This document shows positions 1 through 64,000 of a DNA stretch of 64,000 nucleotides, piece after piece; the stretch's first letter is position 1, and the number at the start of each line of letters is the position of its first letter. Below the pieces are notes generated by a model. That model saw only the letters and a program-made list of their open reading frames with translations. It was not told the origin of the DNA and searched no databases. Where the stretch lies: assembly GCA_947624285.1 (NCBI GenBank), contig CANQJS010000002.1, positions 16,993 to 80,992 of the forward strand. Reading direction: 5' to 3'. Position numbers and translations under genes: made by a program. This stretch comes from an uncultured Clostridia bacterium (lineage in GTDB: Bacteria; Bacillota; Clostridia; Oscillospirales; Acutalibacteraceae).

Positions 1-899
1 TCGTAGCTGTCTATACTGCCGGGGGTGATGACCGTGGATTTTGTGCCTATCCGCCTTACCTCGTTTACGGGCTCTTTTATAACGGTGGAGGATATCCTTG
101 TTTTTTCGGATGCTTTTCCGTTGATATAAACCACCTTGTAGGTGACCTCTCGCTTGCCGTTTTCACCGGCTTTTTCAAGCTTTGATTCTCCCTTTTCGAG
201 AGAATTATCTTTCACCTGAGTGATGCCGTAGGCTATCGTTTGTGTCTGAGTGACGGTTTTCGTCTCTTTTCTGTAGACTTTGATAGTCATTCCGTCCGTT
301 ACCTCTGCTGTAAGTGAGGGATTTACATAATCCTCGCCCTTGAGAGTGATTTTCAGCTCTTTAAGAGAGTCCGCCACAGTCCCTTTCGCGGCGCCGAGCT
401 CATAAGTCTTGCCGTCCGCCCTTACGGTGACCATATTAGGTGAATCCACCGTTATGACCATACCGCTCGTTACAGCCTCGTCAAGTGCGTAATTTACGGC
501 GCAGTCCTGAGCATTGATACCTGCCTCGTCAAACGCTTCGCCTACCGTATCGGCGTAAACGCCGTAGGAATTGAGCGAATTATTGAAATTGATGATAACG
601 GTGCTGAATCTGTCGATAGATATAACGCCGCCGGAGCCAGATTTGAATTCGGAAATATCAAGTCTGTCCTTTTCTCCGAGCTCCACGCCGATGCTTTGCA
701 GAATGTCAAGCGGCTGTTTCTCATCGGTTGTTATCGTGTATTCCCTGCCGTTATCATTGATAACGATGTTGTATTCATCAGATACGCCCGCAAACGCGTG
801 CGCGGTGAAGAAACAAACGATCAGGAAAAACGCGACTGCGGTTGCCGTTAAGACTTTGCGAATATGCCCTGCAGCGGCAACGCGTGAATCCTTGTTCAT
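1..899 (-). CDS. YabE-like cell-wall protein (DUF348 repeats + G5 domain), 3' end outside window
   Basis: Manual translation from ATG 899 (RBS AAAGGAG): signal-like N-terminus, 'TVGEAFDEAGI...DYVNPSLTAEVTDGMTIKVYR' DUF348-type repeats, G5 motif 'GENGKREVTYKVVYINGK...IKEPVNEVRRIGTK'. Confidence 0.85.
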   Translation of the reverse strand, partial: MNKDSRVAAAGHIRKVLTATAVAFFLIVCFFTAHAFAGVSDEYNIVINDNGREYTITTDEKQPLDILQSIGVELGEKDRLDISEFKSGSGGVISIDRFSTVIINFNNSLNSYGVYADTVGEAFDEAGINAQDCAVNYALDEAVTSGMVITVDSPNMVTVRADGKTYELGAAKGTVADSLKELKITLKGEDYVNPSLTAEVTDGMTIKVYRKETKTVTQTQTIAYGITQVKDNSLEKGESKLEKAGENGKREVTYKVVYINGKASEKTRISSTVIKEPVNEVRRIGTKSTVITPGSIDSY

Positions 900-1328
900 C
901 AAAAACTCCTTTTAATATGAAAGAAATGTTATCGGCTTGTGTTAGGCGCTCAAAAACCCGCGCCTGCCTTTATTATTCCTTAACCACAAGAATTATAGTC
1001 ATAATTGCATAATGTGTCAAACTTTTGAAATTTTTAAATTTGTTTAAACTGCACAATGCGAATAGTTGTAAAATTTAAAATCAAACATTTTTCAACAAGA
1101 TGTTGTGTTTTTCCAATTTTTTACTTTAAAGCGCAACAGCGATTTTTTGTTAAAAACTTAAAAAATCGCAATTAAATAAGCCTCCTTTGTAACCATTTTG
1201 GGCTTAAATTCTAAAAAATTGCTATATATTGTAGGTAATTTGTTACAATTTAAAAAGCAAGCAATATATGTTGCAATAAAAATTTTTTGGCGGTTTAGGC
1301 TTGCCGGAATTATTCCCCGCATTTTTCA

Positions 1329-1357
1329 TTGACAAGTAAAATCTCTTAATATATAAT
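1329..1357 (+). promoter_or_regulatory. sigma-A promoter upstream of tRNA-Arg
   Basis: Perfect TTGACA-17 bp-TATAAT. Confidence 0.85.
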
Positions 1358-1455
1358 ATGATAACGAACAACTCACTCACGGAAGCTCGCGCGAAAACGC
1401 CGCGCTCGGCTGCGGTATGTTCACGCTTCGCTGTAAACCCAACGAAATAAAATAT

Positions 1456-1532
1456 GTCTCCGTAGCTCAGCAGGATAGAGCGTTCGCCTCCTAAGCGAAA
1501 GGCCGCGCGTTCGAATCGCGCCGGGGACGCCA
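1456..1532 (+). tRNA. tRNA-Arg(CCT)
   Basis: Cloverleaf: GTCTCCG/CGGGGAC acceptor stem, TAGCTCAG D-arm, TTCGC-CT-CCT-AA-GCGAA anticodon arm, GTTCGAATC T-loop, encoded CCA. Confidence 0.97.
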
Positions 1533-1641
1533 AAAAATACCGTCTGCGCCGTTTGGCGCGGGCGGCATTCGGATTAAAATAAAATTTACACAAAATGTGA
1601 GGCGCGGCAAGCGTCAATTCAAAATTAAGAGAGGTATTATT

Positions 1642-2205
1642 ATGAGAAAAGCACTTAATTTGACCGAGGGGATATTCCCGATGCCCGTTTTAATGGTGGC
1701 GACCTACAATGAGGACGGAAGCGTTGATGTTATGAACGCCGCCTGGGGAACAATGCAGGAGCGGGGATATGTTGCGCTTAATCTGACGGAGACACACAAA
1801 ACAGTTCAGAACATTAAAAGAAACAAAGCGTTTACCGTTAGCATAGCCGACGCCGCGCACACGACCGAGGCGGACTATTTCGGCATAGTATCCGGCAACA
1901 AGGAAAGCAGAAAATTTGAAAAAAGCGGATTGACGGCAACAAGATCCGATACCGTCAACGCCCCGATAATCAACGAATTTCCCCTTTGCCTTGAATGTGA
2001 GTTCATCGAGTATCAGGATAACGCCTATGGCTGCGGAGTTATCGGCAAGGTAATTTGCATAACGGCGGACGAAAAGGTAATGGTTGGGGATAAAATCGAT
2101 ATGTCCCTGGTGAATGCTATCGCGTTTGACCCATATACCCACGGCTACTACAGGGTATCGGAAAGAGTCGGCGAAGCCTTTAAAGACGGACTTAAGCTGA
2201 AATAA
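1642..2205 (+). CDS. Flavin reductase family protein
   Basis: 'FPMPVLMVATY...MNAAWG', 'APIINEFPLCLEC'; ATG 1642 follows RBS GAGG. Confidence 0.9.
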   Translation: MRKALNLTEGIFPMPVLMVATYNEDGSVDVMNAAWGTMQERGYVALNLTETHKTVQNIKRNKAFTVSIADAAHTTEADYFGIVSGNKESRKFEKSGLTATRSDTVNAPIINEFPLCLECEFIEYQDNAYGCGVIGKVICITADEKVMVGDKIDMSLVNAIAFDPYTHGYYRVSERVGEAFKDGLKLK

Positions 2206-2230
2206 AAAATAATACGCTTAAAACAGGCAA

Positions 2231-2265
2231 GCCGCCCGCTCCCTCAAGGGGACGGGCGGCTTTAT
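2231..2265. terminator. Hairpin between convergent genes
   Basis: GCCGCCCG..CCC/GGG..CGGGCGGC followed by TTTAT. Confidence 0.65.
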
Positions 2266-2276
2266 GCTTGCTTGAA

Positions 2277-3302
2277 TCAAATTTCCCATTTCATAATCGT
2301 TTTGCCGAAGGATTTTCTTGCATCCTTTTCAAAAGCGGCTTTTACATCTTCAATATTGCGCACGGTGTTTACCGAGCCGATGATATTTCCCAAATAATCG
2401 ATTATTTCGGGATGCTTTTCATACATTTCAACGGTTTTTTCAAAATCCTTTACTCCGCTGCGGGAAGAGCCGAAAAAGCGAAGCCCCTTTTCAAGTATCA
2501 TTCGAGTGTTGACGGGAACGGGATACTCGGACACGCCGAGAATAGAAACGGTAGCCTCGGGCAAAACAGTATCTATTATCTGCTCTATGGCGACGGGACT
2601 GCCGTTGCCGCCAACACATTCAAAGGCGTGGTCTACCCAAAGCCCCTGCGGTATTTCGTGAACGAGAAATACGGCATCCGCGAAGGTGAAATCCGCAAGC
2701 TTTTCCTGCGCCGTGCCGAAAATATAAAGCTCGGTTTCGGGATAAAGCTTTTTTATAAACAGGGAGGTTATATAGCCGAGGTTTCCGTCGCCCCACACTC
2801 CGATCCTGCGCCTGCGCCGATGTGAAAATCTCTCAAATCTTGAAATGGCGTGAACGGAAACGGAAACGATTTCAGTAAACGCCGCCACATTCATATTTAT
2901 ACCCGCGGGCAGAGGAACAAGGCGCTTTGGCGAGATGCTTATAAATTCCTGAAGAAAGCCGTCCATGGTAGAGCCGCAGAATTTTGAGGAGCGCAGATAA
3001 TTTTCCGCGATGTATTTGCATTCCTCACAGGGCATATTCGGCACCATCACCACTCTGTCGCCCTGCCTGAAATTCCCCGTGGGGTCAAAAACGACCTGAC
3101 CCACTCCCTCGTGGATAAGAGCCATAGGCAGCTTCTGAGCCATAACCTTGGCGTCGCGCACGCCGAGGTAATAGCGCATATCGGCATTGCATATCGAAAG
3201 ATGCGTTGGGCGGACGAGTACATTTTCACCGAAAAGCTCTATATTTTCAAAAGCTATCTCAAATCGCCTGGTCGCCGCGAGACGGTAAACGGTGTTTATC
3301 AT
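2277..3302 (-). CDS. tarJ: Ribitol-5-phosphate dehydrogenase (Zn-dependent)
   Basis: 'MINTVYRL...LSICNADMRYY.G.R...KLPMALIHE', 'GVWGDGNLG'; overlaps the cytidylyltransferase gene. Confidence 0.88.
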   Translation of the reverse strand: MINTVYRLAATRRFEIAFENIELFGENVLVRPTHLSICNADMRYYLGVRDAKVMAQKLPMALIHEGVGQVVFDPTGNFRQGDRVVMVPNMPCEECKYIAENYLRSSKFCGSTMDGFLQEFISISPKRLVPLPAGINMNVAAFTEIVSVSVHAISRFERFSHRRRRRIGVWGDGNLGYITSLFIKKLYPETELYIFGTAQEKLADFTFADAVFLVHEIPQGLWVDHAFECVGGNGSPVAIEQIIDTVLPEATVSILGVSEYPVPVNTRMILEKGLRFFGSSRSGVKDFEKTVEMYEKHPEIIDYLGNIIGSVNTVRNIEDVKAAFEKDARKSFGKTIMKWEI

Positions 3303-4006
3303 TCTTCATCCTCCAGCAGTGATTTCGCGATTCTCAAATCATACGGATATGTTATTTTTATGTTGAAGGTCTCTCCCTCTACAAGGGCGACGCTGTCTCC
3401 TTTAAGCACAAGGATTTTGGCGGCGTCGGTAAGAATTTCCTTTTCGCCGTCTGTAAGCGATTCATAGACCTGCTTAAGGCGCAGCGCCTTAAAGGATTGG
3501 GGGGTCTGCCCCTGATACATAACGCTTCTTTTCGGAATGGAGCTTATCTGCTTGCCGTCAACAGCCTCCACGATAGTATCCGTGGCGGGAACGACGGTGT
3601 CGCATGCGCCGTATTTTTCGCACGCGGCGATATTTTCCTCAATTATCCTGTGCGTAACAAAAGGACGCACCGAATCGTGGGTTACGATTATCGTTTCCCC
3701 GTCAAGCTTGCCCTGCGATTCAATATATTCAATCGAACGCATAATTGTTTCGTTGCGGGTGACGCCGCCCTCCAGAACTACGATCTTATCAAGAGCGGGC
3801 TCTATATACTTCTTCACGAGATTTTTAGTATGCTCCACCCAGCGCGAGGGGCAAAGCACGATCACCTTTTCAAATTCGGGGCAGGTGAAAAATTTTTCTA
3901 TTGTATAAATTATTATCGGCTTCCCCTTTAAAGAAAGATACTGCTTGGGCTTTTCCCCGCCCATTCGGGAGCCTGTGCCCCCTGCAAGTATAACTCCGTA
4001 AACCAT
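3299..4006 (-). CDS. tarI: Ribitol-5-phosphate cytidylyltransferase (IspD/TarI family)
   Basis: 'ILAGGTGSRMG..KPKQY', 'THDSVRPF', 'GQTPQSF', 'NIKITYPYDL'; paired with tarJ. Confidence 0.85.
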   Translation of the reverse strand: MVYGVILAGGTGSRMGGEKPKQYLSLKGKPIIIYTIEKFFTCPEFEKVIVLCPSRWVEHTKNLVKKYIEPALDKIVVLEGGVTRNETIMRSIEYIESQGKLDGETIIVTHDSVRPFVTHRIIEENIAACEKYGACDTVVPATDTIVEAVDGKQISSIPKRSVMYQGQTPQSFKALRLKQVYESLTDGEKEILTDAAKILVLKGDSVALVEGETFNIKITYPYDLRIAKSLLEDEE

Positions 4007-4126
4007 AATATACGCTCCTCATATCAGAATAAAATATACCGGAATTTCACGGCGGATAATTCCTGCCGTGCTTTCATATTAAACCAAAAACGCGCGTTTG
4101 TCCATAGTATTTACAAAATGAGCGGA

Positions 4127-5257
4127 TCAACGCAGTAAATCATACATTTCAAGAATATCGTCTTTTGTAAGCGCAACGGGATTTCGCGTCATAAGCATTG
4201 ACATACTCTTTTCCGCCAGCTGAGCGATTTGCCCGTCGGTAACACAGCCTATCTCGGCAAGGCGCGTGCGCATTCCCATACGCTTTTTCATCGCGTTTAT
4301 TTCGTTTGCCATATCTTCGGGGCACGAAAAACCGCAATCTCTCGCAAGCGCGGTTATACGCCCGTCGCCGTCCGCGTTTTTCGCGTTGAATTTAATGAAA
4401 TAATCAAGAGTAAAAGCGCATGCCTCGCCGTGGGGCATACCGTAAATGTTTGTGAGGGGGAAGGAACAGGCGTGGCTTCCCGTAGTTCTCGGATGGCTGA
4501 ATGCCACACCCGCCAGAATACTTGCCTGAGCCATTTTTTCACGCGCCTCAAGGTCATCGGGCGTATTATAGGCTTTTTCAAGCCATTCAAAAACGAGCCT
4601 CGCGCTTTGGACAGAGCAGGCGGAGCATATCGGCTGATTGAGAGTGCTCCAATAGCTCTCCACAGCGTGACTGAGCACATCGAGCCCCGTGGAGGCGGTG
4701 ATTTGAGGCGGGACGGTGAGTGTAAGCTCCGGGTCTATTACAGCGATTTTCGGATACATCGCGGGATCGTTCATCGGATTTTTGATATTTTTTTGCGTAT
4801 CGGTCAGCACGGATATGTTTGTGACCTCGGACGCCGTTCCGCTTGTGGTGGCAAAGGCTATCATCGGAATTGCCTCTTTTGCCGAAACCGCCTTTTCCCC
4901 GCCGTGATACGGTCTGATGAAATCGTTTCCCCTCGCTATCGCGCACGCCGCCTTGCAGCAGTCCATAGGCGAGCCTCCGCCGAGCGCCACGGCAAAATCA
5001 GCGCCCGCTTTTCTCATAAGGCGAACGCAGTCGTCCACATTATCCGTTGTGGGATTTGGGCGTATATCGCTGAAAACGGCTGCAAGTCTGCCCTGCGCCG
5101 CCTCTAAAAATTCATCGGCGACCCCGTTTTCAACAAAGCTTTTTCCGCAGACGAGTACTCCGCGCCTGCCGCCGAGCTCGTCTATATACTCTTTTATATT
5201 GTGCCTTTTTCCCGTTCCGAAAACGATTTTAACGGGCAGCTCAAATTCCCAACTCAT
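4127..5257 (-). CDS. Iron-containing alcohol dehydrogenase
   Basis: 'ALGGGSPMDCCK', 'TTSGTASEVT', 'DVLSHAVESY', 'PHGEAC'. Confidence 0.92.
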   Translation of the reverse strand: MSWEFELPVKIVFGTGKRHNIKEYIDELGGRRGVLVCGKSFVENGVADEFLEAAQGRLAAVFSDIRPNPTTDNVDDCVRLMRKAGADFAVALGGGSPMDCCKAACAIARGNDFIRPYHGGEKAVSAKEAIPMIAFATTSGTASEVTNISVLTDTQKNIKNPMNDPAMYPKIAVIDPELTLTVPPQITASTGLDVLSHAVESYWSTLNQPICSACSVQSARLVFEWLEKAYNTPDDLEAREKMAQASILAGVAFSHPRTTGSHACSFPLTNIYGMPHGEACAFTLDYFIKFNAKNADGDGRITALARDCGFSCPEDMANEINAMKKRMGMRTRLAEIGCVTDGQIAQLAEKSMSMLMTRNPVALTKDDILEMYDLLR

Positions 5258-5372
5258 ACAAAGCTCCTTTACAAAACCTTTTATTTATTTTATCACTAAA
5301 TAAGCGTATCTTCAAGTTGCAAAAATCGTGATGATATATTATAATTTTGAAGTAATTTAAGGAGGATAATGT

Positions 5373-6569
5373 ATGAAGCTCACTTTTTCGCATACAAGGC
5401 TTGCCTGTTATCTCGGCTATATTTCGCAGGCAATAACCACCACCTTTCTTCCGCTGCTTTTTGTGCGCCTCGGCGACGAGTTCGGTTTTTCCCTCTCAAA
5501 GCTCACTGTTTTGGTAACGATAACCTTTTGCAGCGAAATTTTTATCGACGCGCTCAGCCCGAAAATAATCGAAAAAGTGGGTTACAGAGCCGCGATGGTG
5601 TTTGCGGGCATATGCTCCGTGGCGGGAACGGCGGGGCTTGCGGTGTTTCCGTTCATACTGAGCAAGCCCTACGCGGGATTTGTTATCTGCGCGCTTATCT
5701 ACGCTTTGGGCAGCGGGCTCTATGAGGTGCTTGTTTCGCCGATAGTTGAGGCATGCCCCGCGGAAAACAAGGCTCGCTCAATGGCGCTTCTCCATTCCTT
5801 TTATTGCTGGGGATGCGTTTCGGTCGTGCTGGTCTCAACGCTGTTTTTCAGAGCCTTCGGAATTGAAAGCTGGCGTATCCTCGCCGTGTGCTGGGCGATT
5901 ATACCGTTTTTAAGCGCCGTTTTGTTTGCAAAAGTGCCTATACGAACGCTTGAAGAGGAAAGGGGCGGCTCGCAGAGCTTAGGCAGTATTGCGAAAAATC
6001 CCGTTTTTCTTCTGATGTGCTTAGTTATGGTGTGCGCGGGCGCGAGCGAGCTTGCGATGAGCCAGTGGGCATCCGCTTTCGCCGAGGCGGGGCTCGGCAT
6101 TACAAAATCCTTGGGCGATATCTTCGGCCCCTGCGCGTTTGCCGCGCTTATGGGGATTTCGAGAACGGTTTTCTCAAGGATAAACGACAAAACGGATATT
6201 TCAAAAATCCTCACCGCCTGCGCGGCGGTCTGCATAGCGGCATATATGCTGGCGGCGCTCTCAAAAAACCCGACGGTATCGCTTATAGGCTGCGGACTTT
6301 GCGGCGTGGCGGTTGCGCCGATGTGGCCAGGTGCGTTTTCAATGGCGGCAAAGGAAATACGCGGAGGAGCGACCTCAATGTTCGCGGCTCTCGCTTTGGC
6401 AGGCGATATAGGCTGCACGGCGGGGCCAACGGTTGTGGGCTTTATCTCCGGCGCCGAGCAAAACGATATAAGCAGAGGGCTTATCTATTCCGTAATTTTC
6501 CCTGTAATAATGATAATCTGCCTCGCCGCGGTAAGGTTTTTCCGGAAACGCCACGGAAAAAATCGGTAA
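5373..6569 (+). CDS. MFS transporter
   Basis: Multiple hydrophobic helices; RBS AAGGAGG. Confidence 0.88.
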   Translation: MKLTFSHTRLACYLGYISQAITTTFLPLLFVRLGDEFGFSLSKLTVLVTITFCSEIFIDALSPKIIEKVGYRAAMVFAGICSVAGTAGLAVFPFILSKPYAGFVICALIYALGSGLYEVLVSPIVEACPAENKARSMALLHSFYCWGCVSVVLVSTLFFRAFGIESWRILAVCWAIIPFLSAVLFAKVPIRTLEEERGGSQSLGSIAKNPVFLLMCLVMVCAGASELAMSQWASAFAEAGLGITKSLGDIFGPCAFAALMGISRTVFSRINDKTDISKILTACAAVCIAAYMLAALSKNPTVSLIGCGLCGVAVAPMWPGAFSMAAKEIRGGATSMFAALALAGDIGCTAGPTVVGFISGAEQNDISRGLIYSVIFPVIMIICLAAVRFFRKRHGKNR

Positions 6570-6875
6570 TTACGCCTTATCCAAACCTTTATGCTTGCCG
6601 TTTTCCATAAAAAAACAAAGGTGTTTTTGTGGAAAAATCACAACTTCCATAATTTCTTATTAAATATGTTTTAATTAGTGTTGATTATTCTAAAAAATTT
6701 TGTTATATTTAAAATGTTATAATATATGAAAAAGATGTGCCGCGTCTCTGTTGACGGCGATATGTCTTTTTCTTTCGTCGGGAGTTATAAGCTCCCGCAT
6801 TAACGGGCATTGCCCTCCATTAAATTCAATTATTTTGCTTTTGAAATCAAAATTTTAACGGAAGCGGTGATTTAT

Positions 6876-8414
6876 TTGCCAGAACAAGAGATTTTATCAC
6901 AGGAGCAGGAAGAGCTTGATAAGCTTGCGTACACAAAAAAGCGCTACCTGACCCCAAAAGAGATTGCTGCTTATGTTCTTGTCAACTTCGGTCAAAAGAA
7001 TTTAAGCCAATTTGTAGGCGCTTTCAAGGAATTTTTCCTTATCCAGTTTTTAAAGCTGAATACTACCGCGTACGCCTACATAAATCTTTTTTCCTCAATT
7101 TACGACGCCCTTGACGACACGATCTCGGGTCTTATCATAGACCGTACAAGGACCCGCTGGGGAAGGATCAGACCTTTCTTTATCCTGCCGCTTCCTCTTT
7201 GGCTTGTCGGCGGCGCCATGATGTTTACCGCGCCGAATATTTCCCCGAGCAGTAAAATCGCCTGGGCGGCTATCGCCATAGTTATCTACGGCCTCGGTAT
7301 GAGTTATTTCGGCGCTTGGGGGCTTATGATTTACAATATCACCCCGAACAACGACGAGAGAAACAACCTCATCACCACAAGTAAATTCTTTGAGCTTTTC
7401 GGAACTTGGCTTCCGTCGCTCGTTCCCGTTCTCGTTCAGTTTTTGCCGAAAATCAACCCCGCGATAAATATGCAGAGCGTCTACACGGGCTTTGCCTACT
7501 TTATGCTCATATTGGCGTCGGCGTTTTCCGTTTTCGGCTTCTTCAATATGAGGGAAAGAGTTCCGCTTCAATCCCGCGAGGAAATGAAAGAGACATCCGT
7601 TTTGGAATCGATCAAGCAGATATTTACGAACAGACCGCTCTTTGCAATAATCTTTGCGGATTTCTTCAACAATTTCAAGGCGGTCGGCGGCTCATCGGAG
7701 CAGTATTTCTGGCTCAATAACACGGGTAATATCGCCAACCAAACGGTTTGCGGTCTTTTCACGGGTATTCCAAACTATCTTATGGTTCCCCTCGCCGCAA
7801 AGCTTATCAAAATGTGGGGCGCGAGAACGACCGCCATCGTAGCGGGTGTTTTCGGAGGCGTTGCTTACACATTGCTGTTTATCATCGGTTATCACCCGTT
7901 CGGTCAAACTTTCAGCGACAATTACATTTTAAATCTCATTTGGGTAATTTTCGGTCTTACCATCTGCGGTCTGCCAAATAAGCTGATAAATGTTGTGGGG
8001 CCTGTTCTCAGCGCCGAAACATTTGATTATATGGAGTGGAAGCACGGCCTTCGCAACGAGGCGCTCGTCACCACCGTTCAGGGATATTTCGGCAAGCTCG
8101 CAATTTCCATTACGGGCTGGCTTTCCGGTATGGTACTCACTTGGATAAATTATGTTCCCCTTACGGACTCCCTCGGAAACGCCGTTCCCCAAACCGAGCC
8201 GAGAGTGCTCAACGGAATATGGACCGTATTCTGCATACTTCCCGCGCTTGCAAGAGGTCTTTACGGTCTTTCCTTCATTCTTTATCCGATACACGGCCAT
8301 ATGAAAAATCAGATGATCGCCGAGCTTGCGGATATTCGCGCAAACCGCCTTGCGGAGCAGGAAGCCGCGCAGAAAGCAAAAGCGCAGGCAAAGGAAAACG
8401 GCGAGGAAGAGTAA
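6876..8414 (+). CDS. GPH-family (MelB-like) sugar:cation symporter
   Basis: 'DALDDTISGLIIDRTRTRWGRIRPF', 'DYMEWKHGLRNEA'; TTG start at 6876 inferred from upstream GCGGTG. Confidence 0.88.
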   Translation: MPEQEILSQEQEELDKLAYTKKRYLTPKEIAAYVLVNFGQKNLSQFVGAFKEFFLIQFLKLNTTAYAYINLFSSIYDALDDTISGLIIDRTRTRWGRIRPFFILPLPLWLVGGAMMFTAPNISPSSKIAWAAIAIVIYGLGMSYFGAWGLMIYNITPNNDERNNLITTSKFFELFGTWLPSLVPVLVQFLPKINPAINMQSVYTGFAYFMLILASAFSVFGFFNMRERVPLQSREEMKETSVLESIKQIFTNRPLFAIIFADFFNNFKAVGGSSEQYFWLNNTGNIANQTVCGLFTGIPNYLMVPLAAKLIKMWGARTTAIVAGVFGGVAYTLLFIIGYHPFGQTFSDNYILNLIWVIFGLTICGLPNKLINVVGPVLSAETFDYMEWKHGLRNEALVTTVQGYFGKLAISITGWLSGMVLTWINYVPLTDSLGNAVPQTEPRVLNGIWTVFCILPALARGLYGLSFILYPIHGHMKNQMIAELADIRANRLAEQEAAQKAKAQAKENGEEE

Positions 8415-8452
8415 TATTTCGCCAATTAAAAAGATTTAAATCATATTTAAAA

Positions 8453-8490
8453 GCCGCCGATATGCGTCAGCATTATCGGCGGTCTTTTTT
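8453..8490. terminator. Bidirectional intrinsic terminator (near-identical inverted copy at 13138-13168)
   Basis: GCCGCCGATA...TATCGGCGGT plus T-run. Confidence 0.75.
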
Positions 8491-8497
8491 TGCTGTT

Positions 8498-9187
8498 TTA
8501 TTTTGAAACCCGCGCTGCGGGCAGTCTCGCTTCCAATCGGTATATCGGCAGACCCTTTTCCGAAAACAGGCGCTCATACTCCGTAACGATGTTTTCCTCA
8601 ATGCTTTCGCCGTGCAGATCAAGACTGATATTGCTCAAAACAAATCCGTTTGACGAAAAGCTCTCGATCGAAAATTCAAAAAAGTGCATATTGTCGGTTT
8701 TTTGGAATATGACCGCGTTTGAAGTCATAAGATTTTTATAAATTTTCAAAAATCTTTCGTGCGTGAGGCGGTGCTTTGCATATTTTGCCTTTGGATAAGG
8801 GCAACTGAAATTAAGATTTATTTCGCTTATGCTTTCTTTTGGAATAAATCTCTCAAGGTATTCCGCCTCGCAGTTCATAAACATTATGTTTGTAAGCCCT
8901 TTTGCCGCCGCCGCTTCGCAGGCAGTGACTATGACATTCGGCGTTTTTTCAACCGCAAGCACATTCACATCGGGGTGACGCGCCGCGTATTCACAGGCAA
9001 AGCCGCCCTTGCCGCAGCCTATTTCAAGCATTATTCTGTTGGAATTTCCGAATATTTCTTTAAAATCAATAAGCTGTGTTTCATCGATGCTCGCCTCATA
9101 ATTCCTGTTGGGTGTTTCACATTCGATAAGATACGACTCGCACAGCTTCAGGCGCGTATCAAGATTTTTCTTTCGTCTCATTCTCAC
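8498..9187 (-). CDS. trmB: tRNA (guanine-N7)-methyltransferase
   Basis: 'LEIGCGKGGF', 'LNFSCPYPKAKYAKHRLT', 'KTDN', 'TEYERLF'; GTG start after AAAGGAGG. Confidence 0.95.
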   Translation of the reverse strand: MRMRRKKNLDTRLKLCESYLIECETPNRNYEASIDETQLIDFKEIFGNSNRIMLEIGCGKGGFACEYAARHPDVNVLAVEKTPNVIVTACEAAAAKGLTNIMFMNCEAEYLERFIPKESISEINLNFSCPYPKAKYAKHRLTHERFLKIYKNLMTSNAVIFQKTDNMHFFEFSIESFSSNGFVLSNISLDLHGESIEENIVTEYERLFSEKGLPIYRLEARLPAARVSK

Positions 9188-9262
9188 AGGCAGCCGCCTC
9201 CTTTCGCGCGCCAAAAATTATAAAAACCGGCGGAGAAATTCCCCCGCCGATAACATTGCCGT

Positions 9263-10435
9263 TTAAATTTTGATTCCGTCAGCCGTTTCGCAGAAATGGA
9301 TCGAAAAGCAATCTCTGTACTGCGGATAAACCTTGAGATATTCTTCCTTTAAAAATTCGGCTATCGACTCTTTTTTTGACGGGTCAATAAGCGCTATGGA
9401 CGAGCCGTTGAAGCCCGCTCCGCTGAAGCGCCCGCCGTAAATACCGTCGCATCGCTTCATTATCTCGTAAAGCGTTTGCAGCTCGGGCGAGCCGGTTTCC
9501 CAATTATAAATGGAGCTGTGACCGGATTCAAACATTATTTTGCCGAATTCAACAATATCTCCGTTCTCCCACGCTTTCGCGCCGCGCTGAACACGGTCAA
9601 ACTCGCCGTAGAAATGCTCGGCGCGTTTTCTCCACGCCTCGGGCAATCTGCTCTTGTAAGTGTCAAAAACATCTCTCGGCACATCACGCATATAGGAATT
9701 TTTGAAGCTGCCATACGGTATGCCGGCAAACGCCCTGAGAGCAAATGACGCCGCCTTTGCCTCATCTACCCTTGAGTTGAACGCGGTGTTGGCAAGTTTT
9801 CTTTCCTTGCCGGAGAAAATGACAGCAAACATATACGGCGGCATATCTTTGCTCGTTGGGATCAGCTTATATTCATCGGTGAGTGTGTCGAGATACAGCA
9901 GATGGTCCTTCTTTGAGTAAACCTCACAGCTCTGGTCCATCTTGCCCACATTCATTTCAAGATAATCATGCTCCGCATAAAGAGCGAAATCGATTATTTC
10001 CTGCTTGTTGAGCGTAACGCCGTTTATCGCGGTGAAGGCGCAGATATATGAAATCAGCACCGCCGCGGAGGAAGAAAGCCCGCCAACGGGAAGATCGCCG
10101 TAGATGTAGCCTATCATGCCCTTGTCTATCTTATATTTTCTTTTCAGAGAAACACAGGCCGCCTTGGCAAAGTCGCCCCATTCGTAGCTTCTTTGCGGCA
10201 GTCCGTAAACCGAAAAGTTGGTAACGCCCTCAAAATTTCCGCTGTGGAGCGTAACGCTGCCGTCCTCGGTTGGGAGGAATTTTATCTCAACGCCATGATT
10301 GATGGCAAAACCGGAAATAAGCCCGTGCTGATAATCGGAATGCGCTCCGACAGGGGCTATCCTGTATGGGCAATAGGCGGAAAGGGGCTCCCGCGAGGTG
10401 TTGAACAGTTCTTTGAATTTTTCAGTTGTATCCAT
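9263..10435 (-). CDS. GHMP sugar kinase (galactokinase/galacturonokinase-like)
   Basis: 'PYRIAPVGAHSDYQ', 'PVGGLSSSAA', 'GGRFSGAGFNG'; ATG 10435 after AAGGAG. Confidence 0.85.
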   Translation of the reverse strand: MDTTEKFKELFNTSREPLSAYCPYRIAPVGAHSDYQHGLISGFAINHGVEIKFLPTEDGSVTLHSGNFEGVTNFSVYGLPQRSYEWGDFAKAACVSLKRKYKIDKGMIGYIYGDLPVGGLSSSAAVLISYICAFTAINGVTLNKQEIIDFALYAEHDYLEMNVGKMDQSCEVYSKKDHLLYLDTLTDEYKLIPTSKDMPPYMFAVIFSGKERKLANTAFNSRVDEAKAASFALRAFAGIPYGSFKNSYMRDVPRDVFDTYKSRLPEAWRKRAEHFYGEFDRVQRGAKAWENGDIVEFGKIMFESGHSSIYNWETGSPELQTLYEIMKRCDGIYGGRFSGAGFNGSSIALIDPSKKESIAEFLKEEYLKVYPQYRDCFSIHFCETADGIKI

Positions 10436-10629
10436 AAAATTCTCCTTAAAATTCATTTGCTTTGACTTGATCGACACACCTATATTATCACAAACGATCG
10501 GAATTGGCAACCGTTAATGTTTTTTTGAAAGTAATTGTAAAAACAGCTTGTTGACACATATTTTATAATATTATATAATTACCGTGTCTTGAGTTTAATA
10601 AATAAAAAGGTAAAAGGGGGTATATTGAA

Positions 10630-11754
10630 ATGGCCGAGGTTTCTGTTATTATACCCGTTTATAATTCCTCGCGCTATCTTCACGAATGCCTTGGAAGCGT
10701 CCTTGATCAGACTTTAAGGGATATTGAGGTGATCTGCGTGGACGACGGCTCGACCGACGGCAGCTTGGATATAGAAAGAGAGTACGCCGAAAAAGACCCC
10801 CGCGTCATTCTCATAGAGCAGAAAAACCTTTTCGCGGGAGCCGCAAGAAACAACGGAATGAAAGCGGCGACCGGAAAATATTTTGCTTTTTGGGACGCGG
10901 ACGACCGATTTGAGCCGAATGCGTTGGAGATACTTTATAACCGCTGTGAGAAAATGCAGGCGGATATCTGCCTTTGCGGGGCGTATATATTCAACGACGG
11001 CTCGAAAAAGCGCGTAGTTGACGAAACGATACTGAAAAAAAGGTTTTTGCCGCGCCAAAGCGTATTTTCCATTGAGGATTATCCAGAATATATTTTCAAT
11101 ATTACCGCCCGTGCGCCGTGGAACAAAATAATACGAGCGTCATTTCTCAAAGAAAACGGAGTTGAATTTCAAAATCTGCAAAATGCAAACGATACTTATT
11201 TTTCGATGATATGTATGTTTTATGCCAAACGCATAACATATGTTGAAAAACCGCTTATAAACTACAGGGTAAACAACGACGAAAGCATAACGGGCAAAGC
11301 CGCCGCCGATCCTCTGTGCGGCTATGAGTCTTACAAGGCGGTCTATGACGAGATAGTGGAAAATGGCGTTTCCGAAAAGGCGCTCCAAAGCTTTTACAAC
11401 AGACTGTACAACGGGCTTATCAGAAGCATTATGATACAATCGCAGGATACGGCAATGCAAGTAGCTTACGACAAGGTCAAAAACGAGGGCTTTGACTATT
11501 TCGGCATAAGCGACCGCCTCGGAGAAGATTATTGCTATTTTAAAAGCGACAGGGAAGATATGCTTTTTATTGAAAAGCACACGCTTACCGAATTTCTCGC
11601 TTATAAATACAGAAAAGAAAATGCGGATAAGCTGTTTTATAAATCCCGAGCCGAGAAATCAATGAAAATAAGACTTGCTCGCCGGATAAGCAGAATGATA
11701 CCCGCAAACAGCAGGCTCTATGACGCGGGTAAGAGAATGCTTAAATTCAGATGA
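10630..11754 (+). CDS. Glycosyltransferase family 2
   Basis: 'VSVIIPVYN...CVDDGSTDGS...ARNNG...FWDADD'. Confidence 0.95.
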   Translation: MAEVSVIIPVYNSSRYLHECLGSVLDQTLRDIEVICVDDGSTDGSLDIEREYAEKDPRVILIEQKNLFAGAARNNGMKAATGKYFAFWDADDRFEPNALEILYNRCEKMQADICLCGAYIFNDGSKKRVVDETILKKRFLPRQSVFSIEDYPEYIFNITARAPWNKIIRASFLKENGVEFQNLQNANDTYFSMICMFYAKRITYVEKPLINYRVNNDESITGKAAADPLCGYESYKAVYDEIVENGVSEKALQSFYNRLYNGLIRSIMIQSQDTAMQVAYDKVKNEGFDYFGISDRLGEDYCYFKSDREDMLFIEKHTLTEFLAYKYRKENADKLFYKSRAEKSMKIRLARRISRMIPANSRLYDAGKRMLKFR

Positions 11755-11765
11755 AGTGATTTTTT

Positions 11766-11880
11766 AACAAAAAATATGATTATCCGATCGCGGGCAGCGG
11801 CTTTTTCGGCTTGTTATTCGCGCACGGGCTGCAAAAAGAAAAAAGCGCCTCATGCTTTAGCGGCGAAAACAAATACGGCT
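11766..11880 (+). pseudogene. Decayed 5' fragment of a UDP-galactopyranose mutase (glf)-like FAD enzyme
   Basis: Reads NKKYDYPIAGSGFFGLLFAHG..., resembling Glf 'KYDYLIVGAGLFGAVFAH'; no start codon, degenerates quickly. Confidence 0.6.
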
Positions 11881-11917
11881 TAAATGTAATTATATGTTGA
11901 AAATCGGAGGATATATA

Positions 11918-13033
11918 ATGAGTAGAGCAAAACATACGAATAAATTGTATAGTATCGAATCATTAAGGTTTCTGTTTGCGGTAATTATTGTTTATTTTCA
12001 CATTTTACACAATAATATCATAGAAGCAACGGGCGGTACTGTTTATCTAAACAGACTCGCGGATAATTGCAATTACGCCGGAGCGATCGTTGATTGCTTT
12101 TTCATTTTAGGCGGATATTTTATGTATAAATCATTCTGCAAAAATCCCGACCTATCGGTAAAACAGTTTTCGTATAGAAAATTCAGCAGATTGTGGCCGG
12201 TGCTTTTTGTTTCAACAGTTTTGTGTTTGCTGTTCTTTGATTATAAGTTTTATCCTAATTTCTTTGATATTCTTTTCCTTCAAAATATCGGAGTTTCGCT
12301 TGACTATCAGGGTATAAACTGGTATGTATCTCCATTTTTCTGGGTCATAATTTTCTATTATGTTTTGCTAAAGCACTCTAAAAACAAAAGAATTTTAAAT
12401 ATTATTGTCGGCGTAACGGTTTATTTTTCATATGTTATTCTTGTTAACAACCGTGCGCCTAATTTCGGACGCGAAGCAATCGGTTATGCTCTGAATGCCG
12501 GTGTGCTCAGAGCGCTCGGGGGAATCGGATTAGGATACCTGATCGCTGTTTGCTGTGAAAGTGTAAAGAGCATGCCTTTTATAAAAAACTTTAAGGCGTC
12601 CGCGTTTCAAAATATCTTAATAACTTTTATCGTAACCGTGCTTGAGGCCGGCAGTATAGTGATGATGTCCATTCACTTTTTCGCAAGAAGCAAGGCATAC
12701 GCAAATGAATTTATTGTTGTGATTTTATTCACTGCGCTTTTTGTTTGCTTTCTTAGCGGAAAAGGTTTGATTTCTAAAATTTTCAGCTTTAAATTATTTG
12801 CGAATTTCGGTAAATACGCCTATTCCATTTACATTATGCAGAGCGTTTCATTTAATATTCTTGCAAGGACGCTATGGAAAACCTCTTATGCGACTGAGCA
12901 TTCTTTAAAATGTATTCTGTTATCCGTGGCGTTTGCCGTAGCTTTGGGGATCGCAACATATTATATAGTTGAAAAGCCTTCCGCTAAGCTGTTAAAAAAA
13001 TTTGAAAGAAAACTTTTCGCCAGAGAGGCTTAA
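11918..13033 (+). CDS. Acyltransferase-3 (OafA-like) membrane O-acyltransferase
   Basis: 'IESLRFLFAVIIVYFH', 'FFILGGY', 'RKFSRLWP', 'GKYAYSIY', 'YYIVEKP'; visibly AT-richer than its neighbours. Confidence 0.9.
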   Translation: MSRAKHTNKLYSIESLRFLFAVIIVYFHILHNNIIEATGGTVYLNRLADNCNYAGAIVDCFFILGGYFMYKSFCKNPDLSVKQFSYRKFSRLWPVLFVSTVLCLLFFDYKFYPNFFDILFLQNIGVSLDYQGINWYVSPFFWVIIFYYVLLKHSKNKRILNIIVGVTVYFSYVILVNNRAPNFGREAIGYALNAGVLRALGGIGLGYLIAVCCESVKSMPFIKNFKASAFQNILITFIVTVLEAGSIVMMSIHFFARSKAYANEFIVVILFTALFVCFLSGKGLISKIFSFKLFANFGKYAYSIYIMQSVSFNILARTLWKTSYATEHSLKCILLSVAFAVALGIATYYIVEKPSAKLLKKFERKLFAREA

Positions 13034-13179
13034 GAGCGGTTTTCTGTTCAAAATATTCCACCTTCGAGAATTCAACCCGTGGTCGATACTCTCGTTTTAA
13101 CGGTGGCAACATATTTTTGCATAATAATATATTAAAAACCGCCGATAATGCTTACGCATATCGGCGGCCTTTTTATGCT

Positions 13180-14106
13180 TTATGAGAAAAGAGCTGTGGA
13201 GAGGTATCTTTCGCCCGTATCCGGCAGGAGAACAACTATGTTTTTGCCCTTAAATTCCTCTTTCTTTGAAAGCTGCAGCGCGGCAAATGTGGCTGCGCCG
13301 CTCGAAATTCCAACAAGTACTCCCTCGGTTTTTGCAATTTTGTCCGCGGTTGTAAAAGCGTCCTCGTTTGAAACGGGGATAATTCCGTCATACACGGAGG
13401 TGTCGAGCGTATCGGGAACAAAGCCCGCGCCGATGCCCTGTATTTTATGAGCGCCCGCATGACCCTCGGAAAGAACGGGAGAGCTTGCCGGCTCTACGGC
13501 GTAAATTTTAACATTCGGGTTTTTCTCTTTGAGATATTTACCGACGCCCGAAAGCGTGCCGCCCGTGCCTACGCCCGCAACAAAGACATCCACCTTACCG
13601 TCCGTATCCTCCCAGATCTCCGGACCTGTTGTTTCATAATGGACCTTTGGATTGGCGGGATTTACGAACTGACCCAGAATAACTGCGCCGGGAGTTGACT
13701 CTTTGAGCTCCTCCGCCTTGGCGATAGCGCCGTTCATACCCTTAGAGCCGTCGGTGAGCACGACCTGCGCGCCGTAGGCTTTAACGAGATTTCTGCGCTC
13801 AACGCTCATCGTCTCCGGCATTGTAAGAATTACCTTATAGCCCTTTGCCGTGCCTACTCCCGCAAGCCCTATCCCCGTATTGCCGGAGGTGGGCTCTATT
13901 ATCGTTGCACCCTTTTTCAGCGTGCCGTCCGCCTCCGCGGCGCTTATCATCGCGTTTGCCACTCTGTCTTTTACCGAGCCGGCGGGATTGAAATATTCCA
14001 GCTTTGCAATGATGCTCGCCTGCGCGCCTGTTGCGGCGGAAAAATTATTTAGTTTAAGTAAAGGTGTTTTGCCGATAAGCTCGGCAACATTGTTGTAAAC
14101 AGACAT
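13180..14106 (-). CDS. cysK: Cysteine synthase A
   Basis: 'NPAGSVKDR', '[10 protein letters not shown]', 'HKIQGIG', '[10 protein letters not shown]'. Confidence 0.97.
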
Positions 14107-14124
14107 ATCAAATTTCCTTTCTTC

Positions 14125-15411
14125 TTAATTTATTGCCTTGAACGCCTCGTCAAGATCGTGGATAATATCGTCAATATGCTCCGTTCCTATGGAGAGGCGT
14201 ACCGTGCTGTCATAGATGCCCTGCTCATCGAATTCCTCGGGAGAAAGCTGTGAGTGGGTGGTGGTTTTCGGGTGTATAACAAGGGATTTCACATCCGCCA
14301 CATTAGCGAGCAGCGAGAATATCTTGAGGCTGTCGATAAACTTTTTAGCCTCTTTTTCGCCGCCCTTTATATCGAAAGTAAATATCGAGCCCGCTCCGTT
14401 GGGGAAATATTTGTTGTAGAGCGCCTTGTATCTCTCATCGAGCGACGGGTGATTTATTTTTGCCACAAGCGGGTGGTTTGAAAGATATTCCAAAACCTTT
14501 TTCGTGTTTTCAACATGGCGCTCAACACGAAGCGAAAGCGTTTCAAGCCCCTGAAGCAGTAAAAATGCGTTGAACGGCGAAATCGCCGCGCCCGTATCCC
14601 TCAAAATTATCGCGCGAATATAAGTTGCGAACGCCGCCGCGCCTGCCGCCTCAACGAAGCTTATGCCGTGATAGCTGGCGTTGGGCTCGGAAAGCTGCGG
14701 AAATTTGCCGCTTGCCGCCCAATCGAATTTGCCGCCGTCCACGATAACGCCGCCCAGCGTCGTTCCGTGACCGCCGATGAATTTTGTGGCGCTGTGAACT
14801 ACTATATCCGCTCCGTATTCAATGGGGCGAAGCAGAAACGGGGTAGTAAAAGTGCTGTCCACCACAAGGGGAATATTGTGAGCGTGGGCGATCTCCGCCA
14901 CCGCCTCGATATCAATAATATTCGAGTTTGGATTTCCGAGGCTTTCTATGAATATCGCCTTAGTGTTTTCCCTCAGCGCGTTTTCAAAATTTTTCGGGTC
15001 GTCGGGATCTACAAAGGTTGTTTTAACACCGTGCTCGGGGAAAGTGTGGGCAAGATAATTGTAAGTGCCGCCGTAAATCGTTTTGGCGCTTACAATATGG
15101 TCGCCCGCCTTGGCAAGCGCCTGAAAGGTGTAGGCAAGAGCCGCCGCTCCCGACGCCGTTGCAAGCGCCGCAACGCCGCCCTCAAGCGCCGCCATCCTCT
15201 GCTCGAAAACATCCTGAGTTGAGTTTGTGAGCCTGCCGTAAATATTGCCGGCGTCCGTAAGATTAAAGCGCGCCTGCGCGTGGTCGCTGTTGTGAAATAC
15301 ATATGATGTTGTTTGATAAATCGGAACTGCTCTCGCATCTGTTGCGGGGTCGGCATTCTCCTGACCCACATGTAATTGCAATGTTTCAAAATGATATTTG
15401 TAATCTGCCAT
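14125..15411 (-). CDS. metY: O-acetylhomoserine/O-acetylserine sulfhydrylase
   Basis: 'VPIYQTTSY', 'HSATKFIGGHG', 'LANVADVKSLVIHP'; ATG 15411 after GGAGG. Confidence 0.92.
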   Translation of the reverse strand: MADYKYHFETLQLHVGQENADPATDARAVPIYQTTSYVFHNSDHAQARFNLTDAGNIYGRLTNSTQDVFEQRMAALEGGVAALATASGAAALAYTFQALAKAGDHIVSAKTIYGGTYNYLAHTFPEHGVKTTFVDPDDPKNFENALRENTKAIFIESLGNPNSNIIDIEAVAEIAHAHNIPLVVDSTFTTPFLLRPIEYGADIVVHSATKFIGGHGTTLGGVIVDGGKFDWAASGKFPQLSEPNASYHGISFVEAAGAAAFATYIRAIILRDTGAAISPFNAFLLLQGLETLSLRVERHVENTKKVLEYLSNHPLVAKINHPSLDERYKALYNKYFPNGAGSIFTFDIKGGEKEAKKFIDSLKIFSLLANVADVKSLVIHPKTTTHSQLSPEEFDEQGIYDSTVRLSIGTEHIDDIIHDLDEAFKAIN

Positions 15412-15469
15412 TATGTTGACCTCCATAAACATTTTTAAGAATTTGTTTTCTAAAATTATTCAATCAAAA

Positions 15470-15535
15470 TCAACATCGGCACATTCGCTCAAACGAGGTA
15501 TACGGCGCCCGTTTTGCTTCATAATCACTATTCAT
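15470..15535 (-). CDS. 21-aa leader peptide MNSDYEAKRAPYTSFERMCRC
   Basis: Strong RBS AAAAGGAGG, ATG 15535, TGA 15470; lies between promoter and metY. Confidence 0.6.
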   Translation of the reverse strand: MNSDYEAKRAPYTSFERMCRC

Positions 15536-15561
15536 AAAGATGCCTCCTTTTGAAATTCCAT

Positions 15562-15627
15562 ATTGCCTATGGATTTGGTAGGAATTAACCTTATCAAAAG
15601 AATAGCACCTAACAAAATGAATGTCAA
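15562..15627 (-). promoter_or_regulatory. metY-cysK promoter with downstream palindromic operator (likely bound by the adjacent Rrf2 protein)
   Basis: TTGACA(15627-15622)-17 bp-TATTCT with extended TG; CCTA-N9-TAGG palindrome at 15566-15582. Confidence 0.65.
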
Positions 15628-15641
15628 GCACTTTTTTTAAA

Positions 15642-16070
15642 TTATTTTTCCGATTCTGTTTTTCCGTCCTTGAGCAGGTCTGCGAGGGTTATATTGTCAA
15701 CAACGCGATTTATCGCATCGTTTATCTTCTGCCACACTCCTACGGTGGGGCAGCTGCCGTATTTCGGGCAGCGGGCATCCTCCTCATCCTCAATGCAGGC
15801 AATAGGCGCAAGACTTCCCTCCGTGAGGCGAAGGATCATACCCACGGTGTATTCCTCAGGCTTTCTGGCAAGCCTGTAGCCGCCGCCAGAGCCGCGTTCG
15901 CTTTTGACATATCCTGCGCGGTTAAGAGTGGCGATTATCTGCTCCAAATATTTAATACTTATCCCCTGCCGTTCTGATATTGCCTTGATGGAGATATTTT
16001 CGCCGTTGTCGTTTTCGGCAAGGTCTATCATAAGGCTGAGAGCGTATCTGCCCTTTGTTGAAATTTTCAA
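15642..16070 (-). CDS. Rrf2-family regulator (CymR/IscR-like)
   Basis: 'KISTKGRYAL', 'KYLEQI', 'S.RGSGGGYRLAR', three Cys; TTG start inferred. Confidence 0.93.
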   Translation of the reverse strand: MKISTKGRYALSLMIDLAENDNGENISIKAISERQGISIKYLEQIIATLNRAGYVKSERGSGGGYRLARKPEEYTVGMILRLTEGSLAPIACIEDEEDARCPKYGSCPTVGVWQKINDAINRVVDNITLADLLKDGKTESEK

Positions 16071-16114
16071 AGCTGTCACCTCTTACAGATTATTATAGTT
16101 GAGACCGGCGGTTT

Positions 16115-18202
16115 TCACGCGGCGTTCACGGTTTCTTTTTTCGGCAGGCGTGAATTTTTCGGCGCTTTTCTCAAGAGCATAAAGGCGAAAAATGCCAAAG
16201 CCAAAAACGCGATAACGGTGTAAGGCGTAAGCCTCCCGCCCGTGAAAAGCAGACCGAGCTGATATATGCAAAATGAAACAAAGTAGGCGAAAGCGCACTG
16301 GTAGCCTATTGCAAAAGCCGTCCACTTAAAGCTGTTCATCTCTCTGCGAATTGCGCCCATTGCCGCAACGCAGGGTGCGCAGAGCAGATTGAAAATAAGA
16401 AACGCAAAGCCCGAAAGCGCCGTGAAGCCCTCGCCGATACTGTTATAAAGAACGCCGAAAACACCCACGATCTCTTCCTTTGCGATAAGACCGAGAAGCG
16501 TTGCCACGGTAGCCTGCCAAGTGCCGAATCCGAGTGGCACAAAAATGACATCGGCAATATTTCCGAGATATGCCAAAACGGAATTATCCATATGACTGAC
16601 CATACCAAATTTGCCGCCGTAAAATCCGAAATTGGAAAGAAACCACACGGCGCAGGAGGCGAGAAGAATGATCGTGCCGGCTTTTTTGACATAGCTGATG
16701 CTCCTGTCCCAAGTGGCGCGGGCGACAGAGCCGAAGGTGGGCATATGATAATTTGGCAGCTCCATAACAAACGGGGAGGTGTCGCCCCTGAAAAGCCGCG
16801 TTTTTTTGAGGATTATGCCGCTGGTGATAATTGCGGCGATACCGATGAAATAAGCGCAGGGCGCAACCCACCACTCCTTAGAAAACAGCCCCGAAGCTAT
16901 AAGGGAAATAACGGGCAGCTTCGCGCCGCAGGGTATAAATGTAGTTGTTATTACGGTCATTCTGCGCTCGTTGACATTTTCGATAGTGCGGCTGCTCATA
17001 ATTCCGGGCACGCCGCAGCCCGTGCCGACAAGGATCGGTATAAAGCTTTTGCCCGAAAGACCGAATTTTCTGAAAAGCCTATCCATAATGAAGGCGATGC
17101 GGCTCATATAGCCGCAATCCTCAAGAAACGATAGGAAAACGAACAAAACCACTATCTGCGGAACGAAAGAGAGCACCGAGCCCACGCCCGCGATGATCCC
17201 ATCCGTGATAAGGCTTGAGAGCCACGGCGCGCAGTTGACCGATTGAAGGAAATTTCCCGCGGTAAGCCTCAGACCGTTCACACCGAAAAGATTATCGGCG
17301 ATATAGTCAGCAAACCCGCCGAAAACGGAAACCGAAATGTAATAGACCGCGAACATTATCAGAATAAATATCGGCAATGACAGATATTTATTTGTGACGA
17401 CGGAGTCTATCCGCTCCGAAATGGGGATCCTGCCGCTTTTTGTGCGGCATTCGTCTATACAGGAGGTTATGTATCTGTAGCGCTGGTCGGCGATGATGCT
17501 CTCGCTGTCATCGTCATAATACTTTTCCACATCGCGGATTATGCTCTCACAGTCGGGAAAATCCGAAGCTACAAGGCTGTCGCGCTCAAAGATCTTAGTT
17601 GCAAAATATCTTTTGTGGAGCATATCCGTGCCGTCGGGCAGCATGGCGGATATGAAATGAAGCGCGGACTCCACCCTGTCGTCAAAGCTGTGGTGTATCG
17701 GCGGAACGCCTTTGTTGGTGCGTGCGAGCTCCACCGCCTTTTTTGCGCACTTCTTTACTCCCGTTCCTTTCAGCGCCGATATCTCAAAGCAAACGCAGCC
17801 GAAATGTTCGCTTATCTCGTCAAGATTTATAACATCGCCGTTTTTCTTGACAAGGTCTATCATATTTATTGCCATTACCACGGGTATCCCTATCTCGCAA
17901 AGCTGAGTTGTGAGGTAAAGATTGCGTTCAAGATTTGTGCCGTCGATGATATTCAGAATGACATCGGGCTCTTCGTTGATAAGGTAATTCCTCGCCACTA
18001 CCTCTTCGGGAGTGTAGGGAGAAAGGCTGTAAATGCCGGGAAGATCGGCGATGATAACATCCTTTTCGTCCTTCAGCCTGCCCTCCTTCGCCTCAACGGT
18101 GACGCCCGCCCAGTTGCCGACATATTGATTTGAGCCCGTGAGGGCGTTGAAAAGCATTGTTTTACCGCAGTTTGGATTTCCAGCAAGCGCAATTTTAATC
18201 AT
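16115..18202 (-). CDS. feoB: Ferrous iron transporter FeoB
   Basis: 'GNPNCGKT', 'VGNWAGVTV', 'DLPGIYSL', 'PFVMELPNY', gate/TM domains. Confidence 0.96.
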   Translation of the reverse strand: MIKIALAGNPNCGKTMLFNALTGSNQYVGNWAGVTVEAKEGRLKDEKDVIIADLPGIYSLSPYTPEEVVARNYLINEEPDVILNIIDGTNLERNLYLTTQLCEIGIPVVMAINMIDLVKKNGDVINLDEISEHFGCVCFEISALKGTGVKKCAKKAVELARTNKGVPPIHHSFDDRVESALHFISAMLPDGTDMLHKRYFATKIFERDSLVASDFPDCESIIRDVEKYYDDDSESIIADQRYRYITSCIDECRTKSGRIPISERIDSVVTNKYLSLPIFILIMFAVYYISVSVFGGFADYIADNLFGVNGLRLTAGNFLQSVNCAPWLSSLITDGIIAGVGSVLSFVPQIVVLFVFLSFLEDCGYMSRIAFIMDRLFRKFGLSGKSFIPILVGTGCGVPGIMSSRTIENVNERRMTVITTTFIPCGAKLPVISLIASGLFSKEWWVAPCAYFIGIAAIITSGIILKKTRLFRGDTSPFVMELPNYHMPTFGSVARATWDRSISYVKKAGTIILLASCAVWFLSNFGFYGGKFGMVSHMDNSVLAYLGNIADVIFVPLGFGTWQATVATLLGLIAKEEIVGVFGVLYNSIGEGFTALSGFAFLIFNLLCAPCVAAMGAIRREMNSFKWTAFAIGYQCAFAYFVSFCIYQLGLLFTGGRLTPYTVIAFLALAFFAFMLLRKAPKNSRLPKKETVNAA

Positions 18203-18941
18203 GGCTACCTCTTAATTGTTTTTTAATATAATCACAGTATTCGCCGATTATATCCGTTTCGGTGAGGGAATAGAGCATTCGCGCCCCCACAGCGTCCTCG
18301 ATTTCGTTAAAAACGGCTCTGCCGCCGTCAAAAACAAAATCAAGCCCTATGTAATCATATTCTATAAGCGACGAAATCTTGTCTATAAGATGAATTTCAT
18401 CTGAGGAAAGACGATATAATGACGCGCGCCCGCCAAGGCAAAAATTTGCCCTGAAGTCGCTGTCGCTCTCGCGAAGAACGGCGCCCATGATCTTACCGCC
18501 CAAAAGCCACACGCGCAGATCCTTTCCCATTTCCGAGGCGGGCTTTTGATAGACGAAGCCGTCCGTTTTGGGAACAGGCGGGCTGTCTATAAGCCGAACG
18601 CCCTTTCCCCCCTTGCCAAACGAGGGTTTCATAACAAGCGGCGTGGTCATATAGTCTATCGGCATTATCTCAATATCGTTTTCGCGCATATATTCATAGC
18701 ATCGCTGCTTATCGTTTGCAAGCCTTGTAAGAGGCGACGGATTGAATACCCTTTTCCCTCTGCGCTCAAATTCGCGAGCGATATCGTATCTGTCGGTCCT
18801 GTTGATTACGAAATCGGCGGGGGCGTCAAAATCCACCGTTTCCTCATACATAAGGGTAACGCCGAGATATTTTTTATATTTTTCCACGGAAAAAGCATTC
18901 CGCCGCGCCTCGGCGCGGCTGTATATCAAAATCCCGCTCAT
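18195..18941 (-). CDS. RimK-like ATP-grasp ligase
   Basis: 'LANDKQR', 'VMKPSFGKGGKGV', 'DLRVWLLG', 'DFRANFCLGG', 'GLDF...NEIE'. Confidence 0.85.
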   Translation of the reverse strand: MSGILIYSRAEARRNAFSVEKYKKYLGVTLMYEETVDFDAPADFVINRTDRYDIAREFERRGKRVFNPSPLTRLANDKQRCYEYMRENDIEIMPIDYMTTPLVMKPSFGKGGKGVRLIDSPPVPKTDGFVYQKPASEMGKDLRVWLLGGKIMGAVLRESDSDFRANFCLGGRASLYRLSSDEIHLIDKISSLIEYDYIGLDFVFDGGRAVFNEIEDAVGARMLYSLTETDIIGEYCDYIKKQLRGSHD

Positions 18942-19753
18942 AGCCGTCTCCGTATTTCTCTGAAAATCTCCGCGCCCGCGTCTATACCGGTACATTCCGT
19001 AATATTTATTATATGGGCGTTACTGTTTACCTCGCACACGAGACCGCCATTAAGAATATCGACTCCGCCAAAGCAAAGCCCCAATCTCTCACATGCCGAT
19101 ACGGCCAGCTCGCATTCCGATTCGTCGGGCTTGCAGGGGCGCATTTTCCCGCCGTTCGTCACATTTGAGCGAAAATCGTTATCGTTATATCTCTCCATCG
19201 CCGCAACCACTCTGCCGCCCACAACTTCAAGGCGCTTGTCCCTGCCGCGGGAGGAGGAAATAAATTCCTGCAAAATAAAAGGGCGCTGCGATATGCGGGC
19301 GAGTATATCCTCTTTCGTCTCGCACAAAAAAACCTGCTCGCCGAATGAGCCGAAGCTCTCTTTAAAAACAAGGGGCAGCCCGAGGATCTCGGCGGCTTTA
19401 TCAACAAATTCCGTATAATCCGCCTCAAAAAACGATTTTGGCGCCAAAAGCGTTTTCGGTTGGGGAACGATACCGAGAAGCTCAATATAAGTTCGCCCCT
19501 TATCATCGCACTTTTCAATGGAATCTGCGCTGTTGAAAACAGGCAAGCCCTCCTTTTCAAGGCGGCGCGCAAGATTTATATCCTTATCCCAAAACAAAAC
19601 GAAATCGCATTCGGGGCTTTCGGTTGAAAGCTCAAGATTTGTTTTTATTTCAAGGGCTATGCGCTCCTTTTCGGCGGCAAGGCAAAGCGCGCGGTAAAGC
19701 CCGCCGAATTTTTCGGTGTTTAAAAAATGATTTACCGCAAGCACGCCTTTCAT
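18938..19753 (-). CDS. RimK-family alpha-L-glutamate ligase (ATP-grasp)
   Basis: 'CDDK', 'KESFGSFGEQV', 'DFRSNVTNGG', 'GVDIL...CEVNSN'. Confidence 0.88.
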   Translation of the reverse strand: MKGVLAVNHFLNTEKFGGLYRALCLAAEKERIALEIKTNLELSTESPECDFVLFWDKDINLARRLEKEGLPVFNSADSIEKCDDKGRTYIELLGIVPQPKTLLAPKSFFEADYTEFVDKAAEILGLPLVFKESFGSFGEQVFLCETKEDILARISQRPFILQEFISSSRGRDKRLEVVGGRVVAAMERYNDNDFRSNVTNGGKMRPCKPDESECELAVSACERLGLCFGGVDILNGGLVCEVNSNAHIINITECTGIDAGAEIFREIRRRL

Positions 19754-19885
19754 AGCCTTTTTTCCTTTTGTTGAGAGATGTTGATGTTCGGGCTTCGCCC
19801 TCGGATTAAATTGTAGCATTTTTGCTTGCTTTTTTCAATGCGGCAGTATAAAATAATTATACTGTTATATTAAGGAGGCAAAAAA

Positions 19886-21061
19886 ATGACGGAATACACT
19901 TTGAAATACGGCTGTAACCCGAATCAAAATCCGGCGAAAATACATATGGACGGCAAAAAACTGCCGTTTGAGATACTTAACGGCAGCGCAGGATATATAA
20001 ATCTTTTGGACGCTTTCAACGCGTGGCAGCTTGTTAAGGAGCTGAAAGAGGCTACGGGGCTTCCGGGCGCGGCGTCCTTCAAGCATGTTTCCCCCGCCGG
20101 CGCGGCTGTGGCTCAACCTCTTTCGGAGACGGACAGAAAGGCGTTTTTTGTGCCCGATGATTTGGAGCTTACCCCCATCGCTCAGGCGTATGTGAGGGCA
20201 AGGGGCTGCGACAGGGTATCATCATTCGGTGATTTCGCCGCCCTTTCGGACGAATGCGACGCAAGCGTTGCGAAATTCCTTGTAAAAGAAGTCTCGGACG
20301 GTATAATCGCCCCGTCCTACACCGACGAAGCGCTGGAAATACTGAAAACCAAGCGCCGCGGCGGATATCTCGTTATTAAAATGGACGAAAATTACACCCC
20401 CGAAGAAACGGAAACAAAGCAGGTTTTCGGCATTAAATTTGAGCAGAAGAGAAACGACGCGAAAATCACTATGGAGCTTTTCGACGATATGCCGACAAAG
20501 ATAAAGGATATTCCCGAAATAGCGAAAATAGATTTGCTTATCTCAATGATAACTTTAAAATACACCCAGTCAAACTCCGTATGCTACGCAATGGGCGGGC
20601 AGACGATAGGCGTTGGAGCGGGTCAGCAATCGAGAATACATTGCACCCGCCTTGCCGGAAACAAAGCCGATAACTGGTGGCTTCGCCGCAATGAAAAGGT
20701 GCTTTCGCTGCCGTTTATCGAGGGGATACGCAAATGCGAAGCGGATAACGCCATAGACCTCTATATAAGCGACGATTACGAGGAGCTTTACGAAAACGAC
20801 CTTTGGAAAAAGTATTTCACCGAAAAGCCCGAGCCTTTTACAAAGGCGGAAAAAACAGAGTGGCATAAAAAAATGGATCTGGTGGCCCTCGGCTCGGACG
20901 CTTTCTTCCCGTTTGAGGACAACATTGAAAGGGCGGTAAAATCCGGCGTAAAATACATCGCACAGCCGGGAGGCTCGGTAAGAGACGCCAATGTTATCGA
21001 GTGCTGCGACAGCCACTCAATAGCAATGACGATGACGGGGATAAGGCTTTTCCACCACTGA
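19886..21061 (+). CDS. purH: AICAR formyltransferase (short PurH lacking the IMP cyclohydrolase domain)
   Basis: 'LKYGCNPNQ', 'SFKHVSPAGAA', 'KYTQSNSV', 'SDAFFPF', C-terminal 'RLFHH'. Confidence 0.92.
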   Translation: MTEYTLKYGCNPNQNPAKIHMDGKKLPFEILNGSAGYINLLDAFNAWQLVKELKEATGLPGAASFKHVSPAGAAVAQPLSETDRKAFFVPDDLELTPIAQAYVRARGCDRVSSFGDFAALSDECDASVAKFLVKEVSDGIIAPSYTDEALEILKTKRRGGYLVIKMDENYTPEETETKQVFGIKFEQKRNDAKITMELFDDMPTKIKDIPEIAKIDLLISMITLKYTQSNSVCYAMGGQTIGVGAGQQSRIHCTRLAGNKADNWWLRRNEKVLSLPFIEGIRKCEADNAIDLYISDDYEELYENDLWKKYFTEKPEPFTKAEKTEWHKKMDLVALGSDAFFPFEDNIERAVKSGVKYIAQPGGSVRDANVIECCDSHSIAMTMTGIRLFHH

Positions 21062-21172
21062 TAGGAGATTTAAAAAGAACTGATAAATATATCGGTTCTT
21101 TTTTTACGATTTCCTGTTTTTTCATATTGATAAAAAAATAACAATCAACTATAATATAATCGGGTGAGCGGC

Positions 21173-21352
21173 ATGGAGTTAATATGTGAAAAATGTTGGT
21201 ATAATTCCTATGATGAGGAGCAGGACGAATATTTTTGCTCTTTGGAGCTCGATGAGGATGAATACGCGCGGTTTTTGCAAAACGATTTTGCCTCCTGTAA
21301 ATATTTCCGCCCAGATAACGGTGAGTATGAGATAGTCAGGAGGCAGAACTGA
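21173..21352 (+). CDS. Small Cys/acidic protein (DUF6472-like)
   Basis: 'CEKCWYNSYDEEQDEYFC..LDEDE...C.YF...EYEIVRRQN'. Confidence 0.7.
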   Translation: MELICEKCWYNSYDEEQDEYFCSLELDEDEYARFLQNDFASCKYFRPDNGEYEIVRRQN

Positions 21353-22776
21353 TGAGGCGCAACACTCTGTTGACCGCGGCGATAACAGGCATAGGCGTGC
21401 TTATCATTATTGTCGCCGTTGCCGTTTTTAATATAAATAACGGTAACGCAAGCTCTGCATTCTCGCTTGAAGATGATATCGTATATCTCGGCGTCGGGCA
21501 GATTTATCGGCTCCCCGTAAACGGTGACGGTATGCCGCGCTTCAGAAGCTACGACAGCAGGATCGCCTCTGTTGACGAAAACGGCGTTATAACGGCGGAA
21601 AAAGCGGGAAGCACCGTTATCAAAGCGGGCTCAGAAAAGCTTGAGCTTCATATTATCGAGCCGCCGACGAGCCTGACCGCCGGTGAAAAAAGTTTTACCC
21701 TGGGCGTTGGTGAAAAGTATAAGCCTCTGCTGAAAACCGACGGAGAAGCAACAATTGCGGGGATAGCCTATACCGTTTCTGACGAAGGCGTTATTGAAAT
21801 TGACGCGCACGGCACGGTAACCGCAAAGGCGGCGGGCAAAACCACCGTAACCGCAGAGACCTACAATGGGTTGAAAGCGGCGTATGAAATCACGGTAAAG
21901 AACGCGCCTGAGAAAATGACGCTTTCCGCCTTCAACAGCAAGCTTTACACTGGCACAGAGTTTGATTTAAAGGTTGATTTCGGAAAAAATGCCTGCGCAA
22001 AGGGATTAGCATTTGAAACCGACAACGACGCCGTGCTGACAGTCGATGAAAAAGGCAGGGCAAAAGCGCTTGCCGCGGGAAAAGCTAATGTCACCGTAAC
22101 CGCTTACAACGGCGTGACCGCCAAATGCACGCTCACGGTTTTGGAAAAGCCGTATTACATAAGGACCGACCTTGACCCCGACAAGCCCATGGCGGCGTTT
22201 ACCTTTGACGACGGACCTAACGCTCCCACCACAGACAGAATATTGAATACGCTTGAGAAATACGGCTGCTCCGCCACATTCTTTATAGTGGGCAGCAGAA
22301 CAAAAAACTCGAATCACGCCGAATGCGTAAAGAAAATGGCGGAAAACGGCTTTGAAATAGGCAATCACACCTACGACCATAAGCATTACGGCTCGGATGT
22401 TACGGCGCAGGATATTTCCAAATGCTCGGATAAGCTTTTTGAGGTATCCGGTCAATATTCCTCGGTGTTCAGACCGACGGGCGGTTATATTACCGATGAA
22501 ATTAAAAAATCCTGCAATATGCCGCTTATTCTTTGGAATGTTGATACGCAGGACTGGCGCAGCAAGAACGCCTCGAAAGTTTATTCACATCTCAAAAAAG
22601 ACATAGAGGACGGCAGCGTTATACTTATGCACGATATATACAAAAGCACCGCCGAGGCGGTGGAAAAAGCCGTGCCCGAGCTTGTAAAAAGCGGGTGGCA
22701 GATAGTCAATGTGTCGGAGCTTGCGTATTACAGCGGCGTCGATTTGCAAAACGGCAGACCTTATTATTCGTTTTGA
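21352..22776 (+). CDS. Membrane-anchored Ig-like (Big_2) repeats + polysaccharide deacetylase
   Basis: N-terminal TM helix, 'IASVDENGVITA' repeats, NodB motifs 'TFDDGP', 'GNHTYDH', 'FRPTGG', 'ILMHD'. Confidence 0.92.
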   Translation: MRRNTLLTAAITGIGVLIIIVAVAVFNINNGNASSAFSLEDDIVYLGVGQIYRLPVNGDGMPRFRSYDSRIASVDENGVITAEKAGSTVIKAGSEKLELHIIEPPTSLTAGEKSFTLGVGEKYKPLLKTDGEATIAGIAYTVSDEGVIEIDAHGTVTAKAAGKTTVTAETYNGLKAAYEITVKNAPEKMTLSAFNSKLYTGTEFDLKVDFGKNACAKGLAFETDNDAVLTVDEKGRAKALAAGKANVTVTAYNGVTAKCTLTVLEKPYYIRTDLDPDKPMAAFTFDDGPNAPTTDRILNTLEKYGCSATFFIVGSRTKNSNHAECVKKMAENGFEIGNHTYDHKHYGSDVTAQDISKCSDKLFEVSGQYSSVFRPTGGYITDEIKKSCNMPLILWNVDTQDWRSKNASKVYSHLKKDIEDGSVILMHDIYKSTAEAVEKAVPELVKSGWQIVNVSELAYYSGVDLQNGRPYYSF

Positions 22777-22802
22777 GCGCAACAGTCTGTAAATATAACC
22801 GC

Positions 22803-23229
22803 GTTTCGACAGGGAAGTATTTTATTAAAACAAAATATTTTTTACACAATAACGCGTTAACAGCCGCCCGTCACCGCCGTCAGGTGATTTGGGCGGCTTT
22901 TTTATGCGGCAACACCTCTTGCGTCGGCTAAAGCTGAGGGGAGTTGAACCCGATAAGTCCCACGGCGGTTCTTTTTGGTTATTTTTCCCCTTTTCTTCTT
23001 GGCGGGCGCCAGCCCGCCTGCACCGAAAAAAGCAAAAATCCCTCAAAAACTCCTCGCCGTGGGATGCTAGCAGTTTTTGCGGTGAGGATTTTTGCAAAGA
23101 CAATGAAAACGCCGAAGTCAATACTTGCGTATTGACAAGGGGTTTGAAGCAGTATTTGCGTAAATAAGCCCGCAAAAACCTTATTGTGTTCGACTCCCCT
23201 CAGCTAAAGTAATAATTCCCCGCCGAAAC
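22803..23229. repeat. Nested inverted-repeat intergenic element (MITE/REP-like)
   Basis: AGCTGAGGGGAGTTGAACCCGATAAG (~22932) pairs with CTTATTGTGTTCGACTCCCCTCAGCT (~23205); weaker outer IR GTTTCGACAGGGAA / TTCCCCGCCGAAAC; internal hairpins. Confidence 0.6.
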
Positions 23230-23301
23230 AGGCTTCGTTTCCCTGTTAAATGTTGATATTTGGGCTTACGCCCTCGTCAAAAACAAATGCGAAAAAGTTT
23301 A

Positions 23302-23330
23302 TTGACTTAAAGCGACTGTTAATATATAAT
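23302..23330 (+). promoter_or_regulatory. purA promoter
   Basis: TTGACT-17 bp-TATAAT. Confidence 0.75.
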
Positions 23331-23407
23331 TAGTTAAGGCACGGGTCTTTTCCCGAGCCTGTTTTGCTTTTCAAAACGGGAATACAAAATTTCAGGAGAG
23401 AGGAATT

Positions 23408-24682
23408 ATGGTAAGAGCTATCGTCGGCGCCAACTGGGGCGATGAGGGAAAGGGAAAAATAACGGATATGTTCGCCTCAAAGGCGGATATAGTTATTCGC
23501 TTTCAGGGCGGCGCCAACGCGGGGCATACGATAATAAACGAGCACGGAAGATTTGCCCTGCACCTTATGCCCAGCGGAGTTTGCAGCGAAAATACCGTCT
23601 GCATCATAGGAAACGGCGTTGCGCTTGATATAAACAAATTTTTGAATGAGCTTGCCGATATAAAAAAGGCGGGGCTTGACCCCAAGCTTCTTGTTTCGGA
23701 GCGTTGCCAGATACTTATGCCGTATCACATTCTGCTTGACGAATATGAGGAGGAAAGGCTCGGCAAGGCGGCGTTCGGCTCAACGAAAAGCGGTATCGCT
23801 CCGTTTTTTTCGGATAAATTTTCCAAAATCGGTATTCAGGTAAACGAGCTTTTTGATGAGGAAACTCTCAGGGCGAAGCTCAAAAACATATGCACGCTTA
23901 AAAATCTTACTCTAAAATATGTTTATGACAAGCCCCTGCTTGATGAGGACGAGCTCTTTGCCACCTGCATGGAATACAGGGATAAAATCGCGCCGTTTGT
24001 GTGCGACACCCACGCCTATATAAGGCAGGCGTTGAAAGAGGGCAAGGAGATACTTCTTGAAGGCCAGCTCGGCACGCTCAAGGATCCCGATTTCGGAATT
24101 TATCCGATGGTAACTTCCTCCTCCACTCTCGCGGGCTACGGCTGCGTCGGCGCGGGAATACCGGCGAGCGAGCTAAAGGACATAGTTGTTGTTACAAAGG
24201 CGTATTCAAGCGCCGTAGGAGCAGGCGAATTTGTTTCGGAGATACTCGATGAGGACGAGGCTCAGGAGCTTCGGCTTCACGGGGGCGACAAGGGCGAGTT
24301 CGGAGCTACGACGGGAAGACCGAGAAGAGTCGGCTGGTTTGACTGCGTCGCCACGCGCTACGGCGTTGAGTGCCAAGGCGCTACTCAGGTGGTTATGACG
24401 GCGCTCGACTGCCTCTCTTACCTTGAGGAAATAAAGGTCTGCGTTGCCTATGAGCTTGACGGAAAGGAAATAGATTATTTCCCCACTACGCCGCAGCTCA
24501 AAAGATGCCGCCCCGTGTTAAAGACCTTTAAGGGCTGGCACTGCGACATAAGAGGTATAAAAGAATATTCAAAGCTTCCGCAGGAGACGCGCGATTATGT
24601 GGAATTTATCGAAAAAGAGATAGGTTACCCGATCACAATGGTGTCAAACGGTCCCGAACGCGAGGCTATTATCTATAAATAA
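23408..24682 (+). CDS. purA: Adenylosuccinate synthetase
   Basis: 'GANWGDEGKGK', 'GGANAGHT', 'EFGATTGRPRRVGWFD'. Confidence 0.98.
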   Translation: MVRAIVGANWGDEGKGKITDMFASKADIVIRFQGGANAGHTIINEHGRFALHLMPSGVCSENTVCIIGNGVALDINKFLNELADIKKAGLDPKLLVSERCQILMPYHILLDEYEEERLGKAAFGSTKSGIAPFFSDKFSKIGIQVNELFDEETLRAKLKNICTLKNLTLKYVYDKPLLDEDELFATCMEYRDKIAPFVCDTHAYIRQALKEGKEILLEGQLGTLKDPDFGIYPMVTSSSTLAGYGCVGAGIPASELKDIVVVTKAYSSAVGAGEFVSEILDEDEAQELRLHGGDKGEFGATTGRPRRVGWFDCVATRYGVECQGATQVVMTALDCLSYLEEIKVCVAYELDGKEIDYFPTTPQLKRCRPVLKTFKGWHCDIRGIKEYSKLPQETRDYVEFIEKEIGYPITMVSNGPEREAIIYK

Positions 24683-24749
24683 TACAAAACAGGCGGTCAA
24701 TAAGCCGAAAATCGGCTCACTGACCGCCTTATTTATTTTGATTGACCCG

Positions 24750-25133
24750 TTATTTTATCATCGCCAATATCGTGTTGCGCAGGTCGTTTGGAAACTGAGC
24801 CTGCTTTACGGCGCCGATGATTGCGGTTATGAGAGGAATAAGGCAAATAAACCAGCCCACACAAAGTCCGATTATCTTGCCCGTCCAAGAAGCGTCCGAG
24901 AAATACACTATAAGCGTATTTTCACGAACGGTAAAGGTCGCCTTGATCCCGATGTCAAGACCGAGAAGCATATTTATGCCGCCCACGCCCTTGTCAAAAT
25001 CAAGAACAACGCTGTTGTCCAATGAAGCGGAGGTTACCGCAAAGCCGCCGGATCTGTAAAAATCCGCAAGATGCTGAGTAAATGCTTCAAGCTCAAAGCC
25101 CTCCGGAACATTGATCATAAAAGAGTCTGCCAT
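24750..25133 (-). CDS. Hypothetical membrane protein
   Basis: RBS AAAGGAG; C-terminal hydrophobic helix. Confidence 0.7.
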   Translation of the reverse strand: MADSFMINVPEGFELEAFTQHLADFYRSGGFAVTSASLDNSVVLDFDKGVGGINMLLGLDIGIKATFTVRENTLIVYFSDASWTGKIIGLCVGWFICLIPLITAIIGAVKQAQFPNDLRNTILAMIK

Positions 25134-25158
25134 AATTTTATTCTCCTTTCGTTTTTGC

Positions 25159-25491
25159 TTAATAAATCAAACAAAGCTTTATAATATATCTTGCGAGAAA
25201 CGCGGCAATGAAAAGCACACCTACGGTTATTTCGACCTTTGCGGGGAGTTGAAATTTTTTGCGGAAAAGCAGATAAACGACCGTTACAACCGGAATGAGA
25301 AAAAGCTCATGGGCGTGAAACGCTCCGATGAAATCAAATCTCGCCGCGTGCAAAACGGCGCTTGTAAGACCGCAGCCGGGGCATTCTATCCCGAAAATAA
25401 GCCGTATCGGGCATTGATATATTATGATGAACGCGATGAACGCGGCCGCTTTCGCGGTATTTTTCATAATCCCGACCGCTTTTTCTTTCAT
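25159..25491 (-). CDS. DUF2752-like small membrane protein
   Basis: 'CPIRLIFGIECPGCGLT..V...RFDF..AF'. Confidence 0.8.
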   Translation of the reverse strand: MKEKAVGIMKNTAKAAAFIAFIIIYQCPIRLIFGIECPGCGLTSAVLHAARFDFIGAFHAHELFLIPVVTVVYLLFRKKFQLPAKVEITVGVLFIAAFLARYIIKLCLIY

Positions 25492-25704
25492 TTTTCAAAA
25501 ACACCCGCAATAACCGATATTTCTCAACTTTATTATACAGAAAACGGCACATAAAGTCAATATGCCGCCCCTTGATCGGCTTGTTTTTCGTTGGGCGGGA
25601 GTCTTTGTTTCAAACCGATTTATGTATTATTATGTTGAAAAGAAAGCGTAAATTGTATATAATATTTTCAGGTGCGGCGGGAGCCGTCCGTTAGGAGGAA
25701 AACG

Positions 25705-27231
25705 ATGGAAAAAATACTTGTGCTCGATTTCGGCGGGCAATATAATCAGCTGATAGCGAGGCGTGTGCGCGACCATAAGGTCTATGCGGAGATACTGCCC
25801 TACACCACCCCCATTGAAACGATAAAAAAGAACGGCTATAAAGGAATAATATTCACGGGCGGGCCTAACTCCGTTTTCGATCCCGCATCGCCCCATTATT
25901 CCGAAGATATACTTAAGCTCGGCGTGCCGATTCTCGGAATATGCTACGGCTGCCAGCTTATCGCGTGGATGGCGGGCGGCGAAGTCTCAACCGCTCCCGT
26001 TTCGGAATACGGAAAAATCGAAATAACGGCTAAGGCTTCGCCGATTTTCAAGGATGTTCCCGAAAAAAGCGTTGTCTGGATGAGCCACACCGATTACATA
26101 TCCGCCCCGCCGAAGGGCTTTGAAATCACCGCGTTTACCGATAACTGCCCCTGCGCCGCCATGCAAAACAGAGAAAAGCGGATATACGCCGTGCAGTTTC
26201 ATCCCGAAGTTACCCACACGGAATACGGCTCGGCTATTCTGCACAATTTCCTCTATGAGGTGTGCGGCTGCGCCGGCGACTGGGTGATGGATAATTTTAT
26301 CGAGACGACCGTTGAAAAGCTTCGGGCGCAGATAGGCGATAAAAATGTTATTCTCGGTCTTTCCGGCGGCGTTGATTCGTCCGTTGCCGCGGGGCTTCTG
26401 TCCCGCGCGGTGGGTAAGCAGCTCACCTGCGTTTTTGTCGATCAGGGGCTTATGCGCAAGGATGAGGGGGATTTTGTTGAAAAGACCTTCACTTCGCTGT
26501 TTGATATGAATTTTGTGCGTGTAAACTGCGCCGACAGGTTTCTCGAAAAGCTGAAGGGCGTTACCGACCCCGAACAGAAGAGAAAAATAATCGGCACGGA
26601 ATTTTTTAATGTATTCTGGAGCGAGATAAGAAAACAGCCGAATAAAGGCTATTTTGCGCAGGGCACGATCTACCCCGACTGCATTGAAAGCGGAAAAGGC
26701 GACGCGGCGGTTATAAAAACGCACCATAACAGGGTAAAGCTCCCCGATGATGTGGAATTTCTCGGCGTTATAGAGCCTCTTGCCGATCTCTTTAAGGACG
26801 AGGTGCGCAAAGTTGGCGAAAAGCTGGGCATACCTAAGGAGCTTGTTTGGCGGCAGCCGTTCCCCGGACCGGGTCTCGGCGTGAGAATAATCGGCGAGCT
26901 GACCGCGGAAAAAATAAAAATACTTCAGGAGGCGGATTGGGTACTCCGCGATGAAATGGCGAAAAACGGATATGAAAAAAATCTCGCCCAGTTTTTCTGC
27001 GTTTTGCCGAATGTTATGACGGTCGGCGTTATGGGCGATCACAGAACTTATGACCACCTCATCGCAATAAGAGCCGTGACCACGGACGATTTTATGACTG
27101 CCGATTGGGCGAAAATACCGTATGATATCCTCGCGCGCGTGTCAAACCGCATAACAAACGAGGTGGCGCATGTCAACCGCGTAGTCTACGATATCACCTC
27201 CAAACCCCCCGGAACAGTTGAGTGGGAATAG
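25705..27231 (+). CDS. guaA: GMP synthase (glutamine-hydrolysing)
   Basis: 'LDFGGQY', 'LGICYG', 'QFHPEV', 'LSGGVDS', C-terminal 'KPPGTVEWE'. Confidence 0.98.
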
Positions 27232-27528
27232 TATCTTTTGGCTTAGATGTGCCCGAAATCCGCATGAATACTGGGTTTTCGGGCACATTGAGTTTTATAC
27301 GGTCATAATTTGCAACACTTATGCAACACCTTTGAAAGAAAAAGCGTTTTCGGGCGGAATTGTTCTATTTTAAAAACCTATGAAACTGGAACTGTTATTG
27401 AGTATGTTATACTTTTCAGTGAAGTAACGAACAGATGCGGACAGAGAAATTTGGTACGACAAAAGTTGTCCTGTCAAATGCAGAAGACATTAGATATAAT
27501 AGAATTACTCTAAAAAGAAAGCGAGAAG

Positions 27529-28758
27529 ATGGATATGAGGATGGCAGAGAGTATCGAAAAATTTATTCGAAAATCGTTTGAAATGTACGATCTAAATTAT
27601 GATGTGTTTGCAGAGCAAGAGGTCACTTTTGCCCCAGAAGATGCTCCTGAAATCATCATTAAAGATGGCCTAAATATGTTTGGAGTGGCTGAAGCAGCAA
27701 AGGTGTTAGGAGTATCTTCGGATGATATCCTAAATATGAATGAAGATGCCATATCAAAATGGTACCGAAAGTATAATTTTTTTCGTATATACAGTGATTT
27801 TCTGTCTCAATGGAACTGGGATGCTCATTTCAGCGATAATAGACCGACATCAGAAGAATTCTTCATAAAAACTATTTTTTCGGATCAAGATAATATATAC
27901 TCCGATTATAAAAGTAGGTATGATTATTTTGATATCAAGAAAAGACTCAGCAAAACACTTGAAGAAATCAATTTGGTTTTGCCGGGGACCATTCATCCAA
28001 ATGCTGAAATAACCAATCTGAGAATTAGGACTGAAACGCTTATTTCTTTCCCACAATGTGAAAGAATGGTACAGTCATTCTTAGAAATGGTTGAGCATAT
28101 CAAAAAAATATTTTTCAAAGCCATACATTCTGAGCTCAACAATAACGAAATCAACGAGCTCAATTTTCTTGCTTCGTGGTTTGATGCTTGTGATGTGATA
28201 AAGCCATCCACAAGAATTACTTATGATAATATTCTAAGATACAGAAATATTTACGCAGAAGAAAACCATAATGATTTCTTTGAGTATGTAAAACTAAATC
28301 GGATTCATTTTTCCCCTTGGAGATGTAAGGAATTTCTTGACAATCCAGAACTGGTAAAAAAACTTCTTTATAATTTTCCCAAAGCCAAAGGGGAAATGCG
28401 CGAATTTGTTTTTGAACTTACAAAGTTCACATGTGAGTTTGTATGGTCTGATGCCGAACCTACTCGCTTTTCAGATGAGGAAGAAAAATTCTTTGAAGAA
28501 GTAGATAAAGTAGTAGGAGAAAAACATATTCCGATTGAGGAATGTGCCAAAGAGAGAACATATATATGTGTCGATAAGAACCGTTCCGAAACATATGGCT
28601 GGGGCGAATATATTACGGCTTTGAAACAGGCTTCTGGCCCTGTATCAAAAGGCGGTTTGGAAATACCAGACAGATCGCACATCCTTGATATTCACAATTC
28701 CTTTTCAAGAATACAAAGCAGAGTTGCTGCCAAACACGGAGGTGGCAACAATGTCTAA
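27529..28758 (+). CDS. Hypothetical protein with partial HTH-like segment
   Basis: 409-aa ORF; 'VAEAAKVLGVSSDDIL' resembles an XRE C-terminal helix. Confidence 0.75.
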   Translation: MDMRMAESIEKFIRKSFEMYDLNYDVFAEQEVTFAPEDAPEIIIKDGLNMFGVAEAAKVLGVSSDDILNMNEDAISKWYRKYNFFRIYSDFLSQWNWDAHFSDNRPTSEEFFIKTIFSDQDNIYSDYKSRYDYFDIKKRLSKTLEEINLVLPGTIHPNAEITNLRIRTETLISFPQCERMVQSFLEMVEHIKKIFFKAIHSELNNNEINELNFLASWFDACDVIKPSTRITYDNILRYRNIYAEENHNDFFEYVKLNRIHFSPWRCKEFLDNPELVKKLLYNFPKAKGEMREFVFELTKFTCEFVWSDAEPTRFSDEEEKFFEEVDKVVGEKHIPIEECAKERTYICVDKNRSETYGWGEYITALKQASGPVSKGGLEIPDRSHILDIHNSFSRIQSRVAAKHGGGNNV

Positions 28759-28972
28759 GGAGCAGATAACTGGAAAAACAACAGGTGAAAACTTCCGCCG
28801 TCTTCTAAAAGAAAACAGAATGACCCAGCAGGCATTTGCAGATCACTACGGAATGGAATTACGCAATGTAAGTCGATGGATCAACGAAGAGAAGCTGACA
28901 CACATAGTGGACATTCAAGCCTTAGCCGATTATTTTGATGTTCCATTTACAGAATTCTTCAAGCCAATATAA
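28751..28972 (+). CDS. XRE-family HTH regulator
   Basis: 'GENFRRLLKENRMTQQAFADHYGMELRNVSRWIN...LADYFDV'; overlaps the upstream stop. Confidence 0.88.
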   Translation: MSKEQITGKTTGENFRRLLKENRMTQQAFADHYGMELRNVSRWINEEKLTHIVDIQALADYFDVPFTEFFKPI

Positions 28973-29050
28973 AATAGGACAAATCCTGTCCTAACACTTT
29001 TAATGCCCAATTTGCTATCATATATTCAGAAAGCGAAAGGGGTGTACGAT

Positions 29051-29374
29051 ATGGGTTGGGCAAAGTATATGGAGGATAACCTTGAAATCATCAATGACCG
29101 GCTGTCGCAAATGGCGGAAGGAAGGAACACTTACCCAGCAACTCAAGCGACAATAAAGATGACGGTTTGTATCGCACCTTTGGTAGTGGCTGAAAAAACT
29201 GTTCAAGCTAAGCGTGAAGAAAAATACATCATCTGCAAGGATTGCGGCAGAGTGTTCTCTTTTCCCGTCCGGGATCAACTCTTTTATGAGAAAATGGGAT
29301 GGGAGCCGCCGAAAAGATGCAAGGCTTGCAGAGAGCATCGCAAAATTCGTCACCTCATGTGTCCGGCATATTAA
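29051..29374 (+). CDS. Zinc-ribbon (zf-trcl-like) protein
   Basis: 'ICKDCGRVFSFPVRDQLFYEKMGWEPPKRCKACR'. Confidence 0.85.
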   Translation: MGWAKYMEDNLEIINDRLSQMAEGRNTYPATQATIKMTVCIAPLVVAEKTVQAKREEKYIICKDCGRVFSFPVRDQLFYEKMGWEPPKRCKACREHRKIRHLMCPAY

Positions 29375-29386
29375 GAGGTGACGAGA

Positions 29387-29881
29387 ATGGAAAACATTAT
29401 CTATTCTTCGTCGGAGAATGTATATGCCGAACATGAAAAGAATAGCCCGTCTGCCTACACAAGGAGAAGCATCACAGGGGCGGTCGTCGGATGTAGCAAG
29501 TGTGTTGGATACTGCAAGTATCACGGTCATCCCGGATTCCTAACAAAAGAGCAGCGAAAGCAGCATGATTGTCTAAATAAGGGCTGTTACTACTATATCG
29601 AAAACCAGAAGGAACGCAGACCTGTTTCTTCAGTTATTAAGAATCACTCGCCGATTGTCTTATCTCAAATTCAGCGGGAGATGTCCGATGAAGCAGTTAA
29701 GGTAATCCGGGTAAAAGGAACGGGACTTCATGAGTACACAGCTTTCTATGTTACAATCACGAGAGATTATTCTTTCGACGAATGCACAGTGAGGCTCCAA
29801 AGGGAGTGCGGAATAACCGTTCACTTCGTAAAACTGGATTATGATTTTGATACTTGCGTCAATTTGCTGTGTGCCACATAA
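29387..29881 (+). CDS. Cys/His-rich hypothetical protein
   Basis: 'CSKCVGYCKYHGHPGFLT...HDCLNKGC'; RBS GAGGTG. Confidence 0.75.
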   Translation: MENIIYSSSENVYAEHEKNSPSAYTRRSITGAVVGCSKCVGYCKYHGHPGFLTKEQRKQHDCLNKGCYYYIENQKERRPVSSVIKNHSPIVLSQIQREMSDEAVKVIRVKGTGLHEYTAFYVTITRDYSFDECTVRLQRECGITVHFVKLDYDFDTCVNLLCAT

Positions 29882-29893
29882 GGAGGGTTGATG

Positions 29894-31495
29894 ATGGCTG
29901 GGAAAGGCGACGGAACCGGTGGCAAAAAAGGATTTTGGGACAGCTTCTTTGATAACCCTTTCGGTGGAATGTTTGATTTCAACGGCGACGGCAAAGAAGA
30001 TTTAGGCGAACAATGGCTCGGTTGCAAAATCCTTGAGGATATAACAAAAGAGGAAAAAGAAAAGGATAGCGACATATTAGATGGCGGACTGTTTGATTCG
30101 GACGGAACTCACGACCATTCTTGGAGGCTCACCTGTGAAGACGGCTTCGAGTTCGGTCTCGGCCACGAAGACTTTGAAACCGAAGAAGAATACGCAGAAG
30201 CACTTGAATACGCGAGATTAGGAGAGCCGATTACGAATTTCGGCGCAGATAACTTCTCTTCCACCATGAAAAGCAGCGCTTCCTTCCCGAAAACCGCAAA
30301 TAATCAGAACCATGAAGCCGATATTGCGACCGAAAAAGACAAATCGATCTCAAACAGTGCAAGTGATGCCGTTAAATCCGGCTCCGAGAACCTAAATGCG
30401 TCCACTATGAGCAAGGCGGAATATAAAGCGTCACGGCAAGGGACAGCTCTCGGAATTGTATTAAGCGCTTTTGTAACGCTGCTGTTTTCGGTTCTCCCTT
30501 GTGCCATCATTTGGGCGGCCGTTTTCAGCTACGATGAAAAGAACAGCGCAAGCTGGCTTGTGACCCTTGTATTTGCCGGGGGCGGGATTGCAGTCCTCGT
30601 TCTGGCTCTAAAAGCGTGTCTGTCGAATATTTCTTGGGATCTTAAACAACAAAAAACCGTGAAAGAAAAATATTTGTCCTCTATTTCTGAAGATGAGAAG
30701 CAAAAGCGTGCCCATAAAATCAAAACTTCAAAAATCGTTTCCTTGGTTTGCATGCTTCTTGCTATCGTTTCAGTAATCACGGCTGTTACCATGGAACAAT
30801 TCCACTTGAATTCGGTATATTCAAAAGCTGAAAAGTTGATTTGTGAAGAACGGTTTGAAGAAGCCGAAACTACGCTGAAAGAGATAGAAGATTCGAATTA
30901 CAAGGATACGGCGTCGTTGTTGCTTCTATGCGACGCGCATGGAGATTACTCCTCTGGGCATTCTGTGGATGCGTACTACACAATGAAAGAGGCTCATTTC
31001 AGTCACCAGTCCACCGAATCAATGAACAGCATCCAGTCATTCAGCCAAATTTTAGATCAGGAATACGACCGGTATATCAAAGAGCGTTCCGAGCGAGAAA
31101 TGCAGGCGTATGAGGATAGAATCATAAACGGCGTTCCTTATGTTGGGATGCCGGAATCCAGAATTAGCGACACTTCGCTCGGCAAGCCTTCGAGCAATGT
31201 CCGGCATAATGTGGAAATCAAAAACGGAGATCGATATACTGCAAATCTGTATGATTTTTATTCCGGGAAAAATTTGATTTTTACTGCCAGATGTATCAAC
31301 GGCATCGTCACCCAAGTATGGGACGAACGGGGCGACCCCATAAAGCCGTATGTACCCGACAAAAATCATTCGGCTACCACAGAGCCGAGCGTAGACGGTT
31401 TTAACAATCCCGAAGACTTTTATGATTGGTATTGGGACGATTTCTTCGATTATTACGATGCTGAAGATTATTACTATGAGCATGGTGGAAAGTGA
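29894..31495 (+). CDS. Hypothetical membrane protein with acidic/aromatic termini
   Basis: RBS AGGAGG; 'DFNGDGKED' loop, about three TM helices, C-terminal 'DFYDWYWDDFFDYYDAEDYY'. Confidence 0.8.
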   Translation: MAGKGDGTGGKKGFWDSFFDNPFGGMFDFNGDGKEDLGEQWLGCKILEDITKEEKEKDSDILDGGLFDSDGTHDHSWRLTCEDGFEFGLGHEDFETEEEYAEALEYARLGEPITNFGADNFSSTMKSSASFPKTANNQNHEADIATEKDKSISNSASDAVKSGSENLNASTMSKAEYKASRQGTALGIVLSAFVTLLFSVLPCAIIWAAVFSYDEKNSASWLVTLVFAGGGIAVLVLALKACLSNISWDLKQQKTVKEKYLSSISEDEKQKRAHKIKTSKIVSLVCMLLAIVSVITAVTMEQFHLNSVYSKAEKLICEERFEEAETTLKEIEDSNYKDTASLLLLCDAHGDYSSGHSVDAYYTMKEAHFSHQSTESMNSIQSFSQILDQEYDRYIKERSEREMQAYEDRIINGVPYVGMPESRISDTSLGKPSSNVRHNVEIKNGDRYTANLYDFYSGKNLIFTARCINGIVTQVWDERGDPIKPYVPDKNHSATTEPSVDGFNNPEDFYDWYWDDFFDYYDAEDYYYEHGGK

Positions 31496-31706
31496 TGAGA
31501 TGTGTGGAACCATCTGACTCAATACTCGGTAAAGCCGGAAAGAAGGGCATTGGATGCCGTTTATAGATATTTGAAACTCGATTTGTGTGTATTGCATAAC
31601 CGGTCGAAATCATTCCTTTGCGATAATTGCAACACTTTTGCAACATGTAATACTAAAATTTCAGAAGGAATAGTTGCAGGCGGTTACATATTAAAGTAAG
31701 GAGTGA

Positions 31707-32477
31707 ATGTTTGTGTCTAACTTATTAAAAAAGAAAGCAGAAATCAATACAACTAAAACAGTCGACGAAATTGAGTCTGCGGTATATGCTCATATCAAGC
31801 CTTATGGGTTTAAAAAACACGGCAGAACACTCCATCGCTTTGTTTCGCATGATATTTCGCAAGTCATCCACTTTCAAAGCGGTATGCCAACACACGGAAT
31901 GGGTGGCCTTCTTTGTGTGAATTTGGGTATTCGTATCCCGGAGTGCACTGACAGAAGTTTTCATCCTCAAGGAGAAATGAAGAAGTATTACCACGAATAC
32001 GAATGTACCATTCGTTCCAGATTGGGAATTGTCAGCGGTAAAAAAGAAACTTGGTATGACCTGCGTAAAAGAACAGATAAAATCGTAAAAAGTATTGTTG
32101 ATGAAATAGATCAATATGTTTTGCCGGCTTATGAAGTCTTAAACAGTAGAGACGCAATCCTTGCACATAGAAAAGATTATCCACTATTGGATAATATGAA
32201 TTCTCTCATTCTTTTGGACGAATGTATGATATATGGTCATCTTGGCAACATCGAAAAAGCAAGAGAATCATTTGATGCGTATTATGAAACTGCCGTTTCT
32301 GAGTATAATGATAAAATTGCAAACGGGCGCAAGCATTATCTTAAAAAAGGTGAACGCATTGTTTTTATGGGGCAGGATATAACTGCTGAAAAAGATGGTT
32401 ATGTGACACTGTATGGAGCAAGCCACGGACACATTGATTATCTTGATGAATTAGCTGCAAGCATTGGGATAAGGTAA
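31707..32477 (+). CDS. DUF4304-like protein
   Basis: 'IKPYGFKKHGRTLHR...QVIHFQ...VNLGI'; RBS AAGGAG. Confidence 0.7.
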   Translation: MFVSNLLKKKAEINTTKTVDEIESAVYAHIKPYGFKKHGRTLHRFVSHDISQVIHFQSGMPTHGMGGLLCVNLGIRIPECTDRSFHPQGEMKKYYHEYECTIRSRLGIVSGKKETWYDLRKRTDKIVKSIVDEIDQYVLPAYEVLNSRDAILAHRKDYPLLDNMNSLILLDECMIYGHLGNIEKARESFDAYYETAVSEYNDKIANGRKHYLKKGERIVFMGQDITAEKDGYVTLYGASHGHIDYLDELAASIGIR

Positions 32478-32545
32478 AAACCACTTGATACTATTCCGCA
32501 AGCGGTTTTGGATTTTTATTATACAGTCTAAAAAAGGAACACAAG

Positions 32546-33118
32546 ATGGAGATTACAATTAAAAAGCTGTCCGCAGGGCTTGCCGATGATTTTTTCGGAT
32601 TTTTTGATAACGATGCTTTCTCCGACCACGACGAATGGAAATGGTGCTATTGCCTTGAAAGTCATTTGTCCGCACAGGAAAACGATAAACTGTGGGGGAA
32701 AAAGAATAAGCGTCGGAAAAAAGCAGAAGAGCTGATTCGAGCGGGTACTATGACCGGATATCTTATTTATGACGCTGCCCGTGTTATCGGGTGGTGCAAT
32801 GTGGGAGACAAATCCGATTACCGTTCAATTTGTGAAAACGAAAAATACCGCACGGATATTTTAGATAAGGGTAAAATCAAAATCATATATTGTATGGATA
32901 TCGCGCCAAATTATCGGGGTCGGGGAATCGCAAATCTCGTAGTCGAAAAAGCTATTGCCGATGCAAAAGCGGAAGGATTTTCTTATATGGAAGCCTATCC
33001 GTTTACCGATAAGGAATTTATCTATCAATACAGAGGCCCCCGCAGATTATATGAGAAGCACGGTTTTGTGCTGTACCGTGAGCTCACGGATTTTTATATT
33101 ATGCGAAGAGCGCTGTAA
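32546..33118 (+). CDS. GNAT acetyltransferase
   Basis: 'IGWCN', 'IAPNYRGRGIA', 'EAYP', 'LYEKHGF'. Confidence 0.92.
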   Translation: MEITIKKLSAGLADDFFGFFDNDAFSDHDEWKWCYCLESHLSAQENDKLWGKKNKRRKKAEELIRAGTMTGYLIYDAARVIGWCNVGDKSDYRSICENEKYRTDILDKGKIKIIYCMDIAPNYRGRGIANLVVEKAIADAKAEGFSYMEAYPFTDKEFIYQYRGPRRLYEKHGFVLYRELTDFYIMRRAL

Positions 33119-33196
33119 TTGCAGATAAACTTTCCGGTATCCCTTTTCGGGGGTAAAGCAGCTTCCAAATACGGATATACATTCATGCAAAATCAG

Positions 33197-33224
33197 CGGC
33201 GGCGGGGAGAAATCCCCGCCGCCG
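33197..33224. repeat. Junction palindrome, copy A (loop GAAA)
   Basis: CGGCGGCGGGGA-GAAA-TCCCCGCCGCCG, perfect 12-bp arms. Confidence 0.9.
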
Positions 33225-33326
33225 AAGCGTATAATCTTTGCCCAAAACCGCCTGCTCCCGTTAGGAAACAGACGGCAATTTTTATGTGATTTTGAAACCC
33301 GCGAAAGCGGCATAAATATGTGAATT

Positions 33327-34769
33327 TTAATGCTTATCCAAGCACAAGTCGCCCCGCGCGGAAATGCGCTTTTTGTTTTTCCCCGCCGACAACTGCCTGT
33401 ATGTCGCCGCAATTATCAATGCGGAAATAACGGCGGTCAAAATATCGGAGAGAGGCATGGAATACAGCACGCCGTTCAGCCCGAAAAACATCGGCAAGAG
33501 GAGCGCAAAGCCGATGCCGAACACGATCTCGCGGATCATTGAAAGCATGGTCGATGCGACCGCCTTTCCCATCGCCTGAAGAAAAATAAATGTCGCCTTA
33601 TTAAGGCAGGCAAAAACTATCATACAAAGATAAATCCGAAACGCCTTGACGGCAAAATCCGTATAATAAACGCTCTCGTTTGCCGAGCCGAAAATACCTA
33701 TCAGCTGACGCGGCAAAAATTCCACAACGAGCATGGCGATAATGCCGACGGCAGCCTCGCAGACAAGCAGCAGTGAAAAGAGGCTTTTTACCCGCCCGCG
33801 GCGGTTTGCGCCCATATTGTACCCCACAACAGGAATACACCCCGCCGCCATACCGATAACGACGGAAATTACGATTTGAAACACTTTCATTACGATCCCG
33901 ACGACTGCCATGGGGATCTGAGCGTAGGCGGCCTGCCCGAAAACGGGATCCTGCGCACCGTATTTACGAATCATATTGTTGATCGCAGCCATAGCCGCCA
34001 CCAAAGAAATCTGCGAAAGAAAGCTGCATATTCCGAGTGAAAGCGTGCGCCCCGCAATTTTGCTGTTCCAACGAAAATCACGCCCCGATAATTTAACGGA
34101 CTTTATATGCAGAAGATACCAAAGGGAAAGCAGAGCCGTTGCGATTTGACCGATCACCGTTGCCACTGCCGCGCCCATCATTCCCCAATGAAACAAAAAG
34201 ATGAATATCGGATCGAGAATAATGTTGAGAATCGCTCCGAAAAGGGTGGAGATCATTGCGAATTTCGGACTTCCGTCCGCACGGATTACGGGATTCATCG
34301 CCTGCCCGAACATATAAAACGGAATACCGACAGAAATATAAAAGAAATATTCTTTTGAAAGCGCAAAGGTCTCCTCGTTGACTGTCCCTCCGAACAGCGT
34401 GATGATAGGCGTTGAGAAAATCAAATACAAAGCGGAGAGAAAGACGCTGCTTATAACCGTAATCAAAACCGAAAGCCCGATGCTGTTTGCGGCGGCTTTT
34501 TGATTTCCTTTTCCGAGATTAAGGCTGACAAAAGAGCAGCAGCCGTCCCCAATCATAACCGCGATAGCAAGCGCAATGACCGTGAGGGGAAACACCACCG
34601 TGTTGGCGGCGTTGCCGTAGGAGCCGAGATAGCTTGCGTTTGCAATAAAGATTTGATCGACTATATTGTAAAGTGCGCCTACAAGCAGTGAAATTATACA
34701 TGGCACGGAATACTTGCCCATAAGTCTGCCCACTCTTTCCGTGGCAAGATAAGATTGATTTTTTTCCAT
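33327..34769 (-). CDS. MATE efflux transporter (MepA-like), copy 1
   Basis: 'PCIISLLVGALYNIVDQIFI', 'IRADGSPKFAM', 'NIILDPIFIF'; ATG 34769 after GGAGG. Confidence 0.95.
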   Translation of the reverse strand: MEKNQSYLATERVGRLMGKYSVPCIISLLVGALYNIVDQIFIANASYLGSYGNAANTVVFPLTVIALAIAVMIGDGCCSFVSLNLGKGNQKAAANSIGLSVLITVISSVFLSALYLIFSTPIITLFGGTVNEETFALSKEYFFYISVGIPFYMFGQAMNPVIRADGSPKFAMISTLFGAILNIILDPIFIFLFHWGMMGAAVATVIGQIATALLSLWYLLHIKSVKLSGRDFRWNSKIAGRTLSLGICSFLSQISLVAAMAAINNMIRKYGAQDPVFGQAAYAQIPMAVVGIVMKVFQIVISVVIGMAAGCIPVVGYNMGANRRGRVKSLFSLLLVCEAAVGIIAMLVVEFLPRQLIGIFGSANESVYYTDFAVKAFRIYLCMIVFACLNKATFIFLQAMGKAVASTMLSMIREIVFGIGFALLLPMFFGLNGVLYSMPLSDILTAVISALIIAATYRQLSAGKNKKRISARGDLCLDKH

Positions 34770-34790
34770 ATAGTAACCTCCCATAAACAT

Positions 34791-34854
34791 AAAAACGGCG
34801 CAAGCCCCAAAGTTGGACTTACGCCGTTTCAGCTACACACTGATGATAATTATA
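34791..34854 (-). promoter_or_regulatory. MATE promoter and leader terminator/attenuator (identical in copy 2, 41191-41254)
   Basis: TG-A-TATAAT, then AAACGGCGTAAGTCC-loop-GGGCTTGCGCCGTTTTT ahead of the RBS. Confidence 0.6.
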
Positions 34855-35033
34855 TCAGATATTTTTCTTTTTTCAAAGGCAATTCTGCACAAAAATTATA
34901 CGGATAGGGTAAAGAAAAAATGATCAAAAAACTCACCGCGAAATATATAAATACCGCTTTCGGCCGATAGCAATACATAGCTTTCGGATTTACAAAACGG
35001 TTTTTGATAAGCATTTGATAATAAATTTATGTG

Positions 35034-35057
35034 GCGGCAGGGATAAGTCCTTGTCGC
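35034..35057. repeat. Junction palindrome variant (also at 41435-41458)
   Basis: GCGGCAGGGA-TAAG-TCCTTGTCGC; 18/24 identical to copy A. Confidence 0.7.
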
Positions 35058-35070
35058 TGTTCTGTTGCGC

Positions 35071-35104
35071 CATACTTGACGTTGACGTAAGTATGTGCTA
35101 TACT
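35071..35104 (+). promoter_or_regulatory. R-M1 MTase-operon promoter overlapped by a palindrome
   Basis: TTGACG-17 bp-TATACT overlapping CATACTT-GACGTTGACGT-AAGTATG. Confidence 0.75.
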
Positions 35105-35132
35105 TATTACATAGTTCTTTCGGAGGTGTATT

Positions 35133-35381
35133 ATGGATTCTGCAAAATTGCTAGAGTGGCTTAAGGTTGAAAAGAAAATGAGCGCTCGCTCTGCCAAAGA
35201 TGTTCTTTCCCGCTGCTCAAGAGTTTACAGAATTTTAGGTGTTGACTGTTTTGACGACAATACTTTGGATATTCTTCAAAACAGCGATGAGTTTAAATCA
35301 AGCTCTATGTTTATAAAATCTCAGCTCAAGAGGGCGGTAACTTTGTGTTTGGAATTTACCAAAAATACCGAAACGGAGTAA
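35133..35381 (+). CDS. 82-aa helical protein (integrase N-terminal SAM-like; putative DNA-binding)
   Basis: RBS GGAGGTG; 'LLEWLKVEKKMSARSAKDVLSRC...SQLKRAV'. Confidence 0.7.
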   Translation: MDSAKLLEWLKVEKKMSARSAKDVLSRCSRVYRILGVDCFDDNTLDILQNSDEFKSSSMFIKSQLKRAVTLCLEFTKNTETE

Positions 35382-35544
35382 ATTATACCGTTTTGAGCGC
35401 GTATGCTCACAGGGATTTTGAAACATTCCATTTTACCAAAAGAATGAAAGCGGGTTTATTATCAAGCCGAAAATTCCGCATATGCCCCTGCGGTTTACAT
35501 GGCTGCCAAAACATCGTTACTGCCTTGGGTTAGGAGAAAACAAT

Positions 35545-36633
35545 ATGAAACGATATAACATAATGGATTTATTTGCCGGCGTCGGTGGATTAAGTTACGG
35601 CTTTTCAATGCTTCCTCAATTTGATATCGTTGCGGCGAATGAAATCGAAAAAGACATTTCCGTTGCGTATACATTGAATTACCCGAATGTGAAAATGCTG
35701 AATTGCGATATAAACAATCTGACCGAAGATATTTTGAAAAAGGCGCTGAAAGGGCAAAAAGTCGATATAGTTGTCGGAGGTCCTCCCTGCCAGTCTTATT
35801 CTACTCTCGGCAAAAGGCAAAACGATGAAAAGGCGAATTTGTTTAAGCAATATAAAAGAGTTTTAAAAATCCTGCAACCAAAAGCATTTATCTTTGAAAA
35901 TGTTGTGGGTATCCTCAGCATGGATAAGGGAAACCTTTTTAAGCAAGTTCGGGCCGAATTTGAGGAGCTCGGTTATAATTTGCGTTACAAAGTGTTAGAT
36001 GCCGTTGATTTCGGTGTTCCGCAGCGCAGACAGAGAGTTTTTCTCGTGGGATTTAAGGAAAAGAATGACTTTGTTTTTCCTTCTCCCACGCACGGCGACG
36101 GGTTGAAACCGTATGTTACGCTTAAAGACGCTATCGGCGATCTGCCGACTTTAAAAAGCGGAGAGCAAAAAAGCAATTACGATACCGGTATCACAAACGA
36201 ATTTCTTAAATTTGTCAGAGATAATAACGCATCTGTTGTTGAGGAGCATATCGCTCCCAAAAACGGAGAGCATCTTATTAAAATTATGCAAACATTAACA
36301 GACGGTCAATCTAAAGATGATTTGCCCGAAAATATCCGTCCGAAAAGCGGATACGGTAATACTTACGCGAAATTATGGTGGGGCAAGCCGTCTACAACAA
36401 TTACAAGAAATTTCGCATGTCCTTCTTCTTCAAGATGTATTCATCCAAGGGATTCAAGAGCTATGTCGATTCGAGAAGGAGCAAGATTACAGAGCTTTCC
36501 GGACGATTATAAATTCTATGGATCTGACGGTATGAAACGATTAGAAATCGGTAACGCTGTCCCGCCGCTTCTTTCAATTGCTATTGCTAAACAAATGCTT
36601 GAAGCGTTAAAAAATCAAGACGCCGTTAATTAG
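35545..36633 (+). CDS. DNA (cytosine-5)-methyltransferase, R-M1
   Basis: Motifs 'DLFAGVGG', 'GGPPCQ', 'FENV', 'PQRRQR', 'REGARLQSFP', 'IGNAVPP'. Confidence 0.97.
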   Translation: MKRYNIMDLFAGVGGLSYGFSMLPQFDIVAANEIEKDISVAYTLNYPNVKMLNCDINNLTEDILKKALKGQKVDIVVGGPPCQSYSTLGKRQNDEKANLFKQYKRVLKILQPKAFIFENVVGILSMDKGNLFKQVRAEFEELGYNLRYKVLDAVDFGVPQRRQRVFLVGFKEKNDFVFPSPTHGDGLKPYVTLKDAIGDLPTLKSGEQKSNYDTGITNEFLKFVRDNNASVVEEHIAPKNGEHLIKIMQTLTDGQSKDDLPENIRPKSGYGNTYAKLWWGKPSTTITRNFACPSSSRCIHPRDSRAMSIREGARLQSFPDDYKFYGSDGMKRLEIGNAVPPLLSIAIAKQMLEALKNQDAVN

Positions 36634-36667
36634 TGCGGCGTCCCGGTTAAGGCAGTATATCAAACGA

Positions 36668-37507
36668 TTATTTTAGGAGGTTTTCTAATTTGCCATAGTC
36701 GTGATGAAACTGTATTTGGCCTTGATGCCATTGAACAAAACCAAATGGCAATTGAATCGTGGTTCCTCCATATGAGGATCCATAATAGGTTTCATTTTTT
36801 GCAGCTTCTTGAACGGCATTACAAACATCCTCTATGGAGAATATGTCATCCGTATTATTTTCGCCAAGAAGATTTATGTACCATACAAAGTCAGACCATT
36901 CTTTGCTATCTTGCACGGCGCCCATAGAAAATGACAGTTTTGCAAGTTTGTAAGCATTATCAGTAAACCATTGCAATAACGCATTATAAAAATGCTCATT
37001 ATATGCCTTTAATGTAGTGGCATTTAAGCTCTTGTGCCGCAATTGCAAGTCATAATTTTTAGTTATAGTTTGATCGCCATATGCTTTAATGATATCCACG
37101 GCATCATCGGCAGCTGACCAAAACAGGTTGATTGCCCTACACACATCAAGAGGAATTTTACTTTTGAACTGCCTTTCAAAAGTATCAATAAACAGTCCTG
37201 CCTTTACAAGATACACTTGTCCCCCAAGACTCTTTTTAATGGAAATATTGATTACTTCATTTGTGTCAAGATAGACTTTCAAATCTGTTTTAGATTTTGT
37301 TTTTCGTCCATTGACGCTAGGCACATTTTTTTCGTGTAACCCGCCAACCGTTGTTTGTATGATATGAGCATCAAGCCTATCTAATCTTCTTAATAAGGAA
37401 GCAGAAAAATTCTCGTCAGTATCCAAGCGCATTTTTACTAAGTCTTCATTCTTATGGCCCGACAATTTAGCGTGTTGCCAACCTGTGGCCCGATTTCTGT
37501 GTTCCAT
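36668..37507 (-). CDS. Putative type II restriction endonuclease (PD-(D/E)XK), R-M1
   Basis: Convergent to the C5-MTase and directly downstream of the C gene; 'KTDLKV...NISIKK' catalytic-like motif. Confidence 0.75.
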   Translation of the reverse strand: MEHRNRATGWQHAKLSGHKNEDLVKMRLDTDENFSASLLRRLDRLDAHIIQTTVGGLHEKNVPSVNGRKTKSKTDLKVYLDTNEVINISIKKSLGGQVYLVKAGLFIDTFERQFKSKIPLDVCRAINLFWSAADDAVDIIKAYGDQTITKNYDLQLRHKSLNATTLKAYNEHFYNALLQWFTDNAYKLAKLSFSMGAVQDSKEWSDFVWYINLLGENNTDDIFSIEDVCNAVQEAAKNETYYGSSYGGTTIQLPFGFVQWHQGQIQFHHDYGKLENLLK

Positions 37508-37509
37508 AT

Positions 37510-37719
37510 CTATTCCTCCACAAACAATTTGTAAGTTTCAATTTCAAGAGCATCGGCAATTCGTTGCACATTTTCAAGAGCAATACTACGGCGATAGCAT
37601 TCAATAGCACTAATATAAGTGCGATGTAACCCACATTTTTCGGCAAACGCTTCTTGAGATAGACCTAATTTAGTGCGGTATTTTTTTTAATTGCTACCGA
37701 AAACTTTAACAATATCCAT
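37510..37719 (-). pseudogene. R-M controller (C) protein gene with a nonsense codon
   Basis: Near-identical to 44237-44449, but codon 11 TTA(Leu) is TAA at 37689-37687; frame otherwise intact. Confidence 0.88.
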
Positions 37720-37760
37720 ACTTGCAATCCTCCTGATTCTATATTATAATATTGTTGAAT

Positions 37761-37785
37761 ACTATAAGTCTACATATTATGATTT
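37761..37785 (-). promoter_or_regulatory. C-box-like operator
   Basis: Minus strand AATCATAAT-ATGTA-GACTTATAGT resembles GACTTATAGTC-type C-boxes; homologous site at 44491-44516. Confidence 0.6.
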
Positions 37786-37829
37786 ACTTTTGCGCAAACC
37801 ATATGCAGTTTTGTTGTTCTCAATTAAAA

Positions 37830-37865
37830 GAAAAAAGGGTTAGTCGAAAGACTAACCTTTTTTCT
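37830..37865. terminator. Bidirectional terminator
   Basis: AAAAAAGGGTTAGTC-GAAA-GACTAACCTTTTTT. Confidence 0.8.
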
Positions 37866-38110
37866 CGTTAAATGTGTATTTTTTGTCTTCAAGACATAAG
37901 TTGAAATCGGTTCATACACAAACCGCTTGCTTTCCTCCGTTAAGATATCTTCAACACATATCATAACATCATTGGCTAGAGAATATATCTCTGTGTATTT
38001 ATATTATATGATTTTTTTTAATTTGTAAAGCACTTTTTGCGAAAATTTTGTTGACAAATTTGTAATTATTTTTCTCCCACAATATGTAGTATATCTATAA
38101 AAAATCTACA

Positions 38111-39388
38111 CTATTTTTTTGTTTCCCAAGTCTGATTAATGCGCATTGCAATTGCACGGTTGCATAAATGAACAAGATCATCATTCATATTAACTATAGA
38201 AATTAATTGATTAAATTTGATCGATCCCAATTCAACACACATTTTAGCAATGAATTCATCTATAAAAGAAGAGCCCACCATTATTACATCTGTAAAATCA
38301 AGTATTATTGGTTTACCTGTTCTTTTGATAATGTTTAAAACATCTGTTTTTAAAGCTTTTCCTGAAGGACGGGTTCCAAAATCTTCCGCATACTCAATAA
38401 CTTTATATTTTAGCCAATCATTATTAAGTTGCTTCATATCTTCAATTCTTATATCAAAATCTTCAAATTCACCCATACTGCGCAACGCTTTTTTAATATC
38501 GGTTTTATTCCCGAGTTCAAGCTGAAAATCAACAGTAGTACTTTTATGATTAATATCAACTATTGGATTATTAGACCAGAATTTTTCGTCATTATTGTTA
38601 AACATTAATGTGGAATTTCCTGTTGAAATAGCTAATCTTCCGCCATTTTCCTTGATGATTTGTGAAAGTCCATATAAGCCGTTTCCTTGGCCTTGACCAT
38701 CTCCAACACCTTCTTGCATAGCTAATCGGATTGCTTCAATTTCATTTTCGGTATCCAAATTACCATTAGATAATGACGCTTGAATTCCGATTCCGCAATC
38801 GTAAACACAAATAGCAATAAGATTAGTTTTCTTATGATATTGTGCCATAACATAACCTCTATTGCTTTGACTATGTAGTAATACATTATCTAATATCTCG
38901 TAAACGCACCACATCATACCCTTTAAAACACCATCTTCGCATATGGTGGTTCTGCTTAGTTTGTCAACGAAAGCTTGGTTAATTGCAGCCGCTTGAGGAC
39001 ATCCATTATTGTCTGATTCATACATGAAAATCTTATTAAATGGATTTCTGATTTTATTTATTTCGTCAACACTTAAATTAAGAGGATCTTTAAAACAGCA
39101 GCGTGTTAAATAAGGATTATTTTTTATAACAACATTTATATCTATTTTGTATATTTCTCTATATTCTTGTATTAATGCGGCAATGGGCACACAAGCATCC
39201 GGAAATATTTGCTCTTGAGCACAAAGGCACCTGATTTCTATAGTTTTTATATCAACAGAATCTCTGCTTATATATCGTATAGCCTTTTGCATACAACGAA
39301 TAAAGTCAGATACGCAAAACTGATTTTCCATTTTATGAATTGTTATAATATTTTTATTTATATCAACATTTTGTTTAGATTTTGACAT
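38111..39388 (-). CDS. GHKL/HATPase-like ATPase fused to a C-terminal STAS-like (DUF4325) domain
   Basis: 'EILDNVLLHS', 'DCGIGI', 'GQGNGL'; C-terminal 'FGTRPSG...ILDFTDVIMVGSSFIDE'; very AT-rich. Confidence 0.85.
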   Translation of the reverse strand: MSKSKQNVDINKNIITIHKMENQFCVSDFIRCMQKAIRYISRDSVDIKTIEIRCLCAQEQIFPDACVPIAALIQEYREIYKIDINVVIKNNPYLTRCCFKDPLNLSVDEINKIRNPFNKIFMYESDNNGCPQAAAINQAFVDKLSRTTICEDGVLKGMMWCVYEILDNVLLHSQSNRGYVMAQYHKKTNLIAICVYDCGIGIQASLSNGNLDTENEIEAIRLAMQEGVGDGQGQGNGLYGLSQIIKENGGRLAISTGNSTLMFNNNDEKFWSNNPIVDINHKSTTVDFQLELGNKTDIKKALRSMGEFEDFDIRIEDMKQLNNDWLKYKVIEYAEDFGTRPSGKALKTDVLNIIKRTGKPIILDFTDVIMVGSSFIDEFIAKMCVELGSIKFNQLISIVNMNDDLVHLCNRAIAMRINQTWETKK

Positions 39389-39595
39389 ATTAACCCCTTT
39401 ATTGTTATTTGATTTAATGATAGCATTATTTTAATATTAAATCAATTATAATACAATTCCGCTGTTTCAAAATGTTGAACTTTTCTTATGGACTTCGTAA
39501 GGATGTGTTATTATGTTTATAATAAGGCCCCAAATATTCTTTTGTTATCAACAGCGATAACAAGATAACACGGATATACATTCATGCAAAATCAG

Positions 39596-39623
39596 CGGCG
39601 GCGGGGATTTCTCCCCGCCGCCG
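39596..39623. repeat. Junction palindrome, copy B (loop inverted, TTTC)
   Basis: CGGCGGCGGGGA-TTTC-TCCCCGCCGCCG. Confidence 0.9.
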
Positions 39624-39726
39624 GAGCGTATAATTTTTGCCAAAAACCGCCTGCTCCCGTTGAGGAACAGACGGCAATTTTTTATGTGATTTTGAAACCC
39701 GCGAAAGCGGCATAAATATGTGAATT

Positions 39727-41169
39727 TTAATGCTTATCCAAGCACAAGTCGCCTCGCGCGGAAAGGCGTTTTTTGTTTTCTCCCGCCGACAACTGCCTGT
39801 ATGTCGCCGCAATGATCAATGCGGAAATAACGGCGGTCAAAATATCGGAGAGAGGCATGGAATACAGCACACCGTCCAGCCCGAAAAACATCGGCAAAAG
39901 GAGCGCGAAACCAACGCCGAACACGATCTCGCGTATCATTGAAAGCATGGTCGATGCGACCGCCTTTCCCATCGCCTGAAGAAAAATAAATGTCGCCTTA
40001 TTAAGGCAGGCAAAAACTATCATACAAAGATAAATCCGAAACGCCTTGACGGCAAAATCCGTATAATAAACGCTCTCGTTTGCCGAGCCGAAAATACCTA
40101 TCAGCTGACGCGGCAAAAATTCCACAACGAGCATGGCGATAATGCCGACGGCAGCCTCGCAGACAAGCAGCAGTGAAAAGAGGCTTTTTACCCGCCCGCG
40201 GCGGTTTGCGCCCATATTGTACCCCACAACAGGAATACACCCCGCCGCCATACCGATAACGACGGAAATTACGATTTGAAACACTTTCATTACGATCCCG
40301 ACGACTGCCATGGGGATCTGAGCGTAGGCGGCCTGCCCGAAAACGGGATCCTGCGCACCGTATTTACGAATCATATTGTTGATCGCAGCCATAGCCGCCA
40401 CCAAAGAAATCTGCGAAAGAAAGCTGCATATTCCGAGTGAAAGCGTGCGCCCCGCAATTTTGCTGTTCCAACGAAAATCACGCCCCGATAATTTAACGGA
40501 CTTTATATGCAGAAGATACCAAAGGGAAAGCAGAGCCGTTGCGATTTGACCGATCACCGTTGCCACTGCCGCGCCCATCATTCCCCAATGAAACAAAAAG
40601 ATGAATATCGGATCGAGAATAATGTTGAGAATCGCTCCGAAAAGGGTGGAGATCATTGCGAATTTCGGACTTCCGTCCGCACGGATTACGGGATTCATCG
40701 CCTGACCGAACATATAAAACGGAATACCGATTGAAATATAGAAGAAATATTCTTTTGAAAGCGAAAAGGTCTCCTCGTTGACTGTTCCGCCGAACAGCGT
40801 GATGATAGGCGTGGAAAAAATCAAATACAACGCGGAGAGAAAGACGCTGCTTATAACCGTCATCAAAACCGAAAGCCCGATGCTGTTTGCGGCGGCCTTT
40901 TTATTCCCTTTTCCGAGATTCAAGCTGACAAAAGCGCAGCAGCCGTCCCCGATCATAACAGCGATAGCAAGCGCAATGACCGTAAGGGGAAACACCACCG
41001 TGTTTGCGGCGTTGCCGTAGGAGCCGAGATAGCTTGCGTTTGCAATAAAGATTTGATCGACTATATTGTAAAGCGCGCCTACAAGCAGTGAAATTATACA
41101 TGGCACGGAATACTTGCCCATAAGTTTGCCCACTCTTTCCGTGGCAAGATAAGATTGATTTTTTTCCAT
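39727..41169 (-). CDS. MATE efflux transporter (MepA-like), copy 2
   Basis: Differs from copy 1 by only a handful of residues. Confidence 0.95.
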   Translation of the reverse strand: MEKNQSYLATERVGKLMGKYSVPCIISLLVGALYNIVDQIFIANASYLGSYGNAANTVVFPLTVIALAIAVMIGDGCCAFVSLNLGKGNKKAAANSIGLSVLMTVISSVFLSALYLIFSTPIITLFGGTVNEETFSLSKEYFFYISIGIPFYMFGQAMNPVIRADGSPKFAMISTLFGAILNIILDPIFIFLFHWGMMGAAVATVIGQIATALLSLWYLLHIKSVKLSGRDFRWNSKIAGRTLSLGICSFLSQISLVAAMAAINNMIRKYGAQDPVFGQAAYAQIPMAVVGIVMKVFQIVISVVIGMAAGCIPVVGYNMGANRRGRVKSLFSLLLVCEAAVGIIAMLVVEFLPRQLIGIFGSANESVYYTDFAVKAFRIYLCMIVFACLNKATFIFLQAMGKAVASTMLSMIREIVFGVGFALLLPMFFGLDGVLYSMPLSDILTAVISALIIAATYRQLSAGENKKRLSARGDLCLDKH

Positions 41170-41488
41170 ATAGCAACCTCCCATAAACATAAAAACGGCG
41201 CAAGCCCCAAAGTTGGACTTACGCCGTTTCAGCTACACACTGATGATAATTATATCAGATATTTTTCTTTTTTCAAAGGCAATTCTGCACAAAAATTATA
41301 CGGATAAGGCAAAGAAAAAATAATCAAAAAACGCAATGCGGAATATATAAATACCGCTTTCTGCCGATAGCAATAACGCAGCTTTCGGATTTCCAAAACG
41401 GTTTTTGATAAGCATTTGATAGTAAACTGAAACGGCGGCAGGGATAAGTCCTTGTCGCTGAAATTATATCAATAAGTGTATTTTAGAT

Positions 41489-41526
41489 ATATAAGTGTTG
41501 TAAATGCAATACTTATATGCTATACT
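41489..41526 (+). promoter_or_regulatory. R-M2 MTase-operon promoter overlapped by a palindrome
   Basis: TTGTAA-17 bp-TATACT overlapping ATATAAGTGTTG-N6-CAATACTTATAT. Confidence 0.7.
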
Positions 41527-41547
41527 TGCAATAAAGGGAGTGATAAT

Positions 41548-41763
41548 ATGGCTTTTACATATAAACCGCTTTGGAAGTTACTGATTGATAAAGAAATGAG
41601 CAAGAAACAACTTATGGAAAAAACAAGCATTTCAAAATCCACTATGGATAAAATGGGAAGAAATGAAAAGGTATCAATGGAAATTCTTGACAGACTATGT
41701 TCTTATTTTTCTTGCGAAATTTCTGATATTGTCGAACACATTAATGAGGTGGAAATGCCATGA
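41548..41763 (+). CDS. Cro/C1-type HTH (HTH_26) regulator
   Basis: 'MAFTYKPLWKLLIDKEMSKKQL...GRNEKVSMEILDRLC..F.CEISDIVE'. Confidence 0.9.
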   Translation: MAFTYKPLWKLLIDKEMSKKQLMEKTSISKSTMDKMGRNEKVSMEILDRLCSYFSCEISDIVEHINEVEMP

Positions 41764-42764
41764 ATTATATAGGCTCTAAATATTCACTTCTTGATTTTAT
41801 ACATAAAACAATTTCTGATGTCACGGGATATATTCCCGGTGATAAATTTGTCTTTGCCGATTTGTTTGCCGGAACAGGCGTTGTAGGGGCAAGTTACAGA
41901 AAAGAAGGCTGTATTGTTATCTCAAATGACATTCAATATTATAGTTATGTCATAAATAAATACTATATTGAAGGCTCTGAAAATGTAGATGTTTCATTGA
42001 TTAACAAATTGAATTCTTTGGATGGATCAGAAGGCTTTGTTTTTAATAATTATTGTGCGGGTTCAAATTGCGGAAGAAATTATTTTACCGATGAAAACGG
42101 GAAAAAGTGCGACGCGATAAGAATCAAAATAGAAGAATGGTATAATCAAAATAAGATATCCGAAGAAATTTATTTTGCCCTTTTAGCCAGTTTAGTAAAT
42201 TCAATCGATAAATATGCTAATACGGCATCGGTTTACGGAGCTTTCCTTAAACATATAAAAAAATCGGCACAAAATCAATTCCGGTTAGAACTTCTGCCCC
42301 GCGTAGAGGGGGCTAAAGGAAATGTTTATAATGAAGATATAAATCAACTGATAAAAAAGGTAAGCGGAGATGTTCTTTATCTCGATCCTCCTTACAATGC
42401 AAGACAGTATTGCTCGAATTACCATGTCCTTGAAACTATAGCGAGATATGATAATCCAAAACTAAAAGGAAAAACCGGACTTCGGGAAGTAAATGATCAA
42501 AAGAGTAAATATTGCTCTAAGAAAACATTGGAAAGTGAATTTGAAGATTTAATTGCGAACGCAAAATTCAAATATATTTTCTTGAGTTATAATAACGAAG
42601 GCTTGATGGATGTTGAAACGATAAAGAATATTATGTCTAAATACGGCATTTATAAATGTTTTACGCAGTCTTACAAACGCTTTAAGGCGGACAAAGACGA
42701 AAACAGGAATATTTCCGGAAACGAAACAACGGAGTATTTACACTGTTTAATTAGGGAGTGTTAA
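41760..42764 (+). CDS. DNA adenine methyltransferase, M.NlaIII/M.HpyI-like (probably CATG)
   Basis: 'MNYIGSKY', 'DLFAGTGVVG', 'ANTASVYGAFLKH', 'YLDPPYNARQY', 'FLSYNNEGLM' recalled from M.HpyI. Confidence 0.9.
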   Translation: MNYIGSKYSLLDFIHKTISDVTGYIPGDKFVFADLFAGTGVVGASYRKEGCIVISNDIQYYSYVINKYYIEGSENVDVSLINKLNSLDGSEGFVFNNYCAGSNCGRNYFTDENGKKCDAIRIKIEEWYNQNKISEEIYFALLASLVNSIDKYANTASVYGAFLKHIKKSAQNQFRLELLPRVEGAKGNVYNEDINQLIKKVSGDVLYLDPPYNARQYCSNYHVLETIARYDNPKLKGKTGLREVNDQKSKYCSKKTLESEFEDLIANAKFKYIFLSYNNEGLMDVETIKNIMSKYGIYKCFTQSYKRFKADKDENRNISGNETTEYLHCLIREC

Positions 42765-42765
42765 A

Positions 42766-43554
42766 ATGGGCAGATACAATGATTTGGATTTGTCTAAATG
42801 GAAAGAATATACTGATATTGAAACCGATTCTTTATGGATAGTTGATAAAAGGGATAACAGCGGCGCTCACAGCGGACATTATCATGGGAATTTTGTTCCT
42901 CAAATCCCGCATCAATTATTTTCAAGATATACCAAAAAGGGAGACTGGATTTTGGATCCTTTTATGGGCAGCGGCACTTCGGTTATTGAAGCGCAACGAA
43001 TGGGACGCAACTCAGTCGGTATTGAAGTTCAACGCGATGTTGCAAAGGAGGCTTACGATAGGATTGTCACAGAAAAAAACGACTCTACAAGAGCCAAAGT
43101 TATAGTCGCGGACAGTCGAACATGCGAAATGAATAAAATTTTAGAGGCTGAAGGAATAGATAAAGTTCAGTTTGTAATAATGCATCCTCCATACTGGGAT
43201 ATAATAAAATTTTCTGATAATCCTAATGATTTATCAAATTGTAACAGTATTGATGAATTTTTGAATTCTTTCGGCAAAGTGGTTGATAATTCAATAAATG
43301 TTTTGGAAAAAAATAGATATTGTGCAGTTGTTATTGGTGATAAGTATGCAAACAGTCAAGTTATTCCTTTGGGCTTTTATTGCATGAATTTAATGATGGA
43401 AAAAGGGTTGCTCTTAAAAGCTGTTTTGGTCAAAAATTTTGGTGAAACTAAAGGGAAGTCAAATAAACAAGGAATATGGCGTTATAGAGCGCTGGCAAGC
43501 GATTTCTACATATTTAAGCATGAATACATTTTTGTATTTAAAAAGGTAAAGTGA
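42766..43554 (+). CDS. Second amino (N4/N6) DNA methyltransferase
   Basis: 'GNFVPQIP', 'LDPFMGSGT', 'HPPYW', 'HEYIFVFKK'. Confidence 0.88.
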   Translation: MGRYNDLDLSKWKEYTDIETDSLWIVDKRDNSGAHSGHYHGNFVPQIPHQLFSRYTKKGDWILDPFMGSGTSVIEAQRMGRNSVGIEVQRDVAKEAYDRIVTEKNDSTRAKVIVADSRTCEMNKILEAEGIDKVQFVIMHPPYWDIIKFSDNPNDLSNCNSIDEFLNSFGKVVDNSINVLEKNRYCAVVIGDKYANSQVIPLGFYCMNLMMEKGLLLKAVLVKNFGETKGKSNKQGIWRYRALASDFYIFKHEYIFVFKKVK

Positions 43555-43626
43555 GCAATGCCACTTTACCTATTATAAGTGATATTTAAATATTAGCTTA
43601 TTTACAATAAAACATAAGTATTCACA

Positions 43627-44235
43627 TCATTTCTCCATTAAATGCTTTCTGAATTCCAACGGATCATACCAGAAGCAACCTTCACAGGCATTTTCTTCAC
43701 CATTGTGATGTGCTCCACCCTTGTAATATGACATAGGATATCCTAATTTTTTGGCATCGTATCTTATTCCTGTTCGGATGCATTCTTTGCAAAATTGTCG
43801 TTTTGCATCATTGGCAGCTTTGCTCAACGGCTGAAAATCAGATAACTTTTGATTTTCATTTCGCATAACTCTATCTTCATTTTTCATACCATTTTTATGG
43901 TCAACCTCGGGATTTGATGTGCCTAACACAACACAACGCTGACTTTGGATTTGTTTTTTAATATCAGCCCTGATATGCTGTGAGTAATCACCATTATTAA
44001 ATCCAACGGTTCTTATTGCATCGGTTTTGTTTCCCGGAGTAATTGATTTGTCTCGCTCAATAATGTATTTTTTTCCAAATGTACCATCATCTCTTGACCA
44101 ACCGGCGCCGTTTAAAAGCTGCAGTCCTTGGTATTCACCTACAAACTCATCAACAGAAACCCATCTGCTACAGCCGTTTTCATCTATTCCAGCTAATTCT
44201 TCAAATAATTCTATTTTCGTTTTTCTTTTTGGCAT
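43627..44235 (-). CDS. IceA1/NlaIII-family HNH restriction endonuclease, R-M2
   Basis: 'IELFEELA..DENG.SRWV', 'TPGN..DAIR..GFN', 'EVDHKNG', 'DFQPL...ND.KRQ.C..C', 'C.GC..YDP'. Confidence 0.88.
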   Translation of the reverse strand: MPKRKTKIELFEELAGIDENGCSRWVSVDEFVGEYQGLQLLNGAGWSRDDGTFGKKYIIERDKSITPGNKTDAIRTVGFNNGDYSQHIRADIKKQIQSQRCVVLGTSNPEVDHKNGMKNEDRVMRNENQKLSDFQPLSKAANDAKRQFCKECIRTGIRYDAKKLGYPMSYYKGGAHHNGEENACEGCFWYDPLEFRKHLMEK

Positions 44236-44236
44236 T

Positions 44237-44449
44237 TTATTTTTCCTCCAAAAACAGCTTGTATGCTTCAATTCCAAGAGCATCGGCGATTCGTTGCACA
44301 TTTTCAAGGGCTATGCTACGGCGATAACACTCAATAGCACTAATATAAGTGCGATGCAATCCACATTTTTCGGCAAACGCTTCTTGAGATAGACCTAATT
44401 TGGTGCGGTATTTTTTTAAATTGCTACCGAAAACTTTAACAATATCCAT
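44237..44449 (-). CDS. R-M controller (C) protein, XRE HTH
   Basis: 'FGSNLKKYRTKLGLSQEAFAEKCGLHRTYISAIE...IALENVQRIADAL'; directly upstream of the REase. Confidence 0.9.
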   Translation of the reverse strand: MDIVKVFGSNLKKYRTKLGLSQEAFAEKCGLHRTYISAIECYRRSIALENVQRIADALGIEAYKLFLEEK

Positions 44450-44531
44450 ACTTGCAATCCTCCTAATTATATATTATAATAAGAATGAACACAAAAAGTC
44501 TACATACAATAAGTGACAGGGAGGACATCAT

Positions 44532-45347
44532 ATGAAGTTAAGAAATTTTCTATATTTAAATACAAATATAGTGGAAGAATATATTTCTGCTATTGAGGGC
44601 TATACATATGACGAAGAATCACAAGCTATAACATCGAGTAGTGAGAACTCTGTAAACGCTGGCTTAGGATTAAAGGCGGTTTCAGCGGGAGGAGCTCATA
44701 ATGGAAAACAATCTGAAGAAATTAAGCGTTCTGTTAAAATAAGCGATGCCGCAAAATTTGATAAGATCTACACTTATCTTCAATCAGGTGATGAAGAAGA
44801 AAAATTAAAATATTATGAGTTTCTATCCGAAGATATTTACAACGCATTGAGACGAGACGATTTTATTGAAGTGTTGGTAACAGCAAGGTTCTCAAAAACA
44901 AAAGAATTGATAGATGGCGTGAAAAAAATATCCGATTTAGTAACGCAAGTGCAAGGAATAACTGATCAAAAATTCCTTGGGAAGAAAGAAAGTGAAGCAA
45001 TCAATGGCTTTTCGGCCTTAGGAAAAATGAAGTCAGGTAAAGAAATATCTTGTGTTTTTAATTTTGATGATAGGAAATATCCTTTGGTTGCATACTTGGA
45101 TGAAAATTATTTCAGATGTGAACAGGATAATTTTATAGGACAATCCTATATGCTGTGCAAAATCATAAGAAAAATACCAAAAGGACAACATGTGAAGATC
45201 GATGAAATATTCGACGATATAAAAAAACTCCCTCTTAATCATGATCAAAGGCGGAAAATACTTAAAAACATGGATAACCCCGATATTATCAAGGATATTG
45301 TAAAGGGTCCAGCCATGATAGTTGTTCCGGTCGCTGTATATCAGTAA
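44532..45347 (+). CDS. DUF6414-like hypothetical protein
   Basis: 'NFLYLNTNIVEEYISAIEG' N-terminus and 'PVAVYQ' C-terminus pattern; RBS GGAGG. Confidence 0.7.
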   Translation: MKLRNFLYLNTNIVEEYISAIEGYTYDEESQAITSSSENSVNAGLGLKAVSAGGAHNGKQSEEIKRSVKISDAAKFDKIYTYLQSGDEEEKLKYYEFLSEDIYNALRRDDFIEVLVTARFSKTKELIDGVKKISDLVTQVQGITDQKFLGKKESEAINGFSALGKMKSGKEISCVFNFDDRKYPLVAYLDENYFRCEQDNFIGQSYMLCKIIRKIPKGQHVKIDEIFDDIKKLPLNHDQRRKILKNMDNPDIIKDIVKGPAMIVVPVAVYQ

Positions 45348-45412
45348 ATATTTGAAAACTATAAATTAGCCAAGACGATAATTAAATCTTTAAGTTTAGA
45401 AAGGGCAAGAAT

Positions 45413-45583
45413 ATGACAGAGCAAGAATTGAAAGCATTTGCAAAGTGGTGTTTAGACAATGGCAAACGAAAATTAACTAAAGAAGAAAAAGAGGCAATAA
45501 AGTCAGCCATTGATCAGGCAAATAGCCTAAATGAATTGCTGCAGGTCGTTTTTATAAGCTTAGTCATTGATTCAAATAGGTAA
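45413..45583 (+). CDS. 56-aa hypothetical protein (not in ORF track)
   Basis: RBS GAAAGGG; MTEQELKAFAKWCLDNGKRKLTKEEKEAIKSAIDQANSLNELLQVVFISLVIDSNR. Confidence 0.65.
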   Translation: MTEQELKAFAKWCLDNGKRKLTKEEKEAIKSAIDQANSLNELLQVVFISLVIDSNR

Positions 45584-45598
45584 TAAATGAAAAATTAG

Positions 45599-45626
45599 CG
45601 GCGGCGGGGAGAAATCCCCGCCGCCG
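45599..45626. repeat. Junction palindrome, copy C
   Basis: Identical to copy A and shares the upstream context ATG(A/C)AAAAT(T/C)AG. Confidence 0.9.
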
Positions 45627-45692
45627 GTTATTTGTAATTAAATAATTCTGTCATTTTGTTGCCTCAAAGGTATCGAAGCGGTTTATCGTTTA

Positions 45693-47171
45693 TTAAAACT
45701 TAAAAGGTAATTCGTTGGGATAAGGAATTTGCGCGGGACGATTATATGCAATATCCTTAACGCCCAAATATTTGAACACCTCAGAAAGTATTTTGCCGTA
45801 ATGGCCGAACGCGACCGCGCCGTGATGGGGGAAGCGCTTCGCGATAAGCACATTTCGGTAAAATCTGCCCATTTCGGGTATTGCGAAAACGCCTATGCCG
45901 CCGAATGATTTTGTGCGGACATCAAGCACTTCGCCCTGCGCGATATACGAACGCAAAACTCCCTCGCTGTCGCATTGCAATCTGAAAAACGTAATATCGC
46001 TTGGGGCAATATCCCCCTCGAGCGTGCCGCGGCTTATATCCGGCTCGCTGCCCTCCGGCTCAAGCACTCTGTGCTGAATAAGCTGATATTTTATCGCTCT
46101 GCCGCTGCACATTTTGCAGCTTGGCGTGTTGCCGCAATGGAAGCCCATAAATGTGTCCGTCAATTTATAATCGGTTGACGGCTTAATGTGCTTTTCGTAC
46201 ATATCCTTGGGAACGGAATTGTTGATATCGAGAATCGTGACGGCGTCAAGACTCGCGCACGCGCCTATGTATTCGCTCAAAGCGCCGTAAATATCAACTT
46301 CGCAGGCGATGGGTATGCCCTTTGATGCGAGACGGGAATTGACATAGCAAGGCTCAAAGCCGAATTGACTCGGAAACGCCGGCCAGCATTTGTTCGCGAA
46401 AGCGACATATTTTCTGCTGCCCTTGTGCTCCTCTGCCCAATCGAGCAGAGTCAGTTCATACTGCGCCATTCTCTCGTTAAGGTCGTGGTAGAAATTGCCG
46501 TCTCCCATTTCCTGCGCCATTTCTTTCATAACATCGGGGATCCTCGGATCTCCCTTATGCTTTTTATAGGACACAAGCAAATCAAGCTCGCTGTTTTCCT
46601 CGATCTCAACGCCCAATTCATAAAGCCCCTTTATGGGCGCGTTGCAGGCAAAGAAATCCTGCGGCCTCGGGCCGAAGGTGATAATTTTAAGATTTTTAAC
46701 TCCGATAACGGCTCTCGCAACAGGGATAAAATTCTTTATCATATCCGCGATCTCATCAGCCGTGCCCACGGGATAATCGGGTATATACGCGTTGAGATGG
46801 CGCATGCCCAAATTATACGAGCAGTTGAGCATTCCGCAATACGCGTCGCCCCTGCCGTTTATCAAATCGTTTTCGCTTTCCTCGGCGGCGGCAACGAACA
46901 TACAAGGGCCGTTAAAGTTCTTCGCGATAAGTGTTTCGGGCGTTTCCGGTCCGAAGTTGCCCAAAAATACTACAAGCGCGTTACAACCCGCTTTGCTTAC
47001 GTCCTCAACCGCCTTTTGCATATCGGTTTCGTTTTCGACCGTAACGGGGCACTCATAAAGCTCTCCCTTATACGCCTCCACGATAGCCTTGCGCCGTTTT
47101 TCGCTTAATTCAATGGGAAAACAATCGCGAGATACGGCAACAATGCCGAGCTTAACATTTGGGATATTCAT
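45693..47171 (-). CDS. FucI-like pentose isomerase (clostridial XylA-II type)
   Basis: 'VKLGIVAVSRDCFP', 'FGPETPE', 'FMGFHCGNT', 'FPHHGAV'; abuts the xylulokinase gene. Confidence 0.85.
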   Translation of the reverse strand: MNIPNVKLGIVAVSRDCFPIELSEKRRKAIVEAYKGELYECPVTVENETDMQKAVEDVSKAGCNALVVFLGNFGPETPETLIAKNFNGPCMFVAAAEESENDLINGRGDAYCGMLNCSYNLGMRHLNAYIPDYPVGTADEIADMIKNFIPVARAVIGVKNLKIITFGPRPQDFFACNAPIKGLYELGVEIEENSELDLLVSYKKHKGDPRIPDVMKEMAQEMGDGNFYHDLNERMAQYELTLLDWAEEHKGSRKYVAFANKCWPAFPSQFGFEPCYVNSRLASKGIPIACEVDIYGALSEYIGACASLDAVTILDINNSVPKDMYEKHIKPSTDYKLTDTFMGFHCGNTPSCKMCSGRAIKYQLIQHRVLEPEGSEPDISRGTLEGDIAPSDITFFRLQCDSEGVLRSYIAQGEVLDVRTKSFGGIGVFAIPEMGRFYRNVLIAKRFPHHGAVAFGHYGKILSEVFKYLGVKDIAYNRPAQIPYPNELPFKF

Positions 47172-48602
47172 TTATTTTTCCTCCTTATAAAAATCCCTTA
47201 AAGCGGGATATAATTTTTTGAATTTATCATATTTGTTCTTGTAAATATCAACAAGTTCTTTATTCGGATTTACTGTGTAAAGAATATCATTTTCAATCTC
47301 CGGATTAAGACCTGTTGCCCGCGCCGCGAGAATCGCTCCGCCGAGCGCAGGACCTTCATTATTTATAACGCTTATCTGAGTTGCGAGAACATTTGAAAGG
47401 ATTTCCATCCACATCCTGCTTTTTGAGCCGCCGCCGCAAACGGTGGCTTTTTTTATCCCGTTCGGTATAAGGCTGACGCAATCTTTGATAGCAAAAGCGA
47501 CCCCCTCAAAAAGCGCCGTTTGCAGATCAGCCCTTTCCGTATTGAGCGACAGACCGATGAAAGCGCCGCGAATATCCGAATCGTTATGCGGGCATCTTTC
47601 CCCCGCGAGATACGGCATAAAATAAAGCTGTTTGTTTGCCGTATCGGTATTTAATTCGGCGGTGTTTTTACCGTAATCATCCGTATCAAAAATGTTTTCA
47701 ACAAGCCATTTGTTTGCGCTCGCGGCGGAAAGAATACAGCCCATTAAATGATATTTTCCGTTCGCGTGGCAGAAGGAATGGAGCGCGGGATTGGCTGTTT
47801 TCACATAATTCTCGGTCGGCACAAAAACCGTTCCGCTTGTGCCGAGCGAAATATTGCATTGGCCGTCATAAACGGTATTCGTTCCGATCGCCGCGGCGGC
47901 ATTGTCTCCCGCGCCTGCGCAAACGGTTATGTTTTCGCCGAGCCCAAATTCGGGCTTGACTCTGCCTATGGGCTTGCCGCTCTCATAAACTGCCGGCAGC
48001 ATATCCTTTGATATGCCGCAAAGCTCAAGCATTTCATCGGACCAGCGGCGGTTTTCAACGTCAAACAGCAGCGTTCCCGACGCGTCGCTGACATCAGTTG
48101 CGAGAACGCCCGTGAGCATGTAATTTATATAATCCTTCGGCAGGCAGATTTTGGCGCATTTCGCAAAATTTTCGGGCTCGTTTTCTTTTACCCAAAGGAT
48201 TTTGGTTGCGGTAAAGCCCGCGAAAGCGATATTGCCCGTCAATTTTTGCAGGGTAGCCTTTCCGACCACATTGTTGAGATAATCGGTCTGCCTGCCTGTT
48301 CTCGTATCGTTCCAGAGAATGGCGGGGCGAATGACATTATAGCTTTTATCAAGCATAACAAGGCCGTGCATTTGACCGCCCACGCCTATGCCCGCGATAT
48401 CGCCGGCGGCGTTATCCGAAGTCAGCTCGCAAAGCCCCTCTTTAACGGCATTCTGCCAATCGGCGGGGTCTTGCTCGCTTTTGCCGTCCTCGGAAAAGTC
48501 AAGCGGATATGTCTTTGAAACCTGCCCGATAATATTCATTTTTTCATCGGTCAGAATTATTTTTACAGACGATGTTCCCAAATCAATTCCGATAAATTTC
48601 AT
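47172..48602 (-). CDS. xylB: Xylulokinase (FGGY family)
   Basis: 'IGIDLGTSSVK', 'GQMHG', 'RPAILWND.R', 'GAGDNAA', 'PYLAGERCPH'. Confidence 0.92.
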   Translation of the reverse strand: MKFIGIDLGTSSVKIILTDEKMNIIGQVSKTYPLDFSEDGKSEQDPADWQNAVKEGLCELTSDNAAGDIAGIGVGGQMHGLVMLDKSYNVIRPAILWNDTRTGRQTDYLNNVVGKATLQKLTGNIAFAGFTATKILWVKENEPENFAKCAKICLPKDYINYMLTGVLATDVSDASGTLLFDVENRRWSDEMLELCGISKDMLPAVYESGKPIGRVKPEFGLGENITVCAGAGDNAAAAIGTNTVYDGQCNISLGTSGTVFVPTENYVKTANPALHSFCHANGKYHLMGCILSAASANKWLVENIFDTDDYGKNTAELNTDTANKQLYFMPYLAGERCPHNDSDIRGAFIGLSLNTERADLQTALFEGVAFAIKDCVSLIPNGIKKATVCGGGSKSRMWMEILSNVLATQISVINNEGPALGGAILAARATGLNPEIENDILYTVNPNKELVDIYKNKYDKFKKLYPALRDFYKEEK

Positions 48603-48662
48603 TGTATCACCCGATTTCGGCCTTTGTTATGCAGGATTTAATAATTCCGTGAAAATTTAAAA

Positions 48663-49571
48663 TCAAAACAACTTTTTCTTTTTGAAAAATATAAATTCGG
48701 CAACTACTATCGCTATCGCCGCTATTATCACCGTGAGATAACCGAAGCGCCACTTCAGCTCCGGCATATTTACGAAATTCATTCCGTACCAACCGGTAAG
48801 CAGAGTGAGCGGCAGAAAAAATGTTGTAACTATCGTGATTATTCCCATTGTTTTGTTTTGCTTTGCGTCCTGCTCCGACTGATAAAGCTCCCTAAGCTGA
48901 AGCATATTCTCGCGCAAAAGAAGCACATGATTTTGCAGCCTTTCGGCGCGCTTTGCGAAGCTTTCCCATTCCTGCGGGTTTTTGACCGTCTCTTTGCACG
49001 CCGAAGAGTGAAACAGTTCTCCTATATCGGCAAGCTGATCGTAATAGGCGTTGAGTTCGGAGAGCTTTTGCCTGTGCCGCGTGAGCTCGGCAAAGAAATC
49101 CTTTGTCTCTCCGCGGCCTATATTCTCCTCCAGCTTTTCGGCTTCGGCCTCTATGTGCAGAAGATACATCAAATCGTCCTCGGTGGCAAGCTCCAAAACG
49201 GACAGAAGAAGCCTATCGGGCGAATAGGGCTCGGGCAGGGACTTTGCGTGCTTTTCAAGCCAAGGCTTAAACCTGCCGCCGTCCTCAAAAAAGCATATTT
49301 CCCGCTCGGTAAGATAAAATCCAAATGTCAACGCGGGCGACTTTTCTTCCTTTTTTTGAGGGATCCTGACTGTGCCGATAACGCAATCCCTGAATGCCTC
49401 CGCCTTGCAGTAGCGTATCGAGCCGAGGCTGTGCGCAAGTTCTTTTCGGCGGGGGAATTTATCCGCGTTTTCGTGAAATTCCTCACTGCTCACAACCGTA
49501 AAAATCCGCCGCTTTTGCTCGCTTTGCTCCTCGGAGAATATTTTTGCATTCATTTCCGTTGTGTTTTCCAT
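48663..49571 (-). CDS. CorA-family Mg2+ transporter
   Basis: 'FLPLTLLTGWYGMNFVNMPEL'. Confidence 0.92.
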   Translation of the reverse strand: MENTTEMNAKIFSEEQSEQKRRIFTVVSSEEFHENADKFPRRKELAHSLGSIRYCKAEAFRDCVIGTVRIPQKKEEKSPALTFGFYLTEREICFFEDGGRFKPWLEKHAKSLPEPYSPDRLLLSVLELATEDDLMYLLHIEAEAEKLEENIGRGETKDFFAELTRHRQKLSELNAYYDQLADIGELFHSSACKETVKNPQEWESFAKRAERLQNHVLLLRENMLQLRELYQSEQDAKQNKTMGIITIVTTFFLPLTLLTGWYGMNFVNMPELKWRFGYLTVIIAAIAIVVAEFIFFKKKKLF

Positions 49572-49667
49572 ATTCTCTGCCTCCGTTTGCGCCGTGTATC
49601 ATAATAGCGGCGCGCCCTTACCTCGCCGCATATTTCGATGCGAATAAAACGCGCTCAAACAAACGCT

Positions 49668-50717
49668 TTACGCCTTTATTTGCTCAAACGAATACATCGT
49701 TTTCGCGTTTTCGTCAAGCGTGTTTATCACCGTAAGCGTACAGGAAGGCTCTATATAATCATCCCTTCCCGCTCCGTATCCGCTTACGGAACTAAGCTGA
49801 TAATATCTGCCGTTATAAAACGAACACATATTGTTGCTGTGCTGGTGGGCACACGAAATGAGCGTAATGTTCGCATTTTCTTTGATGATCTCGTCAAACA
49901 CTCCGTCGCCTTTTATGCCGTCGTAGGGATCTGCCTCATACATATCTATCCCTTCATAAGCCTCGCCGCTGTCATACGCGTTTTGAAAGGCGTTTGTCGG
50001 CATATGGAAAAAGACGCTCGTTTTCACATTTTCGGAAAGAACCTCTTCGTTGAGCCAATTTGCCTGATTTTCTGAAATGGGCTGATACGGTCCTATCGCT
50101 TTGGGCTTTCTCATGCCTGAATCCATAACGGCTATGCGGTGCGTAAGGTCCTCATTGCGATAAATGTCTATCATAAACTGCATTGCGCCGTCTATATTCT
50201 TTTCATTTCCGTAAAGAAAATGCCCATAGCGCATCATAAAAGATATAATGCTTTCGTTGCTTCCGTCAATTTCGGAATCGTTGTTTCCGGGGGCAAATGT
50301 CCACGGTATTTCATATTGCTCTATAAGCTTCGCGAATATGTCTATAGCGCCGAATTTATCGTATTTAGCGTTTAAATTGAAGCCGTCAACAAGATCGCCG
50401 TCAACAATTATCAGGTCGCAGGGAGTTTTATCCAAAATCGCCTTTAAACCGTCAAGCGTATGTCTGTCGTTTTCACAAGTTCCGTTTATAAAATGTGTGT
50501 CGTTTATTTTAAGCACCCTGAAAATTCCGTTGTCGTCCGTCGATAATTTCGCCGATAGATCATCGGAATATACGGCGGCGTAACCGTCGGCGGCGTTTGA
50601 TTTATCGCAATTAAATCTGTAAAACAGATAACCTCCGAACGCCCCCGCGATAATCAGCGCGGCTGCCAAAACCGCCGATATGATTTTTATGGTTACCTTT
50701 TTCCTGTTTTCACGCAT
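49668..50717 (-). CDS. Membrane-anchored calcineurin-like metallophosphoesterase
   Basis: 'INDTH', 'DGDL', 'PGNND', 'FFHMP', 'AHQH'; N-terminal TM helix. Confidence 0.88.
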   Translation of the reverse strand: MRENRKKVTIKIISAVLAAALIIAGAFGGYLFYRFNCDKSNAADGYAAVYSDDLSAKLSTDDNGIFRVLKINDTHFINGTCENDRHTLDGLKAILDKTPCDLIIVDGDLVDGFNLNAKYDKFGAIDIFAKLIEQYEIPWTFAPGNNDSEIDGSNESIISFMMRYGHFLYGNEKNIDGAMQFMIDIYRNEDLTHRIAVMDSGMRKPKAIGPYQPISENQANWLNEEVLSENVKTSVFFHMPTNAFQNAYDSGEAYEGIDMYEADPYDGIKGDGVFDEIIKENANITLISCAHQHSNNMCSFYNGRYYQLSSVSGYGAGRDDYIEPSCTLTVINTLDENAKTMYSFEQIKA

Positions 50718-50820
50718 AACATTTCCTCCGACAAGCGGGCTGATTTTTATTTTCCCGCGCCTTTTGCCGCTTAGTTCTATGCTATAATTATACATAAGCG
50801 CAAATTTAATGTCAACAAAT

Positions 50821-51140
50821 CGGCTGAGGTGTGAAATCCCCGCCGCGCTGTTGCGCCCACTTGACGATGGCGTATGTATATTCTATACTTATTGCATAGT
50901 TTTTTCGTAAGCGTATCATAGATTCTGCAAAATTGTTAGAGTGGCTTACGGTTGGAAAGAAAATCTGCATTCGCTTTACCAAAGATGTGCTTTTCCGATG
51001 ATTATAAATTCTATTGCTCGGGCGGTATAAAAAGACCGGAGATCGGAAATGCCGTTCTTCCATTGCTTTTCGTAGCAATAGCCAAACAGATGTTAAAAGC
51101 AATCAAAAAAAGTGAAGCCGCCGAATAACCGGCGACTTTA
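50821..51140 (+). pseudogene. Decayed, internally deleted relic of the R-M1 cassette (palindrome, promoter, 82-aa gene 5' end fused to C5-MTase 3' end)
   Basis: 50848-50990 aligns with 35062-35205; 50990-51135 aligns with 36495-36640 (DDYKFY...EIGNAV.PLL..AIAKQML). Confidence 0.85.
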
Positions 51141-51175
51141 AAAATCAAAATATTTTTTATGATAAGGAGTTAATT

Positions 51176-52252
51176 TTGAAACGGTTTAAATATCATTTTG
51201 AGCCCGAATACGGATGGATGAACGATCCGAACGGACTGATTTATTTTAAAGGCAAATATCACGCGTTTTTTCAGCACAACCCGAATGAGCCCAAATGGGG
51301 GCAGATGCATTGGGGGCACGCCGTCAGCGATGATTTGATACATTGGGAAGAACTGCCGATCGCGCTTAAACCCGATATGGATTATGAAAATGACGGAGGT
51401 TGTTTTTCCGGTAGCGCAGTTGAAAAAGACGGAATTATGTATTTGTTCTACACATCGGTGTCGGACAGATACGGTCAAACTCAGTCCGTGGCGATAAGCG
51501 ATGACGGAGTCAATTTCAAAAAATACGACGGTAATCCCATAATTTTAAAACCGCCAACCGACGGCAGCGCGGATTTCAGAGATCCAAAAGTGACCGTTAT
51601 TGACGGTAAATACTATATGGTCATCGGCTCGGGAAAGGACGGTATCGGAAAAGTTCTTCTTTATAAATCGGAGAATTTGCTTGATTGGGAATATATAGGC
51701 GTTCTTTACGAAAACGCAGATTTCGGAAAAGTTTTTGAATGCCCCGATTTCTTTAAAATCGGAGATAATTATGTGCTTTTGTTCAGTAAAATGATACCGG
51801 ATATGAACAAAACACAATTTATTATAGGGGATTTTGACGGAGAAAAATTTTATCCCAAATCCTTTCAGTCGCCCGAAAACGGACCACAGTTTTACGCGCC
51901 TCAGACTTTTCAAGACGATGGCGGGCGAAGAATTTTGATCGCTTGGTTTTATAATTGGGAAAAGAAACCGAGCCCAAAGCTTAACTTTGCCGGCGCGTTA
52001 ACTATTCCGAGAGAAGTGAAAATATACGACGGCAAAATTCGCTTATTCCCCGTTGAACAGGCGTATCATCTGCTAAGCGGCGAGGATGAATCTGTAAAAA
52101 TCTATAAGGATAAGGTAATAATGACGGATTCAAAAGGGTGTCATAAATTGTGCTACAAGGGCATTGTGAAAAGTGTTCATATACTTCGTGACAAAAAAGC
52201 TCTTGAGATATTTATAAATAAAGGCGAGGCGTCGTATTCATATTGGATTTAA
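51176..52252 (+). CDS. GH32 beta-fructofuranosidase / sucrose-6-phosphate hydrolase
   Basis: 'WMNDPNG', 'WGHA.S.D', 'FSGSA', 'FRDP', 'FECP', 'FYAPQTF'. Confidence 0.95.
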   Translation: MKRFKYHFEPEYGWMNDPNGLIYFKGKYHAFFQHNPNEPKWGQMHWGHAVSDDLIHWEELPIALKPDMDYENDGGCFSGSAVEKDGIMYLFYTSVSDRYGQTQSVAISDDGVNFKKYDGNPIILKPPTDGSADFRDPKVTVIDGKYYMVIGSGKDGIGKVLLYKSENLLDWEYIGVLYENADFGKVFECPDFFKIGDNYVLLFSKMIPDMNKTQFIIGDFDGEKFYPKSFQSPENGPQFYAPQTFQDDGGRRILIAWFYNWEKKPSPKLNFAGALTIPREVKIYDGKIRLFPVEQAYHLLSGEDESVKIYKDKVIMTDSKGCHKLCYKGIVKSVHILRDKKALEIFINKGEASYSYWI

Positions 52253-52267
52253 AAAATAAATGCCCGC

Positions 52268-53302
52268 TTATATAAAATTCAAAACACCCTTTGTATAGAA
52301 GCAGAAATTATCGGTAGCTCCCAACGATGGATCAAGCCTAAATGCGCCGTCAAGGATTTTTGAATGATCGGCGGCATCCCTTTTGCAAACCGTTACGCGG
52401 CAGTATTTTGTCACTTCCGCGTTAAATCTCAAAGTGAATTGAACGGGGTCGGCGATAGTTCCGTAAAAGAGCTGCTGGTTTGCTCCCGTGAGGGCGAACA
52501 CCGAGTTGATGTCCGTCTTTTCTTTTGTAAACGCAACGGTTTGATTTGATATGTTATCTTTTCCATCATACCAAATCTTGATATGTGTGGCGTCAACGAT
52601 TTTTGTTTTGATGTTACCGTTGCCGGCAACGCGTTTAAACTGATCCAGCACTCCTGCGCCGTCGGTAATAGTGATCGCCGTTGCCTCTGTGGTGTGACCC
52701 GAAAGGTCAAATGTTCTTCCGTTGTTGTTCGGTATTCTTGTGTGATTCTTGCACGCCTCAAGTATCGCTTTGTAGCAGCGGAAAGCGTCGTAATAGTTGT
52801 TGAATATCGACTTTGCCCAAGTTTTGCACTCGCTTGCGTCGTAGCTGTAATCCGTTCGTGCGCCTGTTTCCGCTTCCCATATCAAAACCTGAGTGGCGAG
52901 CTGTGCGTCATCGTTGCTGTAGCCGTATGTGAAGTTCGGATAGCCCCAAATGGATACATGTGTTACAATGTCTCTTGCCTTGTCTGAATATTCATCATTC
53001 CAAAGATCTGTTTTATCAATGTTTGTTGCCTTTGCGTCTGCACCGGTGCATCCTTCGTAGATCTGCATACAGTAGATTGGCTCGCCTGTTGAGGTCAGGT
53101 TTCTCAACGCCACCTGACCGCTGCCCGAATGATAATCGCCGTTGGCGGTTTGAAATGTACCGCCCGTATTGTAGTAGGCGTTGATATGCCTTTCGGTGTA
53201 AGAATACGAATTGCCCGCCGTAAGTGCGTATGCCGGAACGCTCGCAAGCAGCGCCAGCGCAAACAACACTACGGCAAGCAGTCTTGATAGTTTTCTTTTC
53301 AT
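52268..53302 (-). CDS. Secreted thioester-domain (Cys-Gln) surface protein, apparently C-terminally truncated
   Basis: Signal peptide, 'IYCMQ' and 'ATQVLIWE'; ends just after the start of a SpaA/prealbumin-like domain with no anchor. Confidence 0.7.
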   Translation of the reverse strand: MKRKLSRLLAVVLFALALLASVPAYALTAGNSYSYTERHINAYYNTGGTFQTANGDYHSGSGQVALRNLTSTGEPIYCMQIYEGCTGADAKATNIDKTDLWNDEYSDKARDIVTHVSIWGYPNFTYGYSNDDAQLATQVLIWEAETGARTDYSYDASECKTWAKSIFNNYYDAFRCYKAILEACKNHTRIPNNNGRTFDLSGHTTEATAITITDGAGVLDQFKRVAGNGNIKTKIVDATHIKIWYDGKDNISNQTVAFTKEKTDINSVFALTGANQQLFYGTIADPVQFTLRFNAEVTKYCRVTVCKRDAADHSKILDGAFRLDPSLGATDNFCFYTKGVLNFI

Positions 53303-53503
53303 TACTTGACTCCTTTCTGTTTATATTTTGTTTTGAAAAGAAAAAATATATCGCTAAACCGCTGCTTTTTCACCTCCCTTGCGGCATAACTTAAAATAAA
53401 AATCGCCGCTAATTTTTGCGGCGTTTTCTGCGAATGAATAAAAAAACGGCTCTTGATTTCTCAAAAGCCGTTGATTATTGAATATTCTGTTTTTTGCTTT
53501 CAA

Positions 53504-54247
53504 TCACCAAAGAATATAAAAAAACTCTTCGGTTGCATCATAGTAGCAATATGCTTCCTTTGGTGCACCTTGCGGATAAAATGCTTTGTCAAAAAATAAG
53601 TCAACTTCTGCTTTACAGTTGCGGAGTGTTGTACCACTGTCAAGCCGTTTCTGTTGGGCGTCGATTCTCCCATTCCACCCGGCGGGTATATGATTCGGAT
53701 CTTCGGGATCATACATAAGGGGCTCATCACTCCTGCCGGGCAGAGGATAATATTTTTCGTTGAGCGTTATCCCTCTGCTCTTGATGTAAGCGTTTACCTC
53801 TGCCTGTACCTGCTGCGGTGTAACATGCTTTTTGATGGTTGTGGGCTTCTTTGTCGTGGCTGCCTTTTTCGTCGTCATAACCGGCTTCTTAGTGGTAGTC
53901 GGTTTCTTCGTAGTCGTTACCGCCTTTTTGGTGGTGGTAACGGGCTTCTTCGTGGTCGTTTCTTTTTTCGTAGTTGCCTCTTTTTTCGTTGTTGCCTCGG
54001 TAGGCTTCTGCGCCTCGCTCTGTTCTTTATTGTCGGCGGTCTCATCGGCGGTCTCATCTTCGGCCGCAACCGCTTCCGTGGGCTTTTCTTCCGCGCCGAC
54101 CTGAGCGTCAACGGGAGTAAGCGTATCGCTCGCCTGTTCCGTAGACGGGGCGGTCGTGTTCTCGTTCGTGCCTTGAGCCGAACAGCTCGCGAATATCATC
54201 GCACCGATTATCATCAAGCATATTATCAATATAACCTTCTTGTTCAT
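53504..54247 (-). CDS. Lipoprotein with Thr/Lys-rich low-complexity linker
   Basis: Lipobox 'FASC'; tandem 'TTKKP/A/E' repeats. Confidence 0.85.
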   Translation of the reverse strand: MNKKVILIICLMIIGAMIFASCSAQGTNENTTAPSTEQASDTLTPVDAQVGAEEKPTEAVAAEDETADETADNKEQSEAQKPTEATTKKEATTKKETTTKKPVTTTKKAVTTTKKPTTTKKPVMTTKKAATTKKPTTIKKHVTPQQVQAEVNAYIKSRGITLNEKYYPLPGRSDEPLMYDPEDPNHIPAGWNGRIDAQQKRLDSGTTLRNCKAEVDLFFDKAFYPQGAPKEAYCYYDATEEFFYILW

Positions 54248-54421
54248 AACCTTTTCTCCTTTCGTCTTTCATCATTTTAATAATATTTTATAAATTTCCC
54301 ATTGTCAAATGTGTTGGTGAAAATATATAAAATTAGGCGCTTTCTGTGAAAAAATACGGTCTTTTACGCGCCGATTTAAATATGCTCTTGACAAAAAGCG
54401 TTATCCGCTTTACAATATAAG

Positions 54422-54512
54422 TGAACAGGGAGCTTTCCGATAGACGGTTAGCCCCGGTGTTGAGTTAAAGAAATAACTGCTTCCGTAAGCTGTTGGCGGT
54501 TATTTCTTTTTT
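54422..54512 (+). ncRNA. Putative type I antitoxin RNA
   Basis: Promoter TTGACA(54388)-17 bp-TACAAT; terminator AAGAAATAACTGC...GCGGTTATTTCTTTTTT overlaps the toxin stop codon. Confidence 0.65.
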
Positions 54513-54574
54513 ATTGCCGTTATGTAGCCTGTGGCTGCAATTAGAATAATAACAATTACTGTCAAATATTCCAT
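54500..54574 (-). CDS. Putative type I toxin MEYLTVIVIILIAATGYITAIKKK (24 aa)
   Basis: Single hydrophobic helix with basic tail; own promoter TTGATT(54686)-17 bp-TATGAT; convergent small RNA. Confidence 0.7.
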   Translation of the reverse strand: MEYLTVIVIILIAATGYITAIKKK

Positions 54575-54788
54575 AGGCACGCCCCATTTCAGGGGCAGGA
54601 TTTAACCGCCTACCGTTATGGATAGCTCTCTGCCGGACAACTTAATGTCCTGAATAAATCATACTAAATACATATTCAAAAATCAAGCTGTTTTCTTTAA
54701 GCACAAAACCGCGGGTGAAATCCACCAGCGGCTTTTTTACATCTCTTCGGCAAATATTTATTTTAATACTAAGAAACGCCGAAAAAAT

Positions 54789-55220
54789 TTATTGCTTTTC
54801 GTTATGGAATCGCTCTATTATTTCATCCATTGTTATTCTCTTCATGCTCAATGACAAATCTTCGCTTATTTTTGCATACGGCGCATCCAGCACTTTATAA
54901 ATTATTTTACCTACGGGGCACAAGGGAGACGGTCTTTTATGAATACCTATCAGTTTTTTCATCGCGTCCGGCTCTATCGCGGTATAAATTTTATACAAAT
55001 CAATTTCTTCGGGCGGGCAATTCAGCGTTGCGCCTCCCGTTCCGGATTTAACCGATAATATGCCCGCCTTTTTAAGTGCGCTTATAATTCCGCGCACCGT
55101 AACGGGATTACAGCCGGTGGAAGCTGCCATCATCTCGCTTGTAAGCTTTATTTTATCGCCGTATTCATTTATCAGAATAAGACAGTGAACGGCGATTGAC
55201 AGTTTTGTGCTTATATGCAT
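54789..55220 (-). CDS. Rrf2-family regulator (YwnA/HypR-like)
   Basis: 'ISTKLSIAVHCL', 'NPVTVR', 'GTGGATL', 'CPVG'. Confidence 0.92.
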   Translation of the reverse strand: MHISTKLSIAVHCLILINEYGDKIKLTSEMMAASTGCNPVTVRGIISALKKAGILSVKSGTGGATLNCPPEEIDLYKIYTAIEPDAMKKLIGIHKRPSPLCPVGKIIYKVLDAPYAKISEDLSLSMKRITMDEIIERFHNEKQ

Positions 55221-55319
55221 AACGGCGGCCTCCATATTTCGATTTAAGGAAAATAAGAAGATTACACATCGGTTTTCCCCTTAGATATATAGTAACACAA
55301 AGTTTTATCTGTGTAAATA

Positions 55320-55378
55320 TTGACACGGCTTTGTTTTCGTAATATACTTGTGGCATAATGTAAGTTTAAAAATTACAT
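55320..55378 (+). promoter_or_regulatory. Promoter and Rrf2-type operator for the dehydratase operon
   Basis: TTGACA-17 bp-TATACT, then ATGTAA-N9-TTACAT at 55358-55378. Confidence 0.65.
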
Positions 55379-55431
55379 CAACTGCGACCGAAAGCAGGCA
55401 AAAATTTGTTTATTATTTTTGATGGTGCGTT

Positions 55432-56706
55432 ATGAACAAAGCAATAGAGATCTTCGGAAATCATATTTACGGATTAACTCAAAAAAATCCGCAAAAAGCG
55501 TTAAAACAGCTATCATTTGTTTACAGCGCCGCCGGACTTCAGTGCAAATATTTTCCGAGCAGGCAGCTTTTGCCCGCGCGCCAATATATGCAGTGGGCGG
55601 CTGCCGACGCGGCGATAAAGCCGTTGAGAAATCCCGATAACTCAGCGATCGTAAGCCTTTATCTTCCCTGCGAGATATTGCACGCTATGGGGATATATCA
55701 AATGTTTCCCGAAGCGCTTGCCTGCTATCTCGCCGCGGCGGGAAGCGAAAGAATATTTATCGAAACGGCGGAAAATAACGGCGTTCCCAAAACGCTTTGC
55801 TCATATCATAAGGCGTTTATCGGCCTTGCCGAATCGGGCGTGCTGCCCAAGCCTCTGTTTATTATAAATACAAGCCTTGCCTGCGATGTAAATAATCTTT
55901 CATTCAGGCGTATCGCGGAATTTTACAATGTTGCTCATTTTATGATAGATGTTCCTATGAAATACAGCGAAAGCAATTTGCGTTATGTTGAAGAGCAGCT
56001 GCGAGATTTGGTAGGCTTTATCGAGGAAAACAGCGGTTTAAGGCTTGACGGCGGCAGGCTGGAGGAAACCGTTGAAAGAAGCAAACGAACGATCGGAAAT
56101 TTCAGAAAAATACTGCAATTGAGAAAAGACAGATATTTATCAGACGAAATGACTTCGCAAATGCTTTCCGTTTTCGCCACTCATATTATGCTCGGCACAA
56201 AAGAGGCGGAAAAATACAGTGATGATATGATAGAGCAATTGCGCAAGCGTCCGAAAATCCACAAGGGCGTTCGCCTTCTTTGGGTCCACACTCTGCCTTA
56301 TTGGCAGGACGCTCTTCGCTTTTTGATAAACTTTACCGAAAGATGCGAGATAGTGGCGTGCGATATGGTTTTTGACGCCCTTGATGTTGACCTCGGCGAA
56401 AAAGATCCTTATCGGTTTATGGCGGCAAGACTTTTGGGAAACACCGTAAACGGCGAAGGAGACAGGAGAATAAACGCCGTTTTAAAATACGCAAAGGAAT
56501 TGGAAGCCGACGGAGTGGTGTGGTATTGCCACTGGGGCTGCAAGCAGACTGCCGGCGCCTCCTCAACGGCTAAGGAGATACTTGAAAAAAACGGTATTCC
56601 AACCCTCGTTCTTGACGGCGACGGCTGCAATTCGCAAAATGTAAACGACGGGCAGACCGTTACAAGAATGGAAGCGTTTCTTGAATTATTGGAGAACAAA
56701 ATATGA
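55432..56706 (+). CDS. 2-hydroxyacyl-CoA dehydratase subunit (HgdA/B family)
   Basis: 'LCSYHK', 'ACD', 'DGVVWYCHWGCKQ', 'TRMEAFLE'. Confidence 0.88.
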   Translation: MNKAIEIFGNHIYGLTQKNPQKALKQLSFVYSAAGLQCKYFPSRQLLPARQYMQWAAADAAIKPLRNPDNSAIVSLYLPCEILHAMGIYQMFPEALACYLAAAGSERIFIETAENNGVPKTLCSYHKAFIGLAESGVLPKPLFIINTSLACDVNNLSFRRIAEFYNVAHFMIDVPMKYSESNLRYVEEQLRDLVGFIEENSGLRLDGGRLEETVERSKRTIGNFRKILQLRKDRYLSDEMTSQMLSVFATHIMLGTKEAEKYSDDMIEQLRKRPKIHKGVRLLWVHTLPYWQDALRFLINFTERCEIVACDMVFDALDVDLGEKDPYRFMAARLLGNTVNGEGDRRINAVLKYAKELEADGVVWYCHWGCKQTAGASSTAKEILEKNGIPTLVLDGDGCNSQNVNDGQTVTRMEAFLELLENKI

Positions 56707-58343
56707 CTGGATATAACTGCAAATACGCACCGATAGAAATTTTGGCTGGATTCGGCGAGCAATACGAGCTTATGAACGGTGAAGTCGAAAATTTTGACTA
56801 CGCGTCGGGCAGAATGCATCAGAATATGTGCTCTCACGCCAAAGCTATGCTTGAAAATATACATAGCGGGGAATACGACAGCCTGCTTTTTATGAATTGC
56901 TGCGACAGCTCAAGAAGGGTTTTTGATTCATTGAAAAACGAAAGCCTCGCTTTTTCATACTGCATAGATCTGCCCTCTTGCGGCACGGTGTGCGCCGTTG
57001 AAAAATTCAAAGACGATTTACTCGAATTTATCGGAGAATACGAAAAATTCAGCGGCAAAAGCTTTAACAAAAAGCGCTTTTTATCGTCATTCAAAAGCGG
57101 GCGGGAAAAACCCAAAGGCAAATTTGTTGCCGTTATCGGGGCAAGATGCGGCAAAACGCTTATCGACGCGGCAAAAGCCTGCTTCGGCGAAACGGAAATT
57201 TTTGATTTGACCTGCGCCTCGGGACGCGAGGTTTTTATTTCGGACGCAGACGAAAACGATTCCATGGACGAGATTATGCTGAAATACGCGAAGGCGTTGA
57301 TCTCTCAAACTCCCTGTATGCGTATGCAAAACATTAAGGCAAGGGAAGCTTTGCTTGAGGACGAAAACTGCATCGGTATCATTTACAGCACCGTTAAATT
57401 CTGCGACTATTATGATTTTGAGTTTTCAAAGCTGAAAGGGCTCAAAACTCCGATAATAAGAATTGAAAGCGATTATACAAATCAGTCATACGGGCAACTG
57501 CTGACAAGAATTGAGGGATTCGCGGAGACCGTGTTAAAACCCGCCAACAAAAAAACAGACGCAAAGCGACCCGGGAAATATTTTATAGGCATAGACAGCG
57601 GCTCCACCACAACGGAGCTTGTTGCGCTTGACGAAAATCTGAATATCGTGAGCAGCGTTATGGTCCGCACGGGAGCAAACGCGGCGGCGGGAGCGAAAAA
57701 AGCTCTCGAAAAATCGGGATTGCGAAAAAATGACGCCGCTTTTATTATGGCGACAGGCTACGGCAGAAAAAACATCGGCTTTGCGGACGGCAGCATAACC
57801 GAAATAACATGCCACGCAAAAGGAGCGCGGCGGCTCTGCGCTGATGTTAAAACAATAATCGACATCGGCGGGCAGGACAGCAAGGTTATAGTTCTCGGTG
57901 CGGACGGCAGCGTTGTAAATTTCGCAATGAACGACAAATGCGCCGCCGGCACCGGCAGATTTCTTGAAAATATGGCGAAGGTGCTTGACCTTGATATGAA
58001 CACGATGGCGGAAATCGGTTTAAAATACAAAAACGAGCTGACAGTTTCAAGTATGTGCACCGTATTTGCGGAAAGCGAGGTCGTTTCATTGATAGCCGAC
58101 GGCCGCCTTGTTTCGGATATTGTTCACGGCCTCAACAAAAGCGTTGCCGTAAAAACAAAGGCGCTCGCGAGCAGCGTTAAGGAGCTCGGCACCGTGATGA
58201 TGACGGGCGGAGTGGCAAATAACAAAGGCGTTGTTTCTGAGCTTGAAAAGCTGCTTAACACAAAAATAACCGTTCCGGAGCATCCTGAATTTTGCGGAGC
58301 TTTGGGCGCGGCGATCGCCGCGGCGGAGGCGTTGCAAAAATAG
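56703..58343 (+). CDS. 2-hydroxyacyl-CoA dehydratase subunit fused to activator (HgdC/BadF-type ATPase)
   Basis: 'KFCDYY', 'TRIEGFAE', then 'GIDSGSTTT', 'TGYGR', 'DIGGQDSK', 'MNDKCAAGTGRF'. Confidence 0.92.
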   Translation: MTGYNCKYAPIEILAGFGEQYELMNGEVENFDYASGRMHQNMCSHAKAMLENIHSGEYDSLLFMNCCDSSRRVFDSLKNESLAFSYCIDLPSCGTVCAVEKFKDDLLEFIGEYEKFSGKSFNKKRFLSSFKSGREKPKGKFVAVIGARCGKTLIDAAKACFGETEIFDLTCASGREVFISDADENDSMDEIMLKYAKALISQTPCMRMQNIKAREALLEDENCIGIIYSTVKFCDYYDFEFSKLKGLKTPIIRIESDYTNQSYGQLLTRIEGFAETVLKPANKKTDAKRPGKYFIGIDSGSTTTELVALDENLNIVSSVMVRTGANAAAGAKKALEKSGLRKNDAAFIMATGYGRKNIGFADGSITEITCHAKGARRLCADVKTIIDIGGQDSKVIVLGADGSVVNFAMNDKCAAGTGRFLENMAKVLDLDMNTMAEIGLKYKNELTVSSMCTVFAESEVVSLIADGRLVSDIVHGLNKSVAVKTKALASSVKELGTVMMTGGVANNKGVVSELEKLLNTKITVPEHPEFCGALGAAIAAAEALQK

Positions 58344-58371
58344 CGTTTTTCTTGCTAAAGCGGCAACAAGT

Positions 58372-58418
58372 AAAACCCCCGAAATTCTTTGTTTTCAAAG
58401 AGCTTCGGGGGTTTGTTT
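58372..58418. terminator. Bidirectional terminator
   Basis: AAACCCCCGAA...TTCGGGGGTTT between convergent genes. Confidence 0.7.
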
Positions 58419-58428
58419 TATATTCTGA

Positions 58429-59715
58429 TTATATTTTGGGAACAAGTCTTTCTTTTCCGCCCATATACGGTCTGAGAATTTCGGGTATCGTCACGCTGCC
58501 GTCAGCCTGAAGGTGATTTTCGAGAAACGCTATCAGCATTCTCGGCGGGGCTACAACGGTGTTGTTGAGCGTGTGGGCAAGATAATTGCCGTTTTCGCCC
58601 TTTATCCTTATGCGAAGCCTTCTCGCCTGCGCGTCGGAGAGATTGGAGCATGAGCCGACCTCAAAATACTTTTTCTGGCGGGGAGACCACGCCTCGACAT
58701 CAACGGATTTCACCTTTAGATCGGCAAGGTCGCCTGAACAGCACTCAAGCGTGCGCACGGGAATATCGAGAGAGCGGAAAAGATCGACGGTGTTTTGCCA
58801 AAGCCTGTCAAACCACATTTTTGAATCCTCGGGCTTGCAGACGACGATCATTTCCTGCTTTTCAAACTGATGTATTCTGTAAATGCCCCTTTCCTCTATT
58901 CCGTGCGCGCCCTTTTCTTTCCTGAAGCAGGGGGAATACGAGGTCAGCGTTTTCGGAAGCTCGGATTCGGGAATTATCGTGTCGATAAATTTACCGATCA
59001 TTGAATGCTCGGAAGTTCCGATAAGATAAAGATCCTCGCCCTCTATCTTATACATCATCGCATCCATTTCGGAAAAGCTCATAACGCCGTTTACAACCGC
59101 GGAGCGGATCATAAAGGGCGGAATGCAGTAGGTAAAACCGCGATCTATCATAAAATCGCGCGCATATGCGAGAACAGCGGAATGAAGTCTTGCGATATCG
59201 CCCATAAAATAGTAAAATCCGTTGCCGGCGACTCTTCCCGCAGAATCAAGATCGATACCGCCGAAGCTTTCCATAATTTCGGTATGATACGGTATCTCAT
59301 AATCCGGCACTTTCGGCTCGCCGAATCTCTGCACCTCAACATTTTCGCTGTCGTCCCTGCCTATCGGCACGCTGTCGTCTATAATGTTCGGTATCGTCAT
59401 CATAATTTTGGTGATTTTTTCCGTCAGCTCGCTCTCCTTTTTGGAAAGCTCCTCAAGCTCGTCCGCCTGCTCCTTTACCTTCTGCCGCAGCGCCATTCCC
59501 TCTTCCTTTTTGCCCTGCGCCATAAGATTTCCGATTTCCTTAGACAGCCTGTTTCTGTTGGAGCGCAGCTCGTCCGCGCGCTTTTGCGCGTCTCTTTTTT
59601 CCCCGTCGAGCGCTATTACCTCGTCAACAAGAGGCAGTTTTTCATCCTGAAACTTCTTTTTGATGTTTTCCTTAACGATTTCGGGATTTTCCCTTACAAA
59701 CTTAATATCAAGCAT
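58429..59715 (-). CDS. serS: Seryl-tRNA synthetase
   Basis: 'MLDIKFVREN', 'CFRKEKG', 'RIHQFEKQE', 'HTLNNT'. Confidence 0.98.
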   Translation of the reverse strand: MLDIKFVRENPEIVKENIKKKFQDEKLPLVDEVIALDGEKRDAQKRADELRSNRNRLSKEIGNLMAQGKKEEGMALRQKVKEQADELEELSKKESELTEKITKIMMTIPNIIDDSVPIGRDDSENVEVQRFGEPKVPDYEIPYHTEIMESFGGIDLDSAGRVAGNGFYYFMGDIARLHSAVLAYARDFMIDRGFTYCIPPFMIRSAVVNGVMSFSEMDAMMYKIEGEDLYLIGTSEHSMIGKFIDTIIPESELPKTLTSYSPCFRKEKGAHGIEERGIYRIHQFEKQEMIVVCKPEDSKMWFDRLWQNTVDLFRSLDIPVRTLECCSGDLADLKVKSVDVEAWSPRQKKYFEVGSCSNLSDAQARRLRIRIKGENGNYLAHTLNNTVVAPPRMLIAFLENHLQADGSVTIPEILRPYMGGKERLVPKI

Positions 59716-59719
59716 ATTT

Positions 59720-60571
59720 TTATTCTCCTAATTTATTAGCAATATTTTTCAAATCTTCCTGCGAATAAAATTCAATTTCAAGTGTTCCCTTTCCGCGGCC
59801 GTTATATACCTTTACTTTTCTGCCCAGCACCTCGGAGAGAGTGAGCTCCACTTCGTCATAAAAGCTGTCGCGCCGTTTGATTCTTTTCTGTGAAACGGAA
59901 TTGTTTTTTTCGCCGATCTTAGCCATTCGCTCAACTTCGCGTACGGTGAGCTTGTTTTTAATTATGCTGTTTGCCGCCTCATACATCATCGCCTCGTTTT
60001 CAAAAGAAAGAAGCGCCCGCGCGTGACCGGCGGATATTAACCCCTCTCTTGTCATATCTCGAATTTCCTGCGGCAGTCTTAAAAGCCTCAGGCTGTTGGC
60101 TATTGCGGGGCGTGATTTTCCAACTCCCGCGGCGATATCCTCCTGTGTCAGGCCGCATTTATCCACAAGCGCCTGCAAGCCCTCCGCTTCTTCAATGGGA
60201 TTAAGGTCTTCGCGTTGGAGATTTTCTATTATGGCGATCTCCATCGTTTCCGTGTCGTTAAGCTCTTTAACAACAACGGGTATCTCGCGCACATTCGCCA
60301 TTCGGCAGGCTCTCCATCGCCTCTCGCCCGCCACAAGCTGATAGCCTCCGCTCGGCAGAGGGCGCACCAGCAACGGCTGAAGCACGCCGTGCTGCTTTAT
60401 GCTCTGCGCAAGCTCCGCGAGTGATGTTTCATCGAAAGTTTTACGCGGTTGGTCCTTATTTGGAATTATCTCATCGATCGGCAGGGTATTTGTGCTTACC
60501 ATACCCTCCGTTGTGTTTTCGCGCATCAGAGCGCCGAGACCCTTGCCGAGTCCTGAATTTTTTACAGCCAT
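59720..60571 (-). CDS. parB: Chromosome partitioning protein ParB/Spo0J
   Basis: 'GLGKGLGAL', 'QPRKTF', 'AGERRWRA', 'ENLQREDLNPIEEA'. Confidence 0.96.
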   Translation of the reverse strand: MAVKNSGLGKGLGALMRENTTEGMVSTNTLPIDEIIPNKDQPRKTFDETSLAELAQSIKQHGVLQPLLVRPLPSGGYQLVAGERRWRACRMANVREIPVVVKELNDTETMEIAIIENLQREDLNPIEEAEGLQALVDKCGLTQEDIAAGVGKSRPAIANSLRLLRLPQEIRDMTREGLISAGHARALLSFENEAMMYEAANSIIKNKLTVREVERMAKIGEKNNSVSQKRIKRRDSFYDEVELTLSEVLGRKVKVYNGRGKGTLEIEFYSQEDLKNIANKLGE

Positions 60572-60599
60572 ATCACACCTCTTTATTTAAAACATTATA

Positions 60600-61361
60600 T
60601 TATTGCCTTGAAAGCACTTCCGCCGCCAACTTTTTATACGCAAAGCTCGCTTTGGAATATTTGTCATAGTAGATTATGGGCAATCCGTAACTCGGCGCCT
60701 CGGCGAGACGGACGCTGCGCGGAATGAGCGTTTTATAGCCCTTGTTGGGGAAATATTGATTGACCTCCTCAACTATCTGGCGGCTGAGCTTTAATCTGCT
60801 GTCAAACATAGTATAAACAACGCCCTCTATCTCAAGATGCTCGTTGTAATATTGCTTTACCGTGCGAATGGTGCTTAAAAGCTGACTCATACCCTCAAGC
60901 GCGTAAAATTCGCATTGCAAAGGTATCAAAAGCGTATCGGACGCCACAAGACCGTTGAGGCTGAGAAGCCCCAAGCTCGGCGGGCAGTCTATCAATATGT
61001 AGTCATAATCGGAAAGAATGGGGGCAAGCGCTCTTTTCAGCACGCCGTTTCTGTCCTCCGCCTCCGCAAGCTCAAGCTCCGCGCCTGCCAAATTCATATT
61101 GGCGGGGAGCAAAAACAGGTTTTTGAATTGTGTCGGAGTAATTATGTCCTTCGCGGGATCTCCGTTTATGAGCACATCATATGTGGATTTTTTTATAAGT
61201 CCCTTGTCAAAGCCGACGCCGCTGGTTGAATTTCCCTGTGGGTCAACATCAACTATCAGCGTTCTGAGTCCTTTTTCCCCGAAAATCGCCGCGAGATTCA
61301 CGCAGGTGGTTGTTTTCCCCACGCCGCCTTTTTGGTTGAAAACAGCTATCGTTTTTCCCAT
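60600..61361 (-). CDS. parA: ParA/Soj ATPase
   Basis: 'NQKGGVGKTT', 'DPQGN', 'IDCPPSLG', 'RLAEAPSYG'. Confidence 0.96.
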   Translation of the reverse strand: MGKTIAVFNQKGGVGKTTTCVNLAAIFGEKGLRTLIVDVDPQGNSTSGVGFDKGLIKKSTYDVLINGDPAKDIITPTQFKNLFLLPANMNLAGAELELAEAEDRNGVLKRALAPILSDYDYILIDCPPSLGLLSLNGLVASDTLLIPLQCEFYALEGMSQLLSTIRTVKQYYNEHLEIEGVVYTMFDSRLKLSRQIVEEVNQYFPNKGYKTLIPRSVRLAEAPSYGLPIIYYDKYSKASFAYKKLAAEVLSRQ

Positions 61362-61421
61362 AATGCACCTCCTTTTTAAAATTATACATTATAAAAAGGC
61401 AATATTCAATATAAAATTGAA

Positions 61422-61437
61422 TGTTTCACATGAAACA
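61422..61437. promoter_or_regulatory. parS site
   Basis: TGTTTCACATGAAACA, one mismatch to TGTTTCACGTGAAACA. Confidence 0.88.
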
Positions 61438-61482
61438 TTTTAGAATTTTCCTCACCCGCGTATGCCGCCGTGCGGTTTAAAT

Positions 61483-61498
61483 TGTTTCACATGAAACA
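61483..61498. promoter_or_regulatory. parS site
   Basis: TGTTTCACATGAAACA, second identical copy. Confidence 0.88.
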
Positions 61499-61588
61499 TA
61501 AAGCTGCACAAAACGCAGAATAGCCCACCGCAAGGCAGGCTATTCCGCGTGATGAAAAGAGGAGAATATGTTAAAACGGTTTCCCGTT

Positions 61589-62419
61589 TTAAGCGGAGTC
61601 AGTGACTTTTTCTTTCAAAGTCTCCCGTGTTTTTCCGTTATCTATCTTTTTTGGTATTTTAACATAAAATTCAATGTAGTCGTCCGTTTCGTTTTTATTG
61701 CTTTCTGCGGGAATTCCCGCTTCTATCATCGTATTTATCGCTTTATTAACGGTGTTTACAAATATTCTGACATCTCTGAATATCTTAACAACATTTTTGC
61801 GCGGCTTTTGCTTCTTGTTAATAAGGGACTCTATATATGCTTCTGTTTGCTCAACATTGAGCTTTCGCTCTTTGATTTGTTCCAAAACATCCCACATCTG
61901 CGTTTCGGATTCGCATTTGAGAAGCGCTCTCGCGTGGCGTTCCGTCAATCCGTCTTTTTCAATACGGTAGCGTATATCCACGGGGAGCTTCAAGATGCGA
62001 AGTTTGTTTGACAGTGCGCTCTGGCTTTTCCCGAGGCGCTTTGCTATCTGCTCCTGTGTCAAATTAAAATGGCTCTGCATATGCGCGATTGCCTGCGCCT
62101 CTTCAAAAAAGCTTAAATCGGCGCGCTGGATATTTTCAAGAATTGACAAAATGGCGCTTTCCCTGTAATCGCAGTCGATGATAAGGCAGGGAACGGTTTC
62201 AAGATTTGCGAGGATGGCGGCGCGCAGCCTTCTTTCGCCCGCGACGATCTCAAAATAATCGGTATTCTTTATTCGGCGTGCCAGCAAAGGCTGAAGCACG
62301 CCGTTTTCTCTTATAGAATCGGCAAGGCTGAGAAGTTCATCCGACTTAAACTGCTTTCTTGGCTGATAGGGGTTCGGCAGCAGCTTTTCGGTGGGTATTT
62401 TTATCACTTCTTCCGCCAT
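61589..62419 (-). CDS. noc: Noc-like ParB-family protein
   Basis: 'NPYQPRKQF', 'AGERR', 'ENIQR', 'DVRIFVNTVNKAI'; canonical position between rsmG and parA. Confidence 0.82.
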   Translation of the reverse strand: MAEEVIKIPTEKLLPNPYQPRKQFKSDELLSLADSIRENGVLQPLLARRIKNTDYFEIVAGERRLRAAILANLETVPCLIIDCDYRESAILSILENIQRADLSFFEEAQAIAHMQSHFNLTQEQIAKRLGKSQSALSNKLRILKLPVDIRYRIEKDGLTERHARALLKCESETQMWDVLEQIKERKLNVEQTEAYIESLINKKQKPRKNVVKIFRDVRIFVNTVNKAINTMIEAGIPAESNKNETDDYIEFYVKIPKKIDNGKTRETLKEKVTDSA

Positions 62420-62519
62420 TCGCCTTCATCTCCTTGATTAAATAATAGCACAGCGTATGACATAAAAAAAGAATTTCTTTTCACAAGAAATCCTTTGATA
62501 TCGACATATTAGGTTTAAA

Positions 62520-63224
62520 TCAGAGAGGGGCGGCGGCTATTTTTTTGGATTTTCTCGGATAATTTGTCGGAGTGTGCGATACTTTTTTTATGATGACAAG
62601 ATTTCTCATATCGCCGTTTTGCAGTTTAAATGAAACTGTTTTTTCAATACTCCCGCCGAGCTTTTCAACGGCGTTTTTTCCGAGCGCCGTCTCATCATCC
62701 GTGCCTTTCATCGATACATAAATTCCGCCGATTTTAATAAGTGGAAGGCAATACTCCGCCAAAACATTAAGCGGGGCGACGGCGCGCGTAAAGGCGGCGT
62801 CAAATTTTTCGCGGTATTCGCTCATCGCTCCCGCATCCTCGGCGCGAAGATGCAATGTTTCACCGAAAAGCTTCGCTTTTATAAAATAGTCCTCAATAAA
62901 TTTCAGCTTTTTTTCAACGGAATCAAGAAATGTGCATCGCAAATCGGGGCGCGCGATAAGTATCGGCAGCCCGGGGAAGCCCGCGCCGCATCCCACATCT
63001 ATTATACGGGCGCCTTCCCCAAGCTCGATATGGGCGAGGGGAGTAAGGCTGTCCGCAAAATGTTTGATAACTATATCGCGCGGCTCGGTTATGGCGGTGA
63101 GATTTACATGCTTATTTCTCTCAACAAGCATTTTTGACAACAAATCAAAGCGGTCGAGCGCCCTGTCGTCCAACGCAACGCCCATTTTATCCGCTTCGTT
63201 CTTCAAAAGGGAAGTATCTGTCAT
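62520..63224 (-). CDS. rsmG: 16S rRNA m7G methyltransferase
   Basis: 'NLTAIT', 'KHFADSL', 'DVGCGAGFPG', 'RAVA'. Confidence 0.96.
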   Translation of the reverse strand: MTDTSLLKNEADKMGVALDDRALDRFDLLSKMLVERNKHVNLTAITEPRDIVIKHFADSLTPLAHIELGEGARIIDVGCGAGFPGLPILIARPDLRCTFLDSVEKKLKFIEDYFIKAKLFGETLHLRAEDAGAMSEYREKFDAAFTRAVAPLNVLAEYCLPLIKIGGIYVSMKGTDDETALGKNAVEKLGGSIEKTVSFKLQNGDMRNLVIIKKVSHTPTNYPRKSKKIAAAPL

Positions 63225-64000
63225 AAGCTCTCCAAAATTATATTAAGCGCGGTTATATCCGCGGGGTTTACTCCGCTTATCCTGCTTGCCTGCCCTAAGT
63301 TTTCCGGGCGTATCTTCGCAAGCTTCTCCACAGCCTCAAGGCGCAGACCTTTCAGCGATGAATAATCAATATCGTCGGGTATTCGTTTGCTCTCTATTCT
63401 GCGCAGTTCTTTTATCTGCTGCTCCTGCTTTGCGATATACCCCTCATATTTCACGGCGATCTCGACCTGCTCAAGCACCTCTTCGGGCAGATCGGGTCTT
63501 GAAATATCAACGGGCTTGATTTTCTCGTAGGTCACCTGCGGCCTTCTGAGCAACTCGATTATTTTGCAGCTTTTTGAGAGGGGAGAAGTGCCGCAATCCG
63601 CAAGAATTTGCTGCAACCTATCTGTTACGGGCAGGGAGGTTGTTTCGATCCTGCGCCGCTCGGCGGCAACGGCATTCTGCTTTGCAAGGAATTTTTTATA
63701 TCTTTCCTCGCTTATCAGCCCGATTTCATATCCAGTAGGCGTGAGCCGTGCGTCGGCGTTGTCCTGCCTGAGCACAAGGCGGTATTCGCTCCTGCTCGTC
63801 ATCATTCGATAGGGGTCGGAGCAGCCCTTAGTAACAAGATCGTCGATCAGCGTGCCGATATATGAGCCTCCCCTGTCGAGCACAAGGGGCGGTTTGCCCT
63901 TTATTTTTAGTGCGGCGTTGATCCCCGCCACAAGACCCTGCGCCGCCGCTTCCTCATAGCCGCTCGAGCCGTTAAACTGACCCGCGCCGTAGAGCCCGCC
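63221..64000 (-). CDS. mnmG: tRNA uridine-5-carboxymethylaminomethyl modification enzyme (3' part)
   Basis: 'AGQFNGSSGYEEAAAQG', 'YIGTLIDDLVTKG', 'RSEYRL.LRQDNAD', 'GQASRISGV'. Confidence 0.97.
   Translation of the reverse strand, partial: GGLYGAGQFNGSSGYEEAAAQGLVAGINAALKIKGKPPLVLDRGGSYIGTLIDDLVTKGCSDPYRMMTSRSEYRLVLRQDNADARLTPTGYEIGLISEERYKKFLAKQNAVAAERRRIETTSLPVTDRLQQILADCGTSPLSKSCKIIELLRRPQVTYEKIKPVDISRPDLPEEVLEQVEIAVKYEGYIAKQEQQIKELRRIESKRIPDDIDYSSLKGLRLEAVEKLAKIRPENLGQASRISGVNPADITALNIILESL

What the first reader, a model, noticed from the sequence alone, without database searches (positions are those of the whole stretch)
33171..51140. Palindrome-delimited, integrase-less array of R-M/cargo cassettes
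Seen: one GC-rich palindrome family marks the module junctions. Perfect CGGCGGCGGGGA-N4-TCCCCGCCGCCG copies lie at 33197, 39596 and 45599, all with the same ATGxAAAATxAG lead-in. A variant GCGGCAGGGA-TAAG-TCCTTGTCGC lies at 35034 and 41435, and a decayed copy at ~50821-50846. The intervals hold whole modules: MATE | R-M1 + STAS-ATPase | MATE | R-M2 + DUF6414 + small ORF | xylose/CorA/phosphoesterase | R-M1 relic. Homology between the two MATE repeats stops 2 bp after the variant palindrome, and both the intact R-M1 cassette and its relic 16 kb away begin right after a palindrome. The perfect copies have no adjacent T-tract, so they are not classical terminators. Inference: the palindromes act as recombination or insertion sites (REP- or attC-like) for shuffling defence cassettes, with the recombinase acting in trans or through host recombination. 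I know no described system with this layout.
Basis: partly seen in the sequence, partly recalled or inferred. Interest (0 to 1): 0.85.

Follow-up and report, generated by a model that had tools for sequence, protein, structure and literature searches.

The report
Terminator relics of stacked mobile elements
The repeated palindromes are real and match a hairpin found right after the tnpV gene of mobile elements in related gut bacteria, so they are likely ordinary transcription terminators left by several decayed elements piled up at a known insertion hotspot, not the sites of a new gene-shuffling system.

Summary
The shared lead-in is the complement of a U-tract on the minus strand, and the variant copies pair fully only on the plus strand through G-U. 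The same hairpin family sits 7-10 nt after the stop of tnpV in 16 of 90 TnpV loci of the genus, against 2 of 1163 other gene ends. There it ends the backbone of guaA-integrating mobilizable elements (integrase, relaxase, tnpV) and variable cargo follows, a methyltransferase in 6 of 16. The array lies just downstream of guaA. The two variant copies sit on decayed guaA-type att junctions in correct register. The best reading is tandem accretion of decayed elements (CIMEs) reduced to att relic + terminator + cargo, plus one 1.9-kb duplication. Close relatives shuffle the same genes at this hotspot without the palindrome, and sister strains also break where no palindrome lies. Not an integron, REP/RAYT or pdif system. 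A hairpin-targeted cargo-exchange mechanism is not excluded (about 12%).

The parts
25672..27231 (+). guaA (GMP synthase); its 3' end is the integration site
   Evidence: Pfam; att core at 27220
27232..31645 (.). Integrase-less element next to guaA, bracketed by 11-bp-period arm-type repeats at 27311 and 31627 (inferred CIME)
   Evidence: no integrase or relaxase family hit
32546..33118 (+). GNAT acetyltransferase
33185..33224 (.). P1: perfect hairpin 33197-33224; lead-in 33185-33196 is the minus-strand U-tract; predicted terminator of MATE1
33168..35059 (.). Copy 1 of the 1.9-kb repeat (P1 + MATE1 33327-34790 + att relic + P2)
   Evidence: 96.4% to copy 2
34931..35021 (+). Decayed guaA-type att junction: core-like bases, inverted repeat, arm-type repeat at 35003
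35034..35057 (+). P2: variant hairpin, fully paired only on + strand (two G-U pairs); tnpV-terminator family
35062..37719 (.). R-M1 cargo: promoter, 82-aa ORF (35133-35381), C5 methyltransferase (35482-36633), putative endonuclease (36668-37507, by position only), controller-type HTH gene with an internal stop (37510-37719)
38111..39388 (-). HATPase/STAS-like (DUF4325) cargo gene; homologues lie just after guaA or a guaA-core copy in G011, G075, G078
39539..39566 (.). Arm-like remnant (inverted and direct copies of the arm motif); read by eye, not scored
   Evidence: sequence; loose ends at 39552
39584..39623 (.). P3: perfect hairpin 39596-39623, loop inverted relative to P1; predicted terminator of MATE2
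39567..41460 (.). Copy 2 of the 1.9-kb repeat (P3 + MATE2 39727-41190 + att relic + P4)
41332..41422 (+). Decayed guaA-type att junction; 33/39 identical to the sequence after the guaA stop in G152
41435..41458 (+). P4: variant hairpin, + strand only
41476..44449 (.). R-M2 cargo: HTH_26, D12 adenine MTase, N6/N4 MTase, IceA-family endonuclease, intact controller-type HTH gene (44237-44449)
44532..45583 (+). DUF6414 gene and 56-aa ORF (45413-45583)
45587..45626 (.). P5: perfect hairpin 45599-45626 between convergent genes; predicted bidirectional terminator
45693..50795 (-). Fucose-isomerase-like sugar isomerase, xylulokinase, CorA, metallophosphoesterase (not one unit in sister strains)
50821..50846 (+). 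P6: decayed hairpin (only the right half recognisable)
50848..51123 (+). R-M1 relic: promoter and start of the small ORF joined to the 3' end of the methyltransferase (internal deletion)

Best explanation
The palindromes match the hairpin that follows tnpV in guaA-integrating mobilizable elements of this genus and are likely intrinsic terminators, kept when several such elements probably piled up downstream of guaA and lost their mobility genes. Shown in relatives: intact elements read guaA core - inverted repeat - arm-type repeat - HTH - tyrosine integrase - NikA/MobC - AAA_25 - relaxase - tnpV - hairpin - cargo (often R-M) - arm - guaA core. Cargo either starts with its own promoter just after the hairpin or points back into it. 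Shown in the window: P2 and P4 sit about 12 nt after an arm-type repeat of a decayed guaA-type junction and just before R-M cargo; P1, P3 and P5 sit behind minus-strand cargo. Inferred: an integrase that is no longer present inserted successive elements at the guaA att sites; deletions then removed integrase-to-tnpV, and selection kept the terminators because cargo needs them. Inferred: ordinary homologous or slippage-type recombination made the 1.9-kb MATE duplication, the R-M1 relic and the loop inversion. Modules therefore start at palindromes because the palindrome is the last base of the old backbone; the site-specific recombination sites are the att relics.
For: Terminator anatomy: minus-strand U-tracts on all 3 perfect copies; variant folds at -19.3/-22.6 kcal/mol on + but -11.7/-9.1 on -; in 19 tnpV-linked hairpins 14 G-U against 3 A-C pairs on the sense strand. 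tnpV link: family hairpin within 60 nt of the stop in 16 of 90 TnpV loci against 2 of 1163 G000 ORF ends; 3 of the 5 other genus hits of the loose pattern follow tnpV; the perfect 28-mer follows tnpV in L109. Cargo: methyltransferase within two ORFs in 6 of those 16 (25 of 27 ORFs scanned). Parent elements in G151, G006, G113, partly G168. Decay series: G064 keeps only tnpV, G139 only its 3' end, G152 and the window only arm + GC-rich hairpin. Att relic: 33/39 identity to the G152 guaA flank, E 3e-5; pattern found only in G152 and G000 of 145; core-like bases in register with the arm; arm-type repeats after guaA in 16 of 30 genus loci, one probably chance. G150 and G155 carry xylBA and MATE, with GNAT (G150) or R-M (G155), at the same hotspot in another order, without the hairpin. 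Accretion of IMEs and CIMEs, and guaA as an IME target, are described (PMC5704250).
Against: No tnpV coding remnant is detectable upstream of any of the six sites (8-74% of null hairpins score as well). A profile of att flanks scores the relics only at E 0.1 and 0.36. The profile that ranks P5, P4, P1, P2 just behind G000's own tnpV was trained on loci picked by the hairpin pattern, so it is partly circular. P1/P3 and P5 share 38-40 bp with unrelated flanks, so that copy was duplicated locally or came twice from near-identical elements; neither is shown. No att relic was scored beside P1, P3, P5 or P6. Six copies in one locus is unusual: one element region (G113) had a second copy, and none of 20 further regions (264 kb) had a convincing one. 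74 of 90 TnpV loci use other terminators, and the family also ends non-tnpV genes.
Confidence: 0.72

Rival explanations
1. One reading: the hairpin is itself the substrate of a site-specific (attC- or REP-like) recombinase acting in trans, which inserts and shuffles cassettes at it.
For: Window junctions fall within 0-4 nt of P2, P4 and P6. Among 20 tnpV-hairpin loci, homology ends -5 to +33 nt from the hairpin end in 91 of 93 aligned pairs (pairs not independent, and ends before -5 excluded by my filter). One sister-strain contig leaves the window 7 nt after P4, another 25 nt after P6. Loop inverted at P3.
Against: The ends are spread (-1 to +19 nt even in pairs over 85% identical), not at one base. 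About 9 sister-strain breakpoints were read from the listed (truncated) tables: only 2 lie within 25 nt of a hairpin, and those at 43558 and 48625/48652 are over 2 kb from any. No recombinase carries the motif. Hairpin absent beside 80 of 80 MATE homologues and at the G150/G155 junctions. Mixed gene orientation and own promoters.
Confidence: 0.1
2. A terminator-targeting DDE transposase (IS1182-like, by resemblance) duplicated the hairpin at insertion and caused adjacent deletions or carried cargo; the element was later lost.
For: The genome holds 5 full and 1 truncated copy of a 277-bp element, the full ones lying between two copies of a whole terminator hairpin. Matches in 87 of 144 genus genomes; duplication in 19 of 25 loci with both ends. 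Stem-loop targeting and duplication are proposed for IS1272 (PMC5678879).
Against: No element ends next to any of P1-P6: scores -5 to -25 against 26-28 for true ends. No PF13751 transposase in the 75%-complete assembly. P1/P5 share the 12-nt U-tract too, more than the element usually duplicates.
Confidence: 0.07
3. The hairpins are generic clostridial terminators unrelated to the mobile elements, multiplied by local duplications in an unstable region.
For: The perfect core occurs in 34 loci across unrelated phyla, mostly single and often near gene ends; it also appears in 25 viral contigs, only 1 next to tnpV. Other repeated terminator families exist in G000. No tnpV remnant.
Against: About 100-fold enrichment after tnpV; att relic directly before P2/P4 and R-M cargo directly after, as in intact elements.
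Confidence: 0.08
4. The array is a chimeric assembly of strains that each carry one MATE and one R-M cassette.
For: Short-read assembly; source-run contigs break at the repeats, so the path through the two MATE copies is not independently shown.
Against: In run X1 single contigs span P2 (34812-37660), P4 (41378-44390), P5 (44435-45846) and P6, and one joins STAS to the P3 lead-in (37705-39599). Cargo depth (10-12) is not below flank depth (6-8) (X1 may be the source, so not independent).
Confidence: 0.03

Closest known systems
Tandem accretion of IMEs and CIMEs at one tRNA or housekeeping-gene att site (Guedon et al. 2017, PMC5704250, section 2.3 read; guaA listed as an IME target in its table, passage seen)
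   Same: Decayed elements without integrase or transfer genes stacked behind a target gene; att relics between them; R-M cargo.
   Different: Att relics here are heavily decayed, and what remains visible is a repeated terminator. The parent family (tyrosine integrase + Mob_Pre or MobA relaxase + TnpV at guaA in this genus) and its terminator-cargo boundary were not found described in my searches.
Intrinsic (Rho-independent) terminators (features recalled)
   Same: GC-rich stem, short loop, U-tract, G-U wobble on the sense strand, position after stop codons.
   Different: P2, P4 and P6 have lost the gene they would terminate; tails of P1/P3 are interrupted U-tracts.
Integrons and integrase-less attC clusters (features recalled)
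   Same: Array of defence cargo punctuated by palindromes, no local integrase.
   Different: No R boxes or extrahelical bases in the perfect copies; multi-gene modules in both orientations with own promoters; hairpin at the 5' edge of cargo.
REP/RAYT repeats (features recalled)
   Same: Short GC-rich intergenic palindromes.
   Different: Three to six copies in one locus, none elsewhere; no RAYT gene with the motif.
IS1272/IS1182-type stem-loop-targeting elements (PMC5678879, abstract and passages)
   Same: Can duplicate a whole hairpin; a candidate non-autonomous element doing so is present elsewhere in this genome.
   Different: No such element ends flank the six hairpins.

Membership tests
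CIME/IME accretion at guaA | Located downstream of the target gene 3' end with att-type sequences between units | tested here: met
   Arm repeats at 27311, 31627, 35003, 41404; core-like bases in register; 33/39 identity to G152 guaA flank. Scored only for P2/P4; weak by profile.
CIME/IME accretion at guaA | Integration and transfer genes lost | tested here: met
   No integrase, relaxase or tnpV in the window; best G000 match to the guaA-element integrase is 25-26% and lies outside it
CIME/IME accretion at guaA | Intact relatives with integrase and relaxase at the same site | tested here: met
   G151, G006, G113
CIME/IME accretion at guaA | Att sites still recombine (cis-mobilizable) | not testable with these tools
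   Relics look decayed; needs an excision assay
tnpV-terminator family | Sequence match to the hairpin after tnpV | tested here: met
   P6 not matched
tnpV-terminator family | tnpV coding remnant upstream | tested here: not met
Intrinsic terminator | GC stem-loop followed by U-tract on the sense strand, after a stop codon | tested here: met
   P1, P3, P5; P2/P4 fold on + but were not called by the scanner
Intrinsic terminator | Transcripts end there | not testable with these tools
   No RNA run held the stretch (asked for DNA runs; 0 on record as RNA)
Integron / attC cluster | attC with R boxes and extrahelical bases (recalled) | tested here: not met
   Read from sequence; no attC covariance model was run; Rfam finds only a tRNA
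Integron / attC cluster | Mostly single, promoterless, co-oriented cassette genes (recalled) | tested here: not met
REP/RAYT | Many copies genome-wide | tested here: not met
   3 perfect copies, all here; 0 of 60 relatives
REP/RAYT | Y1 HUH transposase flanked by the motif | tested here: inconclusive
   Only a Y1 fragment at the end of contig C14, no motif on its visible side; assembly 75% complete
pdif/Xer modules | AT-rich 11-6-11 XerC/D sites (recalled) | tested here: not met
   GC-rich 12-4-12
IS1182-like hairpin-targeting element | Element ends abutting the duplicated hairpins | tested here: not met

The most novel reading that the evidence does not exclude
The hairpin after tnpV is both terminator and the cargo-capture site of a large family of gut-clostridial guaA elements. 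A hairpin-recognising activity (element integrase, relaxase, TnpV itself, or the genus's terminator-targeting transposase) inserts or swaps defence cargo at it, and this window is a six-slot array built that way: a terminator-punctuated integron analogue that would also give TnpV a function.
Probability: 0.12. Interest if true: 0.8.

Novelty: new member of a known kind. Interest (0 to 1): 0.3.

Why it matters
As best explained it is ordinary: stacked, decayed integrative elements at guaA. It still gives two usable facts. The hairpin after tnpV marks where variable, often R-M, cargo begins in these elements, so it can be used to mine defence genes and to recognise fully decayed elements. And terminator repeats can mimic cassette arrays in scans. 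If the novel case held, it would be a new route of defence-gene exchange in gut Clostridia and a function for TnpV.

Tried and rejected
Exact lead-in + palindrome in the species-representative genomes: 0 hits. Exact variant in metagenome contigs: 0. Arm + hairpin pattern in viral contigs: 0; the arm motif alone gave 10 unrelated hits. The 241-bp P2 region against the genus gave mostly chance hits, two of them terminator-like. The 82-aa ORF as an integrase N-terminal fragment (my guess from memory): no PADLOC or PHROG family, 1 weak hit in 398 class genomes, no Atlas result; unresolved. tnpV coding remnant upstream of the hairpins: not significant. Ends of the 277-bp element beside the hairpins: absent. 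My interim note that the second G113 hairpin directly precedes its R-M1-like methyltransferase was wrong: it ends an MFS gene, and a guaA-core-like sequence lies between. Rfam: only a tRNA. Uncovered parts in sister-strain runs (for example R-M1 in X5-X9) show nothing about absence. Lay-reads tables were truncated, so breakpoint counts are from the listed rows only. Paper searches (listings only unless stated) found no description of a tnpV terminator or of a terminator-delimited cassette array; the library lacks most subscription papers and no supplements were read. PMC9208149 and PMC10782964 (passages) added nothing on mechanism. Earlier scan findings: none in 3 look-ups.


Full report
Observation. 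The three perfect palindromes, two variants and one decayed copy are at the stated places; five sites match against 0.01 expected. The perfect 28-mer occurs only here in the 1.59-Mb, 75%-complete assembly and in 0 of 60 relatives. The MATE repeat is 1.9 kb, 96.4% identical, and ends 2 bp past the variant; the R-M1 relic is the cassette's promoter joined to the end of its methyltransferase. P1/P3 and P2/P4 are pairs inside that one repeat, so at most four sites are independent. The window lies near the replication origin (gidA, gidB, parAB, serS) and the array starts 6 kb downstream of guaA. The best-matching runs are labelled rabbit gut metagenome. That the host is a clostridium is my inference from gene content.

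The hairpins look like terminators. The minus strand is the sense strand of the genes ending 102, 103 and 66 nt away. The variant pairs fully only on the plus strand through two G-U pairs (-19.3 and -22.6 against -11.7 and -9.1 kcal/mol), which points to a single-stranded structure, not a symmetric double-stranded site. The same core occurs singly in most of 34 unrelated genome loci and in 25 viral contigs, often near gene ends and with T tails.

Where the hairpin comes from. In the closest relative found (G152, 92% over purA-guaA) the bases right after the guaA stop match the lead-in of P4 at 33 of 39 (E 3e-5); the pattern occurs in G152 and G000 only, of 145 genomes. Across the genus guaA is followed by an inverted repeat and an 11-bp-period repeat about 58 nt out in 16 of 30 loci; reading these as integrase arm sites is recalled knowledge. 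P2 and P4 carry that repeat with core-like bases in register. Two guaA-proximal loci had the hairpin directly after tnpV, so I surveyed TnpV: present in 113 of 145 genomes. Of 90 loci taken from the top of that list, 16 have the family hairpin 7-10 nt after the stop, against 2 of 1163 gene ends in G000. The perfect version follows tnpV in L109. Among 19 tnpV-linked hairpins there are 14 G-U and 3 A-C pairs on the sense strand. A methyltransferase follows within two ORFs in 6 of the 16 (25 of 27 ORFs scanned); others have regulators, transporters or convergent genes.

The parent element. G151, G006 and G113 hold intact guaA elements: tyrosine integrase, NikA-like protein, AAA_25, Mob_Pre or MobA relaxase, TnpV, hairpin, cargo such as D12 methyltransferases with AlwI- or DpnII-family endonucleases, and in G006 an arm repeat and a guaA core at the far end. 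G113 has them in tandem. G064 keeps only tnpV, G139 only its 3' end, G152 only arm plus a GC-rich hairpin-like run at a contig end. The window's P2 and P4 are the last step of that series. The controller-type gene of both window R-M cassettes has 76-79% matches in the cargo of G168 and G006, and the STAS-ATPase lies just after guaA or a core copy in three other genomes. Accretion of IMEs with decayed CIMEs, and guaA as a target, are described in PMC5704250 (passages and section 2.3).

Tests of the recombination-site idea. For it: junctions lie within 0-4 nt of P2, P4 and P6, and homology between tnpV loci ends -5 to +33 nt from the hairpin in 91 of 93 aligned pairs (20 loci, dependent pairs, earlier ends excluded by the filter). 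That is also what the end of a conserved backbone gives, and the ends do not share one base. Against it: G150 and G155 (80-87% identical) carry xylBA and MATE, with GNAT or an R-M system, at the same hotspot in other orders, with repeats of the isomerase 3' end and, in G155, of the guaA end, but no hairpin. No hairpin flanks 80 of 80 MATE homologues. Sister-strain contigs (about 93-98% identical) leave the window at 32504, 33124, 39552-39563, 41465, 43558, 45689-45696, 48625/48652, 50871 and 51164; two are within 25 nt of a hairpin and two over 2 kb away (truncated tables). One X7 contig joins the GNAT end to 41403, the arm repeat, and an X8 contig links P4 to R-M2. G000 has 6 tyrosine and 2 serine recombinases and one Y1 fragment, none in the window or with the motif; none is close to the guaA-element integrase (25-26%).

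What does not fit. No tnpV coding remnant precedes any site. Att relics score weakly by profile and were not shown for P1, P3, P5 or P6. P1 and P5 share 38 of 40 bp with unrelated flanks, and multi-copy hairpins are rare in intact elements (1 region, none convincing in 20 more). So a local duplication of the terminator, by a route not shown, is needed. A 277-bp element that duplicates whole terminators is common in the genus but has no ends here. Source-run contigs span or abut the junctions at even depth, which argues against a chimera but is not independent.

Verdict. Real features, mostly known biology: terminators inherited from stacked, decayed guaA elements (0.72). Not a member of integrons, REP/RAYT or pdif systems on the features tested. 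Paper searches found no account of the tnpV terminator as cargo boundary; the library is incomplete. The chance that the hairpin is an active cargo-exchange site is about 0.12. Interest 0.3.

Noticed in passing
G000:C1:237551-237827 (L169/L172); also C3, C4, C5, C7, truncated on C12: A 277-bp non-coding element, each full copy between two copies of a different whole terminator hairpin. Matches in 87 of 144 genus genomes; duplication in 19 of 25 loci with both ends. Resembles IS1182/IS1272-type stem-loop targeting; no transposase found. A clean natural set for studying structure-directed transposition.
   Followed up: partly
L075:2043-2113/4358-4428 (G150); L076:4414-4470/8756-8812 (G155): The last 57-71 bp of the sugar isomerase gene are duplicated and form the 3' end of the MATE gene; MATE's 3' end differs at the same point in G000, G150/G155 and G154. 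Possibly a second integration site.
   Followed up: partly
window 37510-37719: The controller-type HTH gene of R-M1 has an in-frame stop at codon 11; its 90%-identical twin in R-M2 is intact.
   Followed up: no
window 39608-39611: The loop of P3 is the reverse complement of the P1/P5 loop within an otherwise 96%-identical repeat; loops also differ between some duplicated hairpins flanking the 277-bp element.
   Followed up: no
window 52334-54694: Segment with a thioester-domain gene, absent between the GH32 and Rrf2 genes of G152, with 99% and 88% copies at the ends of contigs C21 and C10 and weaker ones elsewhere: a repeated, probably mobile unit.
   Followed up: no
window 58369-58447: Top (weak, E 0.08) hit of the guaA att-flank profile, at the 3' end of serS; may be another integration site.
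   Followed up: no
window 8449-8487 and 13134-13172: Two 92%-identical terminator-like hairpins in inverted orientation 4.6 kb apart.
   Followed up: no
window 35133-35381: 82-aa ORF heading R-M1, with no family in PADLOC or PHROGs and one weak hit in 398 class genomes.
   Followed up: partly
window 61420-61439: Palindrome between parA and the second ParB-family gene that resembles parS (motif recalled).
   Followed up: no
L455 (G064:C15): Small guaA CIME carrying tnpV, an HTH-methyltransferase, an Eco47II-family endonuclease and a TIR-domain gene.
   Followed up: no
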